A stretch of 64,000 bases of DNA. It comes from Patescibacteria group bacterium. GTDB lineage: Bacteria; Patescibacteriota; Minisyncoccia; Moranbacterales; UBA1568. The notes under the pieces are model-generated. The model did not search any database and was not told the origin of the DNA. It saw only the letters and a list, made by a program, of their open reading frames with translations. Shown piece after piece: positions 1 through 64,000 of this stretch (positions are counted from its first letter, which is position 1; every line of letters begins with the position of its first letter). The DNA lies in contig JBBTWT010000003.1 in assembly GCA_038078615.1 (NCBI GenBank), forward strand, positions 2,563-66,562, written 5' to 3'. The translations under genes were made by a program, and so were the position numbers.

Positions 1-141
1 AAAGTTGATGCCGATACGGCCGAGGCCGCGCGCTTTTCCATCAGCGGCACGCCGGGGACGTTCGTGAACGGGACATTCCTGCCGGGCGCCGTCGGATTCG
101 ACGCCCTGAAGCAGGCGATCGATACGGAACTTGCGAAGTAA
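1..141 (+). CDS. DsbA-like thioredoxin-fold oxidoreductase, C-terminal fragment (start is upstream of the window)
   Basis: Frame 1 reads ...RFSISGTPGTFVNGTFLPGAVGFDALKQAIDTELAK, then TAA at 139-141. The GTP-x-x-FVNG segment is typical of DsbA-family C-termini. Confidence 0.5.
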   Translation, partial: KVDADTAEAARFSISGTPGTFVNGTFLPGAVGFDALKQAIDTELAK

Positions 142-193
142 AGAAAAAGCCCCCTTTGTTTTATACTCGCCGGGGCTTGGAGCGAGGTACGGA

Positions 194-1267
194 TTACAGC
201 ATCAACTGCTTTATTGCTTCCATAGCTTCTTTGACATTCGGATTGTCTTCCTTTACGCCGATCATAATGATGCAACCACCGTCAGGAGTGACCTGGGCGA
301 TGGTCGATGTCATATTGATGCCGCGGTTGCCGAATTCATGAAGAACCTTTTCCAGAAGGCCGATTTGATTCTGCTCTGCGGTAAAATGAAACGTTGCCAC
401 CGTTTGCCGCATATCCGCTTCCAAACGGGCCAGTTGCTTCGTGGAAGCATCCCAAGCTTCGAGATTTTGCGGGTCAATTGAGTTTCTCACCGTTTCCAGT
501 ATTGTTCCCAGCGAAGCTTCATTCTTCTCGGCAATCGCATCCTTAAGTTTTTTCAGAGACTCTTGGAAAAACGCGATCAGGTGAAGGGTAAGCGGGTGAT
601 TGAGCAAGATACCGTTTATAACCTTTCCTGAAGATGCTGTGCGGAGGATCGAACGGACCATAAGCCGACAAGGTGGTCCTCCGATATTGATTCCCTTCGT
701 CACGATTTGCGAAGGAAATTGTTGCCACGAAGTTCCGATCATAAACGCTACAACCATATGCATGAGTTGACTCACGGCAGTAATATGATCGTGTTCACCA
801 GGCTCAAGACGATGGAGAAGCGGCTGGAACGGAACAAGTTCATTTTCAAGCCAATTTCTCCAGACTCCTTGATCTCTTCCGGAAATGGAGACGGATACAT
901 TCTGTCCGAACAAAGTTCTCCTCAGCGGGATTTCCGGACGAAAGTGGAAATGACAATGGCAGACGGTTATGTCCTTTTCCACAGCATGGCTCGTGTTGAT
1001 ATCGTGCGGAAAGGCCGGATTCTCGATAGACGTTCCGTGAATAAGCAACGTGCCAGATCGCATAACATCTACCGCGCGTGAAAAAAGCGAAGCGACATTC
1101 TCAATAGGCAGGGTAACAATAAAAACAGCATCTGCGATACGAGCCGCCTTCTCTAAAGTAAGTTCCGTATTGCGATCTACGCACAGCACAGAATGACCCT
1201 GCGTAGTAAAGTGTTCCACAAGCGCGCTTCCTACCAGACCACCGGAACCGATAATGGCGATGTTCAT
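194..1267 (-). CDS. tyrA: prephenate dehydrogenase with C-terminal ACT-like domain
   Basis: ORF 194..1300. Preferred ATG at 1267 is preceded by GGAG (rc of 1274-1277). Has N-terminal Rossmann IIGSGGLVG, the PDH core GEHDHITAVSQLMH, and a C-terminal ACT-like segment (IGLLEKVLHEFGNRGINMTS). Confidence 0.8.
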   Translation of the reverse strand: MNIAIIGSGGLVGSALVEHFTTQGHSVLCVDRNTELTLEKAARIADAVFIVTLPIENVASLFSRAVDVMRSGTLLIHGTSIENPAFPHDINTSHAVEKDITVCHCHFHFRPEIPLRRTLFGQNVSVSISGRDQGVWRNWLENELVPFQPLLHRLEPGEHDHITAVSQLMHMVVAFMIGTSWQQFPSQIVTKGINIGGPPCRLMVRSILRTASSGKVINGILLNHPLTLHLIAFFQESLKKLKDAIAEKNEASLGTILETVRNSIDPQNLEAWDASTKQLARLEADMRQTVATFHFTAEQNQIGLLEKVLHEFGNRGINMTSTIAQVTPDGGCIIMIGVKEDNPNVKEAMEAIKQLML

Positions 1268-1310
1268 TTTATACTCCTCATTGTTAAAGTACGCTTTCAA
1301 TTGTATGGAT

Positions 1311-1341
1311 ATACAAAAGAACGAGCCTAAAGGCTCGCTCT
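1311..1341 (-). terminator. intrinsic terminator-like hairpin in the tyrA leader (candidate attenuator)
   Basis: Minus-strand RNA reads AGAGCGAGCC-UUUA-GGCUCGUUCU followed by UUUGUAU. The stem is 10 bp with one G-U pair. It lies 44 nt upstream of the tyrA ATG. Confidence 0.5.
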
Positions 1342-1366
1342 TACTTTCTAATCGTTTTCTCGAATA

Positions 1367-1444
1367 TTACAAAGTATCACCAGCCTTTAGGAATAAAAGC
1401 TGATAATAATAAGTGGCAGTGGTATTGTTCCAGATATTTTTCAT
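1367..1444 (-). CDS. candidate 25-codon leader peptide MKNIWNNTTATYYYQLLFLKAGDTL
   Basis: ATG at 1444, TAA at 1369-1367. Three consecutive TAT codons at 1411-1403. No Shine-Dalgarno sequence. The ATG sits about where the predicted promoter would start transcription, so the mRNA may be leaderless. Confidence 0.35.
   Translation of the reverse strand: MKNIWNNTTATYYYQLLFLKAGDTL
1382..1391 (-). promoter_or_regulatory. candidate antiterminator segment
   Basis: RNA CCUAAAGGCU (end of the leader ORF) is perfectly complementary to AGCCUUUAGG (rc of 1326-1335). That target spans the terminator left arm, loop and right arm. Confidence 0.4.
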
Positions 1445-1452
1445 ATACCGAA

Positions 1453-1481
1453 AATGTAGCAAAGATTTGTCGGCGTGTCAA
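1453..1481 (-). promoter_or_regulatory. sigma70-like promoter facing tyrA
   Basis: TTGACA (1481-1476), 17-nt spacer, TACATT (1458-1453). Confidence 0.35.
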
Positions 1482-1557
1482 GAAAATAGAATTGAGTGTC
1501 CGAATTGAGAAAAATAGCGTTTTTAGCGTTTTTTTATTTACTGTTGAGCCACCTTCC

Positions 1558-1583
1558 GGAATCCCCGCCGAAGGCGGGCAGGG
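1558..1583. repeat. GC-rich hairpin element GGAATCCCCGCC-GAA-GGCGGGCAGGG
   Basis: 6-bp GC stem (1564-1569 with 1573-1578). A second small hairpin TCCGCC-TTTG-GCGGA lies at 1609-1624. It resembles the hairpin embedded in the gltX insertion (14811-14840, opposite strand). Confidence 0.4.
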
Positions 1584-1644
1584 AACTGGAGACCTACGCG
1601 TGGAGTTTATCCGCCTTTGGCGGAAGTGCGTCATAATTATTCTG

Positions 1645-1717
1645 AGCCAAGACCGGGATTCGAACCCGGGACCTATGCGTTACGAATGCATTGCTCTACC
1701 AACTGAGCTATCTTGGC
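1645..1717 (-). tRNA. tRNA-Thr (anticodon CGU), CCA not encoded
   Basis: rc reads GCCAAGA TA GCTC AGTTGGTA GAGC A ATGCA TTCGTAA CGCAT AGGTC CCGGG TTCGAAT CCCGG TCTTGGC T. This gives a cloverleaf with the T-loop GGTTCGAATCC. Confidence 0.9.
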
Positions 1718-1827
1718 ATATACCAAAACGTTGTTCAGTCTATAACATATCCGAAAAAACATCAATACCGGTATCGGGGTCGGCACCGGGCTTCTGGGAA
1801 TGGCGGTATTATGATATACTGAAAACC

Positions 1828-2920
1828 ATGAATATGACACGGGAGAAAATAGCGGTTCTTCGACAAAAACTCCTGCAGTTGCAGGACTATCTTTGACTTC
1901 GCCCGAAAGGACATCCGCAGAGCGGAACTCCGCACACAGAGCGAACGGCCGGACTTCTGGAATGATCCGAAGGCCGCCGGACGCGCGATGCAGGAACTGG
2001 AGCTTCTCCAGAGCGAGAAGGATGCCTTCGAACGACTGGAGGAGACCCTGACCGATCTCGAAAGCTTCGCGCTTCTCGAAGACCTGAAACCCGCAGATCT
2101 GAACGAGCTCGAGAGCGAATACGCGGCCGCCGAAACATCGATTAACGAATGGGAATTCAGGACGCTGCTCGGCGGGCAGTACGATGCCAAAGGCGCGCTC
2201 CTCACGGTGAGAAGCGGCGCAGGCGGCGTGGATGCCCAGGACTGGGCGGAAATGCTGCTGCGGATGTACCTGCGCTATGCCGAGAAGCAGGGATGGAAGA
2301 CGCGCCTGCTCGATGAATCGCGCGGCGGCGAAGCCGGCATCAAGAGCGCCACGATAGAGATATCCGGCGCCTACGCGTACGGCTATCTGCGCGGAGAGTC
2401 CGGCATCCATCGGTTGGTGCGCCTGTCGCCGTTCAATGCGAACAGCCTGCGGCAGACATCGTTCGCATCGGTGGAAGCGATGCCGGTCGTCGATGATACG
2501 GAAGCGGAGGCCATCCGGCCGGATGAACTGCGAATCGATACGTATCGCTCGTCGGGCGCCGGCGGCCAGAGCGTCAATACCACGGACAGCGCCGTACGCA
2601 TCACGCATATCCCGACCGGCATCGTCGCGACCTGCCAGAACGAACGTTCGCAGTTCCAGAACAAGGAAGAAGCGATGCGGATACTCCGTTCCAAGCTCAT
2701 ACAGAAACGCATCGAGGAACAGGAAGCGGAGAAACAGCAGCTGCGCGGAAAGCGGAAGAGCGCCGAGTGGGGCAATCAGATCCGTTCCTATGTCCTCCAT
2801 CCCTATACGCTGGTCAAAGATCATCGTACCGGAACCGAAACGAGCGATACGGAAAAAGTCCTGGACGGCGATCTGCAAATGTTCATCGAAAGTGAGCTTC
2901 GCTATCTACAATCGCATTAA
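1828..2920 (+). CDS. prfB: peptide chain release factor 2, programmed +1 frameshift
   Basis: Frame 0 MNMTREKIAVLRQKLLQLQDYL ends at CTT TGA C (1891-1897). The +1 frame continues DFARKDIRRAELRTQSERPDFWNDPKAAGRAMQELE... SPF (RLSPFNA) and GGQ (SGAGGQSVN) motifs are present. Confidence 0.95.
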
Positions 2921-2997
2921 TATTTACCACATCGCTTGTCATTGTCGTTCGAGAACGACGTGATGAACGAGCAACTGTGGCAAAATAAAATAAACAT

Positions 2998-3699
2998 ATG
3001 CCAGACATTCAGCCCATCATCCGTTTCGAAAACGTCACGAAGACTTTTCCGCCCGATCACGCGGTGCTCGAGCATGTCAATCTGTCCATCCAGCCGGGAG
3101 AGTTCCTCTCCATCGTCGGATCGAGCGGCGCCGGCAAATCGACCCTGCTCAAGCTGATCTATGCCGAAGAGCCGCCGACGGAGGGGGAGATCTATTTCAA
3201 CGAACGTCCCCTGGGGCAAATCAGCCGCAAGCACCTGCCTTTTTTCCGCCGCAATATCGGGACGGTATTCCAGGATTTCAAGCTGCTGCCACAGCGGACC
3301 GCCTTCGAGAACGTCGCCTATGCGCTCGAAGTCGATGGCAAAAGTACCGCTGAAATCAATGAGGAAGTGCCGGAAATTCTCGAGATCGTAGGCCTGGGCG
3401 ACAAGATGCACAAGTTCCCCAAGCAGCTCTCGGGAGGGGAACAGCAGCGCGTATCGCTCGCCCGCGCGCTCATCCATCGTCCCAAAGTGATCATCGCCGA
3501 CGAGCCGACCGGCAATCTCGACCCTGTTTCGGCCAATGAGATTATCCAGCTCCTGCTCGAGATCAATTCGTTCGGCACGACCATCCTGCTCGCGACGCAC
3601 AACAAGGGCATCGTCGACAAGCTCGGCAAACGCGTCATCCTTATCAATGGTGGCCAGATCATCCACGATCAGAGTAAGGGAAAATATATGTTACAATGA
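2998..3699 (+). CDS. ftsE: cell division ATP-binding protein FtsE
   Basis: Walker [10 protein letters not shown], signature LSGGEQQR, Walker B VIIADEP. Followed directly by ftsX. Confidence 0.9.
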
Positions 3700-3706
3700 T
3701 GGGTAT

Positions 3707-4621
3707 ATGAAAACACTCAAGCTCTGGCGCACGTTCAAGGAAGGGAAGGAGAACTTCATCCGCAACGGCTGGCTGACGTTCGCCACCGTCAGCATCCTGA
3801 CGCTGTCGCTGTTCATCGTGAGCCTCTCGTTTCTGCTCGGTATGACGACGCGGCTGATACTGGAGAATCTGCGCGACAAGGTGAGCGTGAGCGTGTCGTT
3901 CAATCCGGACGTGACGGAGTCGCGGATACTCGAGATCAGAGACGAACTGTCCAAATACAAGAAAGAGATTGTCTCTGTGGAGTATGTCTCGCGCGATAAT
4001 GCCCTGAAGCAGTTTCTTGCCGACAGCGGCAACGATCCGGTCATCGCCCAAGCCATCGAGGAAATAGGGGAGAATCCTCTTTTGGCATCGCTCGTTATCA
4101 AAGCGGTAACACCGGAAAATTATCCGCTCATCGTGGAGCAGATCCAGAAGTCGACATTTCAGAATGATATCAGCCGCATCAACTACGCCAAGAACAAGAA
4201 GATCTTCGAACGCCTCGACCGTATCAACAAGACGACAGCGAAAACCGGATTGACGCTCGGCGCCATATTCATCTTCGTCGCTATCCTCATCACGTTCAAT
4301 ACCATCCGCATCACGATTTATTCCCACCGCCAGGAATTCGAGATTATGCGTCTGGTGGGCGCTTCGAACATCTACGTACGTATGCCGTTCGTCTTCGAAG
4401 GAGCGCTCTACGGATTGGTGGCGGCGATCATCGCCACAGGATTTCTCTTCGGCATGGCATACTATATCGCTCCGCTCACAGAGGGAGCTATCCCACAAGG
4501 CAACTTCATGGATCTCTATCTCGGTTATTTCTGGGCTATCTTCGGCGGGCTGATACTGCTCGGCATCACACTCGGCGTCGTATCGAGCGCCATCGCCATC
4601 CGCCGCTATCTGAAGGTCTGA
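3707..4621 (+). CDS. ftsX: cell division permease-like protein FtsX
   Basis: In-frame ATG at 3707 (MKTLKLWRTFKEG...). Has an N-terminal TM, a periplasmic domain and three C-terminal TMs. Adjacent to ftsE. Confidence 0.85.
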   Translation: MKTLKLWRTFKEGKENFIRNGWLTFATVSILTLSLFIVSLSFLLGMTTRLILENLRDKVSVSVSFNPDVTESRILEIRDELSKYKKEIVSVEYVSRDNALKQFLADSGNDPVIAQAIEEIGENPLLASLVIKAVTPENYPLIVEQIQKSTFQNDISRINYAKNKKIFERLDRINKTTAKTGLTLGAIFIFVAILITFNTIRITIYSHRQEFEIMRLVGASNIYVRMPFVFEGALYGLVAAIIATGFLFGMAYYIAPLTEGAIPQGNFMDLYLGYFWAIFGGLILLGITLGVVSSAIAIRRYLKV

Positions 4622-4640
4622 TATTTCGTATGTGTTCTGA

Positions 4641-4668
4641 AGCCGCCTTGACAGAGGCGGCTTTTTGC
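4641..4668 (+). terminator. rho-independent terminator after ftsX
   Basis: AGCCGCC-TTGACAGA-GGCGGCT followed by TTTTT. Confidence 0.7.
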
Positions 4669-4730
4669 CTTACTTTCAAGTATCCGGTTATTTAACAATC
4701 CTATCAATTTTTTCAACGGAGGTGCGTGTT

Positions 4731-5390
4731 ATGCAACGTCTCATCAAGCTTCTTCAGTCAGGAAGCGAGAACCGAGAAAGTTTTTTCGGGCGTGTCGAGG
4801 AGATCTTTCCGACGCTTGACCCGCGCTACAAGGCCATTGAAAAGGCCTATAACGATGCCAAGGACGCATTTCGTGAGAAATGGCGGGAAGACGGTCGGCG
4901 CTACTTCGAGCACTTGCGTGCGGTGGCCTTGATTCTCATGGTGCACCTGCGCGTGAAGAATCACCATCTCATCATCGCGGCGCTCCTTCACGACATCGTG
5001 GAAGACTGCCCGGAGTGGACAGTGCAGCGCGTACAGGCCGAGTATGGAGATGGGGTAGCACTCCTCGTGGAGTGGCTTACCAAACCGACACAGGAGAAAA
5101 ACGGGCTCTCGAAAGAAGAGCGCGCATGCAGGTATCACGAGCGCTTTCGGTTCGCTCCGCGCGAGTTTTTCCTGATCAAGCTCGCGGATCGCCTCCACAA
5201 CCTCATCACATTGTGGGCGTGTGATGATGCGAAAAAAAGGCGAAAGATCCGTGAAACCCGCGATCACTATCTCCTCTGGGCCGAGGAGCACTGCATCCTC
5301 ATTCACGAGCTCGAGGAAGCGATCGAGCGGCTCGAAACGAAACAAAAGTCGGCAGACAAGATTGAAGCCGGCTCCGAAGAGCATTTTTGA
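4731..5390 (+). CDS. HD-domain protein, RelA/SpoT-type (p)ppGpp hydrolase-like (small alarmone hydrolase)
   Basis: ATG at 4731 after GGAGGTG. Motifs HLRAVALIL ... LLHDIVEDCPEW ... IKLADRLHNL match the SpoT/Mesh1 HD hydrolase domain. No synthetase domain is present. Confidence 0.7.
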   Translation: MQRLIKLLQSGSENRESFFGRVEEIFPTLDPRYKAIEKAYNDAKDAFREKWREDGRRYFEHLRAVALILMVHLRVKNHHLIIAALLHDIVEDCPEWTVQRVQAEYGDGVALLVEWLTKPTQEKNGLSKEERACRYHERFRFAPREFFLIKLADRLHNLITLWACDDAKKRRKIRETRDHYLLWAEEHCILIHELEEAIERLETKQKSADKIEAGSEEHF

Positions 5391-5399
5391 TCAACACCA

Positions 5400-5438
5400 G
5401 CGCCAACCCCGATTCTTGGGGTTGGCGCACTTTTTTTC
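5400..5438 (+). terminator. rho-independent terminator
   Basis: GCGCCAACCCC-GATTCTT-GGGGTTGGCGC (11-bp stem), then ACTTTTTTTC. Confidence 0.85.
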
Positions 5439-5466
5439 TTGAAAAAAACCTGGATTCATGTAGAAT
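5439..5466 (+). promoter_or_regulatory. sigma70-like promoter for tRNA-Gln
   Basis: TTGAAA (5439-5444), 16-nt spacer, TAGAAT (5461-5466), about 20 nt before the tRNA 5' end. Confidence 0.5.
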
Positions 5467-5485
5467 GGGGGAGTATTCAAAAAAT

Positions 5486-5559
5486 TGGGGTGTGGCCAAG
5501 CGGTAAGGCAATGGGTTCTGGTCCCATGATCCTAGGTTCGAATCCTAGCACCCCAGCCA
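5486..5559 (+). tRNA. tRNA-Gln (anticodon CUG), CCA encoded
   Basis: TGGGGTG TG GCC AAGCGGTAA GGC A ATGGG TTCTGGT CCCAT GATC CTAGG TTCGAAT CCTAG CACCCCA G CCA. Confidence 0.9.
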
Positions 5560-5778
5560 ATTAGTTAGTAACAAACATCAGAAGTTGCCTCATGGTCGCC
5601 CCTCGGCGCGGATTTTTTATTTCCACTTGAAATTGTAAACAAACAAAACACTTTATTTCGCCTAGAAATCGAATTGTTGATTTTCCGGCATTTTTCGGGC
5701 CTCCCGCCCTCCTTGTGAACTGGGGGTTTTTCTTTTATAGTGGGGGAGTAGGGAGGTTTAGCCTGTGATGAGCAACAT

Positions 5779-6993
5779 ATGGAAATCTCGCTTTTCTTTC
5801 GGCACAGATGGGTACGGGTCGTGCTCGTCATTTTTTTCTTGGGTGCCACGGGCTTTGTGATGCTGTTGTGGTGGATGTTTCTCGCAAGCCGTACGCAGCC
5901 GCCGTTACTTGCGCCGACCGATGAGGTACAAGAGGAGGGTAAAGAGGGGAGGGCGGGTAGTGTAGACAGTGCAGACAGCGTGGATTTAGAGCGCCCAGCA
6001 ATCTCGGCGATAGCGCAGGGACTCCGCATCCCCTGGGCGCTTGATTTTCTGCCGGACAAGCGGATACTCTTTACGGAGCGGCCGGGCAGCGTGCGGCTGA
6101 TCGATGTGCGAGGCAAACTTGTCGCAGAGCCGGCACTGACCCTCGGTGACGTGGCGGCAGTAGGCGAAGGGGGATTGCTTGGTATCGCTTTACACCCGCG
6201 ATTTTCTGAAAACAATTTTGTCTATCTGTATTATACGGCGCGGCGCGGAGGCGCAGAGATCGCGAACCGGGTCGTGCGCTACCGTCTGGAAAACAGCCGG
6301 CTCGTAGCGCCCTCGGTCATCCTCGATGATATTCCGGCGGCCGCCAATCATGACGGCGGCAGGATCGCGTTTGGTCCGGACGGGATGCTCTATATCACGA
6401 CCGGCGATGCCGGCGTACAGGCGAATGCGCAAAATACCGGTTCTCTCGCCGGAAAAATCTTGCGGTTGCGAGACGACGGGACCGTGCCAGATGACAATCC
6501 CTTTGCGGGATCGCCCGTCTGGTCCTACGGCCATCGCAATCCGCAGGGGCTGGCGTGGGATGGCTCGGGCCGCCTGTGGGCCACCGAGCACGGCCCTTCT
6601 GCCAAAGACGAAATCAACCTCATAGAGCGGGGGAATAATTACGGCTGGCCGCTCGGGAGCGGCGAGAATGTGCCCGCTGGTACCGTCGCCCCCATCCGAC
6701 AGAGCGGATCTGCGACGTGGGCGCCCTCCGGTGCGGCGATCGCAGGCGATACGCTTTACTTCGTGGGGCTGCGTGGTCAAGAGCTCTATGCCCTCCCGCT
6801 CGCCGAAAAAGACAGAGGAGGGGAGCTACGCTCGTATTTCGGAAAGCAGTTCGGCAGGATCCGTTCGGTCACCGTTGGACCAGACGGTTATTTCTATCTC
6901 CTCACGAACAACCGTGACGGCCGCGGCATTCCGCAGTCGGAGGACGACCAGATCATCCGTGTCCACCCGCGGGCATTGGAAGCCACGCAATGA
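5779..6993 (+). CDS. PQQ-dependent sugar dehydrogenase (soluble glucose/sorbosone dehydrogenase family), membrane-anchored
   Basis: N-terminal TM. Motifs IPWALDFLPD, HDGGRIAFGPDGMLYITTGD, YGHRNPQGLAWD and EHGPSAKDEINLIERGNNYGWP are typical of the GSDH beta-propeller family. Confidence 0.8.
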   Translation: MEISLFFRHRWVRVVLVIFFLGATGFVMLLWWMFLASRTQPPLLAPTDEVQEEGKEGRAGSVDSADSVDLERPAISAIAQGLRIPWALDFLPDKRILFTERPGSVRLIDVRGKLVAEPALTLGDVAAVGEGGLLGIALHPRFSENNFVYLYYTARRGGAEIANRVVRYRLENSRLVAPSVILDDIPAAANHDGGRIAFGPDGMLYITTGDAGVQANAQNTGSLAGKILRLRDDGTVPDDNPFAGSPVWSYGHRNPQGLAWDGSGRLWATEHGPSAKDEINLIERGNNYGWPLGSGENVPAGTVAPIRQSGSATWAPSGAAIAGDTLYFVGLRGQELYALPLAEKDRGGELRSYFGKQFGRIRSVTVGPDGYFYLLTNNRDGRGIPQSEDDQIIRVHPRALEATQ

Positions 6994-7059
6994 TATGACT
7001 GCTTTTTTCAAGGCCAAATCCCAGAAAATACTCGGGCGAGCCGATAAATAAACAAAGGT

Positions 7060-8838
7060 ATGGATAACCCGATTTTTTTTCTGATGCGGAAAATGTGGAA
7101 GTTCTCCGAAGGCAACCGCCCTCGGGTCGTTTTATTTGTTTTCATGCTCATCATAGCCAACGCCATCAGCCTGCTCGAACCGCTCATCGTGGCGAAAATC
7201 CTCAACACCGTCCAGGAAGAGGGGGTCACGCTTGCCAATCTGCACGTCTTTTTCATTCTTTTGGGGTTGTTCATCCTTCAGACGGTGGCTTTTTGGATAT
7301 TTCACGGTCCTGCCCGCGTGCTCGAAACATGCAATAGTTTTCTCGTTCGTGCCAATTACAAAAAATACCTGCTCGACGGCACTATCGGGCTTCCGCTCGA
7401 ATGGCACACGGAACATCACTCGGGGGATACTATCGACAAGATCGAAAAAGGAAGCAAGGCTCTGTACAATTTTTCCGAGAACGGTTTCCAATTTATCCAA
7501 GCGGGGGTGCGGTTTGTCGGTTCCATCATCGCCCTGGCACTTTTCAATCTCGATACTATTTTTATCGCACTGCTCATAACCCTCATCGCCATCCGCATCA
7601 TCATCGAATTCGATAAGACGCTCGTGAAACAGTATCGGGAACTCAACGCGGCAGAGAATAAAGTCTCGGCCAAGGTGTATGATGTCATCAGCAATATCTC
7701 GACGGTTGTCATTTTGCGCGTGGAGCAGCTGCTCTCCAATGATCTGTGGAAAAACATCATGAAGCCGTTTGCGCTGTATGTCCGCAATAGCAAGTTGAAT
7801 GAGTGGAAATGGTTTACCGCCAGCCTGGTGAGCGGCACGATGATATCTCTCGTGCTCGGATTCTACGGGTATACGGCGCTTCTGCATGGAGAGACGATCC
7901 TGGTCGGTACCCTGTTCGCACTGTACAGCTATACCGGGCGCATCAATGACATATTCTACAGTTTTGCCTATCTGTACAGCGACACGGTGCGCTGGCGCAC
8001 ATCCATCCAGAACGCCGAAGAATTGTCCGATAATTTTCGTGACGATACGCCCGAGGGGGGTGTCGTACATGCGTGGGACGTCTGCGATATACGCTCTCTC
8101 ACATTCTCATACCACAGCATAGATGATGCCGATCTGCATCTCGATGATATCTCCTTGTCTATCCGTCGCGGAGAGAAAATCGCTGTTATCGGAGAGAGCG
8201 GCAGCGGCAAGACCACATTTCTCAAGATTATCCGCGGGCTCTATATACCGGCGAAGGTATCGGTGAGCCTGGATGCCCGGGAACTTCCGGATGGGTTCAT
8301 TTCGATGAAAAACGACATCGCGCTTATTCCGCAGGAGCCGGAGATATTCGCGACTACTATCCGGGAAAATATCACGATGGGCATAGACCGCACGGAAGAT
8401 GAGATCCGGAAATATATGGATATCGCTCGTTTCAGTGCCGTGGTAGAGCGTCTGCCGCACGGGCTCGATTCTTCCGTCGTGGAACGGGGAGTGAACTTGA
8501 GCGGCGGAGAGAAACAGCGGCTGGCCTTGGTGCGCGGACTGATGGCATCGGAAGAGAAATCCGTGATCCTCCTCGATGAATCGACGAGCAGCGTCGACGC
8601 GCAGAATGAGATCGCCATCTACGAAAACATTTTTTCCACCTATCAGGACAAGACTATCATCGCATCCATCCACAAGCTCCATCTCCTGCGGATGTTCGAT
8701 ACGATCTATATCTTCGACAGAGGCGTCATCAGCGCTTTCGGGAATTTCAACCATCTGTTGCAATCATCGCCGCTCTTCGCCGAGATGTGGCGCAGGTATA
8801 CGGAAACGCACAAAGAATGGGAGGCGCTAGAGGCTTAG
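7060..8838 (+). CDS. ABC exporter, fused permease/ATPase (MsbA-like type)
   Basis: Six-TM N-terminal half. Walker A GESGSGKTT, signature LSGGEKQR, Walker B ILLDEST. Confidence 0.85.
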   Translation: MDNPIFFLMRKMWKFSEGNRPRVVLFVFMLIIANAISLLEPLIVAKILNTVQEEGVTLANLHVFFILLGLFILQTVAFWIFHGPARVLETCNSFLVRANYKKYLLDGTIGLPLEWHTEHHSGDTIDKIEKGSKALYNFSENGFQFIQAGVRFVGSIIALALFNLDTIFIALLITLIAIRIIIEFDKTLVKQYRELNAAENKVSAKVYDVISNISTVVILRVEQLLSNDLWKNIMKPFALYVRNSKLNEWKWFTASLVSGTMISLVLGFYGYTALLHGETILVGTLFALYSYTGRINDIFYSFAYLYSDTVRWRTSIQNAEELSDNFRDDTPEGGVVHAWDVCDIRSLTFSYHSIDDADLHLDDISLSIRRGEKIAVIGESGSGKTTFLKIIRGLYIPAKVSVSLDARELPDGFISMKNDIALIPQEPEIFATTIRENITMGIDRTEDEIRKYMDIARFSAVVERLPHGLDSSVVERGVNLSGGEKQRLALVRGLMASEEKSVILLDESTSSVDAQNEIAIYENIFSTYQDKTIIASIHKLHLLRMFDTIYIFDRGVISAFGNFNHLLQSSPLFAEMWRRYTETHKEWEALEA

Positions 8839-9984
8839 TGCTTCATCAGCTTCGATCTTGTTTTTCTTGACGGAAAGACTGACACTTTCCTTGTCGAGGG
8901 TCTTGGCTGCCTCTGCCTCTTGGCGAGCCGGGGAGGGGAGGACGGCGAGGATGTTGCGGAGCGCGATGCCGTCCACCTTGAGCACGGACTCCCATTTGTC
9001 GAGCGGCTCGAGAATGGCACGAAGCCTTGCCTCATCGTATTTGTAGGTTTTGCGTAGTGATTTGCCGATAATGCCGTTGTTATCGAACACGCGATCCACG
9101 CCTTCCTGCTCCATATATTGGAGAATCAGCTCCTGGAGTTTCATGAGACGCAGTTTTTCTTCGCCCAGTTTTCCTTTGAGCTCGAGATATTCTCCGATCG
9201 CTTTTTTCACGTCATCAGTCTCGAGTTTTCGTGTGTCGGCGAATTTGTGTTTCCAGAGCGGGCAGATGTTCTGATACCCGCACCAATCGCAGAGAGGGGA
9301 GAGGATGGGGTCGAATTTCTCCTCCTCGATCGATCTGATGACATCGAGGAATGTTTTTTCCAGTGTCACCAGTTGTTCCTTGGTACGCGTGGAAGAAAGC
9401 TTGACGCCGTGTTTCAAGTAGTAGAGACTGACGGTGATTTTGTCGAGGCGATCGATTTCTTTCGGATAGCGGTCGAGGAATGCCTTGAGGTAGATGGAGA
9501 GCTGGATATCGTTATCAACTTTGTCCTGCGAGGGCATCTTGCGCGCCGTCTTGTAGTCGATGATCTCATAGCCGTCGGGAGTCTTGTCGATGCGGTCGAT
9601 GATGCCGGAAACGATATGCCGATTGTCCTCCGAACCTATTTCTATCGCGAAGCGGCTTTCCAGATCGATGATCGTGAAATCAGCCGGTTTGTTGTGCGCG
9701 TAATAATTCTGGAGTATCGTGACGCCTTGGGTGAATGCCGCGCGTTCTTCCATCTCGTTCTTCTCGTAGACTTCGCTGTTCCAGCCCTTGGAGAAATAAT
9801 CAAGCGCCTGCTCAAGAGAGGGGGCGAGTAGGGCGGGCGTATGGATGTATTTCATCACCGAGTGGATGAGCGTACCGAAAACCGCCTCTTTTGATTTTGG
9901 CTCTTTGATCCTGTCTATTTCCCGGAACTTGTATTTCAGGGGACAATTCTGATAGGTGTCGAGCGTGGAATATGATATGCGCAT
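8827..9984 (-). CDS. PD-(D/E)XK nuclease family protein (RecB/AddB/Cas4-like nuclease domain with Cys cluster)
   Basis: N-terminal STLDTYQNCPLKYKF. Core GIIDRIDKTPDGYEIIDYKT. C-terminal CDWCGYQNICPLW together with the N-terminal Cys gives a C...CxxCx5C pattern. Confidence 0.7.
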   Translation of the reverse strand: MRISYSTLDTYQNCPLKYKFREIDRIKEPKSKEAVFGTLIHSVMKYIHTPALLAPSLEQALDYFSKGWNSEVYEKNEMEERAAFTQGVTILQNYYAHNKPADFTIIDLESRFAIEIGSEDNRHIVSGIIDRIDKTPDGYEIIDYKTARKMPSQDKVDNDIQLSIYLKAFLDRYPKEIDRLDKITVSLYYLKHGVKLSSTRTKEQLVTLEKTFLDVIRSIEEEKFDPILSPLCDWCGYQNICPLWKHKFADTRKLETDDVKKAIGEYLELKGKLGEEKLRLMKLQELILQYMEQEGVDRVFDNNGIIGKSLRKTYKYDEARLRAILEPLDKWESVLKVDGIALRNILAVLPSPARQEAEAAKTLDKESVSLSVKKNKIEADEALSL

Positions 9985-10073
9985 ACGGGCGGAGTTTAGC
10001 TTTTTGACTGTAGTGTGATTGATAGCATTGTAGCAGAGACCATGCCATTTTCGCTACCTATGTGGTTCGCAAA

Positions 10074-10101
10074 ATTGACAGTAGGCTATTTTGTGATAAA
10101 A
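10074..10101 (+). promoter_or_regulatory. sigma70-like promoter for the GGDEF gene
   Basis: TTGACA (10074-10079), 16-nt spacer, TAAAAT (10096-10101). Confidence 0.45.
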
Positions 10102-10153
10102 TGGGTGATAAGTTATTTTTACAACTTTAATTCAACCACACAGGAGGTGTCCA

Positions 10154-10831
10154 TTGGACACGATTCACATCCTATTCATAGCAGTCATAATTAGTGGGGT
10201 GGTCTATATACGTCACCTCTTGCAAAAAACCCAGGGATTGGAAGAAGAAAAACAGGAGTTCGAGAGGGCGGCGCTGACGGACCACCTGACCAAGCTTCTG
10301 AATCGTCGGGGATTTGCAAAAGCACTCCAGCGGCAAATGAGTGTCATCCAACGGTATACGCGCGACAACGCTGTACCTTTCCGAACACCATACATGATTC
10401 TCATAGATCTTGACGGGTTCAAGAGTGTCAATGACATCTACGGGCACCAGAAAGGTGATCAAGTCCTGCTCGCAGTGGCGAACATTCTTAAGGACGTTTT
10501 TCACCGTGATACGGATATCGTCTGTAGGACGGGCGGGGATGAATTTCTGATTTTCCTTTCTGGCTCGACGCAAACACAGGCGATTGCATTGGCTGGACTC
10601 CTACAAAAGAAAATCACGAATGAAAAACAGCTCCATTTTGCTACCAAGCACTCCATAACGGCGAGCATCGGAGTTGCCCTCGTCGACATCCACCAAGATA
10701 CAAAGACGGATGCAATGGATAGCGTATGTGAGACGGCCAAAGTGCGAGCGGATCAGGCAATGTATCGGTCCAAGGAACGCGGCAGGAACGTTGTCACCAT
10801 CATCATCGGAGATACATTCCGACAGGTTTAG
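10154..10831 (+). CDS. diguanylate cyclase (GGDEF domain) with N-terminal TM anchor
   Basis: TTG start after AGGAGG. Motifs DHLTKLLNRRGF, DLDGFKSVND, intact GGDEF (CRTGGDEFLIF) and an RxxD I-site (RDTD) five residues upstream. Confidence 0.85.
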   Translation: MDTIHILFIAVIISGVVYIRHLLQKTQGLEEEKQEFERAALTDHLTKLLNRRGFAKALQRQMSVIQRYTRDNAVPFRTPYMILIDLDGFKSVNDIYGHQKGDQVLLAVANILKDVFHRDTDIVCRTGGDEFLIFLSGSTQTQAIALAGLLQKKITNEKQLHFATKHSITASIGVALVDIHQDTKTDAMDSVCETAKVRADQAMYRSKERGRNVVTIIIGDTFRQV

Positions 10832-10861
10832 AGATGTCTGCTTGGAGGGGGAAACTTTTTT

Positions 10862-10905
10862 AAACCAGAGATTTTGCAGAAGTAATGCAACTCTGGTTTT
10901 TTATT
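10862..10905 (+). terminator. rho-independent terminator after the GGDEF gene
   Basis: AAACCAGAG ... CTCTGGTTT with an inner TGCA/TGCA stem, followed by TTTTTATTT. Confidence 0.7.
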
Positions 10906-11349
10906 TCCAAATTTTTTCCTCTCGCTGATGAAATATCGAAGGTGGACTGGGGGAAAGCATGGAAAATGATAAAAAGGAAATTTCATCCACAGTCCATTTT
11001 TCAAACCATTTCTTTCTATGCAACGTCGTACTATGTAACTTATGCGACATTGCAATAATATGAATAAGGCTTGTAATGCGGATGGGCCGTTACAATGCTT
11101 CAAATACTTCTCCAAATGGCTTCGTACAATGCGTTCTCAGGCCTTTGGATATTTTTCGGGTACATCTATGTATCCCATCGTACGATGATTTCCCCTTCGC
11201 TTGCGGCTGTCTACTATGAGTATGTAAATATGATCGCTTGCGGTTATGTATTTTCCGGTTTATTTCTTGATTTTTCATTTCATCGGACTCCCCTGATTTT
11301 CGTGAATATGGCTGGGGGAGTCCGAGATAAAAAATTTGAGGAAAAATAT

Positions 11350-12123
11350 CTACTTCGTTTGCAGGAACTTCCCGATCTTTTTCCAGTAAAATTTGTGTGA
11401 CATATATGCGAAACTACGATGTCCACCTTTCGGTTTCAGGTAATACGTGGCGCCGGTTTTTTGTGCGAATGGAATGACAGGTTCATATGGTACGTTGGTA
11501 TCATCTTTGCTATGAATGATGAATACTTTCCTGCCATCAATCTTTGCCGTATGAGCTATCGGATTATAGAAATCAGTCTTGATAAGCTTCTGCCAGTCTT
11601 TGATATGTCTGGGACGGAAAGCGCCCCCGAATCCTTCGCGGGAATACCGGACAAAAAAATCAAACGGTTCGTCTTTCCCCTCCACGCTCCAATCCAATAC
11701 CGGTGATAAGGCAACCACTTTTTTCACGATCGGGAGATCGGTATTGAGGAGCACGGCCGGTCCGCCGAATGATCCGCCGAACAGGTGTACAACAGAAACT
11801 CGCACGGGTTCTTTCTCATTCGTTGCGAGATTATAAATAGATTTTTTCTTGACGAGATCAATGATCACATCCTCGATATCCTTGGCTGGAGAGTGTTCCA
11901 GGAAATTCCCCTCACTCTCCCAGGTACCGCGATAGCGAGGAAAAATAGCCACGTATCCTTGTGCTGCAAGAAATTGCAGGGTTTCCTTTTTGACCGGCGA
12001 GGAAGGGAGTCCGCTGGCGATGATCGCGATCTTCCCCGTCTGCCTTTCCGGAAACATGACTTCCGCAACGATATCGTTTGCGAAGCGCGTACGGAAAATA
12101 TTCTGGTGCCGTGATTTCCTCAT
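11350..12123 (-). CDS. alpha/beta hydrolase (dienelactone hydrolase / S9-like fold)
   Basis: Nucleophile elbow HLFGGSFGG. Later IIHSKDD and KGGH are consistent with a Ser-Asp-His triad. Confidence 0.65.
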   Translation of the reverse strand: MRKSRHQNIFRTRFANDIVAEVMFPERQTGKIAIIASGLPSSPVKKETLQFLAAQGYVAIFPRYRGTWESEGNFLEHSPAKDIEDVIIDLVKKKSIYNLATNEKEPVRVSVVHLFGGSFGGPAVLLNTDLPIVKKVVALSPVLDWSVEGKDEPFDFFVRYSREGFGGAFRPRHIKDWQKLIKTDFYNPIAHTAKIDGRKVFIIHSKDDTNVPYEPVIPFAQKTGATYYLKPKGGHRSFAYMSHKFYWKKIGKFLQTK

Positions 12124-12134
12124 ACCATTACGAG

Positions 12135-12157
12135 ATTTGGAAGCCTTGCTTCCAAAT
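12135..12157. repeat. intercistronic hairpin, copy 1 (ATTTGGAAGC-CTT-GCTTCCAAAT)
   Basis: 10-bp stem. The 23-nt string TTTGGAAGCCTTGCTTCCAAATG (12136-12158) recurs exactly at 62259-62281. Confidence 0.8.
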
Positions 12158-12173
12158 GATGATAGTTACCGAT

Positions 12174-13442
12174 TTATGGCAGATAGACGGACGGATTGAC
12201 AGTGGCGCCGATGGGAATCAGGAGTCCTTTGACCGTCTTGGACTGAACCAATTCATAGGAATTTGCCGAGAAAACCGTAAAATGCACGTGTGAACCGGTC
12301 GAGTAGCCGGTGCTTCCTACAGCGCCGATCTTCTCTCCCTGATCGACTTTCTCTCCGCGGCTTACGGAAATCGAACTCATGTGTCCATACAGAGTGATCA
12401 TACCATTACCGTGATCGATAGCCACCCACTTGCCATAGGCGTATCTGCCGAGGTTGCCGGTGCCGATGACTTTGCCGCTGCCAGCCGCGTAGAGAGCCGT
12501 ACCGCTCGGTGCGGCGAAATCGATACCATTATGTTTGCCTGATTTATAAGCTCTTTTGGAAAAACTCGTTTTGCCGTAGCCCTGACTGATGGTGAATTTT
12601 TTCAGTGGGTATGCCAGTAACCCTTTTTTAAATGAGGGCATACCGGAGATCTGTCCGACTTTCCCCGCCTCCAATTCCTCGATCTCGCTCTCGATCTCTT
12701 CGCGCTGTCGCTGCAGATCGTCGACGAGATTGTCATATTTTTTCACTTCCGCCTGCGTTTTCGAGAGAAGGTAGGCCTTGTTGTCCTTGGTGCTTTCGAG
12801 ATAGTCGTTGCGCTCGGTGAGTTGCATCTGGAGCGCGTCAATCTCCTGCTTTTTTGCTTCGAGTGCCGAGCGCTCCCCTGCCAGGCTTTCGCGGAGCGTC
12901 TTGACCGAATCGAGCAGATCGCTGATTTTTCCGTTCACTTCCGTCGTCCAGTTTTCCTGATTCAGGTATGCAAGTGTTTCATCGGAGGAAAAAATCAGCG
13001 TGGCCGCGCCGCCGGAATAATCATCATAATATGAGCGCATCAGTTCCGAAAGTATCTGCCGCTGGCGGCCGATGAGAGATTCCTTTTCTGTGATGCGTGA
13101 GGAAAGGGATGTTATGTCTCCTTCCAGATCATCGACTTTCTGCTTGTTGAGACTTATCTCGAGCTCCAGTTTATCTGCCTGGGCTTGGAGGGATTGGATC
13201 TGGTCGGCGAGCGTCGATCCCTGGCGTTGCTTGAGATTGATGATCTGATTGTAAGCCTTTATTTTCGCGTTGATAGCATCAAGCTGATCCTGTTTATTGT
13301 CGAGTGCTTTTTTCGCTTCTTTGCTGAGTTCCGTAACCTGTGCGTTCACAAAAGAAGCCACAACAACACCAACGCAGAAAAAAACTGCCAAGAATAATCG
13401 TATCGTATATTTTTTATTTTGTCTTCTCATGGTACCTTTCAT
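12174..13442 (-). CDS. M23 family metallopeptidase with N-terminal coiled-coil (EnvC-like)
   Basis: Signal/TM, then a long coiled-coil. M23 motifs HNGIDFAAPSGT and GSTGYSTGSHVHF. Confidence 0.85.
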   Translation of the reverse strand: MKGTMRRQNKKYTIRLFLAVFFCVGVVVASFVNAQVTELSKEAKKALDNKQDQLDAINAKIKAYNQIINLKQRQGSTLADQIQSLQAQADKLELEISLNKQKVDDLEGDITSLSSRITEKESLIGRQRQILSELMRSYYDDYSGGAATLIFSSDETLAYLNQENWTTEVNGKISDLLDSVKTLRESLAGERSALEAKKQEIDALQMQLTERNDYLESTKDNKAYLLSKTQAEVKKYDNLVDDLQRQREEIESEIEELEAGKVGQISGMPSFKKGLLAYPLKKFTISQGYGKTSFSKRAYKSGKHNGIDFAAPSGTALYAAGSGKVIGTGNLGRYAYGKWVAIDHGNGMITLYGHMSSISVSRGEKVDQGEKIGAVGSTGYSTGSHVHFTVFSANSYELVQSKTVKGLLIPIGATVNPSVYLP

Positions 13443-13450
13443 TATACCAT

Positions 13451-13477
13451 AAGAAAAAAAGCCTTATGTAAGGCTTT
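13451..13477 (-). terminator. rho-independent terminator of gltX (overlaps its stop codon)
   Basis: Minus RNA AAAGCCUUA-CA-UAAGGCUUU followed by UUUUUUU. Confidence 0.7.
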
Positions 13478-15080
13478 GGATAGCGGTTTTTATGCGTTTC
13501 AGACTCCGGTCTTTCCCCAAAACCCAAGCGACCTCGAAAGGCGAAGGTGAGCGCTGTGCTCCCGTGAGGGCGACACGCAAAGGCCAAAGGAAATCTCCCC
13601 TGCCTTTTCCCGCCTCAATGCCGCCCAGACTTTGGGCATGATCCTCTGCCGCCTCCATGAGGATTTTTTCGATACCCTCCTTGCTTTCCCATGTCGTATC
13701 ACCGAGAGCGATCAGGAGAGCCTGTGCTTTGACAAGAGCATCAAGCGTCATCGCTTTGGTATTCTGTTTCCAGACAAGAAGCGCGGGATCATAAGAAATC
13801 TCATCGGCGAAGAAGAATGGGTTGTTCTCGCCGACATCCGAGAGTTTCATGAGACGATCTTGCTCGACAACAAGCACGCGCTTCAGGTATGCTTCCGTCT
13901 GCATTTCCTGCGGTGTATTTCTGATCGCATCTTTTTCAAGAAAACCACCTGACTTGATTCTCCTATAAAGCTCGTCGATCGGAAGCTTTTTGATATATTC
14001 GGCGTTCATCCAATCCAGTTTTTTCAGATCGAACACGGCGCCGGACTTGTGGACATTTGCAAGATCGAATGTCTGTATCAATTCGTCAAGTGAGAAAATC
14101 TCCTGCGTGCTGCCGGCTCCGGGATTCCAGCCGAGCAGTGCCACGAAATTAATCAGTGCCTCTTTCAGATAGCCTTTCTTCAGATAGTCTTCGACAGCGA
14201 CGTCACCCTGACGTTTGGAAAGTTTGCTTTTGTCCGGATTGAGAAGGAGCGGGATATGGGCGAACTGCGGCATCTCCCAGGCGAACGCTTCATAGAGCAG
14301 GATATGTTTGGGCGTGCTGGAGAGCCACTCTTCGGCGCGGATGACGTGTGTGATCTGCATCAGGTGATCATCGACGACGTTCGCCAGATGATACGTCGGA
14401 AAACCATCCGACTTCATCAGCACCTGATCATCGATGTCTTGGACATTGATTTTCACTTGTCCTCGTACCATATCATCGAACGCCACATCGCCCCTCTCGG
14501 ACGGAATATTGAGACGGAGAACGTGCGGTTCGCCGGCTGTCAGTCTCTTCATCACTTCGTCAGGTGCGAGCGCGAGGCAATGTTTGTCGTATTTCGGCGC
14601 CTGCTTGTTGCGAGCTTGTTCCTCACGTACCGACGTCAGTCGTTCAGCCGTACAAAAACAATGATAGGCTTTGCCGCTTGTTACCAGTTCATCGGCATAC
14701 TTCTTGTAAATATCGAGACGCTCTGATTGGATATATGGCCCAGAGTTACCAATTTCAATGACATCAGGATAATTCTTTGACTCTTTGGTTTCTTTCTCTT
14801 GATTCGTGATTCCTCCCGCCTGCCGGACGGGCAGGGATTCCTGATTCTTCTTCAAAAAAACGCCTTCATCAGGGATCAGCCCTGTCTCATTGAGGCTTGT
14901 GACAAGACTCTCGATTGTTCCCGGGACAAAACGTTTCTGATCCGTATCTTCGATGCGCAGGATGAACGTGCCGCCGTTTTTCTTGGCGAAGAGATAGTTA
15001 TAGAGCGCGGTGCGCAGACCGCCGACATGGAGGTACCCCGTCGGTGATGGCGCGAAGCGGAGCCGAATATTATTTTTCAT
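13464..15080 (-). CDS. gltX: glutamate--tRNA ligase
   Basis: HIGH-type APSPTGYLHVGG, RIEDTD, KLSKR. Carries a ~30-codon insertion (see repeat at 14769-14858). Confidence 0.95.
   Translation of the reverse strand: MKNNIRLRFAPSPTGYLHVGGLRTALYNYLFAKKNGGTFILRIEDTDQKRFVPGTIESLVTSLNETGLIPDEGVFLKKNQESLPVRQAGGITNQEKETKESKNYPDVIEIGNSGPYIQSERLDIYKKYADELVTSGKAYHCFCTAERLTSVREEQARNKQAPKYDKHCLALAPDEVMKRLTAGEPHVLRLNIPSERGDVAFDDMVRGQVKINVQDIDDQVLMKSDGFPTYHLANVVDDHLMQITHVIRAEEWLSSTPKHILLYEAFAWEMPQFAHIPLLLNPDKSKLSKRQGDVAVEDYLKKGYLKEALINFVALLGWNPGAGSTQEIFSLDELIQTFDLANVHKSGAVFDLKKLDWMNAEYIKKLPIDELYRRIKSGGFLEKDAIRNTPQEMQTEAYLKRVLVVEQDRLMKLSDVGENNPFFFADEISYDPALLVWKQNTKAMTLDALVKAQALLIALGDTTWESKEGIEKILMEAAEDHAQSLGGIEAGKGRGDFLWPLRVALTGAQRSPSPFEVAWVLGKDRSLKRIKTAIQSLT
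14769..14858 (-). repeat. in-frame insertion in gltX: GC hairpin plus heptamer-phased A-rich tract
   Basis: Encodes FLKKNQESLPVRQAGGITNQEKETKESKNY between the conserved DEG and GPYxQSER blocks. Canonical GluRS sequences as I recall them (e.g. Thermus) have only about 7 residues there. Contains hairpin CCTGCC-GGACG-GGCAGG (14819-14835). Confidence 0.6.
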
Positions 15081-15139
15081 ACTAGTACGTCACTGAATGA
15101 CATCCTCATTATGCCTTTTTCTAAGCCAAAAGACAAGGA

Positions 15140-15168
15140 TTGACAAAATCATCAGAAAGGTGTATACT
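15140..15168 (+). promoter_or_regulatory. strong sigma70-like promoter with no downstream plus-strand CDS
   Basis: TTGACA (15140-15145), 17-nt spacer, TATACT (15163-15168). Confidence 0.45.
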
Positions 15169-15174
15169 GTACGG

Positions 15175-15337
15175 TTGCATAAAATAGCAACAGTGGAGGG
15201 AAACATGAGTCGATGACATAAATTAGGAGCAGGGTTTCGCGCAACCCGTGGTTGAGACTCCTGGGGTGTCCCAAAGGTCACAAAAAGACCAACTCAACCG
15301 ACTGCCGCCCCGATAGACTCTTATCTGGGCGGCTTTA
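15175..15337 (+). ncRNA. candidate small RNA (unknown family)
   Basis: Bounded by the promoter above and by a hairpin GCCGCCCCGATA-GACTCT-TATCTGGGCGGC + TTT (15304-15336). Interior has nested stems GGGTT/AACCC, GGTTGAG/CTCAACC, TGGG/CCCA and GGTC/GACC. Confidence 0.25.
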
Positions 15338-16034
15338 CATTGCCTATGATCTTCAGTGGGAAAACGATTGTGGCGTTCCAGATTCTTCGCCACCTTTTCG
15401 GCTGGAGGATGAGGCGCCAGAGCCATTCGAGGCCAAGAGTGCGGAGCAGCTTCGGGGCGCGCTTCTGTCTGCCAGTGAGATAGTCGAGACTGCCGCCGAC
15501 ACCCATCGCGAGCCTGATGCCATCCTGATCCTTGAGGCCATCGAGAAAGATTTCCTGTTCCGGAGCGCCGAAGTTGCACAGAACGAGCTTGTAGCTTGTA
15601 GCTTGTAGCTTGTAGCTTTCTGAATACTTTGGATCTATATCAGCACCGTCGATAATAAGACGAGAATATTCTTTTTGTAGTACTGCTTTTATTTCTTCGT
15701 ACGAACTCAAACCGTCTTTTCGGATAGCGAGATAGACACCGAGATTATTTTTCTCAGCAATGTGCAGGACTTCATCTATCAGATCGGCACCAGGAAAGCG
15801 GTGAATGAATTTTCCTTGAAATAGTCCGGCGAGCACGATACCGAAACCATCAGCGATACGGAGATCCGCATCGAGCAGAGCTCGGCGGAAAGCCCCATCT
15901 TTTTCTGCTCGGAGCAGAAATTCCGGATTGACCGTCGCGATCCGATGAAACCGCGATTCTTCCAAAAATTCCCGAATGCGGCTTATAATATCCTCACGAG
16001 AAAGATCATCGATCTCTATTCCGAAAATTTTCAT
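15321..16034 (-). CDS. WecG/TagA/CpsF family glycosyltransferase
   Basis: MKIFGIEIDD..., NPEFLL, GAPEQE, and the C-terminal LEWLWRLILQPKRWRR motif typical of the family. ATG at 16034; an upstream TTG at 16046 is an alternative. Confidence 0.85.
   Translation of the reverse strand: MKIFGIEIDDLSREDIISRIREFLEESRFHRIATVNPEFLLRAEKDGAFRRALLDADLRIADGFGIVLAGLFQGKFIHRFPGADLIDEVLHIAEKNNLGVYLAIRKDGLSSYEEIKAVLQKEYSRLIIDGADIDPKYSESYKLQATSYKLVLCNFGAPEQEIFLDGLKDQDGIRLAMGVGGSLDYLTGRQKRAPKLLRTLGLEWLWRLILQPKRWRRIWNATIVFPLKIIGNVKPPR
15586..15618. repeat. heptanucleotide tandem repeat (AGCTTGT) x4.7 inside the TagA-like CDS
   Basis: Direct reading. Encodes SYKLQAT-SYKL on the minus strand. Confidence 0.95.
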
Positions 16035-16037
16035 CCC

Positions 16038-16065
16038 AGTTACCAATTACGGATTACCGGTTACT
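16038..16065. repeat. heptamer-phased tract AGTTACC AATTACG GATTACC GGTTACT at the thpR stop / TagA-like start junction
   Basis: Direct reading. Spans the spacer 16035-16060 plus the thpR stop codon. Confidence 0.7.
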
Positions 16066-16609
16066 GTAGCGGGAACGCATCGATCTCTACGTAGCGGCGC
16101 TTGCCGTCGAGCGAGAGGCTCTCGAACACGGCGACCGTATCCACCGGCTCGATGACGGAGAGCGCTTCTTTCAGTTTCGGTTTCTCTCCGAGCTTCAGCC
16201 ACTTGGATTTCTTGATTTTCGCCAGCGTCACGTGGGGACGATAGACTTTCTTTTCCGTGATGAATGAGGAGAATTCCTTCTCTATCGCTTCGATGAGCCT
16301 GCGGAGATCGTCATTCGCTTCGCCGGCAAGCCAGATCATTTTCGGCGATTCCTCATTATCCGCGAATCGCATGCCGTTAAATACGAGCTCGAAAGACTCG
16401 ATACGTTTGCACACCTCCCCTACTTTGGCGCACATTTCCGGTATCTGCTCCTCCTGGACGAATCCCAGGAAAAACAGCGTCACGTGCAGATTTTCTTCCG
16501 CAGTACGAAGCACGGCCTCCTTGGGCCAGCCTTGCATTTCCTGTGTCAACCGCTTGCGCAGTGGCGCGGAAAGCGGGATACCGACGAAGAGTCTCCGTGT
16601 CTTGTTCAT
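16061..16609 (-). CDS. thpR: RNA 2',3'-cyclic phosphodiesterase (2H phosphoesterase, LigT/ThpR)
   Basis: Two H-x-T motifs (HVTLFFLG and HVTLAKI) with appropriate spacing. 182 aa. Confidence 0.85.
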   Translation of the reverse strand: MNKTRRLFVGIPLSAPLRKRLTQEMQGWPKEAVLRTAEENLHVTLFFLGFVQEEQIPEMCAKVGEVCKRIESFELVFNGMRFADNEESPKMIWLAGEANDDLRRLIEAIEKEFSSFITEKKVYRPHVTLAKIKKSKWLKLGEKPKLKEALSVIEPVDTVAVFESLSLDGKRRYVEIDAFPLQ

Positions 16610-16654
16610 AGGGCTAGTCTAGCTTGAATGAGCCAAAAAATCAACCTTTGACCG

Positions 16655-16835
16655 CTTTCCATGAAACTTCCATTTTCTTCCCATGCCCTCCGCCGAACAT
16701 ACTCGACGGAAGTCGCCGAGGAAAGCGCTGTCCGGCTAACTAAGCCACGCGTCACGCGCATTTCCTAGCGGCACTTCCGCCGCCTATGTGACCGGCGTAG
16801 GCCAAAAGGAAAGAAAATGGAAGTTTCAGGGAAAA
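16655..16835. repeat. ~180-nt imperfect foldback (rod-like hairpin) in the thpR-priA divergent spacer
   Basis: Outer arms TTTCCATGAAACTTCCATTTTCTT (16655-16678) and AAGAAAATGGAAGTTTCAGGGAAA (16811-16834) pair over 24 bp with one mismatch. Inner GC-rich arms remain partly complementary (CGCCG, CGGAAGT, GCCG, AGG, GCGC) down to an apical GGCT-AACTA-AGCC hairpin. Confidence 0.8.
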
Positions 16836-16875
16836 TCTACGAAAAATAAATCCGCTTCTATGTTAGAATGGATAT

Positions 16876-18858
16876 ATGAAACCCTCAGGACTGTATCGCT
16901 TGGAAATCGCACCTCTGGTCATCCTGCCACTCGGAAGATCGCCGTTTTTCAGTTATCTCTCCTCCGAACCGGTAGCCAGCGGGTCATATATGTCGATACC
17001 GTTCGGGAAACGCTCCATAGAAGGGGTGGTGTTCGGTTGCGCTCCCCTGCCCGGACGCGCGCCGACCTGGATGAAATTCGCCGGAGCGAGCATCGAAAAC
17101 GCCTTCCTCACGAAAGAGCAGCGAGAACTCGCCGAACACATAAGCCGAAAGTACTTCACGCCGCTCGGCAAAACACTCAGGCATTTCCTTCCGAAGCGCG
17201 CCAAGGCGAGACAACGGAAAGAAAAGTCTTTTGCAGAAACCCTCGAAAAACCGCGGGCGACGAAAGAAGAGACAGGCGCGCTCAAAAAATTCGCAGCGTT
17301 GAAAGATGGTGTTCCGGGATATGTCGATACATCTTCCGTAGAGGATCCTCGGCGGCTCTTCGCGCATCTCGCGAAAAACATCGCTTCCAAAAAACAACAG
17401 GCGCTGTTTCTGGTTCCGGAAACGACGCTCCTGCCGGAATGGGAAGCGGCATTGCTGCGGTATTTTCCCCGTGAAAAGATCATCGCGCTTTCCAGCCAAT
17501 TGGCGGATGGCCCGTATTTCGAAGCGTGGGAAAGGATCCGCTCCGGCACCGCAAGCATCATCCTCTCCACGCGTCAGGGACTCTTCGCACCATTCAGGAA
17601 TCTCGGCCTCGTGACGCTCCTCGAGGAACAGGATGAGAGCTACAAACAATGGGATATGAGTCCCCGCTACGATGGCAAGCGCGTGGCGGAACATCTCGCC
17701 GCGATACACGGCGCGAACTTCCTCCTCGCCTCGGGAACACCGGGCATCGAGAGCCGCTATCATCTTGGAAAAAAACAATATGTTCCTCTCTCTCCGATCA
17801 CCGAGACTCCCCCGCTTGCCGGAGCATTCGAGATCGTCAATCTGCGGCTGGAGCGTTTCAGGAAAAATTATTCCCCCCTCTCGCGGGCGCTCGCGGGCGC
17901 CATACGCGAGGCGCTTTCCGGACAGAAACAGGTTCTCCTCTACATCCATCGCCAGGGAATGAACGCCTTTTCCGTCTGCGAACACTGCAAGAATATCTTC
18001 CGCTGCCCGCAGTCCGGGCACGCCCTGACCGGCGACAAGGACGGGACATTCCGTTGTCTCGCCTGCAGTTACCGGTCCGGCTCTTTCCCGAGCTGCCCCT
18101 CCTGCGGCCATCTCTCTTTCCGTCATGTCGGATTCGGTACCGATCGCGTCGAGCGCGAAGTGATGGGGATGTTTCCCGGCGCGCGTACCTTTCGCGCGGA
18201 CGGATCGACGATGCGCGCGCCGGAAAGCGCCCGAAAACTGTATGAAAAAATCTCCGAAAACGATATCGATATCCTCATCGGAACCCAGATGATACTCAAA
18301 GGCCCCGTCTTGCCGAAACTCGCTTTGATTGGTATGATTGATGCGGACAGCCTGCTTTCCTTCCCCGATTTCCGAGCTGATGAGAAGCTCTTTCAGATTC
18401 TTGAGAGAGCCGTCAAACAGACGGGTGCTTTGGAGAAAAGCCGCAAAGGCAAGGTCATCATCCAGACATTCCATCCGGAAAGCACTTTTTTCCAAAGAAT
18501 AACCGCTCTCGATTCCGAAGCATTCTCAAACCAGATACTGACAGAACGCGAAGAGCTCGCCTATCCTCCGTTTTCCCGGCTGATCTCCATCATCTGTCAA
18601 GGGCATACGAAAAAAGAAACTGATGTTTCGGCACAAACATTGGAAGTCTCCCTCAGGGGACTGCTTCCGAAAGGAGATTCCCGATATCGCCTGAGCGCCC
18701 CGCAATCCGCCAAAAGGAAATTCTCCCGAAAAGCATTCGAGAGTACCCTCCTCCTGCGGATTCCCGATGACCGGCCGATTGCTGAAAATATCGATGCCTT
18801 TCTCCGAAAAAACAACACTGCATACATCATCGACGTCGATCCGCTCTCATTTTCCTGA
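16876..18858 (+). CDS. priA: primosomal protein N' (PriA) homolog with degenerate ATPase motifs
   Basis: Colinear with PriA: QALFLVPE, STRQGLFAPF, ESYKQ, ASGTPGIES, and the Cys-rich zinc region CEHCKNIFRCPQSGH...CLAC...CPSCGH. The Walker A position reads DTSSVEDPRRL and DEEH reads LEEQ. Confidence 0.8.
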   Translation: MKPSGLYRLEIAPLVILPLGRSPFFSYLSSEPVASGSYMSIPFGKRSIEGVVFGCAPLPGRAPTWMKFAGASIENAFLTKEQRELAEHISRKYFTPLGKTLRHFLPKRAKARQRKEKSFAETLEKPRATKEETGALKKFAALKDGVPGYVDTSSVEDPRRLFAHLAKNIASKKQQALFLVPETTLLPEWEAALLRYFPREKIIALSSQLADGPYFEAWERIRSGTASIILSTRQGLFAPFRNLGLVTLLEEQDESYKQWDMSPRYDGKRVAEHLAAIHGANFLLASGTPGIESRYHLGKKQYVPLSPITETPPLAGAFEIVNLRLERFRKNYSPLSRALAGAIREALSGQKQVLLYIHRQGMNAFSVCEHCKNIFRCPQSGHALTGDKDGTFRCLACSYRSGSFPSCPSCGHLSFRHVGFGTDRVEREVMGMFPGARTFRADGSTMRAPESARKLYEKISENDIDILIGTQMILKGPVLPKLALIGMIDADSLLSFPDFRADEKLFQILERAVKQTGALEKSRKGKVIIQTFHPESTFFQRITALDSEAFSNQILTEREELAYPPFSRLISIICQGHTKKETDVSAQTLEVSLRGLLPKGDSRYRLSAPQSAKRKFSRKAFESTLLLRIPDDRPIAENIDAFLRKNNTAYIIDVDPLSFS

Positions 18859-18863
18859 AACCT

Positions 18864-19361
18864 ATGCTGTCACTCGTTACCGGCGCTACAACCAAGATAC
18901 TGCTCAATAAAACCGAACGCGTGAAGGATCCCTTGGCCAAGGAGATCCGAGAATTGCTGCCCGAGATGATCGAAACGATGCGCAGGGAAAACGGCGTCGG
19001 CTTGGCGGCGCCGCAGATCGGACGGTCTCTCCGTCTCGCGGTGGCCGAGGTGGACGACACAGTGTATGTCCTCATCAATCCGGAGATCACCTCGTTTGCG
19101 CAGGAGAAGATAGTGTTCGAGGAGGGCTGTCTCAGTCTGCCAGGAGAATTCTTCCCCATCATCCGTTCGGAAGAAGTTGCCGTCCGCTATCAGAACGAGA
19201 AAGGCCTGCCGAAGAAGATGCGGGCGACCGGACTGCTCGCTATCGTCATCCAGCACGAAGTGGATCATCTCGAAGGCATCCTTATTATTGATCGTTACAA
19301 AAAACAACAACGTAAACGTACATCCTTGAGCAAAGAAAAAAAATATGTCCGCCTTGCTTGA
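18864..19361 (+). CDS. def: peptide deformylase
   Basis: Motifs GVGLAAPQIG, EGCLSLPG, HEVDHLEG. Confidence 0.95.
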   Translation: MLSLVTGATTKILLNKTERVKDPLAKEIRELLPEMIETMRRENGVGLAAPQIGRSLRLAVAEVDDTVYVLINPEITSFAQEKIVFEEGCLSLPGEFFPIIRSEEVAVRYQNEKGLPKKMRATGLLAIVIQHEVDHLEGILIIDRYKKQQRKRTSLSKEKKYVRLA

Positions 19362-20394
19362 TTTCGCCAGTTTTTCTACAAACAATAGTTCCAGGAAACA
19401 AAGCGCTCCCTCGTCAAAGAAAAGGGGTGCTGTCTGGTCCGATGCGCCGAAGATCCGCACGATATTCATGGGAACGTCGGAGTTGGCCGCATCTATTCTT
19501 TCGGGATTGGTGGCGGAAAAATACAATATCGTCTGTGTAGTGACCAAGCCGGACAAACCGGTTGGGCGCAGCCAGAAAATGACGGAAAGCGCTGTCAAAA
19601 AAAAGGCGCTCGAATACGGCTTGCCGATCGAACAGCCGCAGAAATTGGATCAAGAGGCGATTGAAAAAATAAAAACCATAAAACCCGATCTCATCATCGT
19701 TGCCGCTTATGGGAAGCTGCTGCCCAAGGCATTGCTCGAGATACCCGGTTTCGGCTGCGTCAATGTGCATGTTTCACTGTTGCCGGCGTGGCGCGGCGCG
19801 TCTCCGATCCAAAACGTCCTGCTCTCAGGCGCGAGTATCACGGGCGTCACGCTGATGCTGATGGACGAAGGCATGGATACGGGCGATATTCTGGCACAGA
19901 AAAAAGTCGAGATCGCTCCTGATGATACGACGGAATCCCTCAGCAAGCGTCTGACTGAGACCGGCCGCGACCTCCTGCTCGAAACGCTGCCGCTCTGGAT
20001 CAGACGAACGCTGTCACCCGTGCCACAGGACGGTTCCAAAGCCACCCTCTGCCAGCTCATCGAACGGGAAGACGGACATATCATATGGACGGATAGCGCC
20101 GAGAGCATCTACAATCGCTATCGAGCTCTTTTCCCCTGGCCTGGCATATTCTCTTTCTGGAAGAAAGACGGCGAGCTCTTGCGCTTGAAACTGCATCATA
20201 TCTCGTATCAGAGACAATCTCCGCAGACCGCGCATCCTATCGGTCAGGTATTCGAGGTGGGAGAGAAAGTCGGCATCCAGACGGGAGAAGGAGTGATCTT
20301 CCTCGAGGAAGTCCAATTGGAGGGAAAAACAAAGCTTCCAATCGCTGAATTTTTGTTGGGAAGCAAAGAAATCATCGGCAGTCTGCTACAATAA
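19345..20394 (+). CDS. fmt: methionyl-tRNA formyltransferase
   Basis: IFMGTSELA, HVSLLPAWRGASPIQ, C-terminal Fmt domain. The only in-frame start upstream of the conserved N-terminus is the ATG at 19345, giving a ~37-aa extension that overlaps the def end. Confidence 0.85.
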   Translation: MSALLDFASFSTNNSSRKQSAPSSKKRGAVWSDAPKIRTIFMGTSELAASILSGLVAEKYNIVCVVTKPDKPVGRSQKMTESAVKKKALEYGLPIEQPQKLDQEAIEKIKTIKPDLIIVAAYGKLLPKALLEIPGFGCVNVHVSLLPAWRGASPIQNVLLSGASITGVTLMLMDEGMDTGDILAQKKVEIAPDDTTESLSKRLTETGRDLLLETLPLWIRRTLSPVPQDGSKATLCQLIEREDGHIIWTDSAESIYNRYRALFPWPGIFSFWKKDGELLRLKLHHISYQRQSPQTAHPIGQVFEVGEKVGIQTGEGVIFLEEVQLEGKTKLPIAEFLLGSKEIIGSLLQ

Positions 20395-20409
20395 CCAATA
20401 GAGATACCT

Positions 20410-21231
20410 ATGGCATCTTCATACCGAAAGAATACGCGCGACAAACAGGTGCTCCTCATCGGCGCAATGCTCATCATTTCTGTGGGCGTTTATTTCATCA
20501 GCAAAAACCTTTTTTTTGATACTCCAAACATACAGCCTTCTGCATCCGGAACAATCGCCGATAAGCAAAAAGGCGTTCCTACCATAGCACCGGATATTTT
20601 GCTGCAAAAAATCCAAAGTGGCGAGAAAATAGCTATGGTAGATATACGGTCCGAAACATCTTTCAAAGGCGAGCATATCAAGAACGCGTTTTCTCTGTCG
20701 ATAAGCTCTTTGGGAAACTTCACCCCAGCCAAAGATGAGACAGTTGTCATCGTTTTTTCTGAAAATGATCCGGAGGTGTTCGATACGGCCAAAAACATAA
20801 TGCGCGAAAAATCGTTCGCGTACTTTTTCCTCGCCGGCGGATTTGAAGGATGGAAAGCGCAGAGCGCCCCGACGGTTTCTGTCGGCGACCCGAACTCCTT
20901 CCTTGATCAATCCAAGATAACATATATCAAGAGTGAGGAATACAAGAAGCTGGCTTCCGAAAGTGCCGCTCCCATTTTCATTCTCGATGTGCAGACAGAG
21001 GACAGTTTCAAGAAAAAACACCTGAAGGGCGCCGTGAATATCCCCCTCAACCTGCTGGAGAAACGGGTCGGAGAAATTCCGGCCGGCCGGCAGATCGTCG
21101 TCTACGGCGAGAACAGCCTCGCGTCGTTCCGAGGCGGCGTCCGTCTCTCCGATCTCGGCATCTTCACCGCGCGTACGCTCGAAGGTGATACTCATCTTTC
21201 TCCTGAATCAGGTCTGCCGCTGGAACCGTAG
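20410..21231 (+). CDS. membrane-anchored tandem rhodanese-domain protein
   Basis: N-terminal TM, then two rhodanese-like modules (MVDIRSETSFKGEHIKNA...; ILDVQTEDSFKKKHLKGAVNIP...). Confidence 0.65.
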   Translation: MASSYRKNTRDKQVLLIGAMLIISVGVYFISKNLFFDTPNIQPSASGTIADKQKGVPTIAPDILLQKIQSGEKIAMVDIRSETSFKGEHIKNAFSLSISSLGNFTPAKDETVVIVFSENDPEVFDTAKNIMREKSFAYFFLAGGFEGWKAQSAPTVSVGDPNSFLDQSKITYIKSEEYKKLASESAAPIFILDVQTEDSFKKKHLKGAVNIPLNLLEKRVGEIPAGRQIVVYGENSLASFRGGVRLSDLGIFTARTLEGDTHLSPESGLPLEP

Positions 21232-21259
21232 GAAATAATTTCAACGTATAATTGTCAGC

Positions 21260-21286
21260 AAAAACACGCTTATGAGGCGTGTTTTG
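21260..21286. terminator. bidirectional terminator between the rhodanese gene and groES
   Basis: AAAACACGC-TTATGAG-GCGTGTTTT, with an A-run before and a T-run after the stem. Confidence 0.7.
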
Positions 21287-21299
21287 TAACATTCAAAAA

Positions 21300-21575
21300 C
21301 TAGCTGATGACAGCCAAAATGTCCTTGTAGCTGGCGATGAGATATTCTTCTCCGCCGATCTTGATCTCTTCCCCGCCATAGCGCCTGAAAACGACTTTCT
21401 GACCGGCCTTGACCTTGATCTTGTCGCTTTCCCCCACTGCTATCACAGAGCCGAGCTGGGAACGCTCCTGGCTGGCCGTATCTGGCAGATAGATTCCGGC
21501 AGCGGTCTTCTGCTCCGGCTTTTCCGGATGAATCAGCACATTCTCTCCGAGCGGCCTGACATTCGTTTTTTTCAT
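21300..21575 (-). CDS. groES: co-chaperonin GroES
   Basis: 91 aa. VRPLGENVLI...AAGIYLPDTA...GSVIAVG...YGGEEIKIGGEEYLI. No groEL follows it in this window. Confidence 0.9.
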   Translation of the reverse strand: MKKTNVRPLGENVLIHPEKPEQKTAAGIYLPDTASQERSQLGSVIAVGESDKIKVKAGQKVVFRRYGGEEIKIGGEEYLIASYKDILAVIS

Positions 21576-21606
21576 AGGTGTTTCAGATTATCTTTTTATA
21601 CCTCCT

Positions 21607-21635
21607 AGTATAGAGAATATAAGCACTCACGTCAA
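21607..21635 (-). promoter_or_regulatory. groES promoter overlapping CIRCE
   Basis: Minus strand TTGACG (21635-21630), 17-nt spacer, TATACT (21612-21607). Confidence 0.5.
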
Positions 21636-21646
21636 TAGAGTGCCAA
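21620..21646. promoter_or_regulatory. CIRCE operator (HrcA binding site)
   Basis: TAAGCACTC-N9-GAGTGCCAA versus consensus TTAGCACTC-N9-GAGTGCTAA. Lies 45 nt upstream of the groES ATG. Confidence 0.85.
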
Positions 21647-21690
21647 CCACAGAAGGTTCCTTGCGGGCGAGAGGCTGACTCTAGAAGAGG

Positions 21691-22998
21691 TCAGATCTTC
21701 TGCTTGAGAATCTCCAGCGCCTTGTCGAGCTGCGGGTCGCGGCTATTGTCCAGATCGTCACGCGTGAGACTGACCTCGATATCCGGCGTGATGCCAACAT
21801 CGTTGATCTGATCTCCGGAGGGCGTCAGCCAGCGCGCCACGGTGATCTTGACGGAGGTGTCGCGGCCTACGGGAATGAGCTCCTGCACCGATCCCTTGCC
21901 GAATGATTTCTTGCCGACGAGCGTCACGTTGTCGCGGTTGTCCTTCAGGGCTCCGGCGAGGATCTCGGACGCGCTCGCGCTGCCTTCGTTGATGAGTACG
22001 ACAGTCTGTAGACTGGAGAGCATATCGCCTCCGCGCGTTTTCAGCTCTTTGCGTTCGCCCGCGGCATTTTCTTCCATCACCACTATCTTTCCTGCCGGTA
22101 ACATCAGGCTCGCAAGCTCAATGGATGTTTCGAGAAAACCACCCGGATTATTGCGCATATCAAGAATAAGTCTGGTAGCTTTCTTGTTGAGTACCTGTCT
22201 GACAGCTGCCTGAAATTCCCTTTCCGTATCTTCGCCGAAACGATTGACACGGATGTAGGCGATATCGTCTTCTAGCATCTCGAAGCGCACACTCTTTACA
22301 AGAATAACGTCCCGCTTGATAACAACCTCCCTCGACTCTTCATCGCCATTGTGAAAAATGGTCAACTTCACTTCCGTTCCCTTTGGCCCGCGGATTTTAC
22401 TGACCGCTTCCTCAAGCGACATATTCACCGTATTTTGTCCGTCTATCTTGAGTATCTTGTCCCCTGCCATCAGTCCGGCTTTTTCCGCCGGCATGCCTTC
22501 GAGCGGTGCGATAATGGTCAAAATGTCATTTTTGATACCCATTTCCGCGCCGATGCCCTCGAATGTGCCGGAGATGTCTTCCTGGAACGCCTTGTTCTCC
22601 TGCGGATCGAAGAAAGTCGTGTACGGGTCGCCGGTCGCGGCGAGCATGCCGTCGATAGCGCCATAGAACAGCTTGTGCGCGTCCAGCGCTCCCCGGTCGA
22701 CATATCTGTCCTTGAGCAGTCCCCAGACTTTCCAGAACAGCGCGAAATCGATGGTCTTGTCCTGGCTGTCCTTGTTGATGATGAAGGCTTCTTCCGGCGA
22801 GAGCGCGTTCTCGGATCGCGTGGCGGAAACGGGAGCGTCTTTGCCGCGCTCATACCCCGACCAGAACGCCGCTCCGATCAGGAAAATAACCAGAAAAAAA
22901 ACGAATGCTTTCTTGAAAAGCCTGTGTCCGCGCTCGTAGCGGAGCGTCTGTTCCGGCGCGCTGTCCGGTTGGGACGGCATCAGCGAAGGAGTATCCAT
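21691..22998 (-). CDS. S41 family C-terminal processing peptidase with PDZ domain
   Basis: N-terminal TM, PDZ (GMPAEKAGLMAGDKILKIDG), catalytic region GSASASEILAGAL and GKKSFGKGSVQ. Confidence 0.9.
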   Translation of the reverse strand: MDTPSLMPSQPDSAPEQTLRYERGHRLFKKAFVFFLVIFLIGAAFWSGYERGKDAPVSATRSENALSPEEAFIINKDSQDKTIDFALFWKVWGLLKDRYVDRGALDAHKLFYGAIDGMLAATGDPYTTFFDPQENKAFQEDISGTFEGIGAEMGIKNDILTIIAPLEGMPAEKAGLMAGDKILKIDGQNTVNMSLEEAVSKIRGPKGTEVKLTIFHNGDEESREVVIKRDVILVKSVRFEMLEDDIAYIRVNRFGEDTEREFQAAVRQVLNKKATRLILDMRNNPGGFLETSIELASLMLPAGKIVVMEENAAGERKELKTRGGDMLSSLQTVVLINEGSASASEILAGALKDNRDNVTLVGKKSFGKGSVQELIPVGRDTSVKITVARWLTPSGDQINDVGITPDIEVSLTRDDLDNSRDPQLDKALEILKQKI

Positions 22999-23010
22999 AG
23001 AGGTGCGTAT

Positions 23011-23847
23011 TTATTCCACGTGCGGCAGCGGCTTGCCCCAATACTTCCAGAAGTACTGCACAGCGCTCTTGATATGATACCAAGTGAGACGGTTGAAAAA
23101 AAGAGAACCAAAAAAGCCGCCCTTGGCGCTGCCCTTCCCATGATAGTGGTAAACGGATACTTTCGGATAATAGACGACTTTGTAGCCATTCTCCCAGAAA
23201 CGCCGGCACCAATCGACGTCTTCCATATACATATAGAAACGCTTGTCCATCGGCCCGACTCGCTCTACGGCCATTCGCGAAACCAATATCGCGGAGCCCA
23301 TCACCCAATCGACGCTTTTCGGCATTTGTTTGTCATATTTCGCCATCGTGAACCAGTCCAGGTGGCGTTTCGCGGACGGCAGCGTGCCAAGCCAGGTGCG
23401 CCGATACAGGATGGTGAGCAATCGATAGAAGCGGAAACAGCTCGGCTGCAGCGTCTCGTTGAAATTCAATTGTTTCGGACTCACCATTCCGATATCCGGA
23501 TGAGCCTTCAGATACTCGAGCATCTGAGGCACAGCGTCGGCCGTCAGGATGATATCGCTATTGATGAGAAAGATATATCTTCCGTACGCCTCCTCGAGAG
23601 ATTTGTTGACCATCGTCTTGAAGCCGACATTCTTTGCGAACGGAAAGAACCGCACGTGCGGAAATTCCTCCCGCATCAGCATCTCGGTATCTTCCTCAGT
23701 CGCGCTGTCGGTGACGATGGTCTCGTACGCTATGCCCGAGCCGGGCATATGCTCCGCGATCGATTGCAAACAAAGCCGGAGCAGTTCCGGACTTCTGTAC
23801 CCGTTGATGGCGATGGTAAGTTCTTTGGTTTCCATATTCCCCGCCAT
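23011..23847 (-). CDS. glycosyltransferase family 2
   Basis: GT-A signature: TIAINGYRS..., VTDSATEDT, FLINSDI, WVMGSAILVSR. The start overlaps the LCP stop (TAATG). Confidence 0.8.
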   Translation of the reverse strand: MAGNMETKELTIAINGYRSPELLRLCLQSIAEHMPGSGIAYETIVTDSATEEDTEMLMREEFPHVRFFPFAKNVGFKTMVNKSLEEAYGRYIFLINSDIILTADAVPQMLEYLKAHPDIGMVSPKQLNFNETLQPSCFRFYRLLTILYRRTWLGTLPSAKRHLDWFTMAKYDKQMPKSVDWVMGSAILVSRMAVERVGPMDKRFYMYMEDVDWCRRFWENGYKVVYYPKVSVYHYHGKGSAKGGFFGSLFFNRLTWYHIKSAVQYFWKYWGKPLPHVE

Positions 23848-25151
23848 TACGGATTGAGCGAGTTTCTGAAAAGTTCATGTATGCGATCGTAGTTGTCGCC
23901 GACAGGAAGAATGATGGAGCCGGCGCCCGGATATCTGTCTCTCTCAGGGAAATACAGCAGTCCGTTCTCTGAAGTATCGAGCACCTTCTGATTGATGTTG
24001 CCCGTATCTCCAGCCTTCTGATACAGATCGAACAGGCGCTTCATCTCCCAGGCTTCCATATTCGTACTCACATTGTTGCCGAGGCTGTCCATCATGGCGC
24101 TGACTTTGGAAAAATCGGTCAGTGTTCCGAGGCTGAGCGCTTTTTCCTTTATCAGCTTGATGATTTCCTGCTGGCGCTCGGCGCGGGCAAAATCGCTGGA
24201 AGTTTCTCGGGCGCGGGCATAGCAGAGCGCCTTGTCGCCATCAAGGAGATTTTCCCCGGCTGGCAGCTTGAAATTTCCGCTACACTCGAGCTCCGCAATG
24301 GCTTCCTGGGTCATCTTTTCGAAACAGAGCGGGTAGCGTTTCGGATTGGCGTAATAGGTGCCGTTTTTCCGCTGGATGCGCTTTTCTTCATATTCTCCTG
24401 AAAACACCGTATACTTTATGCCATCGCAACGCTTCTTCAAGCCGCGGAATTGCAGGCCTTCTTCGAATGGCTGATTGAGATTCACGGTCACTCCGCCGAT
24501 GGCATTCACGAGATCCTTGAACCCCTGAAAATTGATAGTGATCGCGTAAGGGATATCGAGACCGGTTATTTCTCCGACAATGGCCCGCATATCTTCCATA
24601 CCGCCCTTGTGCAGTTCCCGCTTTTCGCCTTCCGCATAGACCGCATTGATCTTGCTCTGCCAATCCTGCCTTGGAACCTTCACATAGAAATCACGAGGAA
24701 TGGATATGAGCGATGCGCGCGTCATGTCCTGATCATCCTGTTTCGGATGGAGAGAGAGCACTATGATCGTGTCCGCGAGCGATCCGCCTCCGACGACGCC
24801 TTCTCCGCGCATACCGAGAAGGAGGATATTGATGCGTCCCTCATCTTCACCGTCCAATTTCTTTTCCACGCCCGGCAAAGACTTCACGAGACTCTTGAAA
24901 ATATTCGCGTTGCCTCCGGAAATCTTGTTGAGGGTGACGCCCGTTTTCCACGCGAATACCGTGCCGGCGATGAGGAGAAGCGCCAGAAAAAAACCGGCTA
25001 TGCGCCAGGCGCGATGTTTTTTCGGCACTGTCGCTGCCTGAGAAAACTGTCCGTTATCCGTCTTTTTAAAAAAAAGCATAATGAAAACAAAAAAAAAATT
25101 ACCCGGAACTACGGTGCTATTTTGAGCTTGGTCAACGAATGACACTGTCAT
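23847..25151 (-). CDS. LCP (LytR-CpsA-Psr) family glycopolymer ligase
   Basis: TM, then INILLLGMRGEG, LADTIIVLS, ISIPRDFYVKVP. Alternative start at 25079 (MLFFKK). Confidence 0.85.
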   Translation of the reverse strand: MTVSFVDQAQNSTVVPGNFFFVFIMLFFKKTDNGQFSQAATVPKKHRAWRIAGFFLALLLIAGTVFAWKTGVTLNKISGGNANIFKSLVKSLPGVEKKLDGEDEGRINILLLGMRGEGVVGGGSLADTIIVLSLHPKQDDQDMTRASLISIPRDFYVKVPRQDWQSKINAVYAEGEKRELHKGGMEDMRAIVGEITGLDIPYAITINFQGFKDLVNAIGGVTVNLNQPFEEGLQFRGLKKRCDGIKYTVFSGEYEEKRIQRKNGTYYANPKRYPLCFEKMTQEAIAELECSGNFKLPAGENLLDGDKALCYARARETSSDFARAERQQEIIKLIKEKALSLGTLTDFSKVSAMMDSLGNNVSTNMEAWEMKRLFDLYQKAGDTGNINQKVLDTSENGLLYFPERDRYPGAGSIILPVGDNYDRIHELFRNSLNP

Positions 25152-26307
25152 ATGCGCTCAGCAGATGTGTCGCGCTTGCCTTCCAAGAATAGCGCTCTAC
25201 CCGCCCCTTTCCCGCTGATCGCAGCATCTGTCTCTGTTTTTGGTCAATACAAAGAGTATACAATTTTTCTTCGCAGCTGGCAAGGCTCGGGAGATCGGAA
25301 CGGACGTCGAAATAGAGCGCCGCATCCCCGCCGACCTCTCTCAGACTGGGGATATCCGCGGCCGCCACCGGCACTCCCTGACTCATCGCTTCCAGCATCG
25401 GGATGCCGAATCCCTCATAGAGCGACGGGAGCGCGAATATCGTGGCAAGGCGTATCACGTGAGGCAAGTCCTCCTGATCGATGAACCCGGGGAAGAGCAC
25501 CGCGTCTCCGAGACCGTGCGCGGCGATGGCCCGATCGATGGCCTGGTCGGTATGGCGGGCAGCGCGATTTCCGACGAGTACCAGCCCCATATCCGGCAGC
25601 CGCTTGCGAAGCGACGCGAACGCCTCGATGAGAAACGGGATATTCTTGCGCGGCTGCAGCGTCCCGACGGCGATGATGAACCGTTCCGGCAGGCGGTATT
25701 TCTCCCTGGTCGCGCGATCTCTCGCCTGGTCTTCCGGAACCGTCTCGAGGAACTCCTCCCCTATCGCGTTCGGGACGACGGCGATCTTGTCCGGATCGAT
25801 GCCGTAATACCTGACGATCTCGTCTCCGGTGAACCGCGATGGAACGATGACGCACGCGGCCCGCCTGAGCGAACGCGGAATGAAGAGCGACAAGAAGAGG
25901 CGGTCGGACCAACCGATCAGCTCCGGATGCGCCCGGAAAGAGACGTCATGGATATGCACGGCTATCTTGGTCCGGCGCGGCACGCACAGCGGCAGGATAT
26001 ACTGCGTGTGGAAGACGTCGATATGATTCTGAAAGAGATACTTCGGCAACACGAAGAGATTCCAGACGAAACGGTTTTTCGCGGGAAGCGAGACTATCCC
26101 GACGTTTTCCTGTCCGGCGCATCCGAGCCGGAGAGAGAGCGTCCGCAGCTTCTCGGCCACGGTTTCATCCGTCAGCAGGACATACCGGCTCTCTCTGTCT
26201 TGTTTCAGCGCTTCTTTCGTCAGATGGAAAAACACCATCTCGTCTCCGGTACGTTTTTTCCCCAACAGGCGGATGTCGATGGCGATCGTTTTTTCAGCTT
26301 TTATCAT
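25132..26307 (-). CDS. glycosyltransferase family 4
   Basis: GT-B C-terminal motif PSLYEGFGIPMLEAMSQGVPVAAADIPSLREVGGDAALYFD. Confidence 0.85.
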   Translation of the reverse strand: MIKAEKTIAIDIRLLGKKRTGDEMVFFHLTKEALKQDRESRYVLLTDETVAEKLRTLSLRLGCAGQENVGIVSLPAKNRFVWNLFVLPKYLFQNHIDVFHTQYILPLCVPRRTKIAVHIHDVSFRAHPELIGWSDRLFLSLFIPRSLRRAACVIVPSRFTGDEIVRYYGIDPDKIAVVPNAIGEEFLETVPEDQARDRATREKYRLPERFIIAVGTLQPRKNIPFLIEAFASLRKRLPDMGLVLVGNRAARHTDQAIDRAIAAHGLGDAVLFPGFIDQEDLPHVIRLATIFALPSLYEGFGIPMLEAMSQGVPVAAADIPSLREVGGDAALYFDVRSDLPSLASCEEKLYTLCIDQKQRQMLRSAGKGRVERYSWKASATHLLSAYDSVIR

Positions 26308-27937
26308 AGGAGGTTTCAGGAGTGATCAGCAGAAACGCCAGAAAGACGAAGAGCCAGCCGAGAAACAGTCCGGAATTGAAAAGATTGAAGACGGTCGCGG
26401 AAATGACCGTGGAAAAAAGTATGAGCGCAAGCGAGGATCGCTTTCTTAAGCCGAGGTACAGCCATTTGCCAGCCAAGCCGACCCAGAACGCGACAAAAGC
26501 GAGCGCTCCGATGACACCGGCGCCAAGCCAGACCTCAAGAAAGATATTGCTGGCATTCAGTCCCGCTCCCCCGCCCGCATCGTTACGCGAGTCCGCTGAC
26601 GAAGCGTTTCGGGCAGGCCGCCCGTCTGTCCCGAGATACTCCGAAATGACGCCGAATCCGACACCGGCGAACCAGTGTGCCCGTATGATACCGACGACCT
26701 TCCCATATATGCCCTGACGGATATCCACATTCGGATCGTTTCGGGATATTTCCGTCACATACGCTCCTGCCGCCCGTTTCGCCGCGATGTCTTCGAGACG
26801 GATATGCTCACAGCCATACCCGGCCAACGCTTCCAGGGAATCTATCCTGTCCGGAAGAGAGACTGCTTGTCCGCACGCGATGGTTATTTTCTGATCTCCG
26901 GAAACGACACTCTTGCTACGATCGAGCAAATCGAATGGAGTCAAGCCCGATATATATACCAGAAGAAGCGCCGCACAGAACGGGAGACTGATGAAGAGTT
27001 TCACGAAAAAAGCTCTTTTCAGGATCTGCGTGTTCCGCCAGTAGAGCGCGTCGAAAATCCCTCTCTGCCAGCCGAATATGAGGAGCGCCGATGCCAGTCC
27101 CGCAAGCGCCGCGAGCCATGCGCTCCGGCTGACACTCAGGATGAGCGCCGTAAAACCGAAGAAGAGCAGCACGGAAAAAATGACCCGGGCCGTTCTGAGA
27201 GGAGCGTATCTCGAGACGAGCGCTGGAGAGACGATGAGCGCGCCAAGCGCCGTGATGATCGCCGCGAGATAGCCGCCGAGCCAATCCGCCTCCGAAAATG
27301 TCGCATTGGGCCGTCCCGCCATCACTTCCAGGCTTTCTCTGCCGGAGAGAAAGAGGATATTCTGCAGTATGGCATAGCAGGAAACGACCAGGAAAGAAGA
27401 GAAAAGGAACGGCAGAAGCATCCGCGCGTCATCGGTCGAGCGTACGAAGAGACGGCAGACGAAGTACAGGCAGATGAAGGAAGCCAGGATGACGCTCAAT
27501 GCGAGAGCCGCAGCTTGGTCATCGCTCATGAGTGCGGAAAAAAATGAGCTCACTCCGAAAACTATCAGGAGGACGTCCCAGATATTCGGAACGAATTTTT
27601 CCAGAGGAAAACGTCCGAGCGCCAGACGGACGGCGAGCGCGAGTACGATCAGCGCCAAAAGCCACTGGTACGGACGTATCATAATGCCGAAGCCTGCCGG
27701 CGCGATACTGATGATCTCATACGGCAGCATCCCGATAAGGAGGAGAAACGCCCAGCCCGGCCGGTACAGGGCGCAGAGGAATCCGATGAAGGAGAAAAAA
27801 GCGAAATTGACCGGATCGAGCGGCAGCGTCGCCGTGAAAGAAAGCGCGATCAGAGCGGCTCCGGCGAGCGTATTGAAGAGCACCAGCGACAGCTTGTTCA
27901 TGCTCCATCCGAATGGCAGGCGGAAATCAGGTGACAT
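26294..27937 (-). CDS. O-antigen ligase / Wzy_C-domain polytopic membrane protein
   Basis: At least 10 predicted TM helices. Has a LSVSRSAWLAALAGL segment and a large external loop, as in WaaL/Wzy-like proteins. Confidence 0.6.
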   Translation of the reverse strand: MSPDFRLPFGWSMNKLSLVLFNTLAGAALIALSFTATLPLDPVNFAFFSFIGFLCALYRPGWAFLLLIGMLPYEIISIAPAGFGIMIRPYQWLLALIVLALAVRLALGRFPLEKFVPNIWDVLLIVFGVSSFFSALMSDDQAAALALSVILASFICLYFVCRLFVRSTDDARMLLPFLFSSFLVVSCYAILQNILFLSGRESLEVMAGRPNATFSEADWLGGYLAAIITALGALIVSPALVSRYAPLRTARVIFSVLLFFGFTALILSVSRSAWLAALAGLASALLIFGWQRGIFDALYWRNTQILKRAFFVKLFISLPFCAALLLVYISGLTPFDLLDRSKSVVSGDQKITIACGQAVSLPDRIDSLEALAGYGCEHIRLEDIAAKRAAGAYVTEISRNDPNVDIRQGIYGKVVGIIRAHWFAGVGFGVISEYLGTDGRPARNASSADSRNDAGGGAGLNASNIFLEVWLGAGVIGALAFVAFWVGLAGKWLYLGLRKRSSLALILFSTVISATVFNLFNSGLFLGWLFVFLAFLLITPETSYDKS

Positions 27938-27941
27938 ACGT

Positions 27942-29144
27942 TTATTCCAATGTGGCTAATGTTTTTTCCGTGAAGCTCTTCCAGCTGAATTGTACCGCTT
28001 GAGGGGCGCTTCGGGCAATGAGCGATCCGCGCAGCGTCTCGTCTGTCAGCAGCCGCTCCATCTGCGCCGCCATCTCTTCGGCATTCTCCGGATCGACGTA
28101 GAGAACGGCGTCCCCGCCCACTTCCGGCAGCGACGATGTCCCGGAAACGAGAGCCGGCACGCTCATCCGAAGCGCCTCGAGCACCGGCAGGCCGAATCCC
28201 TCATACAGCGACGGGTAGACGAAAAACAGCGCGCCATGATAGAGGGCAGGCAGATCTTCATCCGGTACGAATCCGAGCAGCTTCACTTTTTCTTGCAATC
28301 CCAACTCTTCCACTAGGCCTCGTACATCCGTTGCCAGCTTATTATTTTTATCAAAAACCTTCCCACTGATCACAAGCGGCGGAACTTCTTTCCTTGACTG
28401 CTGACCGGCATTCGTTGTCTGTTGTCTGTTAACGGTTAACTGTTGATACGCCCGTAACAGCGTCTCCGCGTTCTTGCGGATCTCGAGTCCCCCGCCATGA
28501 TAGATATAGCCGGAATGCAGATCATATTTCTTCAGAACATCAGCGGCCGCTTCCGCAGTGATGACTCGGGAAAACCGCGGCGCGACATCGAGAAAGGCGA
28601 CCGATATCTTTTCGACGGGGATATCCAGCGCGCGCATCAGATCGCTTTTCGTGTGTTCCGATATCGCCACGATATGATCGGCCGCGCGGATGCCCCGTTC
28701 CACCGCCTTCCAGTGCCATGTCTGCCGCATGTTCCCGAGATACTGCGGAAACAGCCGCGGAATGATATCGTGGACTACCATCGTGTGCCGTATCGTTTTT
28801 TGCTGACCGCTGACCGTTGACTGAAAAATGGTCGATGACTGATAGAGGCTGAGGAAAGCGTCGCAGCCGTCTTTCGCCGCTTCGCGCGCCGCCTGTTTCT
28901 CCCAAAGCATCTTCCTGATCAGATCGTCGCGCTTCCAGAACGGCAGGAAGACGCGCATATGGAAATTCTCCGGCAACGAAAAGTCAAGTCCCGGCTCCTC
29001 CTCGCAATACAAAAAGAATTCCGAGTTTTGACATTTGGAATTTGAATTTTGACATTCCGCTAACTTTTGTAAAAAGTTAGCGGTCACCTGCCCGATCCCG
29101 GTTCCCGGCTTGCGCAGAAATGAGGCGTTGATTCCGATTTTCAT
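27942..29144 (-). CDS. glycosyltransferase family 4 carrying three in-frame low-complexity tracts
   Basis: MKIGINASFLRKPGTGIGQ... and PSLYEGFGLPVLEALRMSVPALVSGTSSLPEVGGDAVLYVDP. ATG at 29144 preferred over 29225. Confidence 0.85.
   Translation of the reverse strand: MKIGINASFLRKPGTGIGQVTANFLQKLAECQNSNSKCQNSEFFLYCEEEPGLDFSLPENFHMRVFLPFWKRDDLIRKMLWEKQAAREAAKDGCDAFLSLYQSSTIFQSTVSGQQKTIRHTMVVHDIIPRLFPQYLGNMRQTWHWKAVERGIRAADHIVAISEHTKSDLMRALDIPVEKISVAFLDVAPRFSRVITAEAAADVLKKYDLHSGYIYHGGGLEIRKNAETLLRAYQQLTVNRQQTTNAGQQSRKEVPPLVISGKVFDKNNKLATDVRGLVEELGLQEKVKLLGFVPDEDLPALYHGALFFVYPSLYEGFGLPVLEALRMSVPALVSGTSSLPEVGGDAVLYVDPENAEEMAAQMERLLTDETLRGSLIARSAPQAVQFSWKSFTEKTLATLE
28393..28448. repeat. heptamer-phased tract (..GTTGTCT GTTGTCT GTTAACG GTTAACT GTTGATA) inside the GT4 CDS
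   Basis: Direct reading. Encodes QQLTVNRQQTTNAGQQSRKE on the minus strand. Confidence 0.85.
28802..28843. repeat. heptamer-phased tract (GCTGACC GCTGACC GTTGACT ...) inside the GT4 CDS
   Basis: Direct reading. Encodes QSTVSGQQKT on the minus strand. Confidence 0.8.
29025..29082. repeat. heptamer-phased tract (GTTTTGA CATTTGG AATTTGA ATTTTGA CATTCCG) abutting an 11-bp-stem palindrome, inside the GT4 CDS
   Basis: Encodes ECQNSNSKCQNSE. The palindrome CGCTAACTTTT-GTA-AAAAGTTAGCG (29058-29082) encodes TANFLQKLA. Confidence 0.75.
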
Positions 29145-29264
29145 AATGCTTCCATTATACCAAGGAATGAAAAAACTACGAACCCGCGGGTTCCTGATTG
29201 CCAATGTCCCCCGTTTTTTGTACAATGGTACGTATCAACCGCATATTGTCCTAAAGGCCTCACT

Positions 29265-30548
29265 ATGAGTCAGAAAGCAAAGACGGTCGCTGTCGTCGGG
29301 CTCGGGTATGTCGGATTGCCGCTTGCCATACGCGCCAAAGAACGGGGCTATGATGTCATCGGTTTCGATACGGATGCGAAGAAAATCGCCCTTTTGCAAA
29401 GCGGCAGAAGCCCCATCAAGGACGAGTTTCTCGAAAAAAACCTCCCCGAGCATCCTTTCGATGCGACTACCAATCCAGCGAAGCTCTCATCGGCCGATAT
29501 CATCCTCATCTGTGTGCCGACTCCGGTCGACGAGAAATTCTATCCGGATCTCATGCCGGTCATCTCCGCTTCCGCGCTGATCGCCAAGCATGCCAAGAAA
29601 GGCGCGCTCGTCGTGCTCGAATCCACCGTCAACCCGGGCGTCAGCGAAGAAGTCGTCAGGCCGATCTTCGAAAAAGCCGGGTTCACCGTAGGCTCGGACA
29701 TCTACCTCGCCCACTGTCCCGAACGCATCAACCCCGGCGATCCGAAATGGAACGTCACCAACATCCCGCGCGTCGTCGGGTCATTCGACGAGACCGGGCT
29801 CGGCATGGCGTACGATTTCTACGTTTCGATCGTCGACGGTGAGATCCGCAAGATGCGCTCCATCCGCGAAGCCGAAGCCGTCAAGATCGTGGAGAATTCC
29901 TTCCGCGATATCAATATCGCGTTCGTCAACGAGCTCGCCCGCTCTTTCGACGTGCTCGGCATCGATGTGAAAGACGTGATACTCGGTGCCGCGACCAAGC
30001 CGTTCGCCTTCATGGCGCACTTTCCTTCGTGCGGCGTCGGCGGCCACTGCATCCCGGTCGATCCCTACTATCTCATCGAGCGCGCCAAGCAGTCGGGCTT
30101 CGATCACAAGTTCCTGAAAATCGCGAGAGAGATCAACAACAGCATGCCGGCATATACCGTGGAGCTCCTGCAGGACGCGCTGAATACCGCCAAGCTGCCG
30201 CTCAATGGCACGAGAATCGGCGTTCTCGGGCTGGCGTACAAGGCGAATATCGACGACCTGCGCGAATCTCCCGCTTTCAAGGTCATAGAACACCTGAAAA
30301 AGCATCACGCCGAGGTGGAAGTCTTCGACCCGCACGTCACCAGCCGCTCGACGACGCAGTCTCTCGAGGATCTGCTCGGCAAATCCCAGGCGCTCGTACT
30401 CGTGACCGATCACAAGGAATTCAAGGAATCTATCACACCGGAGCTTCTGAAGAAACACGGCATCAGGGTCATCATCGACGGCAAAAACTGTCTCGACAAG
30501 CAATTATTCGAAAAATCAGGTATCATCTATAAAGGCATCGGCCGATAA
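29265..30548 (+). CDS. nucleotide-sugar dehydrogenase (UDP-N-acetylhexosamine 6-dehydrogenase type, WecC/WbpA-like)
   Basis: VAVVGLGYVGLPLA Rossmann fold. Catalytic Cys context GVGGHCIPVDPYY. C-terminal UDP-binding domain LGLAYKANIDDLRESP. Confidence 0.85.
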   Translation: MSQKAKTVAVVGLGYVGLPLAIRAKERGYDVIGFDTDAKKIALLQSGRSPIKDEFLEKNLPEHPFDATTNPAKLSSADIILICVPTPVDEKFYPDLMPVISASALIAKHAKKGALVVLESTVNPGVSEEVVRPIFEKAGFTVGSDIYLAHCPERINPGDPKWNVTNIPRVVGSFDETGLGMAYDFYVSIVDGEIRKMRSIREAEAVKIVENSFRDINIAFVNELARSFDVLGIDVKDVILGAATKPFAFMAHFPSCGVGGHCIPVDPYYLIERAKQSGFDHKFLKIAREINNSMPAYTVELLQDALNTAKLPLNGTRIGVLGLAYKANIDDLRESPAFKVIEHLKKHHAEVEVFDPHVTSRSTTQSLEDLLGKSQALVLVTDHKEFKESITPELLKKHGIRVIIDGKNCLDKQLFEKSGIIYKGIGR

Positions 30549-30551
30549 CAT

Positions 30552-30791
30552 ATGATCTTCTCCCTCCTCAAGCTCGTCGTCTGGCTCGCGGGCATCGCGG
30601 TGATCGCCTATTTCGCCCTGCCCTATGTCGGCTACGAGGTCAATCTGAATTACTGGAACGAGCGCAAGGACGTCTGCCAGGAGAAACTGACCCAATGCCG
30701 GAAAAATCTGCTTATGGGCGGTCTCGACGGAGCGAAAGAACAATGCGATTTCCAGTGTATCGACCCGTCCATATTAATCAGGAAAAAATGA
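30552..30791 (+). CDS. small membrane protein with four Cys (hypothetical)
   Basis: One N-terminal TM (LVVWLAGIAVIAYFALP), then a CQEKLTQC...CDFQC tail. Tight spacing within the operon. Confidence 0.45.
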   Translation: MIFSLLKLVVWLAGIAVIAYFALPYVGYEVNLNYWNERKDVCQEKLTQCRKNLLMGGLDGAKEQCDFQCIDPSILIRKK

Positions 30792-30798
30792 CACGCGT

Positions 30799-31752
30799 AT
30801 GAGGCTTATCGTCAATCTCCCGGCTTTCAACGAAGAGGAGAAAATCAGCGGCACCATTCAAAAAATTCCGCGTCACATCGATGGCATCGACGAAGTGCTC
30901 ACACAGGTGATCGATGACGGATCGCAGGACAAGACGGTCGCTGTCGCCAAGGCTGCCGGCGCGGATTTCGTGTATTCGAACGGCGTCAATCGTGGTGTCG
31001 GCAAGACATTCCGCGTCGCCGTGGAGCGCGCGCTCGAGAACGGCGCCGACATCATGGTGAATATCGATGCCGACGGGCAGTTCGATCCTCTCGACATCGG
31101 AAAACTCATCCGTCCGATCCTCGACGGGCAGGCCGATATGGTGAGCGCCGACCGTTTCTCCCTGCGTACGGCGAAAAATATCCCGTGGATCAAGGACGTG
31201 CTCAACCGGTTCGCCGCGAACATCATCGGCCGCTTCATGAACGCGTCGATTTCCGATCTCACCTGCGGTTTCCGCGCCTACAACCGTGAGACGATGCTGC
31301 GTCTCAATCTCCCTGGCGACTACACCTACACGCAGGAAGTGATCATCGACGCGCTCGGAAAAAACCTGAAAGTATCGTGGATACCGGTCGCGGTGACGTA
31401 TTTCGAAGGCCGCAAATCGCGCGTCGTCAAAAGCATCGCGAGCTACGTCAACAACAGTTTCCGCATCATCCTGAAAGCGGTGCGCGATGTCCGTCCGATG
31501 AAGTTTTTCGGCATTCCGGGACTCTGCCTGATACTGCTCGCCCTCATAGTCTTCATCGGCTTCCTCTGCTTCTACTTCCAGGATTTCAAGATCTCCCCGT
31601 ATCGCAATTACCTCCTGTTTTCGGCGGTGACATTCCTCATCGGCCTGCAGTTTGTCGTCTTCGCGCTCATCGCCGATATGATCAAGTCCAACCGCAAGCT
31701 CACCGAGGATCTGATGTATCTCGTGAAAAAGGAGAAATATTCTAAAAAATAA
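30799..31752 (+). CDS. GT2 polyprenyl-phosphate glycosyltransferase (DPM1/GtrB/ArnC-like) with C-terminal TMs
   Basis: VNLPAFNEEEKI, VIDDGSQDKT, NIDADGQ, plus two C-terminal TM helices. Confidence 0.8.
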   Translation: MRLIVNLPAFNEEEKISGTIQKIPRHIDGIDEVLTQVIDDGSQDKTVAVAKAAGADFVYSNGVNRGVGKTFRVAVERALENGADIMVNIDADGQFDPLDIGKLIRPILDGQADMVSADRFSLRTAKNIPWIKDVLNRFAANIIGRFMNASISDLTCGFRAYNRETMLRLNLPGDYTYTQEVIIDALGKNLKVSWIPVAVTYFEGRKSRVVKSIASYVNNSFRIILKAVRDVRPMKFFGIPGLCLILLALIVFIGFLCFYFQDFKISPYRNYLLFSAVTFLIGLQFVVFALIADMIKSNRKLTEDLMYLVKKEKYSKK

Positions 31753-31883
31753 CCAATCACCAAATTCCAAGATACAAGGAATAATCAATGACCAATTTCC
31801 GAATAGTTAATTCATGCTTGACTTTTGGTGATTGGAAATTGAAATTTCTTGGTGATTGGCACTTGGTTATTGGTACTTATTTT
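31751..31883. repeat. intercistronic inverted heptamer-motif array (CCAATCACC ... GGTGATTGG x2, GGTTATTGG)
   Basis: CCAATCACCAAA (31753-31764) is the exact complement of TTTGGTGATTGG (31824-31835). The A/C-rich form follows the stop codon and the G/T-rich form precedes the next ATG. Confidence 0.8.
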
Positions 31884-32963
31884 ATGCGCATCTTGTTTAT
31901 ATCTAGGGCTTACCCACCGATCATAGGCGGCATCGAGAACCAGAATCGCGCGCTGTCCGTGTGGCTCGGACGACTCGCTTCCGTCACGACGATCGCCAAC
32001 CGTCACGGCAAGAAGATGCTGCCGCTGTTTCTTCCGTACGCGACGGCAAGGGCTCTGGTTACCGCCTATCGCTATGATGTCGTACTGCTCGGCGACGGGG
32101 TGCTCGCCATCGTCGGATTTCTCATCAAGCTCCTCTACCCGAAAAAACCGGTGGTGGCAGTCGTGCATGGACTCGATCTGATGTACGGGAATGCCCTCTA
32201 TCAGGCATTCTGGATGAAGCGCTTTCTCCCTTCGCTCGATATGCTGATCGCCGTAAGCGGCGAAACCCGTGCCGCCGCCATCGCGCAAAATATCCCGGAA
32301 TGGAAGATCGCCGTCATCAGGAACGGCGTCGAAACGGAGGCGTTCCGAGGAGAGTATGAGAGGACGGATCTGGAAAAGCTACTCCATGAAAACCTTGCCG
32401 GGAAGTGCGTGCTTCTGACCACCGGACGCCTCGCCAGACGCAAGGGAGCCGCCTGGTTCATCCGCGCCGTGCTGCCGCGGTTGCCGCAGACGATAGTCTA
32501 TGTTCTCGCCGGCGCCGGACCGGAAGAAGAGAATATCAGAACCGCCGTGCAGAAGACAGGAGTCAACAACCAGGTAAGAATACTTGGCCATGTCACTGAC
32601 GCAGAACGCAATCTCCTCTTGCATACGGCAGATATTTTCATCCAACCGAACATCCGTGTCCCCGGAGACATGGAGGGGTTCGGCATCGCGGTCATCGAAG
32701 CCGCCGCCTGCAAACGGCCGGTCGTCGCCTCGAATCTGGAGGGACTGAAGGAAGCCATCTGCCATGATGAGAACGGCGTCCTCGTCGAGCCGGAAAATCC
32801 CGAGGCTTTTGCAAAAGCCATCCTCTCGCTCATCGAAAATGCGGATGAACGTTGGGCATTGGGAGAACGGGCGCTCCGATATACCGAAGAACATTATCAT
32901 TGGAATATCATCGCGCGACTCTATATCGAGACCCTGAACAGACTCATCGAGAAAACCAGATAA
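31884..32963 (+). CDS. glycosyltransferase family 4
   Basis: MRILFISRAYPP... and DMEGFGIAVIEAAACKRPVVASNLEGLKEAI. The 32 upstream codons of ORF 31788 are translated repeat sequence and are excluded. Confidence 0.8.
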   Translation: MRILFISRAYPPIIGGIENQNRALSVWLGRLASVTTIANRHGKKMLPLFLPYATARALVTAYRYDVVLLGDGVLAIVGFLIKLLYPKKPVVAVVHGLDLMYGNALYQAFWMKRFLPSLDMLIAVSGETRAAAIAQNIPEWKIAVIRNGVETEAFRGEYERTDLEKLLHENLAGKCVLLTTGRLARRKGAAWFIRAVLPRLPQTIVYVLAGAGPEEENIRTAVQKTGVNNQVRILGHVTDAERNLLLHTADIFIQPNIRVPGDMEGFGIAVIEAAACKRPVVASNLEGLKEAICHDENGVLVEPENPEAFAKAILSLIENADERWALGERALRYTEEHYHWNIIARLYIETLNRLIEKTR

Positions 32964-32966
32964 ACT

Positions 32967-34940
32967 ATGCATCCGCTCATCAGCACATCTCTTTTCTTCA
33001 TCGCTTCCGGGATCCTCCTGTTCCTGCCGGGATGGGTGATACTTCGCGCATTTTTCGGCAAGCACGGTCCGCTCGCCGCTTTCGAGACGTTTCTCTTTTC
33101 TTTCGGTCTGAGCATCGGGCTCATCGATTTTCTGATGATCGTCATCGGGAAATCCGACATGGCGCTCGACATGTTCTCGCTGGCCGCGGGGATGGCCGTA
33201 TCTCTCGTCGCGCTCTCGGCGATGGCGTCCGTGATACGCCTGCTGAGAAAGAACGCGGCCGGACCAGGCATAGAGAACCGCGATCAGGCGTTCATGTTCA
33301 GCAAAAGACAGGGATGGCTCTTCATCATTCTCATCGCGCTCACCATACTGATCAAGGTCATCTATCTCACGCATGCGGTGCTGCCGACCGCGACCGATCT
33401 CGGCCACCATATGTACTGGTCCAAGCTCATCGCGACGACCGGGACGCTCCCCTCCTATGCCAAACAGGAGATCATCACCGCGGCCGATGACACTTACCGG
33501 ATCACCACCCCGGAACCGATCGCTGATTTCATCATCGGCGAACACCTGCCGTTCGCAGCTCTCAATATCTTCACCGGTCTGGATTTCCTCTCCGCGTTTC
33601 CGGTGCTCTTGCTGTGGCTTGTCAATATGCTCGGCCTGTTCGCGATGTTCGCGCTCGCGCTGCGACTCGCATCGGACATACGGAGTCCGCTCTTCTCCGG
33701 ACATATCTTCACCCCGCAGAATATCGCGCTGTCCGTATTGTTTTTCTTCGGTCCGCTCTATACGCTCGCCTCGCCGCAGGCCAAATTCGTCTCCGGCGGC
33801 GTCGTCGGCAACACGTTCGGCAACTTCTTCATCCCGCTCATCATTCTCGCCTACTACCGCGCGTTCAAGGAAAAGAGCTCTGCCTTTCTCGCTCTCGGAT
33901 TCTTTCTGACGTTCACTCTCGCCTACACCCATCATCTGAGCGTATTCATACTCCTGTTCGCGCTCATAGCCTCGGCATTCGCCTACCTTCTCTTCCGCTA
34001 CGATGCTTTGGGAGAAACGCTCCGCTCGTGGTGGAAAATCCTCTTCTCTCCCGCACCGCTCCTGACCGTCATCTTCGCCTGTATCTTCTTTTTCGCTATC
34101 GCGATGCCCGCCTATATCGAGACGAATGCCGTCGGGACCGCTATCGGAACGCCGACCAAGACGACGCGCACCGGACTCACATTCCTGCAGATCACCTTCT
34201 CCTCCGGCGAATCCCGCGTCGCCTTGGGTCTGGCCGGTCTTGCCGGGCTTCTCGCTTGCGTATCGCGCAGACGCTATGCGATGGCGTTTCTCTCCGGCTG
34301 GAGCATCGTCCTGCTCATCATGACGCTCGAACCGGGATGGCTCTTCATCGATATCCCGTCCAATCGCATCGGCGCATATCTCTCATTCCCGCTCGGTATG
34401 CTCGCCGCTTTCGCCGCTATCGCGTTCTTCGCCTCTCTTCGTACGGTATCATCCGGACTGCGCCTGCCGCATCTCCTGTTCCTCGCCACCAGCTTCTCGC
34501 TGTTCGTGTTTTCCATAGGCAGCGGGTCATTCGACAACAGCCAGACGCTCTTGCCGAAAAGCAAAGCCTTCGATACGGTGCAGACATTCGCGGCATCACG
34601 CTATCTCAAAGAGCAGAGCTCGCCGGAAGATATCATCCTCAAAGATCACAACTACATCGTCGCCGATGCATGGATGAAGCTCTTTTTCCTGCGCGACTAC
34701 GCCTACCCTCTCTCGCGCGGATTCTTCAAGCGCTATGAGGACAATCCCTCACGCGAACAGTGCACGCTCCTGATGATTTCCGTGCCCAATACCCCCCGCG
34801 GAGAAAAATGCTACAATGAGCTCGGCGTCGATCTCATCGTCGTCAATCCGCATTTCGACGCGACACAGTTCGAGAAGTCGCAGAAATTCTCCCGCATCTA
34901 TGTTTCCGACAATATCCACATATATGAACGCAAGAAATAA
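32967..34940 (+). CDS. large polytopic membrane protein, putative GT-C-type transferase or polymerase
   Basis: About 13 hydrophobic helices followed by a ~130-aa soluble C-terminal domain. No named motif recognised. Assignment rests on context among glycan genes. Confidence 0.45.
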   Translation: MHPLISTSLFFIASGILLFLPGWVILRAFFGKHGPLAAFETFLFSFGLSIGLIDFLMIVIGKSDMALDMFSLAAGMAVSLVALSAMASVIRLLRKNAAGPGIENRDQAFMFSKRQGWLFIILIALTILIKVIYLTHAVLPTATDLGHHMYWSKLIATTGTLPSYAKQEIITAADDTYRITTPEPIADFIIGEHLPFAALNIFTGLDFLSAFPVLLLWLVNMLGLFAMFALALRLASDIRSPLFSGHIFTPQNIALSVLFFFGPLYTLASPQAKFVSGGVVGNTFGNFFIPLIILAYYRAFKEKSSAFLALGFFLTFTLAYTHHLSVFILLFALIASAFAYLLFRYDALGETLRSWWKILFSPAPLLTVIFACIFFFAIAMPAYIETNAVGTAIGTPTKTTRTGLTFLQITFSSGESRVALGLAGLAGLLACVSRRRYAMAFLSGWSIVLLIMTLEPGWLFIDIPSNRIGAYLSFPLGMLAAFAAIAFFASLRTVSSGLRLPHLLFLATSFSLFVFSIGSGSFDNSQTLLPKSKAFDTVQTFAASRYLKEQSSPEDIILKDHNYIVADAWMKLFFLRDYAYPLSRGFFKRYEDNPSREQCTLLMISVPNTPRGEKCYNELGVDLIVVNPHFDATQFEKSQKFSRIYVSDNIHIYERKK

Positions 34941-34957
34941 CCTCATATCACACACAT

Positions 34958-34987
34958 ACACTTTTTACGCAATTGCGTAAAAAGTGT
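34958..34987. promoter_or_regulatory. 30-nt perfect palindrome, copy 1 (core CACTTTTTACGCAATTGCGTAAAAAGTG)
   Basis: Perfect dyad. The identical 28-nt core recurs at 52537-52564. Ends 24 nt before the ATG at 35011. Confidence 0.8.
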
Positions 34988-35010
34988 TGTCTGACAAATG
35001 GCAGAATTTT

Positions 35011-35364
35011 ATGACACAGAAACGTCTCATTTTTATTTCCTCGGCACTGTTCGTCGCCGGTTCGGCATTCCTTTTCTGGCAGAATGAGCGCGAACTGGAT
35101 CCCGACAGAGGGAAAAACTGGTGGGTCGTTTCTTTCGCTTCACCGCAAGATCCGGCCGATCTCTCCTTTACGATAGAGAATCACAGCGATCAGGAGGAGT
35201 TCCGCTATGAGATCATCGCGGGCAAAACCGTTCTCACGCGCGATATTTTTTCCGTACGGCGGGGAGAAACGCTAACCATCAACCCGCCGCTTTCAGCGAA
35301 AACCGCCGAACGCACAACTGTCACAACCAGCGCAGGAAAAGAAAAGAAGGAAATATACAGATAA
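35011..35364 (+). CDS. small membrane-anchored protein (hypothetical)
   Basis: MTQKRLIFISSALFVAGSAFLFW TM, then a ~90-aa beta-rich domain. ATG at 35011 preferred over GTG at 34984, which lies inside the palindrome. Confidence 0.5.
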   Translation: MTQKRLIFISSALFVAGSAFLFWQNERELDPDRGKNWWVVSFASPQDPADLSFTIENHSDQEEFRYEIIAGKTVLTRDIFSVRRGETLTINPPLSAKTAERTTVTTSAGKEKKEIYR

Positions 35365-35396
35365 GCAATTTATTTGCTGATACAGAGCATACTCAT

Positions 35397-36650
35397 ATGC
35401 TAGAAAAAATACAGGGTATTGTGAAAGATCATAATATTGGATTGGATCAGTTGGCAATTCACATAGCCAAAGAGATCAGAAACGAAAAACAGATCTCTAC
35501 TGACGAAAAGCGGAAACTCTTCGGGTTGGTGCGTTCATGGAAAGAATACGCCAGCGACAACGCCATAGATCATAATGACCTTCTGCAAGTCAGGTATCAC
35601 CTTCTTCGTTTTTCCAAAAAATACTTCACGCCGTTGCATGAGCTTGCCGACGAAAAGAAACCGGAGATACTGTGCGCGGATATAAGGAATCTGTCGTTAC
35701 CAGACAATACGCCGCTCGTTGATCATCTCGAAAGCTCCATTGGGCGCGGAGTATGCGAGGATACGCATATCGCGATATACGGCGGTATCGCTCGGTTGGC
35801 TTTGAAGCTGCATGTCGCGAACCAAAATGATAATTTTAACGGCGCGCTCATAGAGTCCGAACTCCCGATAAATGACGTAGACATAGTGGCAGACGATATC
35901 GATGCCGCCCATAAATACAGATCGGGCATATCTGGAACGCGCGTTATCGATGATATCGAAGAATACAAAGATACTTACTTTTCTACCGTCGATTACACTA
36001 TGAATCAGGCACTGATCCATGGCAGAGAGCTGCTTTTTTCAGCACAGGCATATTCGGATGTCAAACAAGGCGTGCTGCATATTTCCGAAAAAAACGAGAC
36101 TCTATTCAATCCAGATTCGGTGAGGTTAAAAGATGGTAAGATATTTATCACGTCAAAGGGATTCTATCGTGCGTTATGCTATCTTTTGCGAGATAAAGCG
36201 AGAGTGATGGATATACACACCGATAACCTCATTGCGCTGAATAAGAATAACTACCAGTGGGCAGGCCCATTACTAAAATTGTTAAATATAAAAGAAAAAG
36301 AACGGAGGGATACCGCTATCAGCAGATGGCTGGCGCTCGCACAATCTCTCAGTGCAACACAGGCCAGCCACCCAGCAGAGTTTTTGCAAGAAATTATAGA
36401 ACACAACCCACATATAGTTAATTTTGATTTCGCGACAGAAAAAGATGATGAGGCGGAAATAAGATGGATAATAAACCAATTTCTCAATTCAGGACTGAGA
36501 ACCGTCTTTTCTCATAAGCAAAATTATCCCGACAGCATGAGTGATGATACGCAAAGAATTGATATCGCCACACTGCATTATCAAAAACACGATCTTCGAG
36601 AGTTTTTTACATTGATAAACAATACGTTTAAAAACGCCCCAACCATGTGA
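35397..36650 (+). CDS. divergent Pol-beta nucleotidyltransferase, poly(A) polymerase/CCA-adding (PolyA_pol) family-like, with ~140-aa N-terminal extension
   Basis: IYGGIARLAL...INDVDIV (compare GGxVRD...DxD), VDYTMNQALI (compare RDFTINA), SDVKQGVLHI, FNPDSVRL (compare EDPLRxLR). The gene is visibly AT-richer than its neighbours. Confidence 0.5.
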   Translation: MLEKIQGIVKDHNIGLDQLAIHIAKEIRNEKQISTDEKRKLFGLVRSWKEYASDNAIDHNDLLQVRYHLLRFSKKYFTPLHELADEKKPEILCADIRNLSLPDNTPLVDHLESSIGRGVCEDTHIAIYGGIARLALKLHVANQNDNFNGALIESELPINDVDIVADDIDAAHKYRSGISGTRVIDDIEEYKDTYFSTVDYTMNQALIHGRELLFSAQAYSDVKQGVLHISEKNETLFNPDSVRLKDGKIFITSKGFYRALCYLLRDKARVMDIHTDNLIALNKNNYQWAGPLLKLLNIKEKERRDTAISRWLALAQSLSATQASHPAEFLQEIIEHNPHIVNFDFATEKDDEAEIRWIINQFLNSGLRTVFSHKQNYPDSMSDDTQRIDIATLHYQKHDLREFFTLINNTFKNAPTM

Positions 36651-36663
36651 CTTCAATGTAATA

Positions 36664-37800
36664 TTGAAAATTCCTTTTATGTTACACAAGAACATCCTCC
36701 TGGCAACCAGACCGCTCGTACCGCCCTGGGATGAAGCCTCCAAAAACTTCGCTTATTTTTTGGGCAAAGAGATCAGAGATAATGAGCTGACACTTCTGAC
36801 GACGAAAGAATCGCTCACGGGACTGCCGGCAAGCGTCCGCCAAGAATCTATCTTTTCGAGCGGTCATTTTTCGCTCAAAGCGAAATACGAGCTTCTGCGG
36901 TACCTCCGCAAAGCGCGCGGACAATTCGATGTGACCCACTATCTCTTCACGCCGACGAAACAAAATACCGGCCTGATCCGCTGGCTTGCAAGACCGACAC
37001 ATGGAAAAACCGTCCAGACCGTCGCCACGCTCCGCGATGACCTCTACTCGCCTGAAGAGTTGAGACAGCTCCTCTTTGCCGACCGGATCGTCACCTACAC
37101 CGACCGCTCCAAACAGACATTGGAACACTTGGGATTTCGCAATGTTACCCGAATTTATCCCGGCGTCGACCTCGAACGCTACCAGCCGCAGCCGAAAAAT
37201 CAGGAAATCCTGACACGCCTCGGATTCGCAGCAGAACACTTCATCGTCGTCTATCCCGGAGAATACGTGCGTCTCGGGGCGACTGATATGCTGACGGAGG
37301 CATTCGTGGATTTCTTCAAGAAACACCCCGGTACCGATATCCGCTTCGTCTTCGCCTGCCGCGTGAAGAACGACGCTGATGCGAAGAAAAAAGAAGAGGT
37401 CCGCAAACGTTTCGCCGATGCCGATCTTCTCGGATACGTCGCCTTCTCGGACACCATTTCCGATATGCCGGCGCTCTACAACTCATCTGATCTCGTCGTT
37501 TTTCCGGTCGAGAATCTTAGGGGGAAATTCGATGTGCCCCTCGTCATCATCGAAGCCTACGCATGCGGAAAGCCCGTCATCCTCTCTGATTTACCGCAGT
37601 TCGCAGAGTTTTCAAATTCCAACATTTGTGTTACCATCCCCAGAGGTTCAAGTGAAAAATTAATCGAATCAGTGGCTCATCTGAAGCAAAATGTATCAGA
37701 ACGGCATCATCTCGGCGGAAACGCCCGCCACTTCGTCGAAAACCATTTCGATCTCAAAAACACCGCAAAGCAGTACGAGGAAATATATGCCTCGCTCTAA
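36664..37800 (+). CDS. glycosyltransferase family 4
   Basis: GT-B C-terminal region NLRGKFDVPLVIIEAYACGKPVILSDLPQFAEF. Start is TTG at 36664 or ATG at 36679. Confidence 0.75.
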   Translation: MKIPFMLHKNILLATRPLVPPWDEASKNFAYFLGKEIRDNELTLLTTKESLTGLPASVRQESIFSSGHFSLKAKYELLRYLRKARGQFDVTHYLFTPTKQNTGLIRWLARPTHGKTVQTVATLRDDLYSPEELRQLLFADRIVTYTDRSKQTLEHLGFRNVTRIYPGVDLERYQPQPKNQEILTRLGFAAEHFIVVYPGEYVRLGATDMLTEAFVDFFKKHPGTDIRFVFACRVKNDADAKKKEEVRKRFADADLLGYVAFSDTISDMPALYNSSDLVVFPVENLRGKFDVPLVIIEAYACGKPVILSDLPQFAEFSNSNICVTIPRGSSEKLIESVAHLKQNVSERHHLGGNARHFVENHFDLKNTAKQYEEIYASL

Positions 37801-38008
37801 AATTCCAAATATCCTGTAGGTTTTCTGAAACTTTCCTTTTTTCTTCCTCTGGTCTCTGGCGGTAACATTTTTGACGAGTGAGTCGGTAACGGTCGAGCGT
37901 GACGGATGGTCTCGACAGGACAGCTCCCTGTTCGACAGAACGAGTCAGAAATGTTCGACGGAGACCATGGAATGAAAAAAGGAACTTCAGAAAACTCAAC
38001 GAAAAACT

Positions 38009-39511
38009 ATGTCCGACAATATAACCAGACTTTCCTCGCACAAAAGCGAATGGAAGACCGACAAAATGAACGTGCCGGTCGTTTTTCATATCCAAGAAAC
38101 GCTGATGCCGGTACAGGCGACAATGGATCAGCTGGAGAGCGTCGCTTCCAGTGATGCTGTGTTCCATCATATCGCCGCTATGGCCGACGTGCATTCGAAA
38201 CCCGGACGCAAGAACGCCACCGGCACCACCGTCACCTCGGAAAAATACATCCTTCCACAGGTGAACGACTCCGATCCGGCCTGCGGTATGCGGCTCGTGA
38301 AAACCGATCTCGACGATACCAATACTACGCCGGAGGACATCGAGAAACTTTTCCAGGCGCTCATCCCGCGCATCCCGACCAAAGCCTATGTCGGCACCTA
38401 TCTCCCCTTCCGCGTCATCGTCGATATCTGCCGCAAAGGCATCCAGCCGCTCATCGACCATCTCGGCATCAAGACCAAAAACGAGACGACAAACTGCCTC
38501 GAGCGCGGGAACTTCTTCGATACCGAACAATCCCGCACAGATATCTTCAATGTCATACCGAAACTTTTTCTCTTCTTCGCACAGTTCCGATCCGGCATCC
38601 TCGGCGCGGCCGGCAATCATTTCCTCGACCTGATGAAGGTGACCGATATCATCGACGAAGAAACCGCCACAAAATTCGGCCTCCGCAAAGGACAGTATCT
38701 CTTCATGGTGCACTGCGGCTCCGGCATCCTCGGCCAGTACACGATGTATATGTACACCGCCAAAAAACGCGAGCATCTCTCGCAGGCCATCATGGTCACT
38801 CTGGGACGATTGTTCTTCTTCACGCCGTTCAAAAAAACTATCAATGCCATCGCGGCCAAGATCCGCGCCTATGATTTCGGCCGCAAGGAAGAACTCTTCA
38901 CGTATGATGGCGATGGCGAGGACGGCAAACTCTATATGGCGGCGCGCAATGCCTGTTCGAACTTCGCCCATGCCAACCGTGCCGTCATTACCCACAATGT
39001 CGGCGAGACAATCAAGAAAGTCCTCGGCCGCGACCCAGAGATGGAACTCCTCTACGATATGCCTCACATCCTCGTTTCGAAAGAGCGACACTACGATAAG
39101 GATATCTGGGTGCACCGAAACGGCACTAGCCGAGCTTACGGGCCATCGCGGATGGCCGATCATCCGATTTTTCGCGAAACCGGCGAACCGGCATTCATCC
39201 CGTCTTCGATGAGCACCGAGGCCTATCTCTGCGTCGGAACCGATGGCAATGAATCGAGTTTCTATTCCTGCAATCATGGCGCCGGCAAATCTACCGGGGA
39301 TACCGATACGGTTGTTCCGCACAATAAAGCTGAACTCGACAAAAAACTCAAAGCAAAGGGCGTCACGCTCTACAATGGCCGCTCATCCAAGGTGATCGAG
39401 CAGGATTCTTCGCACTACAAACGCATCGAAGATGTCATCGAAAGCGTCACCGAAAACAATATCGTCAAACCAGTCGCTACAATGCAACCGATCTCGGTGA
39501 TCATGTATTAA
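38009..39511 (+). CDS. rtcB: RtcB family RNA 3'-phosphate ligase
   Basis: MADVHSKPG, NDSDPACGM, AAGNHFLDL, HCGSGILG, HANRAV, HRNGTSRA, CNHGAGKS match the conserved RtcB metal/GMP-binding blocks. Confidence 0.85.
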   Translation: MSDNITRLSSHKSEWKTDKMNVPVVFHIQETLMPVQATMDQLESVASSDAVFHHIAAMADVHSKPGRKNATGTTVTSEKYILPQVNDSDPACGMRLVKTDLDDTNTTPEDIEKLFQALIPRIPTKAYVGTYLPFRVIVDICRKGIQPLIDHLGIKTKNETTNCLERGNFFDTEQSRTDIFNVIPKLFLFFAQFRSGILGAAGNHFLDLMKVTDIIDEETATKFGLRKGQYLFMVHCGSGILGQYTMYMYTAKKREHLSQAIMVTLGRLFFFTPFKKTINAIAAKIRAYDFGRKEELFTYDGDGEDGKLYMAARNACSNFAHANRAVITHNVGETIKKVLGRDPEMELLYDMPHILVSKERHYDKDIWVHRNGTSRAYGPSRMADHPIFRETGEPAFIPSSMSTEAYLCVGTDGNESSFYSCNHGAGKSTGDTDTVVPHNKAELDKKLKAKGVTLYNGRSSKVIEQDSSHYKRIEDVIESVTENNIVKPVATMQPISVIMY

Positions 39512-39687
39512 GTATTGTATTCTCTTCTGCCTGCACATTACTATCGCTGATAGTCACTACTTCACATTGACCTATTGGAATATCATATTCTCTGGTTTTT
39601 TGGTTGAACCTGTTCCCACAAACAGTCATTACAGCCCCAGTTATGGCTTTCCTGCCTCAAAAACATTCTCCACCTCGACAATCTCCC

Positions 39688-39707
39688 AAAAATGGAGCTC
39701 CATTTTT
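39688..39707. repeat. 20-nt perfect palindrome AAAAATGGAGCTCCATTTTT just downstream of the 39717 gene
   Basis: Direct reading. AT-rich, so only marginally significant on its own. Confidence 0.4.
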
Positions 39708-39716
39708 TGAAAATTA

Positions 39717-40031
39717 TCAAATACCACCAAATTTTTTTCCTTTTTTTGCTTCCCATTCAGCATCAGCAGCCACTATTTCTTCCTGCGTTATGCCTAAATC
39801 TAAACATTTTTGCCTAAGTGTCAGAACACGTTCCCTTACGCTCCTTTGTAATTCTTCTTTCGCCTCCCCAATTTTTTCTCGAGGTATGTCAGCTGATATT
39901 CGAACATTTCTGACTCCTCCGAGCACTTTTTCTTCAAACTGAAGAGCAAGATCTTCATCTCCAGCTATCATTAGCTGTTCTAACGCCGTCCGTTTTAACT
40001 CCTCCTGTGAAGGCCATTCGAATCGATTCAT
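39717..40031 (-). CDS. hypothetical protein (104 aa, helical, acidic)
   Basis: ATG at 40031 (MNRFEWPSQEELKRTALEQL...). Lies in an AT-rich islet. No family recognised. Confidence 0.4.
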   Translation of the reverse strand: MNRFEWPSQEELKRTALEQLMIAGDEDLALQFEEKVLGGVRNVRISADIPREKIGEAKEELQRSVRERVLTLRQKCLDLGITQEEIVAADAEWEAKKGKKFGGI

Positions 40032-40156
40032 AAATTTTTTTATTAAGTTATTATCATAACGTAATAGCCTATTTATACACGAATTAATTGTAAAAGTACC
40101 TATAATATCCCAACACAATAGCATTATACCCAAAAAACGCTTTAAATGCTAGTATT

Positions 40157-40783
40157 ATGAGTATGAAATTCATCACTTTTTCCGGAGTCGACGGGTCGGG
40201 AAAGTCAACTCAACTCGCGCTCTTGCGGGAAAAACTGGAACGCGAGAACTGGAACGTCGCGTATTTTCACGCGATCGATTTCTCGCTGGTAAACCAGCTC
40301 GCAAGAACCAAGAACCAAAATCCAATCACCAAAAATACTCAGGATCAGGATACTGGAAAATCGAAAACATCGGCATCATGGTGTACTATCTTCCTACGGA
40401 AAATGTTCCTCCTCATCGATCTGATACGGTTTCGTTTTTATTTGAAACGGCTGAAACGCGAGAATTGCGACTATCTCCTCTCCGATCGCTATTTCTACGA
40501 CTCCATCGTCAACATCGAGTACCTCCAATCCGCCGATTTCGCTTTCATCACTCATCACTCATCACTCATCACTCATCCGGACACGGCCCTGTATCTCGAT
40601 ATTTCCCCGGACACTATCATGTCGCGCGAGCGCGCCCCGGAACAAGGCATCGAGTACCTCCGTGCCAAACAGGGACTCTTTCAACAGAAAATCAAAGACT
40701 GGAATATGATCGTCATCGACGCACACGGAAAAAAAGAAGATATTTTCAATTCCATCCTGAAAGCTATAAGCCAAAAGCTGTAA
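40157..40783 (+). CDS. thymidylate kinase-like P-loop kinase with two in-frame repeat tracts
   Basis: P-loop FSGVDGSGKST, SDRYFYDS, PDTALYLDISPDTIMSR are colinear with the dTMP kinase family. The NMP-binding REPGG block is not recognisable. Confidence 0.6.
   Translation: MSMKFITFSGVDGSGKSTQLALLREKLERENWNVAYFHAIDFSLVNQLARTKNQNPITKNTQDQDTGKSKTSASWCTIFLRKMFLLIDLIRFRFYLKRLKRENCDYLLSDRYFYDSIVNIEYLQSADFAFITHHSSLITHPDTALYLDISPDTIMSRERAPEQGIEYLRAKQGLFQQKIKDWNMIVIDAHGKKEDIFNSILKAISQKL
40304..40366. repeat. heptamer-phased tract AGAACCA AGAACCA AAATCCA ATCACCA AAAATAC TCAGGAT CAGGATA ... inside the Tmk-like CDS
   Basis: Direct reading. Encodes TKNQNPITKNTQDQDTGKSK and contains the CCAATCACC motif. 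Confidence 0.8.
40545..40577. repeat. heptanucleotide tandem repeat (TCATCAC) x4.7 inside the Tmk-like CDS
   Basis: Direct reading. Encodes ITHHSSL-ITH. Confidence 0.95.
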
Positions 40784-40796
40784 GCTGTTTTTATTT

Positions 40797-42275
40797 ATGA
40801 AAAACTTCTCTTCCGCGCTCGTGTGGCTTACGGTCTCCGAGATCATCTACAATATTTCCGGCTATGTCATCCATTCGGCTGCCGGACGCATCTTAGGACC
40901 CGAAGAATACGGCCGGTTCGGACTCACCGTGACCTTGACCACGATGATCATCATTCTCATCGGCAACGGCATCCCGACCGCCATGTCGAAGTATCTGAGC
41001 GAGGTGTTCGAGAGCGCCCCGGAAAAGATATACGGCATCAAGCGTTCCGCTGCGAAACTCCAACTCATCCTGATGAGCTCTGTGACGATAGCATTTTTCC
41101 TCCTGGCACCGGTATTTGCCGCACTCCTCCGCGATCCGAGCCTGACCCCCTTGTTCCGGCTTTCTTCGCTCATCATCCCCGCGTTCGCAGCGGCATCGTT
41201 TTATTTCTATTATTTCACCGGCCTGCACTTTTTCCGGATGCAAGCGATACTGAAAACGTTCCGCGCATTCGCGCGCGTCGGTTTCATCGTGATACTCGCA
41301 TACCTCTTCAGCACAGAAGGCGCTATCAGCGGCTACATCCTCGCGCCGCTTCTGATATTCGTCATCGGCTTCGTCTGCGACGGCATCCTCACTAGAAAGT
41401 ATTTCCCTGCCGCGCATGAGAACAAGGCTGATTCCGCATTCTCGATGAGAACCATCCTCCAGTACGCCGGGCCGCTCACCCTGTTCCTTCTGTTCTATGA
41501 ATTCATCCTCACTCTCGACCTCTACTTCGTGAAAAGCCTCCTCCAAAGCGACTACCTCACCGGCATCTACAACGCCGCTATCACCGTCGGCCGCATTCCC
41601 TACTATCTTTTCTACGCGCTCGCCATCATCCTGCTCCCGGCCATTTCCAAATCAACATCGGAAAACGATTCTCTCGCGACAAAAAACCTCGTCGAGAAAT
41701 CCCTGCGCCTCCTGATATTCCTTCTCTTCCCGATGGTCACGCTGCTCATCGCCTATGCGCCGCAAATCCTCCATATCTTCTACGGTGCCAGGTACGCGGC
41801 CGCGGCTCTGCCGATGCAGGTCTTCGCCATCGGAGTCGGCTTCCTCACGGTTTTTTATGTCTTGAGTTTCACCCTCAATGGCGCCAACCTCGTCAAAATC
41901 CCACTGAAACTCGCGTTTTTCGGATTTCTCGGTATGATCGCGCTCAACTTCATCCTCATACCTCGGTGGGAACTGGTGGGCGCCGCCCTCGCGACAACCA
42001 TCGTCTCTTGTATTCTGATGATACGTATCCTCATCTACGTGAAGATGCATTTTCACACCCACATCTCGCTCAAGACACTCATCTTCGCTTCTCTCGGCGC
42101 CGTGATCATAGGGATAGCCGCGCGCTATTTGCCTCACGGGACATATGACTTCATGCTTTTCGGAACTATCCTCTTCTTCGCCTATTTCGGACTTCTCAAG
42201 CTTTTCGGCGAGCTGACTGAAGAAGATTTAAAACCGTTCAAAAAGATTTTTCGGAAACAAACCTCGACTGATTGA
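40797..42275 (+). CDS. Wzx-type oligosaccharide flippase (MOP superfamily)
   Basis: About 14 TM helices. N-terminal GYVIHSAAGRILGPEEYGRFGL is typical of polysaccharide biosynthesis (Wzx/PST) proteins. Confidence 0.75.
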   Translation: MKNFSSALVWLTVSEIIYNISGYVIHSAAGRILGPEEYGRFGLTVTLTTMIIILIGNGIPTAMSKYLSEVFESAPEKIYGIKRSAAKLQLILMSSVTIAFFLLAPVFAALLRDPSLTPLFRLSSLIIPAFAAASFYFYYFTGLHFFRMQAILKTFRAFARVGFIVILAYLFSTEGAISGYILAPLLIFVIGFVCDGILTRKYFPAAHENKADSAFSMRTILQYAGPLTLFLLFYEFILTLDLYFVKSLLQSDYLTGIYNAAITVGRIPYYLFYALAIILLPAISKSTSENDSLATKNLVEKSLRLLIFLLFPMVTLLIAYAPQILHIFYGARYAAAALPMQVFAIGVGFLTVFYVLSFTLNGANLVKIPLKLAFFGFLGMIALNFILIPRWELVGAALATTIVSCILMIRILIYVKMHFHTHISLKTLIFASLGAVIIGIAARYLPHGTYDFMLFGTILFFAYFGLLKLFGELTEEDLKPFKKIFRKQTSTD

Positions 42276-42362
42276 CATTTCTTCGGGAATCCTCTAGATT
42301 GACCCCATCAAGCCTGATAGGTTTGTTTGTTGTATCCACCTCAACGTATAGGAGATTCATCA

Positions 42363-43845
42363 ATGAGTACGTTTACATCCAAAGTATTTCCAACTAAGGT
42401 CATCCAGTTGGCTGGTACCAAAGAAACCATCGTTTGTGGCGGTCGCGATCAATTTCCTCTCCTGGTCAAGGGATTCCATGGAAAGAACAATATAGGTGTC
42501 ATCGGCTGGGGCTCGCAAGGTCCCGCCCAAGCCATGAACCTACGTGACTCGCTTCGCGGCACCAACATCAGGGTGAGAGTCGGCTTGCAAGCAAGACGGT
42601 AGCCCTTCGCGGGACAAGGCAAGGGCAGCCGGTTTCAACACGGAAAATGGTACGCTGGGTGAGATGTACAGCGTCATCAGTCAATCAGACATCGTCCTGT
42701 TGCTCATTTCCGATGCCGCCCAGGCCGAAAACTGCCAAGCTATTTTCTCTGCCATGAAAAGCGGCAGCGTACTCGGGCTCTCACATGGTTTTCTCATAGG
42801 TCACCTGAAAAACATCGGCGTAGCCTTGCCTAGCCACATCAATGTGATCGGGGTATGTCCAAAAGGTATGGGGGTGTCAGTCCGACGGCTCTATGAACAG
42901 GGCACGGAAATAAACGGCGCCGGCATCAATTGCAGCTTCGCGGTAGAGCAAGATATCGAAGGTGCCGGAAAAATGACTGACATCGCTCTCGCATGGGCCA
43001 TCGCTATTGGTGCCCCCTACGTTTTTCAGACGACGCTCAAGGATGAATACATCAGCGATCTTTTCGGGGAGCGCGGCATCCTTCTCGGTGGCCTCCATGG
43101 CATCGTCGAAGCACTGTATCGCCGTTTTTCTGAAAAAGACCCCTTCCACAGCTGTAGCCTTGCATTTCACCAGTCGGTGGAAAATATCACCGGTGTAATC
43201 AGCCACCATATTTCGCAAGCCGGACTCATCGACCTCTACGATAAGCTGGATGAGCAAGGTAAGAGAGTGTTCGAGAGGATATACGCCAGCGCCTATGGGC
43301 CAGCGTACGTTCTCCTCGAGGAGATCTATGACGAGGTCAGTAGCGGAAACGAAATCCGCAGTGTCATCATGGCCGGTCAAAGATTGAAGCAATACCCCAT
43401 GAGCGAAATTGGCAACACAGCCATGTGGCGAATCGGTGAGAGGGTACGAGCCGATAGATCATCTGTGGTACCCGTTGTCAACAAGTTCACTGCCGGCTTG
43501 TACTGTGCTGTCATGATGGCGCAGGTCGACGTGTTAATAAAAAACGGCCATTGCATGAGCGAGGTGTGCAATGAATCCATCATCGAGGCGACGGATTCGC
43601 TCAACCCATACATGCATGCCAGGGGCATCGCGTATCTGGTGGACAACTGCTCCACCACGGCACGACTTGGGGCACGCAAATGGGCACCGCGTTTCGAAGC
43701 GATGATAAACCAGGAAGTTTTTGTCGCGTACGACAGTCATGTAGACCGAAAGCCTATCGAGGCTTTCCACAGTCATCCGGTACATGAAGCGCTCGCCGTA
43801 TGCGCAGAGCTTCGTCCGCCGGTAAACATCTCGGTCGGTGTGTAA
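42363..43845 (+). pseudogene. ilvC: ketol-acid reductoisomerase, long plant-type class II form, interrupted by a +4 frameshift
   Basis: The N-terminal part (GWGSQGPAQAMNLRDSL...VRVGLQ) stops at 42600-42602. The +1 frame continues QDGSPSRDKARAAGFNTENGTLGEMYSVISQSDIVLLLISDAAQ...LGLSHGFL...CPKGMGVSVRRLY...NCSTTARLGARKWAPRF...VHEALAVCAELRPPV. The break coincides with the tandem CAAGCAAG at 42588-42595. Confidence 0.8.
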
Positions 43846-43871
43846 ACCAAATATTCCGCACATGCGGAAAA

Positions 43872-43930
43872 GGGCAGGTAAAAGGAAGTAACATCTCCTT
43901 CTCCTGCCCGATTTTTTTTATAAATATACT
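43872..43930 (+). terminator. rho-independent terminator after ilvC
   Basis: GGGCAGG ... CCTGCCC stem followed by GATTTTTTTTA. Confidence 0.65.
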
Positions 43931-43938
43931 GCTACCGC

Positions 43939-45465
43939 CTACTGCTCCCAGCGATAGACATCGATAGCGCCGCGCACCTGATCGTTGCTCACCTTGGTCA
44001 AATTTTTCGTCAGAAATTCTTTCGCATCCTTGCCGACATAATCATAATCATTGTCGGAGAGTATCACCCAGCCGGTCTGATATTCCGTCATCAGCTTCTC
44101 GAGATCAGCCTGCGAGAGCCGGGTCCTGGAAATCTCATCACCGAGATCGTATACCGGCACATTCGCGCCGCTAAAGTAATAATTGCGCACATTGCGTGTC
44201 ACAAGCACATCGGTCGCTACGTGATTTTTCTTGAAATATGCAAATACTTTCCGATAGTTCGGGTTGCTGCCGGAAGAGGTCTCATGGTAGGTATTGTTCT
44301 CCTCCGCGAAGTAGCCGAGATTCGGCACCAGAACGAAGAGCAGGCCCAGCACGGCGAGGGATTTCTTCGTCGTAACGATGCCGAACTTTTCACACGCGAG
44401 TTTCCAAACGCCGAAGACGCCGGCCGCGACGAGTATCATCGCGAACGTCTGGATGAAAAAGATGTACTGCGCGCCGATATTTCTCCGCCACAGCCATATC
44501 GCCATCGCGAGCGGTACGAGAAACGACAAAGAGAGCCACAGCGATTCTTTCGGCAGATTCTCGCGCTTGGCGATCCACCATCCGCCGAGTAACATAAGCA
44601 AAACAGCTAGGAGAGGATGGTAGTAATCGCGGAGCACATAGCTCACATACCCATAATGATCATCGAAGAAAATAAGCCCGCCGGCGAAAGAGCGAAAAAT
44701 TTTCGGAAAAAACATCGCGACAGCGATCGCTCCGACAAGACCGAGAATGAAAATAATGGAGTATTTGTGCCGCCATTCCCCATTCCGGCGGTATTCCTGG
44801 AACGCTCGCGCCACAAGGTAGATGGCTACGGAAAAAACTAGCGTTCCGGCCAATTGATGCGTCAGAAGCGAAAACGCGAAAAAGAATATGGCGGCAAGAG
44901 CAAAATGCACGTGAATACCGAATTTCTCTCCGATCAAACGGCACCAGCGCATACGACCGGTATAGGCCTTTTCCAAAGCGAGAAAAGCGAAAGTGGCAGC
45001 AGCGAGATAGAGAGGAAAAAACATCGCGTACATCCGGAGTGTCCGGTCGAAAACGATACCACTGACGGAAACCGCGAAAAACGCCGCCGCGAGAAGCGCA
45101 ATTTCCCGGCGCTTCGTCATCACAGACGCCGCCCAAAAAACCGCCAGTATCGAAATGATGCCCCACAGCACGCTCACGGATCGGGCCGCCGTCTCGGTCG
45201 GCGGCAGAAAGCGGAACAGCTGCGCCACCTGCCATTTGTACACGACCGCCCGCTCATCGCGCGGCACGTTGATATTCACTTCGGACAGACGGCCGAAATT
45301 GAAATCCCACGCCCGCCACTCTCCCGTCTGCGAGTATCCGTACGACGAATTCATATCGAGAAACTCATCCGACACGAAAGAATTGTTGCCAAGCCCGGAA
45401 AACCGCAGTCCCGTTCCGAAAATGACGATGGCTGCAAGCGCGATGATTGTTTGTTTCCAGCTCAT
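43939..45465 (-). CDS. GT-C fold glycosyltransferase (ArnT/PMT_2-like, family 39/83 type)
   Basis: At least 10 TMs. First external loop GLGNNSFVSDEFLD carries the acidic DE motif. Soluble C-terminal domain. Confidence 0.7.
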   Translation of the reverse strand: MSWKQTIIALAAIVIFGTGLRFSGLGNNSFVSDEFLDMNSSYGYSQTGEWRAWDFNFGRLSEVNINVPRDERAVVYKWQVAQLFRFLPPTETAARSVSVLWGIISILAVFWAASVMTKRREIALLAAAFFAVSVSGIVFDRTLRMYAMFFPLYLAAATFAFLALEKAYTGRMRWCRLIGEKFGIHVHFALAAIFFFAFSLLTHQLAGTLVFSVAIYLVARAFQEYRRNGEWRHKYSIIFILGLVGAIAVAMFFPKIFRSFAGGLIFFDDHYGYVSYVLRDYYHPLLAVLLMLLGGWWIAKRENLPKESLWLSLSFLVPLAMAIWLWRRNIGAQYIFFIQTFAMILVAAGVFGVWKLACEKFGIVTTKKSLAVLGLLFVLVPNLGYFAEENNTYHETSSGSNPNYRKVFAYFKKNHVATDVLVTRNVRNYYFSGANVPVYDLGDEISRTRLSQADLEKLMTEYQTGWVILSDNDYDYVGKDAKEFLTKNLTKVSNDQVRGAIDVYRWEQ

Positions 45466-45476
45466 AATATTGCATG

Positions 45477-47288
45477 TTAATTATTACCGATTCCGTTATT
45501 TTGCGCGTCTTCCATCTGATCCAATAAAGTCTCTTTTTCCTGTTGACTGGCCGCATTGCGATTGAAAAATTCTCTCCACGTATAGCGCGGCGGCGCCAAT
45601 GAATCGCTCGGTTTCGGCTTGGTAAAATCCTGCCGCACGCCGATGATCGCTTCCGCTTTCGGCAGAAGTTCGATCACGACCAGCGTACCGAACGCGATCG
45701 TTTCGCCGACGGTGTAACTCGCGCGATATTTCTTCAAAGCGTCCTCAAGATCGGATTGCGCCCGCAGGATGAGATAGTATATGCCTTCCCGATAGATCCC
45801 GTCGAAGCCCAAGACGGCATTCTCGATGCCGCGCTGTTCCAGGAGATACTTGAGCGCACGGCGATGCTGCGGCTCGCTCCACATATACACGGGATAGCCG
45901 GTTACCACGGAGCGTTTCTCGAGAAAATCGACGATGGCGTTCTGCTGCGCGAGCGTGACGCGGATGCGCTCCTTGAGTATCCTGTCCGGCGCGCTGTCTA
46001 TCGCGTCCGTTCCCGCACGCGACAACTCGTCGAAACGGTGATTCAGGGAATACAGATTGGATACGGCAAGCAAAAGAATGATACTGCCTACAATTTGTCT
46101 TCCGATCTTTCGCTCACCGAAAAACTTCCAGACAGCCTGCAACAACAGACCGATGAGAATCAGAAACAACGGTCCGGAAAGAAGGAAAAATCTCGGCGCG
46201 ATGTCGTATGCGAGCGGCAGGAACAATCCGAACGTCACGGCGAACCAGATCCCAGAAAGCCACAAAAAGTCCCTGTGTTTGCGCTCCCCCTCTTTCCAGA
46301 AAAACCACACGAGTGTAAACAAACTCATTCCAAAAATTACTACCGCCGCCACACCATACCATTTCCCCTTATCACAGCGGCTATCGCACGCCCAGCCTAC
46401 CGATTCCTGTTCTCCTCCGATGACGATAGCCGGAAACGTCCCGCTCTCGTTACCGGTCGCGATAACCATGCCGGCGAGCGCGTGTTCGGATACGTTGCGG
46501 ATAGCCTTTTCTGCGAGAGAGTGGTCGCTCTTGTTCGATTTGCTTGTAATCGCCTCAAAAAATTCTTTCGTATTCAACCAGCCAGTCTCTTTCTCATTGA
46601 GAACCATCGGCAGGTAGAGCGCGAGGGCGATCACCAGCGCACCAAGCCAGACTTTCAGGGAAAACCTCGGGTGGCGGATGATGAGAAACAAAGCAAAAAT
46701 GACCGGCAACGCAAGGAACGCGAGAAAATGAAAGTGCGTCGCCAAAATGAGAGAAAAAACCGATACGAGAAACCACAGTCCTTTCCTCGCTTCATTGTGA
46801 TCGACCGCGCGGAGCAGCGCGTAGAAGCCGAGCAGCACAAAAAACGGCAGGAGATTCGGATTCCATGCAAATCGCCCGTACATCACAAAATATGCCGATG
46901 CCGAAAACAGGAGCGTGAGTCCGAGCGACAGCCTCTGCGCGAAATACCGCCTCAGCAGGAGATAGAAGAGCGGTATGGCAAGTATGGACAAGACAGCCAC
47001 GAATCCGGCCATACCCGCAGGCGATCCGCCGAATACGAGCGCGCTCAGATATTCCAGATAATAAAATCCCGGCGCCAGACGGAGAAACGTCCCGCCGGCC
47101 TTCGGTCCGAGGAGCGGCAGATCAGTCGCGCCTCCCTCGAGCGCCGTATCGATGACGCGGGCATCGCGCGCCTGATCCAGCTCGAAATGCAGCCAATCGG
47201 AAAAATGATACGTACGCAGGAAAAACCCGAGTCCGATAATGATCACAAGTCCGAATATCACGAGTTGTTTCGAGGAAAATCTCATCAC
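45477..47288 (-). CDS. GT-C fold glycosyltransferase (ArnT/PMT_2-like)
   Basis: At least 11 TMs. First loop YHFSDWLHFELDQARDA. Soluble C-terminal domain. The tail NNGIGNN* is encoded by heptamer-like sequence. Confidence 0.7.
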   Translation of the reverse strand: MMRFSSKQLVIFGLVIIIGLGFFLRTYHFSDWLHFELDQARDARVIDTALEGGATDLPLLGPKAGGTFLRLAPGFYYLEYLSALVFGGSPAGMAGFVAVLSILAIPLFYLLLRRYFAQRLSLGLTLLFSASAYFVMYGRFAWNPNLLPFFVLLGFYALLRAVDHNEARKGLWFLVSVFSLILATHFHFLAFLALPVIFALFLIIRHPRFSLKVWLGALVIALALYLPMVLNEKETGWLNTKEFFEAITSKSNKSDHSLAEKAIRNVSEHALAGMVIATGNESGTFPAIVIGGEQESVGWACDSRCDKGKWYGVAAVVIFGMSLFTLVWFFWKEGERKHRDFLWLSGIWFAVTFGLFLPLAYDIAPRFFLLSGPLFLILIGLLLQAVWKFFGERKIGRQIVGSIILLLAVSNLYSLNHRFDELSRAGTDAIDSAPDRILKERIRVTLAQQNAIVDFLEKRSVVTGYPVYMWSEPQHRRALKYLLEQRGIENAVLGFDGIYREGIYYLILRAQSDLEDALKKYRASYTVGETIAFGTLVVIELLPKAEAIIGVRQDFTKPKPSDSLAPPRYTWREFFNRNAASQQEKETLLDQMEDAQNNGIGNN

Positions 47289-47389
47289 ATGGAAATGCTT
47301 TCTTTTTTTGCTTATTTGCGCTAGGATACGAGAGAACTTTTCTTCATCTTAAACCATTTGCAAGCGCAGGGCAAACCGCGCGAACCTCT

Positions 47390-49657
47390 ATGCAAGCCTT
47401 TTTCGCAAGCCTGGAAAACCGCGTCTACAGCCTCTTGGCCGTACTCATAGCGCTCAACACTCTTTTGTTCATCGCTCTCCAAGTCCCTGCGCTCACCCTT
47501 TTTCATTTTGCTTCCGACAATTCCATATTTTATCTCGGATTCGCCGGCCTGGCCGTCCTGACCCTTGGCAGCATCGCCTATTTCTCGCAAACGTTCGATT
47601 GGAAAAAACAGCTCTCAACTCTCCTCCTCGTCTGGCTGCCTGGAAGCATCATCCTCGCGTACGGCCTGAGTGAATCGAATAATTTCCACTATATTTTCAA
47701 AATGGCCATCGGAGGGTATGTCATCCTCACAGGAATACTCGTCTCGGCATTTTACATCGGCACGGCGCACGCCAACACAGAGGCGGACGCGGAAGCACTC
47801 ACCTGCAAGCAGTGGTTCGTCGCCCAAGGACTGCCGACGCTGCTTTTGCTGATTTTTGTCACGGGACTCTTCTTCGTCTTCGGCCTTTCTCGTCTTACAG
47901 AGTACGCCGCCGTAGACGAGCCGCTCTGGTTCGACGGCCGCATCGCGAAATACTGGAAAAACATCGGAGAACGTGATTGGAAAGGCACCAATATCAGCGA
48001 CAAACCCGGCATCACCGTCGCACTCGCCGCCGGTCCTGGGCTGTGGTTCAAGGGCCTCAAAGACTATCGCACCACCCACTACAAAGGCGAAGTCCTCAGC
48101 CTGAGAAACGATGTCGAGAGCTTCTATCTCGCGTACCGCCTGCCGATCCTCATCGTCATCACGCTGCTCCTGCCGCTCTTCTATTTCTTTCTCGAGCGCC
48201 TCGTGGGACGACGGCACGCGCTCTTCGGCTACGTCTTCATCGCGACCTCGCCGATCCTCATCGGTATGAGCAAGATCATCAATCCTGACTCCCTCCTCTG
48301 GCTCTTCGCCCCGCTTTCACTGCTTGCATACCTCGTCTTCCTGCGGCGCGGAGCTTTCCGCTATCTCATTTTCTCCGGCGTTCTCCTCGGACTGGCGTTA
48401 CTCACCAAATACGTTTCCAATATCCTCTTCATCTTTTTTATCGGGCTTATTTTCCTGGAATATCTGTTCCATCCGAAACAAGCCGCTCTCTCGTTCGTCG
48501 AACACCTGAAAAAATCCCTCAAGCACCTGGCACTCCTCACTTTTTCCGCGCTCACCACGTTCTATATCCTCTTTCCCGCCGTCTGGATAAAGCCGTCCAA
48601 GCTCCTCAAAGGCACGATCTTCAGCCAGGCTTTCGAGAAAGTAGCACCACTCTTCCTCATTCTGATCGCCTTCATCCTCATCGATCAGTGGCTGAACAAA
48701 GCCCGTGTCACATCCGCGCTTCTCGCACTTCTCGCAAGAGCCAAGCATGGCATCGCCGTGCTTGCAGGTTTGGTATTTTTCTCGGCCGCTCTTTTCACCA
48801 TTCTCAACACATGGCTCGATATGACACCGTACGACTTCATGCAGCTTCTCGCATCGCCGAAAACCATCGCCGGCAAAAGCGATTTCATCGGCGTGTTTCT
48901 CGCCAATTTCTACCCGCTTTTCTTCGGCGTCACGCCGCTCATCTTCCTCTCGCTTTTGGCCGCGCCGTTCTTTTTTCTGAAAAAGAATTTCAGTGAATCA
49001 GCCGCTCTGCGCGCCTCATTCTATCTGACCATTTTCATCCTCCTCTACTACCTCGGCACGACGGTCAACAATATCGGCGCCATCGTCCGCTATCAGATCA
49101 TCCTGTTTCCGATAGCCGCCATCGTCGCCGGTATTACGCTCGAGCATCTCTTCGTCGCGATCCACAAGAAGCTTTTCGTGCGAGAGATGCCAACGCCCGT
49201 ATTCGCGGCATCAGCCGTCGCGCTCATAGGCGCTGTCACGCTTCTGTTCACGCCCTTCCCGCTCAGTTACGCTTCTTCTTTTCTCCCGGCCAAATATCAC
49301 ATCGATGTCAAGGATATGGGCGCGGGGAGCTATGAGGTATCACGGTACTTGAACACGCTCCCCGATGCTGAAACATTGATCGTCTGGACCGACAAAGACG
49401 GCGTCTGCAAATTTTTCGTCGGCCGCTGTATGGGGAGTCTCAATTATGAACGACTCCGCGAAGAAGGTTTGGATTATATCGTCGTTTCTTCCGGACGCCA
49501 AAGCCGTACGACAAAGATGATGAGTGGGGATATCGTCAATAACAAGCCGGGACTCATCCGCTTTGACGAGTATTATACGAACACAGGCCCCGCTTTTCAG
49601 ATGTTCATCAATAATCGTCCGTCACACTACGTCAAAGTGTTCCGTTTCGAACCATAG
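47390..49657 (+). CDS. GT-C fold glycosyltransferase, paralog A of a tandem pair
   Basis: EYAAVDEPLWFDGRIAKYWKNIGERDWKGTNISDKPGITVAL, many TMs, C-terminal ...GVCKFFVGRC...YVKVFRFEP. Confidence 0.7.
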   Translation: MQAFFASLENRVYSLLAVLIALNTLLFIALQVPALTLFHFASDNSIFYLGFAGLAVLTLGSIAYFSQTFDWKKQLSTLLLVWLPGSIILAYGLSESNNFHYIFKMAIGGYVILTGILVSAFYIGTAHANTEADAEALTCKQWFVAQGLPTLLLLIFVTGLFFVFGLSRLTEYAAVDEPLWFDGRIAKYWKNIGERDWKGTNISDKPGITVALAAGPGLWFKGLKDYRTTHYKGEVLSLRNDVESFYLAYRLPILIVITLLLPLFYFFLERLVGRRHALFGYVFIATSPILIGMSKIINPDSLLWLFAPLSLLAYLVFLRRGAFRYLIFSGVLLGLALLTKYVSNILFIFFIGLIFLEYLFHPKQAALSFVEHLKKSLKHLALLTFSALTTFYILFPAVWIKPSKLLKGTIFSQAFEKVAPLFLILIAFILIDQWLNKARVTSALLALLARAKHGIAVLAGLVFFSAALFTILNTWLDMTPYDFMQLLASPKTIAGKSDFIGVFLANFYPLFFGVTPLIFLSLLAAPFFFLKKNFSESAALRASFYLTIFILLYYLGTTVNNIGAIVRYQIILFPIAAIVAGITLEHLFVAIHKKLFVREMPTPVFAASAVALIGAVTLLFTPFPLSYASSFLPAKYHIDVKDMGAGSYEVSRYLNTLPDAETLIVWTDKDGVCKFFVGRCMGSLNYERLREEGLDYIVVSSGRQSRTTKMMSGDIVNNKPGLIRFDEYYTNTGPAFQMFINNRPSHYVKVFRFEP

Positions 49658-49716
49658 CGCAAAAACCGCTCTGCCAGGTGGGACAACGTAATATATTCAA
49701 AGCGGTGCCAGCGGGT

Positions 49717-51543
49717 ATGACAAGTTTTCTGAAAAGATATTTTTCTCACATTTCGCTTGCCTTCATTCTTTCTTTGTATTTTTTCTTCGGTTTCCAGCAC
49801 CTCGAAAAATTTATCACCGCGGATGAACACTATTGGATCGAGGAACGCATTCCACAATATTGGCACGCGGTAACGAATGGCAAATGGAAGAAAACACTCA
49901 TCAATGACAAGCCCGGCGTAGCGCTCGCCCTCATCTCAGGGCCAGCGCTTCTCTTCCATAACGATACGACACTCGGCTGTCAGGAACAGGATGGGTGGTT
50001 CCGTCATTGTGATCCGGAGATGACATCTCGGCTGTACGCGTCGTTCCGTCTCCCGATCCTCTTGGTAAACGCTGCTTTCCTCATACTCATTTTTTTCTCG
50101 ATACGGGCGTTCTCCGATCGCTTCGTCGCGATGGCCGCCACAGGACTCATGGCGCTTTCCCCAAACCTCGTTGGAATGTCACAGATTGTCAATCCGGATT
50201 CCCTGCTCTGGTCGTCTGGCTCAGCCGCGCTCTTCGCCTTCCTGGCCTTCCTCAAAACAGGAAAACGATCCTTCGCCCTTTGGGCAATCGTTGCCCTGAC
50301 GCTCGCGCTCCTTTCAAAATACACCGCTCTCATCATCATATTTTTTCTCCCGTTTTTCGTGCTTGCAACACTCTTCCTCGATCCGTCTTTCTCACCGCTT
50401 TCGCCACGAAAAAAGTTTTCGGCTCTGACAGGAATATCCGCTATACCGTTTTTCCTCTTCCTGGCCATCGTCCCCGGCGTCCTTTCGTCCAAGGAACGGA
50501 TAACCACATTCCTCACTGCGGGAACCGGATCCTTCCTCCCGTGGATCGGTTATGCTATCCTCATTTCGCTTCTCGTTGCGGTCTCGTTTTTCCGTATCCC
50601 AAAAAAACTTGAACCAGTGATCCTGTTCTCGACTCGCTTTGCGCTCCGGATGATCGCGATCGGTTTTTTCGCGCTTTCCGTCTCACTCGTTCTGGAAAGG
50701 GCGATCTTTCCTTTGTGGGACATCTGGAACGTCATCCCGTTTGACATCAAAAACCTCACAAACGCGCGGTACTATCTCGCGACACCACTCTCCTGGCTCG
50801 ATATCACCTTTCTTGAGCTTTCGCCACTCATATACGGACTCCCGATGGCGACACTTTTCTTCGCGCTCTTCGTGATCGGTTTCTCGGTTCTCTCGAAAAC
50901 GAAGAAGAATTTTTCCATCGTTCTCATCTTCACTTTTTTCATTGTCATTCACCTTGCCACGCTTGGAGTCTCAAATGTCCTGGCGATACCGCGCTACATC
51001 ATCCTCATTTTCCCCATATTCGCGCTTCTCGCCGCGATCGGTATGAAAGAACTATGGGGACTTCTTCCAAAAAAATTCCAAACAAAAAAATACCTCGCTA
51101 TCGGAGGAACCGCCCTGGTACTGGTTTCTCTCGGGAGCTTGCTTGCAAGCAAGCCGTACTACACCAATTTCGCGAACAGCCTTCTCCCCGAAAAATCCCT
51201 CATTTCACATTCCTGGGGCTATGGCGGATATGAGGCCGCACAATACCTGAATGCCCTCCCCGAAGCGAAGGATCTCACTATCTGGTCCGATTATTACGGT
51301 GTCTGTGAATTCTTCGTCGGCCGCTGTCTTACTGTCTATACCTTCGACCCAAAAATCACTCCGGACTACTATGTTCTCACCAGACGCGGACAGATCCGCT
51401 ATATATCAAAATATGACCGATGGGAGGAAAAATCCGGCCTGACGGCATACCGGTACTACAACCGGATCGATCCGGTATTCGGCATCAGTATCAATGGAAA
51501 AGAATCGAACTTCGTGAAAGTTTTCAGGGTTGACAAGCCCTAG
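49717..51543 (+). CDS. GT-C fold glycosyltransferase, paralog B of a tandem pair
   Basis: FITADEHYWIEERIPQYWHAVTNGKWKKTLINDKPGVALAL and ...GVCEFFVGRC...FVKVFRVDKP are colinear with the upstream gene. ATG at 49717 preferred. Confidence 0.7.
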   Translation: MTSFLKRYFSHISLAFILSLYFFFGFQHLEKFITADEHYWIEERIPQYWHAVTNGKWKKTLINDKPGVALALISGPALLFHNDTTLGCQEQDGWFRHCDPEMTSRLYASFRLPILLVNAAFLILIFFSIRAFSDRFVAMAATGLMALSPNLVGMSQIVNPDSLLWSSGSAALFAFLAFLKTGKRSFALWAIVALTLALLSKYTALIIIFFLPFFVLATLFLDPSFSPLSPRKKFSALTGISAIPFFLFLAIVPGVLSSKERITTFLTAGTGSFLPWIGYAILISLLVAVSFFRIPKKLEPVILFSTRFALRMIAIGFFALSVSLVLERAIFPLWDIWNVIPFDIKNLTNARYYLATPLSWLDITFLELSPLIYGLPMATLFFALFVIGFSVLSKTKKNFSIVLIFTFFIVIHLATLGVSNVLAIPRYIILIFPIFALLAAIGMKELWGLLPKKFQTKKYLAIGGTALVLVSLGSLLASKPYYTNFANSLLPEKSLISHSWGYGGYEAAQYLNALPEAKDLTIWSDYYGVCEFFVGRCLTVYTFDPKITPDYYVLTRRGQIRYISKYDRWEEKSGLTAYRYYNRIDPVFGISINGKESNFVKVFRVDKP

Positions 51544-52487
51544 GGAGTAATCCGAACCATTGGTTTTTTCCGTTCGCGAAGATAATATGGTAAAGCGCCG
51601 AACGAGATGAACATCTGGATGAAGCGCGAAAGGAGTGCCACCGTCACCGCTGTCTCGATACTCACCCCGACGAGGCCGAAAAACGTGATGTAGGCCCACT
51701 CCTTGATGCCGATGTTGTTGATCGAGAGCGGTACGGCCGATATGATCGTCACGAGAAAGATCACGGAGAGAAACGCGATGAATCCGATATCGCTCCCGAG
51801 CGCGTGAAACAGCGTGAAATTGGATAGCGCCACGCCGACCAGCATAAAAAATGCCGACCAGAGGCTGGTGCGCCACCAGATATATTTCTTCGTGTAGAAG
51901 ATTATTTCTTCAAACAGCCTGCGGATTTTCTGAAACGGAATGGCTGCGACAAACCGATGAAACCACGGCTGGCAGTACGCGTACGTGACGATGAGATCCA
52001 GAATGAAAAAAACGGCGAGTACGGCAAGCGTCAGAGCGAGCGGAATACTCGTCTTTATGAACGGAAAAAGAAGCGGGCTGAAAGCGAGTGCCAGAAGCGC
52101 CATCGTCCAGAGTCCGATGAAACGATCGAAAACGACGGTCGACAGGGCGGCCGCTTTCGCGCCGGTATGTTTGGCGAGCCACAGGCTGCGATAGGCATCT
52201 CCGCCGATCGTCGAGGGCAGGAAATTGTTGATGAACGCTCCGGTCAGATACGTGAAGAATCCCTCTTTCACCGTGAAACGCAGTTCCTTGAAGCTCGCGA
52301 TGATCTGCCACTTCCTCGCCGAGATGAGATTGCCGAGAAGTTGAAAAAAAATATACAGAAAAAGGAGCGGTATCGAGACATCATAGAGTCGCGCGCCGAC
52401 CGTCGCCCAATCGACGCGCTCGATGAGCCACAGGATAAGTCCGCCACTTATGATCACCTTGATGCTGAAGAAAACCGCCTTTTTCAT
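51540..52487 (-). CDS. flippase-like membrane protein (UPF0104 / LPG_synthase_TM family)
   Basis: Eight TM helices. Conserved FINNFLPSTIGGDAYR motif. Confidence 0.7.
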   Translation of the reverse strand: MKKAVFFSIKVIISGGLILWLIERVDWATVGARLYDVSIPLLFLYIFFQLLGNLISARKWQIIASFKELRFTVKEGFFTYLTGAFINNFLPSTIGGDAYRSLWLAKHTGAKAAALSTVVFDRFIGLWTMALLALAFSPLLFPFIKTSIPLALTLAVLAVFFILDLIVTYAYCQPWFHRFVAAIPFQKIRRLFEEIIFYTKKYIWWRTSLWSAFFMLVGVALSNFTLFHALGSDIGFIAFLSVIFLVTIISAVPLSINNIGIKEWAYITFFGLVGVSIETAVTVALLSRFIQMFISFGALPYYLRERKKPMVRITP

Positions 52488-52532
52488 ATACCGTTCATAA
52501 TACGTGTTGTATGTGTCGGATCGTGTTGCCTG

Positions 52533-52568
52533 ATATCACTTTTTACGCAATTGCGTAAAAAGTGATAT
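52533..52568. promoter_or_regulatory. 36-nt perfect palindrome, copy 2 (same 28-nt core as 34959-34986)
   Basis: ATATCACTTTTTACGCAATTGCGTAAAAAGTGATAT. Ends 46 nt upstream of the minus-strand ATG at 52487. Confidence 0.8.
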
Positions 52569-52612
52569 TTCATAAGCGAGATGAATACCAATTTATTTTT
52601 TACTGTCTCTTC

Positions 52613-52658
52613 ATAAAAAAATATATCATAATTCCACGGTCGTGGAATTATGATATAT
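52613..52658 (-). terminator. terminator with an 18-bp perfect AT-rich stem overlapping the GT4 stop codon
   Basis: ATATATCATAATTCCACG-GT-CGTGGAATTATGATATAT (52621-52658). On the minus RNA it is followed by UUUUUU. Confidence 0.7.
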
Positions 52659-53796
52659 TCCTGTATACCTCTACATATTGTCTGGCGATGTTTTTCCAGC
52701 TCATCTTCTCGGCGCGTGTGCGGCTCGCCTCGCCGAAGCGCTGTCGCAGTGCCGGATCAGCGATAAGCCGTGCCAGCTTTTCCGCGATATCCTCGGCCGA
52801 TCTCATCTTCACGATAAATCCATTCTCCCCGTCCGCGACCAATTCTTTGCTTCCGCCGGTATCAGTCGCGATGATCGGCAAACCTGACGCGAGCGCCTCG
52901 AGCAGAGCGTTGCTCATCCCCTCGTTCTGCGATGGCAAAACGAACACGCTCGCTTCCTGATAATACGGAGCGGTCTCTTCGCGCGGGATGCGCCCGAGAA
53001 ACATCACGTGACTTTCGAGTTTCATTACCTTGACCATATTTTCCAGCCGCTCCTTGTCATCGCCATCTCCGAGAATTTTCAATCGTATCTGAGGAGATTT
53101 CGCGACGAGCATAGAGACAGCTTCGATGAGATATTGGACTCCCTTCCGCATGGTGACGCGCGAGGCGCCGAGCGTGATGATGAATGCATCCTCCGGACGC
53201 GCTTCCGGCCGAGGACTGAAGTGATTGCTATCGATACCGTTGTGGATGACATCGATCGGCTGCTCCCGATTCGTCCGCAGAGCCAGCTCCCTCAGTCCCT
53301 CGCTGTTCGCAACCACGAACGCCGAATGCTTCCAGACGAACCTGATGATCGGTTTCAAAAAAATATATAAGAAAGAAAACCGCTCGCTGTATCCGGGCAC
53401 GTCCGCCCCGCGCAAAGAGACGATATACGGAATTTTGAACCGGCGGCCGAGAAGATAGGCTTGGACACCGCAGGGAACGCTGAAAAACGCGTGGATAGCG
53501 TCAAAATCGCCTGGAGAGAGGAGTTTCCTGGCAAAACGGTATCCTGCCCAGGAATACCGCAAAACGTCAAAAATAGACTGAAAATGAAGCGTCTGGGGGC
53601 TCTTGCCGATCGGCAGGCTATGGACGAAGACTTGGTCCCCTACCGTGGCCTCATGCGCCTTGTCATCCGCGGACGATGTCACCAGATGCACCTCGAGATC
53701 GGGCACCTGCGCATACTCCTTGAGCAGGTATTCCGTCGCATTCCCCGCTCCGCCCCCGAGCGGCGGATATTCATAATTGAGAAACAGGATTTTCAT
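52648..53796 (-). CDS. glycosyltransferase family 4
   Basis: MKILFLNYEYPPLGGGAGN and PSQNEGMSNALLEALASGLPIIATDTGGSKELV. Confidence 0.85.
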   Translation of the reverse strand: MKILFLNYEYPPLGGGAGNATEYLLKEYAQVPDLEVHLVTSSADDKAHEATVGDQVFVHSLPIGKSPQTLHFQSIFDVLRYSWAGYRFARKLLSPGDFDAIHAFFSVPCGVQAYLLGRRFKIPYIVSLRGADVPGYSERFSFLYIFLKPIIRFVWKHSAFVVANSEGLRELALRTNREQPIDVIHNGIDSNHFSPRPEARPEDAFIITLGASRVTMRKGVQYLIEAVSMLVAKSPQIRLKILGDGDDKERLENMVKVMKLESHVMFLGRIPREETAPYYQEASVFVLPSQNEGMSNALLEALASGLPIIATDTGGSKELVADGENGFIVKMRSAEDIAEKLARLIADPALRQRFGEASRTRAEKMSWKNIARQYVEVYRNIS

Positions 53797-54218
53797 ATGC
53801 CTCGCTTTGATCGCCTATAGGCAAGGATGATTCTAGCAAAAGAAACAATAATAAAAATAACGTAGAGAAGAAAAAGTATCAGGAATTCAAATGCTCCTTG
53901 TGCTACTCCACCAAAGCCACTCTGCTGGTGACTGGAATTGATGAGATATGTGATGACAATAATTATTGGTACAAACCAGCGAGCAATATTCCACCAAGCA
54001 CGGAACATTTCTTCCCGCATTTTGTAGGTTATGAGAGAGAGGAGAAAAACTAGCAAGAGAGGTAACAGGGTAACCAATATGATACCCAGAGGCTCATCTT
54101 CTTGAATTCTACAAAAAGGTGCGTTACATAAAATACTCAAGCTAAGTATTCCTAAGAAGTAAATAAAGTAAACTGCTGATACCAAAAACGCTATCTTTTT
54201 CATAATTTTAATTCTCAC
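53793..54218 (-). CDS. small four-TM membrane protein (hypothetical)
   Basis: Four hydrophobic helices. AT-rich. Its 3' end overlaps the downstream GT4 gene start by 4 nt, and its start lies only 4 nt below the stop of the upstream giant gene. Confidence 0.45.
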   Translation of the reverse strand: MRIKIMKKIAFLVSAVYFIYFLGILSLSILCNAPFCRIQEDEPLGIILVTLLPLLLVFLLSLITYKMREEMFRAWWNIARWFVPIIIVITYLINSSHQQSGFGGVAQGAFEFLILFLLYVIFIIVSFARIILAYRRSKRGI

Positions 54219-54222
54219 AAGT

Positions 54223-57200
54223 TTAGTATGTAATATTCACCTGCCCACTCTCCGTCACAATCCCAGGAACGACCATCCCCGGAAGTTTCGCTTTGGTTGG
54301 ACGAGTATCGACATCATCGTCTTCATCACTGTCGTTCAGATCCCTCGGTTTCTCCATAATGACCGTAATGTTCTTCTTTGGCCGATAGTGTGATTCGAGC
54401 ACTTTGATATCGGTTCTGATATGCGAAACAAAAAACCGGTATCCTCCTTTCTTCTCATTATATACCCATTTGTATCTGAGCGTGGCGGCAAGAGGAGTGG
54501 TTATGCCGTCATAGGCGATAGACTCCAGGGTACGGACGATGCGCCGCTGTTTATCCTGAACCTTGGAAAAGGTGAGTGTCAGCGTATGTCCAGCTTCATC
54601 GGTGACGGTGCTTACTGTCTCCGTATTCGTAACAACGACACCGGAAACAACATCTATCCCGATAACATCAAGTTTCTGGGTTGCTGGATTGAACTGGATT
54701 TTCGCTTCAGGAGCAGTTTTGTCTATTTTGATCGCTTTTGTCTTCACCTCTCCCTTGTTCCCCTGCTTGTCAGTTGAGAAATATCGGACATCCGTCACAC
54801 CTTCCTTGGAAATGATAAATGGCTCAGCATACATACTCCACATTGCACTGCTATCAATCGAATATTCTATTTTTTCAACGCCACTACCGCCCTCATTGTC
54901 TGCTGCGGAAAGCGTAACTGTGACATCGCTCGTGTACCAATCATTGCTACCTACAGTACCGGAAAGTGTCGCGGTGGTAGTAGGAGCAAGAGTATCAATC
55001 GTCACTGTTTCGCCGGGTTTCGGCGCGAGCGAGAAATCAGTTGTTCCATCGCCATCGTAATCAACCGTAAGCGGTGAGGCGTTTTCTATCGTACCGTCGG
55101 AAAAATTCATAGTGACCTCGGTATCGGGAGAAGCGGGAATAGCGGAAAATGTCGTCGTTTCTGTCACCTCTCCCCCACTCACTTCCTGAACTTCGAGAGT
55201 GAACGATCCGGTGTCGAGACCATCGAGCACCAACGTGGGGGAACTGTCCGCCGGGACGGAAATATACTGTACCTCACCGAAACGGCGATATGTGGCGCCG
55301 GGATACGCATCTTCAGTAGCGCTGATCATATTGCCACTACTATCGCGAGCTGAGAGAGTCAGTGGTGAATGCAAGAAATAACGCAATCGCCGCATATCAT
55401 TTGTGGTTGGTTTAACATTTGAAATATAATCAGGAAAAATAGAAGATGATTGAGTGAGGATATTTTCTTTAATAAAGTTACGTAGCTCGGAAACCTCTAA
55501 AATATTAGCGTGTTCACCATCAAACCTGGCCAAACTTCCCGGGAGTTCATTATTATACTTATGTAGATCCACCCACCACCGCGAAACATTCGCCGCACTC
55601 GTACTCATCGCTAAGGCACTCGACGCAACGACCGTCCCATCGCCATCCACGACCAATTCCGGAGTATACTCCAGCTTCGGCACACGAGACGAGCAGATCT
55701 TCCCTCCTTCATGGAGACACTCCTGTCCCGTCCAATATTTGATCGTGCCGAGCGTCTCCTCGCCGAATCCGGCGATCTGATACACGGAAACCCCTGCTGG
55801 AGCAGACCAGTTATCGTCCAGCGCCTGGTGCGTATTTTCGCCGTACGCAAGCAGTCCGGAATTCACACTGCTGGGGCTCCCGATATTAGCGGAGTCAGCG
55901 GATACTTTTCCCTCGTTATCCGAAAGAAAGTCACGCAGTTCAGATGAACTGTCGATTTTCTTGCCATATTTTCCAATAAAAGAATCAGTCGACGCTCCAT
56001 CTTCAAAAGTAATGACCGGGGTATCGATGCCACTCCCCTCGCCTGAGAAATATGCATCCGATGGCAGAAGATTGTACGCGCTTGGCATATTCTGCGCCAA
56101 CGTACGGGCTGTTTTCGGTGTGAGGGTAAAGGGAAACCAGCTCACAGGCAGCCCCTGATCATACCCATGAAGTATCGCCCCGATAGCCTGCGGCGTTCCC
56201 GATTGTGGTACCGCCACGAAAACGATCTTGTCGATAAGATCCGCCGCTTCCGCTCCCAGTTTGTCGGTCAGTGCTTTGGCTACCAGGCCGCCATTAGAAT
56301 GAGCAATAAGGGTAATCTTGCCTGATTTCGAAGTACTCGCAAGACGACGCAATTCTTGGATGATATAGGGAGACGCGGTCGGCTCCGTGTACGAAATATT
56401 CTCCCCTGTCTTCTTGCCGCTGTTCAGTATGTCATCCAAAGAGAGGCGCCAATCGTATGGAGCAACGACATAATCTGCGATAAGATTATCGGTGTTTTTC
56501 CACTCATCCAGGTCAGAAAGAAATGATTTGTAGATATTTCCTTTGATCGGAACGTACGCGTTGTCAATAACATCTCTCGTAATGATATCATTTCGGATGC
56601 TTTTCCCATCTTCATCAAGATACAGCTTTTCAACATCAGCATCGCCATAAGGTTCCCAGAGTTTGTCGTCGCCTGCGTACAGTCGGCTCGCTTCCAGACC
56701 AGGCAGAAACAACACATTCGAGTAACAGTTCACGATGCAGCCGAGCAATGGATCGTTGCCGAGCCAGGGGTCAAAGAACACATAATTCGTCACGGCGTCT
56801 CCAATGCCCTGCGGATTGCTCGGATGTCGCGGTCCGGACGCATCGCCCCACCAGTTATTGGTCGCGTCTATCACCGTACGGACGGGCGACAAATTATACA
56901 CGCCGTAACCGGTATTGCCATGAATGCTGTTGTCACGCATGACGACGCTCCCGCCATGAAACCCGAGACCGTATTCCGAAGCGGTAAGCTCGGACGATGT
57001 CAGTGTCAGCTGTCCGCTCACATTGCGGATATGATACTGATTGCTTTCAGAAAATTGGGAACCGGTAATGGTGACATCCGCTCCGTAATTGGTGATCTGT
57101 CCGGCAGACGGACACCCGCCATAACGGACCACTGTATTGACGATCGTCGTGACACCGCCGGCGATATTGATACTGCACCAGTTTCCCTTCGCAGGTATCG

Positions 57201-58173
57201 TGGCAGCGCCATCGTTATTCGTATCTCCGCCTACCGTGTCATCCGCGAGAGAGGTAATGGTGACTTTTTCCGCATCAGCGGCTCCCACTGTCAGCGTCCC
57301 GTACACATACAGTGCCCAGTTGGTGTTCGCTGCTTTGACTGTCGCCCCCGGCTCTATGACCAGGGAAGAGCCGGCGGGAACAGTGATGTTGTTCACGACG
57401 TAGGGCAGCGTGTCTTTGGAAAAAACGGTGGCGCCGGACAGCGTTCTGTTTCTCAAATATATGCCGCTTTCCCCGCTATTGTTCCCGTCGTTTTGAAACA
57501 TTCCTCCGGACAAGAGGATCGCGATAGTGTTATTCGTGAATATATTGTTTCCAAAACGGAGTATTCCTCCCTTTTGCCAGAGCGCATATTCATCATTGTC
57601 ACGGATGGTACTCGCGTATATTTCTGTCGTACTGCCATCAAGAAGGATGAAGCTGTGATTCGAACGCGAAAACTCCGAATGTGACACGGACACAATGCCT
57701 CCCTGATTATATACCGTGGCGGAGACATTGTAGCCACCGTAATACAGCGCGGTATTTGCGATATTCGTCGTACCACCTATCACCTGGATGCCATTCCAAT
57801 CGCCTATCGAAGACGGGAGAGTGAGAGAGCCGTCGGCATTGGTGTCACCGCTGATCGCGTCATCCAGGAGAGAAGTCATAACGGTTTTCTCGGAACCAAG
57901 GGTGCCAATCGTGAGCGTACCGTACACAGTGAATGCCCAAGAACCTTTGGGTACTTTCACTACCACACCGGGTTCTACGACAAGAGAAGAACCGGCAGGA
58001 ACAATGACATTGTTCGCTATATACGGACTGTTCGCCGTGGTCCACGTGACATGACCGACAATAGTGCCGGTCACGGTCGTAGCGGCGGATGCCGAAGAAA
58101 TCGCGATGAGAAAACAAAAAAACGCGGACAATGATATGACAGAAAATCTCGCGACAATCATCGTTGTTCGCAT
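54223..58173 (-). CDS. 1316-aa secreted multidomain protein: duplicated beta-helix cap modules, right-handed beta-helix repeats, LCAT-like alpha/beta-hydrolase (lipase/acyltransferase) domain, Ig-like C-terminal domains
   Basis: Signal peptide ...AISSASAAT. Modules at aa 36-147 and 244-353 are clear duplicates. NxxGxxG beta-helix style repeats. APYDWRLS (aa 571-578), nucleophile ITLIAHSNGG (Ser626), VVDGDGTVV and GEHANIL match the lecithin:cholesterol acyltransferase family pattern. GGSGVEKIEYSID...W..Y Ig-like module. Confidence 0.75.
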   Translation of the reverse strand: MRTTMIVARFSVISLSAFFCFLIAISSASAATTVTGTIVGHVTWTTANSPYIANNVIVPAGSSLVVEPGVVVKVPKGSWAFTVYGTLTIGTLGSEKTVMTSLLDDAISGDTNADGSLTLPSSIGDWNGIQVIGGTTNIANTALYYGGYNVSATVYNQGGIVSVSHSEFSRSNHSFILLDGSTTEIYASTIRDNDEYALWQKGGILRFGNNIFTNNTIAILLSGGMFQNDGNNSGESGIYLRNRTLSGATVFSKDTLPYVVNNITVPAGSSLVIEPGATVKAANTNWALYVYGTLTVGAADAEKVTITSLADDTVGGDTNNDGAATIPAKGNWCSINIAGGVTTIVNTVVRYGGCPSAGQITNYGADVTITGSQFSESNQYHIRNVSGQLTLTSSELTASEYGLGFHGGSVVMRDNSIHGNTGYGVYNLSPVRTVIDATNNWWGDASGPRHPSNPQGIGDAVTNYVFFDPWLGNDPLLGCIVNCYSNVLFLPGLEASRLYAGDDKLWEPYGDADVEKLYLDEDGKSIRNDIITRDVIDNAYVPIKGNIYKSFLSDLDEWKNTDNLIADYVVAPYDWRLSLDDILNSGKKTGENISYTEPTASPYIIQELRRLASTSKSGKITLIAHSNGGLVAKALTDKLGAEAADLIDKIVFVAVPQSGTPQAIGAILHGYDQGLPVSWFPFTLTPKTARTLAQNMPSAYNLLPSDAYFSGEGSGIDTPVITFEDGASTDSFIGKYGKKIDSSSELRDFLSDNEGKVSADSANIGSPSSVNSGLLAYGENTHQALDDNWSAPAGVSVYQIAGFGEETLGTIKYWTGQECLHEGGKICSSRVPKLEYTPELVVDGDGTVVASSALAMSTSAANVSRWWVDLHKYNNELPGSLARFDGEHANILEVSELRNFIKENILTQSSSIFPDYISNVKPTTNDMRRLRYFLHSPLTLSARDSSGNMISATEDAYPGATYRRFGEVQYISVPADSSPTLVLDGLDTGSFTLEVQEVSGGEVTETTTFSAIPASPDTEVTMNFSDGTIENASPLTVDYDGDGTTDFSLAPKPGETVTIDTLAPTTTATLSGTVGSNDWYTSDVTVTLSAADNEGGSGVEKIEYSIDSSAMWSMYAEPFIISKEGVTDVRYFSTDKQGNKGEVKTKAIKIDKTAPEAKIQFNPATQKLDVIGIDVVSGVVVTNTETVSTVTDEAGHTLTLTFSKVQDKQRRIVRTLESIAYDGITTPLAATLRYKWVYNEKKGGYRFFVSHIRTDIKVLESHYRPKKNITVIMEKPRDLNDSDEDDDVDTRPTKAKLPGMVVPGIVTESGQVNITY

Positions 58174-58234
58174 AAATGGTCAAAAGGGAAATTGTATTGT
58201 CTCCAGTATATCCAAAACGTGAGAAAAAACAACG

Positions 58235-59614
58235 CTATACTCCTATCCCGAAATAGGTGAATCCTTCTTTTTCCGCTTCCTGGCGGTCGAAGATGTTGCG
58301 GCCGTCGACGATGACGCGCTGCTTCATCCGCGCGGCAAGCTCCGGATACTCCGTCGTACGGAATTCATCCCACTCGGTCATAATCAAAAGCGCATCCGCG
58401 CCTTTCACGGCATCATACGCATTGAGAGCATACTTCACCCGCTTGTCCGGGAACATCGCTTTGAAGCTCTCAATCGCCACCGGATCGAAGGCTCGCACCG
58501 AGGCCCCCGCCTTGAGCAGCGCTTCGATGACATAGAACGCCGGCGCCTCGCGTACATCGTCGGTGCGCGGTTTGAACGACAGTCCCCAGACCGCTATCGT
58601 CTTGCCCTTCAGGCTCTTGAAATGTTTCTTGAGAAAGGCGATGGGACGGAGCTTCTGCATATCATTCACCTTGTCGGCCGCTTCGACGATACTGAACTTC
58701 GAACCGTATTCCTTGCCCGTCTGCATCAGCGCCTGCACGTCCTTGGGGAAGCACGATCCGCCGTACCCGATACCGGCATAGAGGAAGCGCGAGCCGATAC
58801 GGCTGTCCGCGCCCATACCGCGCGCCACTTCTTTCACGTTGGCGCCGGACTTCTCGCAGAAATTCGCGATCTCGTTGATGAAGGTGATCTTGGTCGCGAG
58901 AAAGGCATTGGCCGCGTACTTGATGAGCTCCGCGCTGCGCACGTCCGTGATGATCACCGGTCGTCCCGCGCGGGCGATGGGACGATAGATCTTTTCCATC
59001 AGTTCCTTGGCGCGATCCGACGACACGCCCAAGACGACACGGTCCGGATTGAGGAAGTCCTTGATCGCCGCGCCCTCGCGCAGGAATTCCGGATTGGAAA
59101 CAATATCGAATTCGCCCCCGCCCAAATCACTCTGTGAACCGTGGCGGGCAAGTTTCCCCTTACTCGCGTGCATGATGATATCGCGGCACTTGTCAGCCGT
59201 CCCGACCGGTACCGTCGATTTATTGACGAGAATCTTGTAGTTTACCCCATGAACCGCCTTGCCAGGTTCCGCGGGGCCGTTCAAATTTTTGCCGAACGTC
59301 TCCGCTACCGCATACACATACTGCATATCCGCCTTGCCGGTCTTCTTGTCCTCCGGCGTGCCGACCGCGCTGAACACGACATCGGCCTCGCGGATAGCCT
59401 GCCCCACGGACGCCGTGAACGACAGACGTCCCTCTTTCACATTCTTCTCCACCAGTTCATCTAAGCCCAGCTCGTAGATCGGCATGATACCTTTCTTCAG
59501 TTTGGCTATCTTCTGTTTGTCGATATCCGCGCAGATGACCGTATGTCCGAGTTCCGCCATACACGTCCCCGTCACGAGCCCGACATACCCCGTCCCAATA
59601 AAAGTTAATTTCAT
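58235..59614 (-). CDS. ugd: UDP-glucose 6-dehydrogenase
   Basis: MKLTFIGTGYVGLVTG, GIGYGGSCFPKDV catalytic Cys, WGLSFKPRTDDVREAP. ATG at 59614 preferred; the 8 upstream codons are repeat sequence. Confidence 0.9.
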   Translation of the reverse strand: MKLTFIGTGYVGLVTGTCMAELGHTVICADIDKQKIAKLKKGIMPIYELGLDELVEKNVKEGRLSFTASVGQAIREADVVFSAVGTPEDKKTGKADMQYVYAVAETFGKNLNGPAEPGKAVHGVNYKILVNKSTVPVGTADKCRDIIMHASKGKLARHGSQSDLGGGEFDIVSNPEFLREGAAIKDFLNPDRVVLGVSSDRAKELMEKIYRPIARAGRPVIITDVRSAELIKYAANAFLATKITFINEIANFCEKSGANVKEVARGMGADSRIGSRFLYAGIGYGGSCFPKDVQALMQTGKEYGSKFSIVEAADKVNDMQKLRPIAFLKKHFKSLKGKTIAVWGLSFKPRTDDVREAPAFYVIEALLKAGASVRAFDPVAIESFKAMFPDKRVKYALNAYDAVKGADALLIMTEWDEFRTTEYPELAARMKQRVIVDGRNIFDRQEAEKEGFTYFGIGV

Positions 59615-59640
59615 ACTTTTATAATCATCAATTATCAAAA

Positions 59641-59780
59641 TCCAATAACCAGAAAATTACCAATCACTAAATCATTTATTTTGAAGTTTCGTGATTATCG
59701 ACGAAAGAATCTTTTTTAATTCAAGTGTCCTATCCTCAAGATCGAATTTCTTTTTTGGTAATTGATCACTGGTCATTGGA
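59641..59780. mobile_element. MITE-like cassette: imperfect terminal inverted repeats built from CCAATnACC motifs enclosing a truncated ORF
   Basis: Left TCCAATAACCAGAAAATTACCAA (59641-59663) versus the rc of right TTGGTAATTGATCACTGGTCATTGGA (59755-59780): 9 + 12 nt match with one mismatch and a 3-nt indel. Further GGTCATTGG/GATGATTGG units extend to 59812. Confidence 0.6.
59672..59758 (-). pseudogene. 28-codon remnant resembling the N-terminus of four-helix-bundle (23S rRNA intervening-sequence type) proteins
   Basis: Minus-strand frame reads PKKKFDLEDRTLELKKILSSIITKLQNK*. The FDLE-[ED]-RT-x-x-[FL] opening matches my recollection of that family. No start codon and far too short to be intact. 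Confidence 0.4.
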
Positions 59781-59804
59781 ATTTCCTTGATGATTGGAGT
59801 TTGG

Positions 59805-60746
59805 TCATTGGTTCCTTACCGTTCGTACGGAGTAATTCATCCGGCCGCGCTGACGATAGTATGTCTTCACCGCGATATCCACGAGGATGCCGAAGATGAA
59901 CAGCTGCACCCCGACGAGTATGAAGAGCGTCCCGACGAGCGGCCAGATGCGTTCGGCGAGCGACGCGCCGTAGAATATCTTCTCCACGAACATCCACACG
60001 AGAATCGACGAGCCGACCAGACCGAGGAGCAGTCCCGTCCCGCCGAAAAGATGTATCGCACGATACGAGTACTTGCGCCAGAACCAGATGAAGAGCATAT
60101 CGACGAATCCCTTGATGGCGCGTTTCCAGTTGTATTTCGTCTGGCCGTGGATGCGCGGGTGATGAGATACCTTGACCTCCGCCACGCGGAAACCGTCGAG
60201 CGCGAGCAAGGCCGGCATGAAGCGGTGCATCTCGCCGAAGAGATCCATATCCCGGAAACATTCCCTGCGATACGCCTTCAGGCTGCAGCCGGAATCATGG
60301 ATGCCGTCCTTCACGAGCAGCTTGCGAAGCAGATTCGCCCCGCGCGAGAAGAAACGCTTCATCAGCGAATCCTGACGCTTGTGCCGCCAGCCGGACACCA
60401 CGTCGTAGCCCTCGTTCATTTTTTCGAGCAAGAGCGGGATATCAGCCGGATCGTTCTGCAGATCACCGTCGAGCGTCACGACGATCTCGCCTCGCGCCGC
60501 CTTGATCCCCGCGTCGAATGCCGCCGTCTGGCCGAAATTCTTACGGAACCTGATCAATGTGAGCGGCGACAGGCCGACAGTCTCTTCGACCGTCTTGTCA
60601 CCCGAGCCATCATCCACGAAAACAATTTCAAAAGACCTACCGATCTTCATGACAGCCTCGTGAATCCTCCGATGCAATTCCTTCACATTCCCCTCCTCGT
60701 TGTACAGCGGGACAACGACGGATAAATAAGGTTGATTTTCCAGCAT
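59805..60746 (-). CDS. GT2 polyprenyl-phosphate glycosyltransferase (ArnC/GtrB-like) with two C-terminal TMs
   Basis: LSVVVPLYNEEGN, VFVDDGSGDKT, TLDGDLQNDP, plus two C-terminal TM helices. Confidence 0.85.
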   Translation of the reverse strand: MLENQPYLSVVVPLYNEEGNVKELHRRIHEAVMKIGRSFEIVFVDDGSGDKTVEETVGLSPLTLIRFRKNFGQTAAFDAGIKAARGEIVVTLDGDLQNDPADIPLLLEKMNEGYDVVSGWRHKRQDSLMKRFFSRGANLLRKLLVKDGIHDSGCSLKAYRRECFRDMDLFGEMHRFMPALLALDGFRVAEVKVSHHPRIHGQTKYNWKRAIKGFVDMLFIWFWRKYSYRAIHLFGGTGLLLGLVGSSILVWMFVEKIFYGASLAERIWPLVGTLFILVGVQLFIFGILVDIAVKTYYRQRGRMNYSVRTVRNQ

Positions 60747-60821
60747 AGCTTTATCTTAGCGTAAGATCGGTAAAACGGCAAAGTCACCTGCCCGGCAATT
60801 CATTGCAAAACGAAGGGGGAA

Positions 60822-62234
60822 CTAGTAGCGGTATCGATCCCCTTTGTACGGGCCATTCACATCGACATCGATATACTCGGCTTGTTCCGGAGTCAGTCTG
60901 GTAAGTGACACGCCGAGCTTGGCAAGATGCAGACGAGCCACTTCTTCGTCGAGCGCTTTGGGCAACGTATACACGCCGAGCGCGTGCTCTTCGGTCCACA
61001 GCTTGAGCTGCGCCAAAACCTGATTGGTAAACGATGTACTCATCACAAAACTCGGATGACCGGTGGCATTGCCGAGATTTACCAAACGCCCGCGCGAAAG
61101 AAGAATGATGGAATGTCCGTCCGGAAAAATGAACTTATCCACCTGCGGCTTGATGGCAATTTCCTTGATACCGGGATACTGTTCCAATTTTTCTACCTGG
61201 ATCTCATTGTCGAAATGGCCGATATTGCACACGATAGCATCGTCTTTCATTTTCTCCATATGCCCGATCGTGATGATGTCGCGATTGCCGGTGGTGGTGA
61301 CGAAAATATCCGCCCCTTCCACGACTTCTTCGAGCGTACGCACTTCATACCCCGCCATAGCCGCCTGCAGAGCGCAGATGGGATCGACCTCGGTCACGAT
61401 GACACGCGCTCCGAGTCCGGCCATGCTCTCTGTGCAGCCCTTCCCCACATCACCGTAACCGCACACCACGACAGTCTTTCCCGCGATCATCACATCGGTA
61501 CCGCGCTTGATGCCGTCGGCCAAACTCTCACGGCAGCCATAAAGGTTATCGAACTTGCTTTTCGTCACGGAATCATTCACATTGATCGCCGGAAACAGGA
61601 GCTTGCCATCCTGCATCATCTGGTAGAGACGGTGCACACCGGTCGTCGTCTCCTCAGAGACGCCCTTCACAGCCGACAATCTTTTGCTCCAGAACTTCGG
61701 ATCATCCGTATACACCGCTTGCAGTCTTTTCATCAGCTCCTGCACGTCTTCGGGATCCTTTGAATAATCCTTATCCAAAACAGAGGGGTTATGCTCGCAC
61801 TCGACACCCTTGTGCAGCATCAGTGTCGCATCTCCGCCGTCATCCACGATCAGTCGCGGTCCCTCTCCACCGCCGAATTCGAATATCTTCCAGGTACACC
61901 ACCAGTACTCCGCGAGCGTCTCGCCCTTCCAGGCGAACACCGGGACACCGCTCTTCGCTATGGCGGCGGCGGCGTGGTCCTGGGTGGAATAAATGTTGCA
62001 GGATGCCCAGCGTACATCGGCTCCCAGCGTGGTCAGTGTCTCTATAAGCACCGCCGTCTGGATGGTCATATGGAGACTCCCCGCGATACGAGCCCCTTGG
62101 AAGGGTTTTTTCTTCCCGTACTTCTCCCGGAGCGCCATCAGTCCCGGCATTTCTTTTTCCGCCATCTCGATCTCCTTGCGCCCGAATCCGTACAGGGAGA
62201 TGTCGGCTACTTTGCAGTTTTCTGTCTCGTTCAT
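60822..62234 (-). CDS. ahcY: adenosylhomocysteinase
   Basis: 470 aa, colinear with SAH hydrolases: [29 protein letters not shown] site, GHFDNEI. Confidence 0.95.
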
Positions 62235-62258
62235 GATAGTGAATGTTATGTATTGAAT

Positions 62259-62281
62259 TTTGGAAGCCTTGCTTCCAAATG
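62259..62281. repeat. intercistronic hairpin, copy 2 (TTTGGAAGC-CTT-GCTTCCAAA)
   Basis: Exact 23-nt match to 12136-12158. Abuts the stop codon of the kinase gene, 24 nt before the ahcY ATG. Confidence 0.8.
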
Positions 62282-63298
62282 CTATATCGGGATATTCAAA
62301 TGGTACGTTTCCAATATGTCTTGCAATTTTTTATAGTGCGTTTCGTGCATCCTCGCCCCGGGACTGCTGACTACGAGCGCGGCGACGTGACTGCCGACTT
62401 TCCCCGCTGATTCGATGCTGTGTCCACGGGCTATCCCGTAGAGGAATCCTGCGGCATACATATCCCCCGCGCCGTTCAGATTCACTACCTCCACGATATG
62501 CGGATCGATCATATACGCCTGTCCTCCTGCTCGCACCAGACTGCCGCGGCTCCCGAGTTTCACCACGGCTATATCGCACAGATCGCCTATTTCCCGCAGA
62601 GCCTCTCTTTCTTTTTTTCCGGTAAAAGCAAACGCTTCATCCTCGTTGACGAAAACGATGTCCGCGTACTTTTTCACGATATCCCGCATCACCTCAATAT
62701 GGTTCGTTATGAGCCATGCCGCTGAAAGATCGACAGAAACCAGTGTACCATGCCTGAGAGCGAAATCCATCGCGGCCACGGCTGCCTCACGGGTACGCTC
62801 GTCTTCCAAAAGGTAGCCTTCAATGTGCAGTATCTTGCTCTTCCGTATATCCGTTTCGGAAACGTGCTGCTTGTCCAAATGTTTGGCGGCGCCCAGACAA
62901 GTGGCAAACGTCCTCTCCCCATCAGAGGTCACAAAAGTGATGGCACAGCCGGTTGCCGCGTCCTCGTGCCGCAAGAGACTCGCAGTCACGCCGCTTTTCT
63001 GCATCTCTTCCTCGTATACGTTGCCATACTCGTCATTGCCGATAACGCCTAAGAATAATCCTTTGCCGCCGAGGAGCGAGGCTCCGGAAACCGTGTTGGC
63101 GGCACTCCCCCCGGAGATATATGTTTTCGCATACTCCTTCAGTCCTTCCAAGATGCTCTCGCTTCGCGCGCTGTCCACGAGGTGCATCTCGCCTTTTTTC
63201 AGCCCGTGCGAAAACAAAACGATCTCTTCCACCTCGATGATGATATCTAGCAGCGGGCTGCCGATACCGATGATGTCATATTCCTTTTCCGTGGCCAT
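62282..63298 (-). CDS. PfkB-family kinase, probable adenosine kinase
   Basis: [18 protein letters not shown]-terminal [16 protein letters not shown] (PfkB signature 2). Adenosine assignment rests on co-directional adjacency to ahcY. ATG at 63298 preferred. Confidence 0.65.
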
Positions 63299-63457
63299 GT
63301 ACTTCGTTTGCTGGATTACTGCATCCCATAATACACCAAAAACGCCCGACATTCAAAAGCAATGAGGTAAAAATGCTCTTTCACAATAGCTCGTCTTCTG
63401 ATACAATGCGTTGGAAAAGCGGGAAATCACAGAAGAAACGGCAGGCAAAAAAAAATT

Positions 63458-64000
63458 ATGAAAACTCTTGTTACCGGCGGAGCCGGGTTTATCGGCTCGC
63501 ACGCCGTCGTCGAGCTCGCCCAAGCCGGGCATACGCCGGTTATTCTCGACAATTTCTGCAACTCCCAAGAATCCGTTCTCGATGGCATCGAAAAAATACT
63601 CGGCTATCGCCCCAAGACGTATGTCGGCGACTGTGCCGATCCGTCGTTTCTCGAATCGGTTTTTTCCCGGGAATCCGTCGATGGCATCATCCACTTCACG
63701 GCGCTCAAATCCGTCGGCGAATCGCTAGAAAAACCTCTCTTGTATTACAGAAACAACATCGATTCCCTGTTGGCGATTCTTGATGCGGCTCTGCGGCACA
63801 ATATCAAAGCCCTCGTTTTCTCATCGTCTGCGGTCGTCTACGGTGAGCCGGATATGCTGCCCATCCCGGAAACCGCTCCGCGCAAACAAGCCACCTCGCC
63901 CTACGGCAATACCAAGCAGATATGCGAAGATATTCTCCGCGATGTGACACAGTCGGTTCATGGATCGCTCAGGTCTCTTTCGCTCCGTTATTTCAATCCT
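63458..64000 (+). CDS. galE: UDP-glucose 4-epimerase, N-terminal part (3' end is beyond the window)
   Basis: MKTLVTGGAGFIGSH, FSSSAVVYG, SPYGNTKQICEDIL (YxxxK). Confidence 0.9.
   Translation, partial: MKTLVTGGAGFIGSHAVVELAQAGHTPVILDNFCNSQESVLDGIEKILGYRPKTYVGDCADPSFLESVFSRESVDGIIHFTALKSVGESLEKPLLYYRNNIDSLLAILDAALRHNIKALVFSSSAVVYGEPDMLPIPETAPRKQATSPYGNTKQICEDILRDVTQSVHGSLRSLSLRYFNP

Follow-up and report, generated by a model that had tools for sequence, protein, structure and literature searches.

A candidate tyrosine-specific leader-peptide attenuator upstream of a TyrA-like gene in Patescibacteria

A TyrA-like gene and the leader that precedes it

We analyzed a 64,000-nt stretch of Patescibacteria DNA, here called the window. 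A gene for a TyrA-family dehydrogenase lies near its start, preceded by a promoter, a short open reading frame (ORF), and a series of RNA hairpins. All of the leader elements are on the minus strand, and coordinates are window positions (Table 1).

Table 1. Features of the leader and the downstream gene, in window positions
Feature	Position	Strand	Description
σ70-type promoter	1453..1481	-	-35 TTGACA 1481-1476; 17-nt spacer; -10 TACATT 1458-1453; TG before -10
Leader ORF	1367..1444	-	25 codons plus TAA, MKNIWNNTTATYYYQLLFLKAGDTL; ATG 1444-1442, TAA 1369-1367
Control codons	1403..1411	-	TAT TAT TAT, Tyr 12-14; TAT TAT invariant in type 1 leaders
H1, anti-antiterminator (1:2 hairpin)	1376..1407	-	5' arm AUUAUCAGCUUUUA 1407-1394; loop UUCC; 3' arm UAAAGGCUGGUGAU 1389-1376; from minimum-energy fold
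Antiterminator 5' strand (segment 2)	1382..1391	-	CCUAAAGGCU; 10-nt complement to segment 3; from alignment and RNAalifold
H2, nested hairpin	1343..1375	-	ACUUUGUAAU...AUUAGAAAGU; holds the leader stop codon; from fold and alignment
Intrinsic terminator	1309..1342	-	11-bp stem AAGAGCGAGCC/GGCUCGUUCUU; loop UUUA; stem-loop 1342-1317; U-rich tail UUGUAUAU 1316-1309
Antiterminator 3' strand (segment 3)	1326..1335	-	AGCCUUUAGG; from alignment of the 10 pairs (95.7% paired)
H4, small hairpin	1301..1316	-	UUGUAU-AUCC-AUACAA; overlaps the U-tract; 97.4% of cells paired; from RNAalifold
Regulated gene	194..1279	-	357-aa TyrA-family dehydrogenase with C-terminal ACT domain; SD GAGGAG 1279-1274; ATG 1267; CDS end 194

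A preliminary description of this DNA had called the gene tyrA, for prephenate dehydrogenase. We found that the TyrA fold assignment stands, with the N-terminal Rossmann NAD(P) domain and the helical dimerization domain that mark the family. The family profile matched Haemophilus influenzae TyrA (2pv7; E = 2.8e-12, residues 2-286), and the catalytic His of HPMFG, the EHD motif, and the substrate-binding Arg of the xRL motif all align with 2pv7. The AlphaFold model has a pLDDT of 93.8, and its best Foldseek matches were 5uyy, 2pv7 (TM-score 0.80), 4wji, and 3ggg. The best full-length match, 5uyy, is Bacillus anthracis TyrA with its ACT domain, bound to L-tyrosine. The ACT domain was detected at an E value of 1e-4, and in the model, a beta-alpha-beta-beta-alpha fold spans residues 290-356. 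The name itself has to be qualified, as the protein is divergent and unannotated and stays below the curated Pfam and NCBIfam thresholds (PDH_C, 18.9 bits against a cutoff of 22; PRK11199, 45.6 bits against 273). The subfamily comprises only 38 clusters, nearly all of them from Patescibacteria or unclassified metagenomes. The gene is also an orphan: Pfam scans of 40 ORFs found no other aromatic-pathway gene in the 64-kb window, and the neighbors of the orthologs are unrelated housekeeping genes. It is monocistronic and encodes a TyrA-family dehydrogenase whose substrate would be of the prephenate/arogenate type.

The promoter previously placed before tyrA was confirmed on the minus strand. It matches 10 of 12 consensus positions, and the pattern TTGACA-N17-TAnnTT is enriched in the window (3 observed, 0.12 expected). 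Because the leader ATG lies 8 nt 3' of the -10 element, with a predicted 5' untranslated region (UTR) of 0 to 3 nt, the leader mRNA would be leaderless or nearly so. No Shine-Dalgarno (SD) sequence precedes the leader ORF in the window sequence. The missing SD, with the ATG at or near the transcript 5' end, had been listed as a weak point; the SD is indeed absent, and a predicted leaderless layout that is conserved among the orthologs would explain this. The 25-codon ORF with its run of Tyr codons was also found as described, except that the ORF coordinates implied earlier were one base off. The leader is compact: its ATG and the last base of the terminator tail are about 135 nt apart.

The terminator reads AAGAGCGAGCC-TTTA-GGCTCGTTCTT (11 pairs, 6 of them GC) followed by TTGTATAT. 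It begins 24 nt past the leader stop codon, in agreement with the spacing of about 25 nt first given. Segment 3 takes in some of the terminator left arm, the whole loop, and the first two bases of the right arm, and the perfect 10-nt complementarity to segment 2 claimed earlier is present. In H1, the last two of the three Tyr codons and the bases that follow pair with the antiterminator strand, as in the trp 1:2 hairpin. H1 is thus predicted to sequester that strand when the Tyr codons are free of ribosomes. H2 is predicted to stack within the antiterminator and so to keep segments 2 and 3 near each other. The two-fold design of the preliminary description was right about the terminator and antiterminator but incomplete: the leader has the full four-segment trp arrangement with H1, and the nested H2 and the small hairpin H4 had also been missed. 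H4 had no significant second copy in the window.

These elements are not what shuffled sequence produces. The 153-nt leader has a folding energy of -46 kcal/mol, and shuffled versions of it give -25.5 ± 3.3 (z = -6.25). The 110 nt that precede the terminator were also shuffled 5,000 times with dinucleotides preserved. Complements of 10 nt or longer arose 7 times, and an ATG-initiated ORF with YYY arose 7 times. The two never occurred together, and a complement together with a YY ORF likewise occurred in 0 of 5,000.

Conservation and covariation among orthologs

We compared the window leader with those of its close orthologs. Six distinct leaders, which we call type 1, come from genes whose proteins are 63 to 83% identical (window, L023, L018/L017, L001, L019/20, and L021/22). 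All six keep TTGACA, the 17-nt spacing, a -10 element of the form TAnnTT, and an ATG 6 to 9 nt after it. In each of them, exactly 11 codons come before TAT TAT, and the stop codon falls in or just past segment 2. The Tyr run is YYY in the window and YY in the other five, and L019 keeps TAT TAT although those bases sit in a loop. Mean column identity over the whole leader is 72 to 74%, and two of three indels in the leader ORF are multiples of 3. Differences in codons 2 to 11 number 54/50/69 at positions 1, 2, and 3, which is only weakly coding-like, and the +2 frame is open too. We therefore set this measure aside as uninformative about coding.

The preliminary description had looked to covariation as a check on the alternative helix. 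We found that 95.7% of alignment cells are paired in the antiterminator helix, compared with 27 to 61% in slid controls, and that 3 of its 10 pairs have changes on both sides, all counted over seven sequences that are related to one another. The doubly changed pairs include columns of the terminator loop. Since these positions have no other reason to covary, this points to pairing with segment 2. In L019, for example, the antiterminator is CCGAGGGCU/AGCCCUCGG. RNAalifold, unaided, predicts the antiterminator together with H2. Covariation thus favors the alternative helix. In H1, 84.7% of cells are paired, and many one-sided changes preserve pairing. H2 is 95.2% paired, and its closing pair changes from A-U to G-C. 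The terminator is 88.4% paired, has one pair altered on both sides, and is kept in all of the leader-bearing loci.

More distant orthologs carry leaders of the same kind. Nine distinct leaders, from orthologs at 46 to 83% protein identity, have an ORF at or beside the predicted transcription start with two to four consecutive Tyr codons. Three of them (46 to 50% identity) have other sequences and the same logic, with YYYY in two and YYHH in one. The type 2 leaders, L011/12 and L030/L010, carry TAT TAC TAT TAT (YYYY); their terminator is not that of type 1, and their antiterminator (GAGGCUGGUUU/AAACUGGUCUC) has 11 bp. Both of the differences between them preserve antiterminator pairing. L030 starts with a GTG 6 nt after the -10 element; in L011, the 5' UTR would be about 12 nt without an SD. 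The third, L031, reads MKQNATRTYYHHLSS, with Tyr codons TAT TAC. Its stop codon lies within segment 2, and its antiterminator (CCUAAAGGCCGG/CCGGCCUUGAGG) pairs at 11 of 12 positions. Conservation of a Tyr-run ORF, which the preliminary description had treated as decisive, therefore held in these nine leaders but has one exception. In L027 (48% identity), TATTAT, segment 2, H2, and the terminator are all present, with no in-frame ATG or GTG near a promoter. Hairpins kept without the ORF are what the preliminary description had named as counting against the idea; from its sequence, L027 looks like a decayed copy.

Thirteen orthologs have a plain promoter, and none of these has a Tyr-run ORF at the promoter. 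An upstream YY ORF of any kind was present in just 1 of the 13, and it lies away from the promoter. In orthologs without the leader, such as L025, the same type of promoter is joined straight to the conserved UUUAACAA-SD region, which suggests that the leader is a discrete, added module. Searching the window and all of the loci by nhmmer with the leader alignment, we found one copy per tyrA-like gene. The other matches were only reverse-strand echoes of the palindromic antiterminator, and we rejected them as additional copies or members of a regulon. We also rejected TRAP-like (G/U)AG repeats: by eye, GAG/UAG triplets are irregularly spaced in the window and absent in L019.

Constrained folding, a proposed mechanism, and other explanations

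As free RNA, all six type 1 leaders folded into H1, H2, and the terminator. We then masked a ribosome footprint. When the A site held the last Tyr codon, the antiterminator formed in six of six type 1 leaders; with the ribosome at the stop codon, the terminator formed in all six. This agrees with the earlier claim of mutually exclusive folds set by whether the ribosome stalls at Tyr or reaches the stop. L011 and L031 also switched as predicted under masking. In L030/L010, the antiterminator won in every state of this equilibrium model, and that design would therefore need a kinetic argument. In the window, the terminator remains the best fold when the stall is at the first of the Tyr codons.

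From these sequences and folds, we infer the following chain of events. The transcript would begin at the leader ATG or no more than about 3 nt from it, and a ribosome would initiate on the leaderless mRNA. When Tyr-tRNA is plentiful, the ribosome would translate as far as the stop codon, which lies at the H2 base, and there cover segment 2 and H2. The terminator (3:4) could then form, and RNA polymerase would halt before the gene. When Tyr-tRNA is scarce, the ribosome would stall on Tyr codons 12 to 14 and cover the 5' arm of H1. Segment 2, now free, would pair with segment 3 over 10 bp stacked on H2, no terminator would form, and the gene would be transcribed. Without any ribosome, H1, H2, and the terminator would form together, and transcription would terminate. 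Both the comparative data and constrained folding support the idea, put forward in the preliminary description, that the logic of the trp, phe, and his attenuators is applied here to tyrA. The element is probably a tyrosine-specific, ribosome-mediated transcription attenuator of a TyrA-like ACT-domain gene in Patescibacteria, as judged from sequence comparison and folding models.

We weighed this conclusion against four other explanations. The leader could be an RNA switch that works without translation, such as a riboswitch, a T-box-like tRNA sensor, or a protein-binding attenuator, in which the ORF is incidental and UAUUAU is kept for pairing or as a specifier-like element. L027, with its helices and TATTAT but no start codon, fits such a switch, as do the weak codon-position signal and an H2 whose sequence and flanks are more conserved than a mere spacer requires. 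There is also a conserved UGGU in an internal loop of the antiterminator form that recalls the T-box UGGN bulge, but H1 pairing accounts for it, and it is UGGC in L019. Stem I, the specifier-loop motif, and the T-box sequence are all absent, and about 35 unstructured nt come before the Tyr codons. Among Rfam families, including T-box, nothing matched the leader at an E value of ≤10 except L20_leader (E = 7.2), far under its gathering score. Furthermore, three designs of unrelated sequence all have two to four tandem Tyr codons, the synonymous TAC among them, in the frame set by a start codon at the predicted 5' end of the transcript, and the stop codon is always where a terminating ribosome would cover segment 2. 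We consider a translation-independent switch unlikely. A further explanation is a constitutive or leaky terminator that insulates the gene from upstream tRNA genes, or a structure that stabilizes or processes the 5' UTR, with the ORF and the complementarity arising only because the region is AT-rich and palindromic. Directly upstream there are indeed a tRNA-Thr gene and the remnant of a tRNA, TAT repeats come more easily in AT-rich DNA, and the antiterminator strand looks like the reverse complement of a hairpin that is itself nearly palindromic. Nevertheless, a conserved promoter separates the tRNA from the leader, and L019 and L021 carry the same leader without an upstream tRNA. The absence of any shuffle with both ORF and complement, the covariation of loop positions with segment 2, and the modular insertion seen by comparison with L025 also make a by-product very unlikely.

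The peptide rather than the Tyr-tRNA could be what matters, either through nascent-peptide or ligand-dependent arrest of the TnaC or Erm kind or as a functional micropeptide, with the N terminus MK(N/D)IxQN...AYY as sensor or product. M-K/R-x-I-x-x-N and A-Y-Y are indeed fairly conserved in the type 1 leaders, and some changes are synonymous (Ile ATC/ATA/ATT and Asn AAT/AAC). Across the three designs, however, the peptides share no sequence except the Tyr run, and the C-terminal "conservation" is at the RNA level, since L021 is frameshifted and yet keeps the nucleotides. Prephenate/arogenate dehydrogenation is biosynthetic and irreversible, and one would accordingly expect such an enzyme to be induced by starvation. 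A role for the peptide itself thus seems highly improbable to us. We gave hardly any credence to translational control, in which the position of the ribosome on the leader would govern access to the SD of the tyrA-like gene and the hairpin and U-run would not terminate. RNAalifold does propose that the 5' arm of H1, which is rich in pyrimidines, pairs over a long range with the SD region and that one of the pairs covaries (UA:3, CG:3), but at 4 bp, this helix is weak. The SD lies at least 37 nt past the terminator and is not sequestered in any minimum-energy fold, and a GC-rich stem with a U-tract, the canonical intrinsic terminator, is kept in every design.

Relation to known attenuators and meaning for tyrosine supply

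The Escherichia coli trp operon (trpL), pheA (pheL), his, leu, thr, and ilv are controlled by leader-peptide attenuators, and the classical set covers Trp, Phe, His, Leu, Thr, and Ile/Val. To our knowledge, tyrosine is a conspicuous gap in this set. Its regulation is by TyrR in E. coli and by T-boxes in Firmicutes. The element described here shares with trp-type attenuators a short ORF in which codons for the amino acid of the pathway itself stand in tandem, four segments with exclusive 1:2, 2:3, and 3:4 helices, and a terminator before the first structural gene. In both, the stop codon sits where a ribosome that terminates there would mask segment 2, and an untranslated leader is predicted to terminate here as it does in the trp type. 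It differs in the amino acid proposed to be sensed, for which we found a dedicated attenuator neither in Rfam 15 nor in literature searches. Unlike in trp-type attenuators, the leader ORF has no SD and sits at the predicted 5' end of the transcript, an extra conserved hairpin (H2) is nested in the antiterminator, and a single orphan gene instead of a pathway operon is controlled, in a host from the Patescibacteria (Candidate Phyla Radiation [CPR]). A cmscan of window positions 1 to 4000 with all 4,227 models of Rfam 15 (E ≤ 10) found no amino acid leader family, and the sole overlap with the leader was L20_leader, whose 17.2 bits fall well short of its gathering score (58.7).

Tyrosine T-boxes, such as that of Bacillus subtilis tyrS, need no translation: they bind uncharged tRNA directly, by means of Stem I, a specifier loop, and a conserved T-box sequence of 14 nt. 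Both systems would sense Tyr-tRNA charging and let it decide whether a terminator or an antiterminator forms ahead of a tyrosine-related gene, but the three T-box parts are all missing here. We rejected a T-box assignment: RF00230 gave no match at an E value of ≤10, and the roughly 35 nt before the Tyr codons have no conserved structure.

A close likeness in an aromatic pathway is the aroR leader peptide (Phe-Tyr-Phe) upstream of Corynebacterium glutamicum aroF, which, according to a review, reacts when Phe is limiting but is indifferent to Tyr availability (Neshat et al. 2014, as summarized in PMC11802643). There, too, an aromatic-run peptide attenuates an aromatic-pathway gene, in a bacterium where leader ORFs are often leaderless; in our case, the run is purely Tyr (YY, YYY, or YYYY), and the gene is for a predicted Tyr-specific branch enzyme. 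Mycobacterial polycysteine ORFs are leaderless short ORFs with a 5' AUG or GUG and consecutive Cys codons that attenuate the downstream operon by that amino acid (bioRxiv 10.1101/834739). They read Cys instead of Tyr and belong to another phylum, and the likeness is one of layout. The element here, by comparison, has a clear intrinsic terminator and an antiterminator supported by covariation. In Acholeplasma, the uORFC-13-1 motif upstream of aroF has Phe codons and regulates DAHP synthase (PMC8632094). Attenuation of E. coli aroF-tyrA has been proposed (Camakaris 1980, cited in PMC2659441 and PMC8632094) and, in those accounts, is never tied to a Tyr-codon leader peptide. As far as these sources describe them, both are cases of upstream-ORF and terminator control of aromatic amino acid genes, inferred from computation or genetics, as is ours.

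We found no paper on a Tyr-codon leader peptide or on attenuation in Patescibacteria in a literature search whose coverage leaves out most subscription journals, so that this absence is no proof. The trp operon mechanism thus appears not to have been firmly described before, either for tyrosine or for this phylum. We hold it about evenly balanced whether the full interpretation applies, namely, that this is the first leader-peptide attenuator dedicated to Tyr and the first ribosome-mediated attenuator in Patescibacteria. According to this interpretation, these supposedly auxotrophic, minimal symbionts would monitor Tyr-tRNA charging by coupled transcription and translation on a leaderless mRNA. 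The orphan TyrA-like enzyme would be a conditionally induced last step of tyrosine salvage from prephenate, arogenate, or a related cyclohexadienyl acid of the host or community, and the attenuator would annotate a family of "hypothetical proteins."

A conserved Tyr attenuator supported by covariation would fill the tyrosine gap and would extend ribosome-mediated attenuation to the CPR, where gene regulation is almost unexplored. It would also provide independent evidence, based on regulation, that a 38-cluster family of "hypothetical proteins" supplies tyrosine in organisms thought unable to make amino acids. Such a supply may bear on what these episymbionts draw from their hosts.

Layout of the leader

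The leader and the tyrA-like gene lie on the minus strand, and the preliminary description placed their features correctly to within one base. We found that the 10-nt complementarity to the terminator that it proposed is perfect, pairing CCUAAAGGCU (1391-1382) with AGCCUUUAGG (1335-1326). Its terminator (segments 3:4) and antiterminator (2:3) are both present, and it overlooked three hairpins: the 1:2 anti-antiterminator (H1), a nested stop-codon hairpin (H2), and a small hairpin at the U-tract (H4). The presence of H1 makes the layout the full four-segment trp design. The stop codon is separated from the terminator by 24 nt. The window leader folds at -46 kcal/mol, compared with -25.5 ± 3.3 kcal/mol for shuffled sequences (z = -6.25). 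Equivalents of H4 occur at five orthologous loci (L001, L018, L019, L021, and L023), some lengthened by U-run/A-run pairing; we searched the window for H4 as a general genome motif and did not find it.

Features of the leader and other loci in the window
Feature	Position	Strand	Remark
-35 TTGACA	1481-1476	minus	17-nt spacer to -10
-10 TACATT	1458-1453	minus	preceded by TG-n
Leader ATG	1444-1442	minus	eight bases after -10
Leader ORF MKNIWNNTTATYYYQLLFLKAGDTL	ATG 1444-1442 to TAA 1369-1367	minus	25 codons
Tyr codons TAT TAT TAT	1411-1403	minus	
H1	1407-1376	minus	Tyr codons 2 and 3 and next bases paired with antiterminator strand
H2	1375-1343	minus	stop codon inside
Terminator AAGAGCGAGCC-UUUA-GGCUCGUUCUU	1342-1317	minus	followed by UUGUAUAU
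H4 (UUGUAU-AUCC-AUACAA)	1301-1316	minus	overlaps terminator U-tract
Shine-Dalgarno GAGGAG of tyrA-like gene	1279-1274	minus	
tyrA-like gene	1267-194	minus	357 codons, ATG start
tRNA-Thr(CGU)	1717-1644	minus	
Second tRNA-Thr(CGU), fossil	1545-1632	minus	just downstream of tRNA-Thr(CGU) at 1717-1644
prfB (RF2) frameshift site CTT TGA C	1891-1897	plus	canonical, programmed +1
prfB N-terminal frame, end	1894-1896		...LQLQDYL-TGA
prfB main PCRF/RF-1 ORF	1988-2920		another frame; domain calls from syntenic locus
IlvC-like gene	42272-43845	plus	orphan ketol-acid reductoisomerase, appears split
IlvC-like promoter TTGACA-17-TAGATT	42272-42300		tyrA-leader type
IlvC-like first frame	ATG 42364, stops near 42600		
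IlvC-like second ORF	42664-43845		KARI domains resume; first ~56 positions of KARI_N missing

Leaders of orthologous genes

We obtained the upstream DNA of orthologues from genome and metagenome scans and exact-protein look-ups. Six distinct leaders, designated type 1 (window, L023, L018/L017, L001, L019/L020, and L021/L022), precede proteins that are 63 to 83% identical. In all six, the promoter is TTGACA-17-TAnnTT, the ATG lies 6 to 9 nt past the -10 element, and exactly 11 codons precede TAT TAT; the third TAT of the window leader is an in-frame insertion. The type-1 peptides are MKNIQKNIIAVYYQLLFLKAGDTL, MKDILQNISCAYYQLLFLKAGTAL, MKNIFQNSSCAYYTGLYLLKAGSAL, MRTIQHNIAGAYYHSLSPRAGVAL, and MKNIPQNSSCAYYTGLSPKGW. 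The leader ORF has no Shine-Dalgarno sequence, which would be explained by the conserved leaderless or 0- to 3-nt 5' UTR layout that we infer from promoter geometry. The stop codon lies in the H2 5' arm or, in the frameshifted L021, directly after segment 2. H1 of L019 is built with another 5' arm, and its loop contains the Tyr codons; TATTAT is still kept, which argues that the Tyr codons matter in their own right.

Three distant leaders have other sequences and the same logic, so that the Tyr-run ORF, whose conservation the preliminary description had proposed to check, is carried by six type-1 and three distant leaders. Two of the latter, L011/L012 (Staskawiczbacteria; protein 46% identical) and L030/L010 (48%), are type 2 and encode ...AVSYYYYSH... 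(TAT TAC TAT TAT). Their terminator has another sequence (CUGGUCUCA-UGG-UGGGAUCAG, then a U run), and their antiterminator (GAGGCUGGUUU/AAACUGGUCUC) is 11 bp long; these loci differ from each other twice, and pairing is preserved each time. The third, L031 (46%), encodes MKQNATRTYYHHLSS, has its stop codon inside segment 2, and pairs at 11 of 12 antiterminator positions (CCUAAAGGCCGG/CCGGCCUUGAGG). Type-2 leaders are ~79% identical in nucleotide sequence (L011 2780-3000 versus L010 1-230 and L030 1054-1280) and their proteins ~50% in amino acid sequence, a disparity that points to very strong leader constraint or inter-lineage exchange.

None of 13 plain-promoter, short-5'-UTR orthologues has an ORF with tandem Tyr codons at the promoter, and one has such an ORF within 350 nt, away from the promoter. 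In L025 (56% identity; positions 1-61), TTGACA-17-TAGACT is fused straight to a conserved UUUAACAA-Shine-Dalgarno segment without a leader, which argues for the leader being a self-contained module. This comparison shows a putative attenuator gained or lost whole within the family. The conserved segment before the L025 Shine-Dalgarno sequence is CUUUAACAAC.

Hairpins kept without the Tyr ORF, the pattern named at the outset as contrary to attenuation, were found only in L027; the other leaders keep the ORF. L027 retains TATTAT, segment 2, H2, and the terminator, lacks an in-frame ATG or GTG, and folds best as the antiterminator, consistent with a decayed, probably constitutive copy. At 1881-4004 of L027, the tyrA-like gene lies beside two genes, encoding GTP cyclohydrolase I and a radical-SAM protein, that may be folE and queE of the queuosine pathway. 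The wobble base of tRNA-Tyr is modified to queuosine, which affects UAU versus UAC decoding; a link between these genes and the Tyr-codon leader is purely speculative.

Folding, covariation, and alternative explanations

We counted pairing in A4, an alignment of seven leaders. In the antiterminator helix, 95.7% of cells pair and 3 of 10 pairs show double changes; sliding one partner by 1 to 3 columns lowers pairing to 27 to 61%. The double-changed columns are the terminator loop (UUUA to CUCG, UUCG, and UUGG), and segment 2 shifts alongside (UAAA to CGAG and so on), beyond what the terminator alone explains. Pairing is 84.7% in H1, 95.2% in H2, 88.4% in the terminator, and 97.4% in H4, with six double-changed pairs in all. 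The unprompted RNAalifold consensus was the antiterminator plus H2 and H4. The alternative pairing thus has the covariation that had been looked for; since seven related sequences are few, the counts are supportive and not statistically decisive. RNAalifold also returned a 4-bp pairing of A4 columns 28-31 with 156-159 (window ~1397-1394 with ~1278-1275, minus strand), linking the pyrimidine-rich H1 5' arm to the tyrA-like Shine-Dalgarno sequence with one covarying pair (UA in three, CG in three). This predicted pairing may represent a further, translational layer of control or noise.

We then folded leaders from start codon to U-tract with a ribosome footprint (span taken as approximately -15 to +13 relative to the P site) barred from pairing. 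In all six type-1 leaders, free RNA formed H1, H2, and the terminator; placing the last Tyr codon in the ribosomal A site gave the antiterminator stacked on H2; and a ribosome on the stop codon gave the terminator. The mutually exclusive folds proposed earlier are therefore predicted to switch with ribosome position. In the window leader, which has three Tyr codons, the terminator remained slightly favored when the stall was at the first, and the fold flipped when it was at the third. L011 switched similarly through a different anti-antiterminator, L031 had a simpler three-segment form in which only the terminating ribosome masks segment 2, and equilibrium folding failed to reproduce a switch in L030/L010.

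This behavior makes classical leader-peptide attenuation the most likely mechanism, and we hold it with good confidence. When Tyr-tRNA is low, the ribosome would stall at the Tyr codons, opening H1 and allowing 2:3 to form, with read-through. When Tyr-tRNA is ample, the ribosome would reach the stop codon and mask segment 2, and 3:4 would form, with termination.

A chance origin of the ORF and its complementarity is excluded by conservation and by 5,000 dinucleotide-preserving shuffles, which produced a terminator complement of 10 nt or more in 7 cases, an ATG ORF with YYY in 7, and the two combined in none. A T-box or other riboswitch is disfavored, as Rfam gave no match, there is no Stem I, and, in all three designs, the Tyr codons, which are tandem and in part synonymous, invariably share the frame of a start codon at the predicted 5' end of the transcript. 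The Tyr run is the sole feature common to these designs, and C-terminal "conservation" persists through a frameshift, so a peptide-arrest or micropeptide function is unlikely. A canonical terminator is retained throughout the designs, which is at odds with control at the translational level alone.

The TyrA-like protein and related systems

Matches of the gene product to PDH_C, ACT, and PRK11199 all fell under curated cut-offs, and an identical protein from a Patescibacteria-group MAG is deposited as "hypothetical protein." The family comprises just 38 clusters at 90% identity, and most of its source-labeled members come from Patescibacteria (Moranbacteria/Moraniibacteriota, Staskawiczbacteria, Falkowbacteria, and Saccharibacteria). 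A 27-member profile matched Haemophilus influenzae TyrA (2pv7; E = 2.8e-12, residues 2-286), with the catalytic His, EHD motif, and substrate Arg aligned. The AlphaFold model from the family alignment was confident (pLDDT, 93.8), and its top structural neighbors were Bacillus anthracis TyrA with ACT and bound L-tyrosine (5uyy) and 2pv7 (TM-score, 0.80), ahead of further dehydrogenases of the prephenate, arogenate, and cyclohexadienyl types. Taken together, these data place the protein in the TyrA family; as modeled, it is a divergent TyrA-fold enzyme with a Bacillus-type C-terminal ACT domain. The gene is a standalone orphan: it neighbors tRNA-Thr, prfB, ftsE, and ftsX, no aromatic-pathway enzyme was found among 40 further ORFs of the 64-kb window, and orthologues lie in differing, unrelated neighborhoods.

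The nearby tRNA fossil, uncalled by ARAGORN and Rfam, retains the anticodon stem, variable region, T arm, and acceptor 3' strand and lacks the 5' acceptor and D arms. A ~22-nt hairpin replaces its anticodon loop, and its T loop carries an inserted ~19-nt hairpin (CCTGCCCGCCTTCGGCGGG); L018 shares this insertion, and the tRNA is intact in syntenic L023. The IlvC-like gene is preceded by a small hairpin and U-run (CAAGCCTGATAGGTTTG-TTTGTTGTAT) loosely like the tyrA-leader terminator, with no evident leader ORF.

The tyrA-like leader would work like trpL and pheL. It matches no curated leader family, and our searches of the literature uncovered neither a leader peptide dedicated to tyrosine nor any account of attenuation in Patescibacteria. 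The nearest cases are Corynebacterium glutamicum aroR, with a Phe-Tyr-Phe run described as unresponsive to Tyr in PMC11802643; E. coli aroF-tyrA attenuation, a proposal cited in PMC2659441 and PMC8632094 and never substantiated; a Phe-type uORF upstream of Acholeplasma aroF (PMC8632094); and leaderless polycysteine sORF attenuators of mycobacteria (bioRxiv 10.1101/834739). We concluded that the proposed mechanism is a known one, that its amino acid specificity, phylum, and predicted leaderless start are new, and that its regulated target is an orphan, unannotated enzyme.

Follow-up and report, generated by a model that had tools for sequence, protein, structure and literature searches.

The window, by which we mean the whole 64-kb stretch of DNA analysed here, carries dispersed tracts with a 7-nt phase, mostly in a cell-envelope glycosylation cluster (WecG, GT4, GT2 and UDP-glucose dehydrogenase genes). 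Six tracts lie in frame within three enzymes, a WecG/TagA transferase, a GT4 glycosyltransferase and thymidylate kinase (Tmk), and the remaining tracts either overlap stop codons or make up the arms of two long hairpins, each of which occupies a spacer from stop to start (Table 1). Every tract listed in an earlier, sequence-only reading of this DNA is present at its position; the occurrence both between cistrons and in frame within genes that it described is borne out and is non-random, and the peptide repeats SYKLQATSYKL and ITHHSSLITH are correctly translated.

Table 1. Heptamer tracts, tract-bearing spacers and the WecG/TagA gene of the window.
Feature	Position	Strand	Sequence and context
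WecG/TagA-family glycosyltransferase gene	15321-16034	-	Pfam match PF03808
WecG/TagA array	15586-15618	-	(AGCTTGT)x4.7 on + strand, sense (ACAAGCT)n; encodes SYKLQATSYKL in frame
Degenerate junction array	16038-16065	-	sense CAGTAAC CGGTAAT CCGTAAT TGGTAAC; from sequence and period-7 scan
GT4 site C	28414-28448	-	+ strand GTTGTCT GTTGTCT GTTAACG GTTAACT GTTGATA; encodes QQLTVNRQQTT
GT4 site B	28802-28822	-	+ strand GCTGACC GCTGACC GTTGACT; encodes STVSGQQ
GT4 site A	29025-29052	-	+ strand GTTTTGA CATTTGG AATTTGA ATTTTGA; encodes CQNSNSKCQNS
GT2-GT4 spacer	31753-31884	+	GT2 stop 31750-31752, GT4 start 31885
Tmk site 1	40304-40331	+	AGAACCA AGAACCA AAATCCA ATCACCA; encodes KNQNPITK
Tmk site 2	40545-40577	+	(TCATCAC)x4.7; encodes ITHHSSLITH
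Tmk 3' array	40760-40789	+	AAAGCTA TAAGCCA AAAGCTG TAAGCTG; from period-7 scan and sequence
GT2-UDP-glucose dehydrogenase spacer	59615-59804	-	GT2 gene 59805-60746, UDP-glucose dehydrogenase gene 58235-59614

The anticipated excess of period 7 over shuffled controls is found in the 64-kb window, with no other period near it. With a tract defined as at least 15 of 21 matches at lag 7 within 21 nt, there are nine tracts against 0.43 expected (shuffle maximum 2) from first-order Markov shuffles, in which codon structure is not preserved, and a stricter cut of at least 16 of 21 leaves six against 0.08. Because the shuffles ignore codon structure, the firmer control is the other periods within the same real sequence: 0–3 tracts at each of periods 4, 5, 8, 10, 11 and 13, and four each at periods 9 and 14. 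Among 75 related Moranbacteria (Patescibacteria/CPR) loci, 1.2 Mb in all, there are 90 tracts at period 7, 38 at period 9, and only 0–5 at periods 4, 5, 8 and 10; arrays with at least three perfect copies number 13 at period 7 versus 0–3 at periods 5, 6, 8 and 9. Tandem Repeats Finder reports both 4.7-copy arrays of Table 1 (WecG/TagA and Tmk site 2) with 100% matches, together with period-7 rows at 28414–28430, 28802–28821, 29026–29052 and 40302–40318. The motif CCAATNACC occurs eight times in the window against 1.5 expected, seven times in the two intergenic clusters and once in a Tmk tract. An assembly artefact is an unlikely source, since the tracts are short (at most 35 nt in the window, far below read length) and NCBI, ENA and Logan sequences agree. 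NCBI and ENA both list protein clusters P0001 (Tmk), P0121 (GT4) and P0241 (WecG), each matching the corresponding tract-bearing protein of the window at 100% identity, and P0121 is in Logan as well (not necessarily separate assemblies); the arrays of a syntenic relative, about 78% identical to the window and used for comparison throughout, are 100% identical between NCBI and Logan assemblies.

The WecG/TagA array has no stop in any sense frame; its three antisense frames all contain stops. Its site is hypervariable among orthologues (alignment A4), and in the syntenic relative it holds a different array, ATTCAGG ATTCTCA ATTCATG ATTCATG. The degenerate array at the junction with the LigT-like gene (16061–16609) provides the stop codon of that gene, contains stops in all three frames and ends 3 nt upstream of the WecG start; the LigT–WecG spacer of the relative is 4 nt, so that the window has about 22 nt extra.

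The GT4 gene has three sites. At site A the orthologues are hypervariable (CQSSNIKYQ, FSIFNFQFS, STVNSQQST, or nothing), the relative has an unrelated array instead, and the structural model shows coil with a pLDDT dip to 73. Site B, where 7–9 aa are absent from short-form orthologues, is coil with pLDDT down to 64; it reads TCAACGG TCAGCGG TCAGCAA in the window versus TCAACAA TCAACAA GCAACAA in the relative, equal in length with periodic substitutions; the same change recurs in neighbouring units, a case of concerted evolution. Site C varies in length among orthologues (alignment A2; 9 aa without an array in L091) and is the lowest-confidence coil of the model, with a mean pLDDT of 53 at residues 241–250 and values below 50 at residues 246–251.

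Most Moranbacteria have a conserved ANRIARFFKGQKTFEPGKEKAVT segment at Tmk site 1, and two groups have heptamer arrays of different units in its place; here the window and the relative are equal in length and differ by point changes only. Tmk site 2 of the relative is an unrelated AGCTATA / AGCTGCA-type array of exactly the same 51 nt, and further orthologues show either different arrays or a conserved helix-like segment. In the Tmk model pLDDT falls below 50 only at residues 55–68 (site 1) and 126–131 (site 2), and the 121–140 region lies at 62–67. The 3' array overlaps the Tmk stop codon and lies 8 nt upstream of the start of the next gene (40797); the relative has CAA in place of the TAA, which extends the protein to ...QKLQAIL.

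The GT2–GT4 spacer has a 5' arm of CCAATCACC-type units (31753–31800) and a 3' arm of GGTGATTGG / GGTTATTGG units (31826–31880), which by inverted repeats I7 and I8 and motif counts form a single long imperfect hairpin; the RNA fold is -45.6 kcal/mol (z -5.1) for the sense strand and -34.3 (z -2.9) for the antisense strand. It is 132 nt long in the window versus 34 nt in the relative, where it is made of GTAGCTT ATAGCTG TTAGCTC ATAGCCG. In the spacer between GT2 and UDP-glucose dehydrogenase, read in the sense direction, the units downstream of the stop are of the CCAATGACC type and those ahead of the start are GGTTATTGG / GGTAATT, with the arms pairing across a loop of about 100 nt; it folds at -47.1 kcal/mol (z -2.7) in sense and -42.8 (z -1.95) in antisense, and in a spacer scan with mononucleotide shuffles the + strand, which is antisense to both genes, scores z -5.2. 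The sense strand is also the more stable in the spacer upstream of rtcB (-79.9 vs -67.7), the arms of which are not clearly heptamer arrays, and in the orthologous hairpin of L054, L059 and L015, but the asymmetry comes from a handful of cases, several of them orthologous, and is reversed in in-CDS pairs and in spacer 52488–52647. Adjacent arrays are often inverted pairs that fold far beyond shuffles (L002, -31/-45.8 vs -12.4; L004, -30.4 vs -14.2), and such pairs are also present within tmk site 2 of L002, L009, L020 and L048. Between the close species L054 and L066 a hairpin spacer measures 95 nt vs 6 nt; L018, considered as a copy at a second locus, was rejected, being orthologous to this L054/L066 spacer near 6.9 kb. 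Rfam has no matching family for these tract regions.

The orientation rule proposed from the sequence, A/C-rich units after stop codons or within genes and G/T-rich units before starts, is a pattern that exists, but it does not comprise two separate facts and is mostly forced by stop codons and inverted-repeat geometry. On the sense strand no stop codon interrupts five of the six in-CDS tracts in any frame, and when reversed all six hit stops in one to three frames; arrays upstream of start codons have stops in two or three frames, with no obvious Shine-Dalgarno sequence visible. An inverted repeat with an A/C-rich 5' arm reads alike on both strands, so that 'A/C after stop' and 'G/T before start' are one configuration. 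The further proposal that the tracts are lineage-specific additions or replacements in loops is upheld by orthologue alignments (A1, A2, A4) and AlphaFold models, as all six in-gene sites are hypervariable or absent in orthologues and are low-confidence coil; the in-gene arrays occupy loop-coding sites that tolerate any sequence. Since the unit is 7 nt, frame is kept only by three-unit blocks, in which all three unit frames are translated in turn.

The array sites are hot spots retained across species, at which the flanks change far more slowly than the sequence and copy number of the units. At corresponding sites the relative has other heptamer arrays, in many cases equally long; where arrays are replaced in GT4 A, GT4 C and WecG, the length differs by +3, +18 and -6 nt, all multiples of 3. 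Depending on the orthologue, the Tmk 1 and 2, GT4 A, B and C, and WecG sites encode different heptamer-derived peptides or none, and every orthologue examined is in frame. An indel of 21 nt, exactly three units, separates L054 from L066 within an intergenic array, and L009 and L074 have identical arrays. Peptide and unit types such as SYKLQ, STVNSQQ and FSIFNFQ recur across different genes and genomes, and 143 perfect duplications, about half of them expected by chance, fall into 103 unit classes. Indel lengths between related loci show no peak at 7 nt (n=11, versus n=15 at 6 nt and n=12 at 8 nt), a test weakened by local alignments, which break where arrays are replaced. No copy-number polymorphism is present among six contigs of the relative from three samples (100% identical; few, closely linked samples).

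We consider it probable that the tracts belong with cyanobacterial STRRs and long SSRs, as simple-sequence-repeat arrays with a heptanucleotide unit undergoing turnover at permissive hot spots. Slipped-strand mispairing, together with conversion among neighbouring units, would create arrays and reshape them, and template switching between the two arms of a hairpin could be a further conversion route. Loops longer than about 4 nt escape mismatch repair. Within genes selection would act as a filter that lets only stop-free orientations, lengths in multiples of 3 and surface-loop positions survive, and both the peptide repeats of 7 residues and the seeming orientation rule would follow from it. 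The hairpins and pre-start arrays may have a role, for example in frame-independent stops, mRNA stability or translation initiation, though the explanation does not need one. Other phyla offer a parallel for every feature (PMC4679880, PMC4692102, PMC13001214), and the many unrelated units and the lack of a transposase in the window also favour simple-repeat turnover; the 7-nt step has been related to how long a stretch of DNA the polymerase holds (Mrazek 2007, as relayed by PMC4679880 and PMC4692102). Against this reading, the unit swap at constant length at Tmk site 2 is hard to achieve by slippage alone and may need conversion from other arrays or re-insertion; hairpin pairing and the presence or absence of whole hairpins between close species also fit insertion and excision; and neither copy-number polymorphism nor a 7-nt indel peak is seen, with 64 kb of the genome covered.

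Insertion is the core of a rather unlikely alternative, in which heptamer-built hairpins are miniature mobile palindromic elements, similar to Rickettsia palindromic elements or MITEs, that enter spacers and, in frame, genes, and then decay. The strongly folding inverted pairs of L002, L004 and the window spacers, their presence inside tmk site 2 of four loci, the spacers of 95 vs 6 and 132 vs 34 nt, and the recurring SYKLQ, STVNSQQ and FSIFNFQ types all speak for it; yet there is no shared element sequence, defined terminus or target-site duplication, units differ from site to site within one genome, most in-CDS tracts of the window are single arms with no partner, and unrelated arrays of unchanged length at the same site in relatives are unlike the decay of one insertion, nor is there a transposase in the window. 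Rickettsia palindromic elements are families of about 100–150 bp with a conserved consensus. They resemble the tracts in being small in-frame repeats in surface-exposed parts of conserved proteins, with some hairpins, but the tracts have no common consensus, a 7-nt building block and turnover in place, and the single dispersed family of that type which had been envisaged is contradicted by units that differ by site (the 103 classes among 143 duplications).

It is improbable that the arrays are phase-variation (contingency) loci, in which gain or loss of one unit shifts the frame and switches surface-polysaccharide enzymes, as in neuO of E. coli K1. Most window tracts do lie within the glycosylation cluster, two arrays are perfect at 4.7 copies, and a 7-nt unit shifts the frame, neuO being fully translated only if the copy number is divisible by 3 (PMC13001214); but tmk, a gene that is usually essential, also has tracts, as do many other genes of relatives, the mostly degenerate arrays of 3–5 units should slip rarely, the six contigs from three samples of the relative show no length variation, and the out-of-frame state that is frequent in neuO, with its 3–53 copies, is not seen in the orthologues examined. 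We give as little credence to the idea that spacer hairpins and G/T-rich pre-start arrays are selected cis-acting RNA elements, controlling mRNA stability, processing, termination of stray translation or downstream initiation, with the in-gene tracts as spill-over. The hairpins run exactly from stop to start, the sense fold is favoured in both heptamer-armed spacers, the rtcB-upstream spacer and the L054/L059/L015 hairpin, pre-start arrays combine stops in two or three frames with no obvious Shine-Dalgarno sequence, and TAACTGA repeats lie similarly upstream of starts in Beggiatoaceae (PMC4679880). However, these elements are not kept between close relatives, as the differing spacer lengths show, the fold asymmetry has the few cases and reversals noted above, and Rfam has no match here. 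Chance, codon-usage periodicity or assembly artefact is very hard to credit: the genome is metagenome-assembled, the shuffles lack codon structure, and the weaker tracts (29025–29052, 16038–16065) are individually unremarkable, but the excess singles out period 7 against other periods of the same real sequence, reads far exceed the tracts in length, the database sequences are concordant, and dozens of separate metagenome-assembled genomes show the same phenomenon.

The name STRR and the unit sequences of the cyanobacterial heptamers reportedly come from Mazel et al. in 1990. No exact tandem duplications of those STRR units, TAACTGA, GGGAATC or GGGGATT were found. The window tracts resemble long SSRs and STRRs in having tandem 7-nt units, many different ones per genome, dispersed mainly in spacers, over-represented against other unit lengths and with a patchy phylogeny, but the arrays here have 3–5 units, are mostly degenerate, and a large share is in frame in housekeeping and envelope enzymes. 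The supposition that heptamer-phased repeats were undescribed is wrong, as formal descriptions exist (PMC4679880, PMC4692102, PMC13001214): in most prokaryotic genomes, long SSRs with heptanucleotide units are reported to outnumber every other class (Mrazek 2007, as relayed by PMC4679880 and PMC4692102), Calothrix PCC 7601 is reported to have three tandemly repeated heptanucleotides, and Xanthomonas and Nostoc have GGGAATC-type repeats that include inverted pairs (PMC4692102). Our literature search found no report of heptamer repeats for Patescibacteria/Moranbacteria (CPR). The tracts are a new-lineage example, in Moranbacteria, of known heptanucleotide simple repeats, unusually often in protein loops, and extend a phenomenon known before from cyanobacteria, Xanthomonas and Beggiatoa to an uncultured bacterium of a candidate phylum.

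The TAACTGA repeats of marine Beggiatoaceae, some cyanobacteria and Bacteroidetes have stops in all frames when forward and are translated in ORFs solely in the stop-free reverse orientation, as a 7-residue repeat; as here, arrays lie a few nt upstream of starts or overlap upstream stops, but one unit dominates there, with related heptamers rare as repeats, whereas many units occur here, and in-ORF copies there mainly affect protein termini or hypothetical proteins, in contrast to the internal loops of conserved enzymes here, at sites reused across species (PMC4679880). In E. coli K1 neuO an in-frame heptanucleotide array within the coding sequence similarly gives a heptad peptide, but that is one long perfect 5'-terminal array with demonstrated on/off switching, unlike the short, mostly imperfect, internal arrays described here (PMC13001214). 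Borg tandem repeats are likewise fast-evolving, add low-complexity disordered peptides and share their position among homologues, but their in-ORF units are always divisible by three, unlike 7 nt (PMC9879509). The GGGAATC / GGGGA(T/C)T repeats of Xanthomonas and Nostoc also vary extensively in array length and sequence at the same intergenic positions in close genomes, and some are stem-loop-capable inverted pairs, but they are G-rich and quadruplex-capable, whereas those here are A+T-rich (74%) with no G-runs (PMC4692102). A GGGAATA-type repeat is present at the acidobacterial outgroup locus L076.

The window has a G+C content of ~52% and its gene content is that of ordinary bacterial genes. 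Pfam assignments include GltX, a WecG/TagA transferase, a LigT-like phosphoesterase, PriA, Def, Fmt, several GT2 and GT4 glycosyltransferases, an O-antigen-ligase-like protein, two UDP-glucose dehydrogenases, RtcB, Tmk, a polysaccharide flippase, PMT-like transferases, and an AdoHcy hydrolase. An NCBI metagenome-assembled genome named 'Patescibacteria group bacterium' encodes proteins 100% identical to Tmk, GT4, and WecG, and all close homologues of the three belong to Candidatus Moranbacteria (Moraniibacteriota); no JGI-derived entry is from the source species, and database gene callers start Tmk at the second ATG. Pfam scans of ~55 window ORFs identified no transposases or other candidate enzymes, and among Rfam covariance models run over the window only two tRNAs reach the gathering score.

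Tandem Repeats Finder reports seven period-7 rows in the window, and two of these are perfect repeats of 4.7 copies. A scan for identity at lag p, requiring at least 15 matches within 21 nt and with first-order Markov shuffles as control, finds nine tracts at p = 7 against 0.43 in the shuffles (maximum 2), and 0-3 tracts at periods 4, 5, 8, 10, 11, and 13; the shuffles do not preserve codon structure, for which the other periods in the same real sequence serve as the control. The nine comprise the tracts picked out in the sequence-only reading plus one that overlaps the Tmk stop codon, and the claim that the tracts are real and specific to period 7 therefore holds within the 64-kb window. An assembly artefact is unlikely, because the tracts are at most 35 nt long, both NCBI and ENA contain clusters identical to the tract-bearing proteins (Logan does so for GT4), which may not be separate assemblies, and the NCBI and Logan assemblies of a syntenic relative (GCA_040960315.1) are identical across its arrays; we give this explanation almost no credence. 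The tracts do not form a single motif family: CCAATNACC occurs eight times in the window with 1.5 expected, yet seven of these are in two spacers (31753-31884 and 59615-59804) and one is in a Tmk tract, and the looser CCAATNAYY is not significant. A CAA/TTG core rule for all units was also dropped, with a modest enrichment (z 3.6; about half of the units, compared with about a third expected).

Coordinates of period-7 tracts, hairpin spacers, and neighbouring features, in window positions unless a database locus (L-number) is named
Feature	Position	Strand	Remarks
WecG tract	15586-15618		in gene
LigT-WecG junction array	16038-16065		supplies LigT stop codon; ends 3 nt before WecG start codon
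LigT-like/priA divergent spacer	16610-16875		hairpin arms 16656-16682 and 16808-16834
GT4 site C	28414-28448		in gene
GT4 site B	28802-28822		in gene
GT4 site A	29025-29052		in gene
GT2-GT4 spacer	31753-31884	+ (sense)	GT2 stop codon to GT4 start codon; one long imperfect hairpin
rtcB-upstream spacer	37801-38008		L081 7666-7862
Tmk site 1	40304-40331		in gene
Tmk site 2	40545-40577		in gene; (TCATCAC)x4.7
Tmk end array	40760-40789		supplies Tmk stop codon
ilvC block	42216-43946		ORFs 42327-42602 and 42664-43845; apparent 1-nt frameshift near 42590-42602
Second hairpin spacer	59615-59804	minus	layout as in 31753-31884
TTTGGTCATTGG	59801-59812		degenerate look-alike of an STRR unit
Folded spacers without heptamer arms	2921-2997, 5391-5485, 43846-43938, 52488-52647		
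Stop-to-start spacer of sister species	L054 5672-5769; L066 5730-5750		
Second spacer of the same pair	L054 near 6920; L066 6902-6933		
Outgroup arrays, 3' of tmk	L076 10627-10773 and 10896-11142		

Six tracts lie in frame within three enzymes, and every one of them coincides with a site that is hypervariable and length-variable among orthologues: two sites in Tmk (alignment A1 and DNA), three in GT4 (A2 and DNA), and one in WecG (A4). The Tmk model has a mean pLDDT of 81, with only residues 55-68 and 126-131, the two tract regions, below 50, and the GT4 model (mean pLDDT 87) dips to 73, 64, and 53 at its three tract sites, all of which are coil. Because the orthologue sites are variable and the tracts fall in low-pLDDT coil, the in-gene tracts are lineage-specific replacements or insertions in tolerant surface loops of conserved proteins. 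At Tmk site 1 most Moranbacteria have a conserved ANRIARFFKGQKTFEPGKEKAVT segment, instead of which two groups, lying apart in a rough, quick neighbour-joining tree, have heptamer arrays of different units. In short-form GT4 orthologues (e.g. that of locus L091) sites B and C are 7 and 9 residues long, respectively, and free of arrays; others have perfect arrays, e.g. (AAAATCA)x4 in locus L089. The encoded peptides recur: SYKLQ(A/T)TSYKL is found in the window WecG, at GT4 site B of protein cluster P0146, at Tmk site 2 of clusters P0002 and P0003, and in an O-antigen-ligase-like protein of locus L009, and STVNSQQST and FSIFNFQFS are likewise recurrent across different genes and genomes.

Base-level comparison with the relative, which is syntenic with the window at ~76-80% nucleotide identity, illustrates how these sites turn over. 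Window, relative, and locus L001 make up one species cluster at ~78-82% identity. Tmk site 1 differs by point changes only and is of equal length, and at Tmk site 2 (TCATCAC)n is replaced by AGCTATA / AGCTGCA type arrays within the same 51 nt. GT4 site B is also of equal length, with TCAACGG TCAGCGG TCAGCAA in the window and TCAACAA TCAACAA GCAACAA in the relative, such that the same change is repeated in adjacent units. At GT4 A, GT4 C, and the WecG site the relative has arrays unrelated to those of the window, and the lengths differ by +3, +18, and -6 nt, respectively. Turnover extends to the spacers, where the 132-nt hairpin between GT2 and GT4 corresponds to 34 nt of a different array in the relative, and the LigT-to-WecG junction has ~22 nt extra in the window. 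The loci L054 and L066, from sister species, have a 95-nt heptamer hairpin and 6 nt, respectively, in the same stop-to-start spacer, and a second spacer of this pair differs by a 21-nt indel of three units, TTACCAA TTTCTAA TTTCTAA. The hairpin of L018 is orthologous to this second spacer, near 6.9 kb, and was set aside as evidence of mobility, not being a second locus. All orthologues are in frame. The indel-length spectrum of 19 related locus pairs peaks at neither 7 nor 14 nt and includes a single 21-nt three-unit indel. The relative's contigs from three samples are identical, such that array lengths do not vary among them; these few contigs are uninformative on copy-number polymorphism. Arguments from concerted evolution, and those from sense and antisense folding, rest on few cases.

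The two window spacers that fold as hairpins have in common only units of the CCAATNACC type. The GT2-GT4 spacer folds at -45.6 kcal/mol on the sense strand (z -5.1) and -34.3 on the antisense strand, and spacer 59615-59804 at -47.1 (z -2.7) and -42.8, respectively. This trend was discarded as proof of an RNA role, with too few independent cases and a reversal inside genes. Within the window the arrays pair in these two spacers, and the six in-CDS tracts are single arms; in relatives, neighbouring arrays are commonly inverted pairs with folds much more stable than those of shuffles, including pairs inside tmk site 2 of L002, L009, L020, and L048.

Several other spacers have strong folds. The LigT-like/priA spacer contains a near-perfect hairpin of ~190 nt (-91.8 kcal/mol on the plus strand and -107.8 on the minus strand; z about -9 to -10), which looks like a palindromic insertion unrelated to the heptamers, since the relative has only ~24 nt there. 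Upstream of rtcB is a long hairpin (-79.9 kcal/mol, z -6.7) that is kept in the relative with apparent compensatory changes in the outer stem, which is partly 7-periodic (CTCTGGT CTCTGGC); it matches no Rfam family at gathering score. Four spacers without heptamer arms also fold much more stably than shuffles (z about -5 to -8), one of which (43846-43938), between convergent genes, may be a bidirectional terminator.

It had also been proposed that orientation follows a rule, with A/C-rich forms after stop codons or within genes and G/T-rich forms before start codons. The rule is mostly forced: reversal brings stops into 1-3 frames of every one of the six in-CDS tracts, and on the sense strand five of them are free of stops in every frame; arrays 5' of start codons have stops in 2-3 frames. 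An inverted repeat with an A/C-rich 5' arm looks alike on both strands, such that 'A/C after stop' and 'G/T before start' are a single configuration and not two separate facts. The same stop-codon logic was described earlier for TAACTGA repeats (PMC4679880, sections 9 and 15).

The wider distribution was examined in 80 loci of 20 kb around Tmk relatives from species-representative genomes, 75 of which are Moranbacteria (1.2 Mb). These 75 contain 90 tracts at period 7, compared with 0-5 at periods 4, 5, 8, and 10 and 38 at period 9, and 13 arrays with at least three perfect copies, compared with 0-3 at periods 5, 6, 8, and 9. The distribution is patchy, with 1-16 tracts per 10 kb in the closest relatives of the window and in a handful of other lineages, and none in many lineages. 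The units are A+T-rich (74%) and diverse; the 143 perfect duplications, of which chance alone would give about half, fall into 103 classes, and no class is dominant. Over the 64-kb window and the 20-kb loci, 36 of 96 tracts are in or at the edge of the ~8% of non-ORF sequence, as delimited by rough ORF calls that over-predict coding.

Short tandem heptamers in heterocystous cyanobacteria were reportedly named STRR by Mazel et al. in 1990, with the units CCCCAGT, TTGGTCA, and CAACAGT. The window shares with such long simple-sequence arrays a head-to-tail 7-nt unit in excess over composition and over other unit lengths. STRR1-3 in the strict sense and a cyanobacterial origin, first suggested by the heptamers, were both rejected: the host and its proteins are Moranbacteria, the HIP1 octamer GCGATCGC shows no enrichment (2 occurrences, 4.9 expected), and none of these STRR units, TAACTGA, GGGAATC, or GGGGATT occurs as a perfect duplication. 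Only degenerate look-alikes of STRR units are seen, TTTGGTCATTGG in the window and CAACAGTCAACA in L020. Heptanucleotides are described as the most abundant class of long simple repeats in the majority of prokaryotic genomes, and the polymerase footprint has been put forward as a hypothesis for their length (Mrazek 2007, as presented in PMC4679880 section 3 and PMC4692102). Calothrix PCC 7601 has three tandem heptanucleotides (PMC4692102); GGGAATC-type arrays of Xanthomonas and Nostoc occupy fixed intergenic positions, vary between close relatives, and can be arranged as inverted pairs (PMC4692102); repeats of TAACTGA precede start codons, and translation of them is confined to the orientation that lacks stops (PMC4679880); and neuO is the case in which an in-frame heptanucleotide array has been studied (PMC13001214). 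The sequence-only reading was aware of no formal description of heptamer-phased repeats of this sort; these precedents supply it. Borg tandem repeats, with units divisible by three, similarly create disordered regions (PMC9879509). A full-text literature search found nothing linking heptamer repeats to CPR or Patescibacteria. Less usual here are the frequency with which internal loops of conserved enzymes harbour arrays and the rewriting of the same sites from one species to the next. We note that the acidobacterial outgroup locus L076 ('Candidatus Angelobacter') has heptamer arrays directly 3' of tmk, with units (GGGAATA / GGGATTA)n and (CTATTGG / CTGTTGG)n that resemble the Xanthomonas and Nostoc type.

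The most probable account, in our judgement, is that these are heptanucleotide simple-sequence arrays persisting at hot spots. Slippage and conversion would remodel them there, and selection would permit them only in spacers and, where stop-free and a multiple of 3 nt, in tolerant protein loops. The hairpins and the presence/absence differences between relatives could instead reflect mobile palindromic elements, but Rickettsia palindromic elements and MITEs have a shared consensus and ends, unlike the 103 unit classes here; with single-arm tracts and in-place replacement as well, this reading is unlikely, and a counterpart to the Rickettsia elements as one family finds no support, the likeness in using in-frame tolerant sites excepted. 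Phase variation, for which the envelope-gene context would be apt, is very unlikely for arrays that are short and degenerate, occur in tmk, and show no variation among the relative's few contigs. We attach a similarly small probability to selected RNA elements, to which the placement and the sense-strand folding trend point and against which stands their poor conservation.

A further reading, quite unlikely as we see it, is that an active process, confined to particular lineages and working in 7-nt steps, and not passive slippage, repeatedly overwrites the same loop-coding sites and stop-to-start spacers, candidates being templated copying or conversion between arrays, or enzyme-driven addition. 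It would explain the constant-length unit replacement, the same units in unrelated genes and genomes, and the hairpin pairing. If true, it would be a general origin of variation in bacterial protein loops and spacers, given similar heptamer systems in cyanobacteria, Beggiatoaceae, Xanthomonas, and L076.

Ever since 7-nt repeats were first noticed, the question has stood why this unit length should accumulate in some bacteria. Arrays in candidate-phylum bacteria are informative because the genomes of these organisms are very small and leave little DNA to spare, with short spacers, and arrays inside conserved enzymes such as thymidylate kinase, with orthologous sites rewritten, offer a compact comparative system for their origin and selection. 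For annotation and phylogenetics, tract-coded segments are non-homologous low-complexity sequence inside alignable proteins, and the tracts supply or remove stop codons. The finding leaves what is known about this kind of element unchanged, and its value is thus moderate.

Two minor observations concern the loci themselves. The ilvC gene (ketol-acid reductoisomerase) is split into two ORFs, and the relative lacks the entire ~1.7-kb block; a pseudogene acquired recently is one possible reading and a sequencing error the other. Tmk contigs titled 'uncultured Bdellovibrionales', 'Pyrinomonadaceae', and 'Candidatus Fimivivens' (L002, L004, L005, L008, L016, L037, L074, and others) have neighbourhoods typical of Moranbacteria, and their titles or binning look wrong; L074 has the same three arrays as L009.

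Follow-up and report, generated by a model that had tools for sequence, protein, structure and literature searches.

The gltX gene of this Patescibacteria genome raises the question of how a glutamyl-tRNA synthetase (GluRS) came to carry a long extra segment in its catalytic domain, and whether that segment arrived in one piece. The original prediction, made within the window (the whole 64-kb stretch of DNA analysed here), was that of a single in-frame insertion of ~30 codons, composed of a GC hairpin and a phased A-rich tract; together with a related hairpin in non-coding DNA of the same window, it was taken as a sign of a small element family able to enter coding and non-coding sequence alike.

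The expanded loop of GluRS

The gltX product has the features of a class I glutamyl-tRNA synthetase, i.e., a catalytic domain (tRNA-synt_1c, PF00749, 2.5e-106), an anticodon-binding domain (Anticodon_2, PF19269, 9.9e-24) and HIGH/KMSKS-type signatures, readable in the translation as HVGG and KLSKR. It matches GluRS structures of the PDB down to 1e-109 and is 100% identical to an NCBI MAG protein labelled 'Patescibacteria group bacterium'. Its translation contains the stretch ...DEGVFLKKNQESLPVRQAGGITNQEKETKESKNYPDVIEIGNSGPYIQSER..., and residues 75-110 (36 residues) do not align to the solved GluRS structures 4gri and 1j09, which have 3-4 residues at this place; the predicted extra segment between the DEG and GPY blocks, of ~32 residues, is thus real (Table 1).

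Table 1. Features of the gltX insert and of the related hairpin locus (positions in the window)
Feature	Position	Strand	Basis
gltX, glutamate--tRNA ligase, 538 aa, host of the insert	13464..15080	-	ORF list, Pfam, PDB matches
Expanded linker DEG-to-GPY, V74-S113, 40 aa	14742..14861	-	alignment of 47 homologues; PDB alignments
Distal cassette part, E100-S113, ESKNYPDVIEIGNS, predicted beta-hairpin	14742..14783	-	motif comparison; structure model
Degenerate heptanucleotide array, 3' of B in gene sense (AGGAATC ACGAATC AAGAGAA AGAAACC AAAGAGT)	14778..14814	-	sequence
Element B, 21-nt insert CCCGCCTGCCGGACGGGCAGG	14815..14835	+	indel versus relatives; exact recurrence elsewhere
Hairpin inside B, 6-bp stem CCTGCC/GGCAGG, loop GGACG	14819..14835	+	DNA fold
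Heptanucleotide units, 5' of B in gene sense (AAGAATC AGGAATC)	14836..14852	-	sequence
Diverged tRNA-Thr 3'-half copy (anticodon-stem 3' strand, T-arm, acceptor 3' strand)	1546..1601	-	alignment
Sibling hairpin element, 19 nt, tRNA sense CCTGCCCGCCTTCGGCGGG	1564..1582	-	fold; flank comparison
Intact tRNA-Thr(CGT) gene, ~45 nt upstream of the remnant, same strand	1644..1717	-	ARAGORN; Rfam 69.9 bits

An alignment of 47 homologues delimits the insertion and reveals a variable cassette, the commonest form of the linker among relatives being 14 aa long. Long-loop alleles are scattered across the tree: some Moranbacteria-like relatives have the cassette and others do not, and its presence differs even between relatives that are 90% identical. 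The cassette is gained and lost over short time scales. It would occupy a surface loop of the Rossmann domain, with a proximal half encoded by heptanucleotides and a distal half forming a beta-hairpin. This distal half bears the motif ESKNYPxxxE[IV]G, common to all long-loop relatives of the alignment, and the structure model predicts it to be well folded, with strands at 98-100 and 107-110 and a mean pLDDT of 95 over residues 101-110. The proximal array, which is the A-rich tract of the original prediction, is a degenerate version of the (GAATCAG)n type; period-7 scores were also computed in relatives, and at the corresponding place of the relative L001, TRF reports (GAATCAG)x4.4. Most of the ~32 extra residues belong to a cassette that relatives also possess, and only seven codons (21 nt), hereafter element B, are private to this genome. 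The predicted hairpin CCTGCC-GGACG-GGCAGG is indeed found at 14819-14835, flanked by the GATTCCT repeats, and it is an insertion. It does not form a single unit with the remainder, however: the nearest relatives have the heptanucleotide array but no hairpin, and the distal half is common to many relatives, so that the ~30 codons do not represent one insertion of hairpin and A-rich tract.

In gene sense, B reads CCTGCCCGTCCGGCAGGCGGG and encodes L83-G89 (LPVRQAG). On the plus strand it consists of a 5' tail, CCCG (14815-14818), followed by the hairpin, whose DNA fold reaches -6.7 kcal/mol and accounts for 92% of the ensemble, and it lies exactly between two GATTCCT heptamers (14808-14814 and 14836-14842). 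Exactly these 21 nt are missing in L001, L002, and L265, the three closest long-loop relatives read at the DNA level (72-83% protein identity), in which the flanks of the indel are conserved; no trace of B is present in L266 or L267 either. Over ~14 kb of synteny, B is the only strongly GC-rich indel among those of 6 nt or more (86% GC, versus at most 62% for the others). By parsimony, B is probably a gain here rather than a loss in the relatives. The net insertion in gltX amounts to exactly 21 nt, without net target duplication, and B was probably inserted cleanly and recently between two heptamer units, in this genome only. B is free of stop codons in all six frames and, being a unit of seven codons, can simply be translated, presumably as LPVRQAG at a disordered loop tip: in the structure model, pLDDT falls below 50 within the loop at residues 87-93 only, which overlaps the residues encoded by B. 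It would be without function for GluRS.

The 6-bp hairpin alone is unremarkable, an equal one being found in 10 of 100 shuffles, and the window shows no excess of GC-rich hairpins (16 versus ~13 expected from shuffles). Within 3 mismatches, B has no second copy in the 64 kb, which hold one B and one sibling copy in total. A 12-mer shared by the two hairpins, GGAATCCCYGCC, occurs twice versus 0.02 times expected, but this pattern was picked after seeing the data. A locally enriched hairpin family is ruled out by these counts, together with the lack of a second B or of another GC-rich indel, and the idea that the mRNA is specially structured at this insert by an RNA fold z-score of -0.74, i.e., a stability no greater than that of shuffles. 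The significance of B comes from evidence outside the window, namely the precise indel relative to other genomes and the mass recurrence of the 21-mer.

Recurrence of the hairpin and its siblings

The exact 21-mer occurs in at least 120 metagenome contigs among the matches listed and in 19 viral stretches, with unrelated flanks, versus 0 matches for each of the control 21-mers (reversed and shuffled B). The notion of a small element family that enters coding as well as non-coding sequence is supported, on a scale well beyond what the window could show. The 166 exact copies that were read come from hosts with a GC content of 0.32-0.74, including Patescibacteria, contigs binned to other phyla, and phages; 110 of them are located in stretches that stay open for 150 codons or more, with all six frames in use. 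Host genes encode, for instance, LeuRS (three cases), ProRS, LepA, RelA/SpoT, CopA, PBP2, and an AcrB-like protein, as well as tail sheath and terminase in phages. One prophage contig set is particularly dense, with ~26 copies per 80 kb, essential structural genes included. The AcrB-like gene provides a second clean case of presence and absence: seven extra residues derive from B in L139 (JGI) and in P0260, from an independent ENA data set, and are missing in 12 homologues at 84-91% identity. B is also found at the same place despite diverged flanks in the contig pairs L248/L253, L151/L198, and L178/L230; as the flank-identity screen for orthologous pairs was noisy (random pairs reach up to 61%), only a few clear pairs were relied on.

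B is often nested in the loops of REPs or terminators. It lies within hairpin loops in 18 of 150 cases (4.25 in re-paired flank controls), between 7-nt flanking repeats in 16 of 150 (~11%, versus 0.55), and within period-7 arrays in 7 of 150 (versus 0.2). The L197 contig carries an identical 51-nt unit, made of heptamer repeats and B, in two different genes, which means that hairpin and heptamer tract can travel together, a point in favour of the original prediction. A first scan of the collections required a GGAATC flank, and a later, flank-free scan returned only a weak preference for a purine at -1 and for T and A at +1 and +2. GGAATC, which links both copies of the window, is a heptamer unit in gltX and part of a tRNA T-loop at 1558; it was rejected as a part of the element, being derived from the flanks (heptamer unit, T-loop, or CGTC-REP stem). 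A constant target-site duplication is ruled out by gltX, by the AcrB-like gene and by the 16/150 repeats, while a CRISPR array and an integron attC site do not fit in spacing or size. The same misfit applies to a group I intron in a tRNA, and tRNA introns of Patescibacteria sit in the anticodon loop.

Copies of B are highly uniform, with 24 variants within 3 edits versus 167 exact copies in one 945-kb set. In the isolate collections PLSDB and INPHARED (9.6 Gb), one exact copy and one copy with 1 mismatch were found, which is at chance level; the exact one resides in a GC-rich plasmid and may be a chance match. Fifteen copies lie within 60 nt of locus ends, versus 5.1 expected (~3x). No protein family recurs beside B, the most widespread one, an aaRS, being present in 7 of 139 loci, and in the B-dense prophage contigs the 25 Pfam families listed are all ordinary phage ones, without a transposase. 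A mobile reading of B has to accommodate several of these observations: neither its neighbours nor the prophage contigs yielded a mobilising enzyme, the small number of diverged copies is odd for an old selfish family, B is nearly absent from isolate collections, and the window, with its single B and single sibling, gives no sign of local proliferation.

The second hairpin of the window, GGAATCCCCGCC-GAA-GGCGGGCAGGG at 1558-1583, is intergenic and belongs to a sibling subfamily, in line with the relationship originally proposed. It lies between TTC and GATT of a T-loop (DNA fold of -7.1 kcal/mol), within a tRNA-Thr remnant that was aligned to tRNA-Thr and to the tRNA-Arg/remnant pair of L018. 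The same T-loop architecture exists in ten other loci, L018 among them; siblings placed in a T-loop downstream of tRNA genes are encountered repeatedly, in several phyla, and type A hairpins also occupy other tRNA-gene loops in phages. In Rfam 15, only tRNAs score above threshold in the window, and at E values up to 10 nothing credible was found around either hairpin or a T-loop copy. The region 1540-1640, considered as a structured RNA (SRP-like, from a CCGGAAGG motif), has no Rfam match and corresponds to the 3'-half remnant of tRNA-Thr. B belongs to a family of hairpins that is widespread, measures 19-21 nt and follows the pattern CCYG-CCYGCC-loop-GGCRGG; its sites are ORFs, loops of existing hairpins (terminators, REPs, and tRNA-gene loops) and period-7 arrays, and its hosts are uncultured bacteria, notably Patescibacteria, and phages.

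Possible origins of the hairpin

The explanation that we favour, with moderate confidence, is that B is an ultra-small, non-autonomous hairpin insertion element and that, jointly, the extra residues of GluRS result from three layers: a variable cassette, a 21-nt insert, and the tolerance of its translation. Such an element would be selfish and moved in trans by an enzyme, probably as single-stranded DNA entering single-stranded loops, with seamless gain and loss.

Other origins can be envisaged. The 21 nt could be a functional word that selection maintains unchanged and from which hosts or phages profit: a binding site for protein or RNA, a signal for uptake or packaging, or an mRNA hairpin with a regulatory role. 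This would account for the extreme uniformity of the copies (167 exact versus 24 near variants), for ~26 copies per 80 kb in one prophage contig set, essential structural genes included, and for the identity of B between paired contigs with 4-30% flank divergence, a biased set in that exact copies alone were gathered. It is nonetheless rather unlikely, since the copies of B use every one of the six frames, face either way and have unrelated surroundings, without a consistent position relative to genes, and since one copy per 64-kb window is far too sparse for a genome-wide signal. Moreover, the RNA fold at the gltX copy is no stabler than shuffles, and clean 21-nt insertions are seen in gltX and in the AcrB-like gene, whereas known uptake or Chi-type words accumulate by point mutation. 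Alternatively, B could be non-mobile filler DNA, left by repair or replication at single-stranded loops and slipped heptamers (templated insertion or polymerase stuttering), in a process that also adds 21 nt as three heptamers. A '+21 nt' quantum is indeed encountered both in B and in period-7 arrays, whose 4.3-4.7 copies correspond to one unit plus 21 nt; among tandem periods, 7 is the most frequent one where B is present (37 arrays versus 8 in control loci), a single site of a WecG-like gene harbours different heptamer arrays in three relatives, B favours loops and heptamer junctions, and no transposase was found near B copies or in B-dense contigs. Identical letters in hosts of 32-74% GC would however need a shared template, of which none was found, and the L197 composite in two genes resembles copy-and-insert, which makes this origin unlikely.

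That B is instead an ancestral part of the cassette, lost once or independently in relatives so that the window represents the older state, seems very unlikely: L001, L002, and L265 all lack exactly 21 nt, L266 and L267 bear no trace, and deletion between the 7-nt repeats would remove 28 nt rather than 21, thereby breaking the frame. This is so even though a hairpin is easily lost by slippage, the cassette itself comes and goes on short time scales, and a heptamer-B composite is known elsewhere (L197). An assembly, sequencing, or library artefact of metagenome-derived contigs is highly improbable. The sequence is exact and invariant, 21 is a widely used k-mer length, the hosts are with few exceptions metagenome contigs or MAGs, isolate plasmids and phages being almost devoid of the sequence, and copies are in ~3-fold excess near locus ends (15 versus 5.1 within 60 nt). 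However, B occupies the same gene position in the independent data sets of L139 and P0260, L248/L253 and L151/L198 come from different samples and have diverged flanks, and the contigs span many projects and assemblers. Natural variants and sibling types also exist, with copies in genomes of cultured Algoriphagus and Lunatimonas as well as on a contig of a MAG set that is presumably long-read, judging from its MFD sample name. Lastly, the insertion is seamless with contiguous flanks, and control 21-mers have no match; to our knowledge, no adaptor or linker leaves such an insertion, and a de Bruijn graph has no means of introducing foreign k-mers.

Beyond the reading of B as a small mobile hairpin, a broader and more tentative proposal is that B and its 19-20-nt siblings possibly constitute an undescribed class of ultra-small hairpin elements, which would insert seamlessly into single-stranded loops (tRNA-gene loops, terminator or REP loops, slipped heptamer arrays) and show up in ORFs as a stop-free 7-codon unit, across Patescibacteria, probably other phyla, and their phages, and which would be tied mechanistically to the '+21-nt' process that also makes in-frame heptanucleotide arrays. 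No paper containing the element sequences or six encoded peptides was found, keyword searches returning only work on REPs and RPEs. If correct, this proposal points to a new way of inserting DNA by which essential proteins have their surface loops remodelled. B would then be among the smallest dispersed insertion elements known to us, a fixed 21-letter word tolerated in any frame of any gene, essential ones included, and it would provide a searchable marker for a loop-insertion process in the reduced genomes of Patescibacteria. It would also link three puzzles, i.e., GC hairpins in tRNA loops and remnants, in-frame heptanucleotide arrays, and patchy cassettes of housekeeping enzymes, and the insertion mechanism could be approached by profiling B-rich genomes phylogenetically. 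In annotation and phylogenomics, these inserts call for caution, being a source of spurious indels and low-complexity segments in marker proteins.

Comparison with known repeats and insertions

REPs, among them GTAG- and CGTC-tagged families and intragenic copies, are dispersed, GC-rich imperfect palindromes of 20-40 nt without coding capacity of their own; they are sometimes located inside ORFs, tRNA synthetase genes included, where they add a few residues in frame, and no dedicated transposase is known for the CGTC class (Di Nocera et al., 2013; PMC3733652, where RPE-4 and RPE-6 are also discussed). With its 21 nt, its 6-bp stem and a DNA fold of -6.7 kcal/mol, B falls within the palindrome/hairpin definition of REPs. 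It differs in that it lacks a terminal GTAG or CGTC tag (it starts with CCCG and ends with CAGG, CGTC being present only in the reverse-strand loop), that its stem has only 6 bp, and that it is mostly found in long open stretches (110/166) rather than in extragenic DNA. In addition, its copy number is low in the window (one B and one sibling in 64 kb) while other genomes are dense (~26 per 80 kb), and its 21 letters recur across GC contents and taxa whereas REPs are species-specific. No RAYT (IS200/IS605-type) transposase was seen near B loci or among the 25 Pfam families listed for the dense contigs.

Rickettsia palindromic elements (RPEs), a kind of selfish element, reportedly go back to work by Ogata and colleagues in 2000 and are said to be present in frame in essential genes, translated and tolerated at the protein surface. 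They are ~100-150 bp long and confined to Rickettsia. B resembles them by lying in frame in ORFs (gltX, the AcrB-like gene and many others), presumably as a surface peptide, but it is only 21 nt long and its hosts are Patescibacteria, contigs of other phyla, and phages. The mobile GC clusters of yeast mitochondria and the 'byp' elements, reportedly described by de Zamaroczy and Bernardi and, in 2014, by Lang and colleagues, are said to be GC-rich hairpins of ~30-50 nt. They spread in AT-richer genomes and can enter coding sequence, where byps are skipped by translational bypassing. B likewise is a short GC-rich hairpin inside coding sequence; those elements are however mitochondrial and bypassed, whereas B is stop-free and translatable, and there is no sequence relation between them.

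MITEs share with B, as read here, the properties of being non-autonomous, palindromic, dispersed, and moved in trans, but they measure 50-500 bp against 21 nt and have terminal inverted repeats and a fixed target-site duplication, while B lacks an accompanying duplication in both gltX and the AcrB-like gene, and only 16 of 150 copies have a 7-nt repeat on their flanks. Finally, lineage-specific surface insertions in the catalytic domain are common among class I aminoacyl-tRNA synthetases, and the gltX cassette is itself such a surface insertion; it departs from them in being partly built of heptanucleotides, in being patchy even at 90% identity, and in carrying a foreign 21-nt hairpin.

The gltX linker and its 21-nt insertion

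The product of gltX (Table), with the Pfam domains tRNA-synt_1c (2.5e-106) and Anticodon_2, is identical to a MAG protein labelled 'Patescibacteria group bacterium' at NCBI, its closest named relatives being Moranbacteria. The original prediction had correctly described an extra segment in this synthetase (GluRS), together with its hairpin and flanking repeats: residues 75-110 have no equivalent in solved structures, which hold 3-4 residues there (Borrelia 4gri, Thermus 1j09). Its reading of about 30 codons as a single insertion does not hold. Among 47 aligned homologues (59-83% identity), the linker between the DEG and GPY motifs is 14 aa in most, of the form VFLENGxxxQKGDx, and 24-38 aa in a subset whose members all share [ST]xSKNYPxxxE[IV]G; the linker of the window, at 40 aa, differs from those of its nearest relatives, P0002 (83%) and P0003 (80%), solely by LPVRQAG.

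In the DNA, the window reads, in gene sense, ...GAATCAGGAATC[CCTGCCCGTCCGGCAGGCGGG]AGGAATCACG... where relatives read ...GAATCAGGAATC-AGGAAT..., a clean 21-nt indel; the 21 nt are also missing in L265, the DNA of a 72% relative. This segment, hereafter B (plus-strand form CCCGCCTGCCGGACGGGCAGG), has a GC content of 86%, whereas none of the other indels of 6 nt or longer across about 14 kb of synteny exceeds 62%. Relatives already carry the same four heptamers, so the insertion brings no net duplication. The A-rich tract, which had been joined to the hairpin as one element, is a degenerate (GAATCAG)n heptanucleotide array, found by TRF in 4.4 copies at the same place, without the hairpin, in L001, the DNA of a nearest long-loop relative. 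Two more 21-nt insertions relative to L001, neither of them GC-rich, lie at 13305-13325 (M23 peptidase gene) and 24298-24318 (a gene near 24.3 kb), and 21-nt indels seem over-represented among those separating the two genomes.

Coordinates of gltX, its hairpin and period-7 arrays in the window
Feature	Position	Strand	Description
gltX	13464..15080	minus	ORF, 538 aa, class I glutamyl-tRNA synthetase
B	14815-14835	plus	inside gltX
Hairpin CCTGCC-GGACG-GGCAGG	14819-14835		inside gltX
GATTCCT direct repeats	14808-14814 and 14836-14842		around hairpin
Perfect (AGCTTGT)x4.7 array	15586-15618	minus	in-frame within WecG-like glycosyltransferase ORF 15321-16046; peptide YKLQATSYKL
Short period-7 array	28414-28430		
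Shorter (CAAGAAC) array	40302-40334	plus	in-frame in dTMP-kinase-like ORF 40157-40783
Perfect (TCATCAC)x4.7 array	40545-40577	plus	in-frame within the same dTMP-kinase-like ORF; encodes FITHHSSLITHP

In the AlphaFold model of GluRS (mean pLDDT 87), the B-coded residues 83-89 form coil, residues 87-93 fall below pLDDT 50, and B sits at the disordered tip of a surface loop. The ESKNYP segment is modelled with confidence as a beta-hairpin, its strands at 98-100 and 107-110 and its mean pLDDT 95 over residues 101-110. The whole expanded linker, a cassette with a heptamer-encoded proximal half and this distal half, seems to be quickly exchanged or lost. Long-loop alleles are scattered across a neighbour-joining tree of GluRS built without the loop; the long loop of P0028 (L266) is encoded by a perfect (GTCAACA)4 array, and both the 90% identical short-loop P0040 (L268) and P0044, 88% identical to P0028, are without the cassette. 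The DNA flanks of the window's gltX are themselves nearer to short-loop P0005 (L269) than to long-loop P0002.

B as a recurrent and polymorphic word

Within the window, the hairpin alone shows no statistical excess. A scan of one genome per species with the originally proposed motif did return recurring hairpins rather than noise; MAGs labelled Prolixibacteraceae, Bdellovibrionales and Dehalococcoidia, for instance, contain GGAATC+B(rc) as an exact 27-mer. A second scan, for the exact 21-mer without flanks, found B in more than 120 metagenome contigs (a lower bound) and 19 IMG/VR stretches, while neither of two control 21-mers (B reversed, and a local shuffle of B) had any match in the viral collection. 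The flanks of the 166 copies read are unrelated, and the GC content of their loci spans 0.32 to 0.74. A near-B with one mismatch, possibly by chance, lies close to the 3' end of hsdS, a type I restriction specificity gene, on a Shewanella baltica plasmid from a cultured isolate (L263 1507-1527). Neither B nor its sibling hairpins matched any Rfam family.

B comprises seven codons and lacks a stop codon in all six frames; all six are used (PACRTGR, PPAGRAG, RLPDGQ, PARPAGG, LPVRQAG, CPSGRR), and for 110 of the 166 copies the surrounding open stretch runs to 150 codons or more. Through both its length and its sequence, B keeps every reading frame open. By Pfam, its hosts include three further LeuRS, ProRS, LepA, RelA/SpoT, a P-type ATPase, PBP2, a histidine kinase and an AcrB-like permease. 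The prophage contigs of one IMG genome (GC 42%) hold about 26 copies in 80 kb, in genes for tail sheath, large terminase, Mu-F-like and other structural proteins. Proteins of loci L197 and L139 have Parcubacteria-type Patescibacteria as closest named homologues.

Seven extra B-coded residues are present in the AcrB-like protein of L139, a JGI contig, and in its 98% identical relative P0260 from ENA data, whereas 12 homologues of 84-91% identity, perfectly conserved on either side, do not have them. Several pairs of contigs, drawn from different samples and diverged in their flanks, likewise share the position of B (L248/L253, L151/L198, L178/L230). B is shown to be an insertion at the DNA level, polymorphic for presence and absence. 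An artefact of assembly or library preparation is unlikely in view of both the AcrB-like gene and the contig pairs, of the diverse data sources, and of the natural variants and sibling types; some of the siblings occur in cultured genomes of Algoriphagus and Lunatimonas.

Insertion contexts: hairpin loops, tRNA genes and heptamers

Flank bias at B is weak (purine at -1 in 78%, T at +1 in 42%, A at +2 in 49%). Three contexts are enriched: among 150 copies, with re-paired flanks as control, 18 lie in the loops of hairpins already there, among them terminators and a GTAG-type REP (control 4.25), 16 between 7-nt direct repeats (control 0.55), and 7, the gltX copy being such a case, in tandem arrays of period exactly 7 (control 0.2). 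No other repeat length from 2 to 10 comes near the 7-nt enrichment. B-family hairpins also lie inside or adjoining CGTC/dRS3-like REPs (TGTCATTCCCGC...GCGGGAATCC) in several phyla (L014, with two copies, L033, L068, L086, L102, L119, L162, L194), which looks like one small palindrome nested in another.

The proposal of one hairpin family in coding and non-coding DNA was right: B, the hairpin at 1558-1583 and A, a 20-nt sibling palindrome, have the plan CCYG-CCYGCC-loop-GGCRGG in common. The GGAATC thought to link the two window copies is flank sequence and not part of the element. On the minus strand, the region around the 1558-1583 hairpin reads TCCAG-TTC[CCTGCCCGCCTTCGGCGGG]GATT-CCGGA-AGGTGGCTC, that is, a T-arm and acceptor 3' strand, and aligns with the 3' half of a tRNA-Thr(CGT) gene about 45 nt upstream. 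Nomurabacteria, Parcubacteria, Saccharibacteria, Chitinophagaceae and others show the same arrangement: the T-loop of a partial or pseudo tRNA copy is interrupted between C56 and G57 by a hairpin of 19-20 nt, usually A (CCTGCCTGCCGGCAGGCAGG), and a genuine tRNA gene lies about 10-110 nt away in the same orientation, usually upstream of the copy. Variably 5'-truncated 3'-half copies, mostly of tRNA-Arg, each about 10-110 nt downstream of the intact gene and with a 20-nt GC palindrome in the T-loop, were seen in Bacteroidota and Patescibacteria MAGs (L018 3895-4081; L009, L021, L099, L104, L106, L108, L011). A occurs in 35 viral stretches, where it is also found between 7-nt repeats and within phage tRNA genes, in their D-loop or variable loop; viral contigs with A inside such tRNA(-like) loops are L300 (~515-534), L293 (~2284-2303) and L243 (~8616-8635). 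In a variable loop, the hairpin would mimic a long extra arm. Cultured Cyclobacteriaceae (Algoriphagus, Lunatimonas) have a REP-like multi-copy family, ...ATGGAATC-CCTGCCTGCGGCAGGCAGG-TCGCA..., with a 19-nt version of A (L024, L027, L042, L043, L051, L058, L061, L072, L090, L093, L105, L120, L121).

In L197, a TatD-like gene carries, in-frame, a 51-nt unit, TTGGAAATTGGA+B+AATTGGAAATTGGAAATT, that recurs in inverted but otherwise identical form in LeuRS, so heptamer repeats can move along with B. In arrays of L191 (2721-2769) and L163 (~2600-2670), B alternates with single 7-nt spacers (GATTGCG-B-GATTTCG-B-GATTGCG). Seven is the commonest tandem period in B-bearing loci (L123-L261), which have 37 arrays of this period over 881 kb; control loci (L003-L122) have 8 over 868 kb. 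At the WecG-like site, L001 and L002, the DNA of the two nearest long-loop relatives, have different arrays, (GAGAATC)4... and (GAATCAG/GAATTGA)2-GATC-(TTGATTC)4, arranged partly as inverted arms. In the B-bearing loci, copy numbers of period-7 arrays cluster at 4.3-4.7, i.e., one unit plus 21 nt; a '+21 nt' step is thus seen in two forms, B itself and the addition of three heptamers.

Possible origins of B and its closest known systems

B is probably a non-autonomous element moved in trans. The mechanism is the least secure point here, and no mobilising enzyme was found among families near B copies or the 25 Pfam families listed for B-dense prophage contigs. B would probably move as single-stranded DNA into single-stranded loops; its preference for loops and slipped repeats and its seamless junctions point that way, recalling HUH/IS200-IS605-type chemistry. 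Once inserted, B would be translated as a neutral heptapeptide, and its gain and loss may be fast enough to leave few decayed copies. Less likely rivals of such a mobile element are a functional word maintained by selection, a by-product of repair or replication, an artefact, and an ancestral B that was lost in relatives.

B-family sequences and their encoded peptides are absent from the searchable literature. REPs and Rickettsia palindromic elements come closest among known systems; both can likewise sit in-frame in genes, synthetase genes included (PMC3733652). However, B has neither the defining terminal tag, nor the extragenic location, nor the species-specific sequence of REPs, and fits neither the size nor the lineage of Rickettsia palindromic elements. 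B belongs, as a variant, with the palindromic mini-elements that invade ORFs, and has a substantial chance of being mechanistically new.
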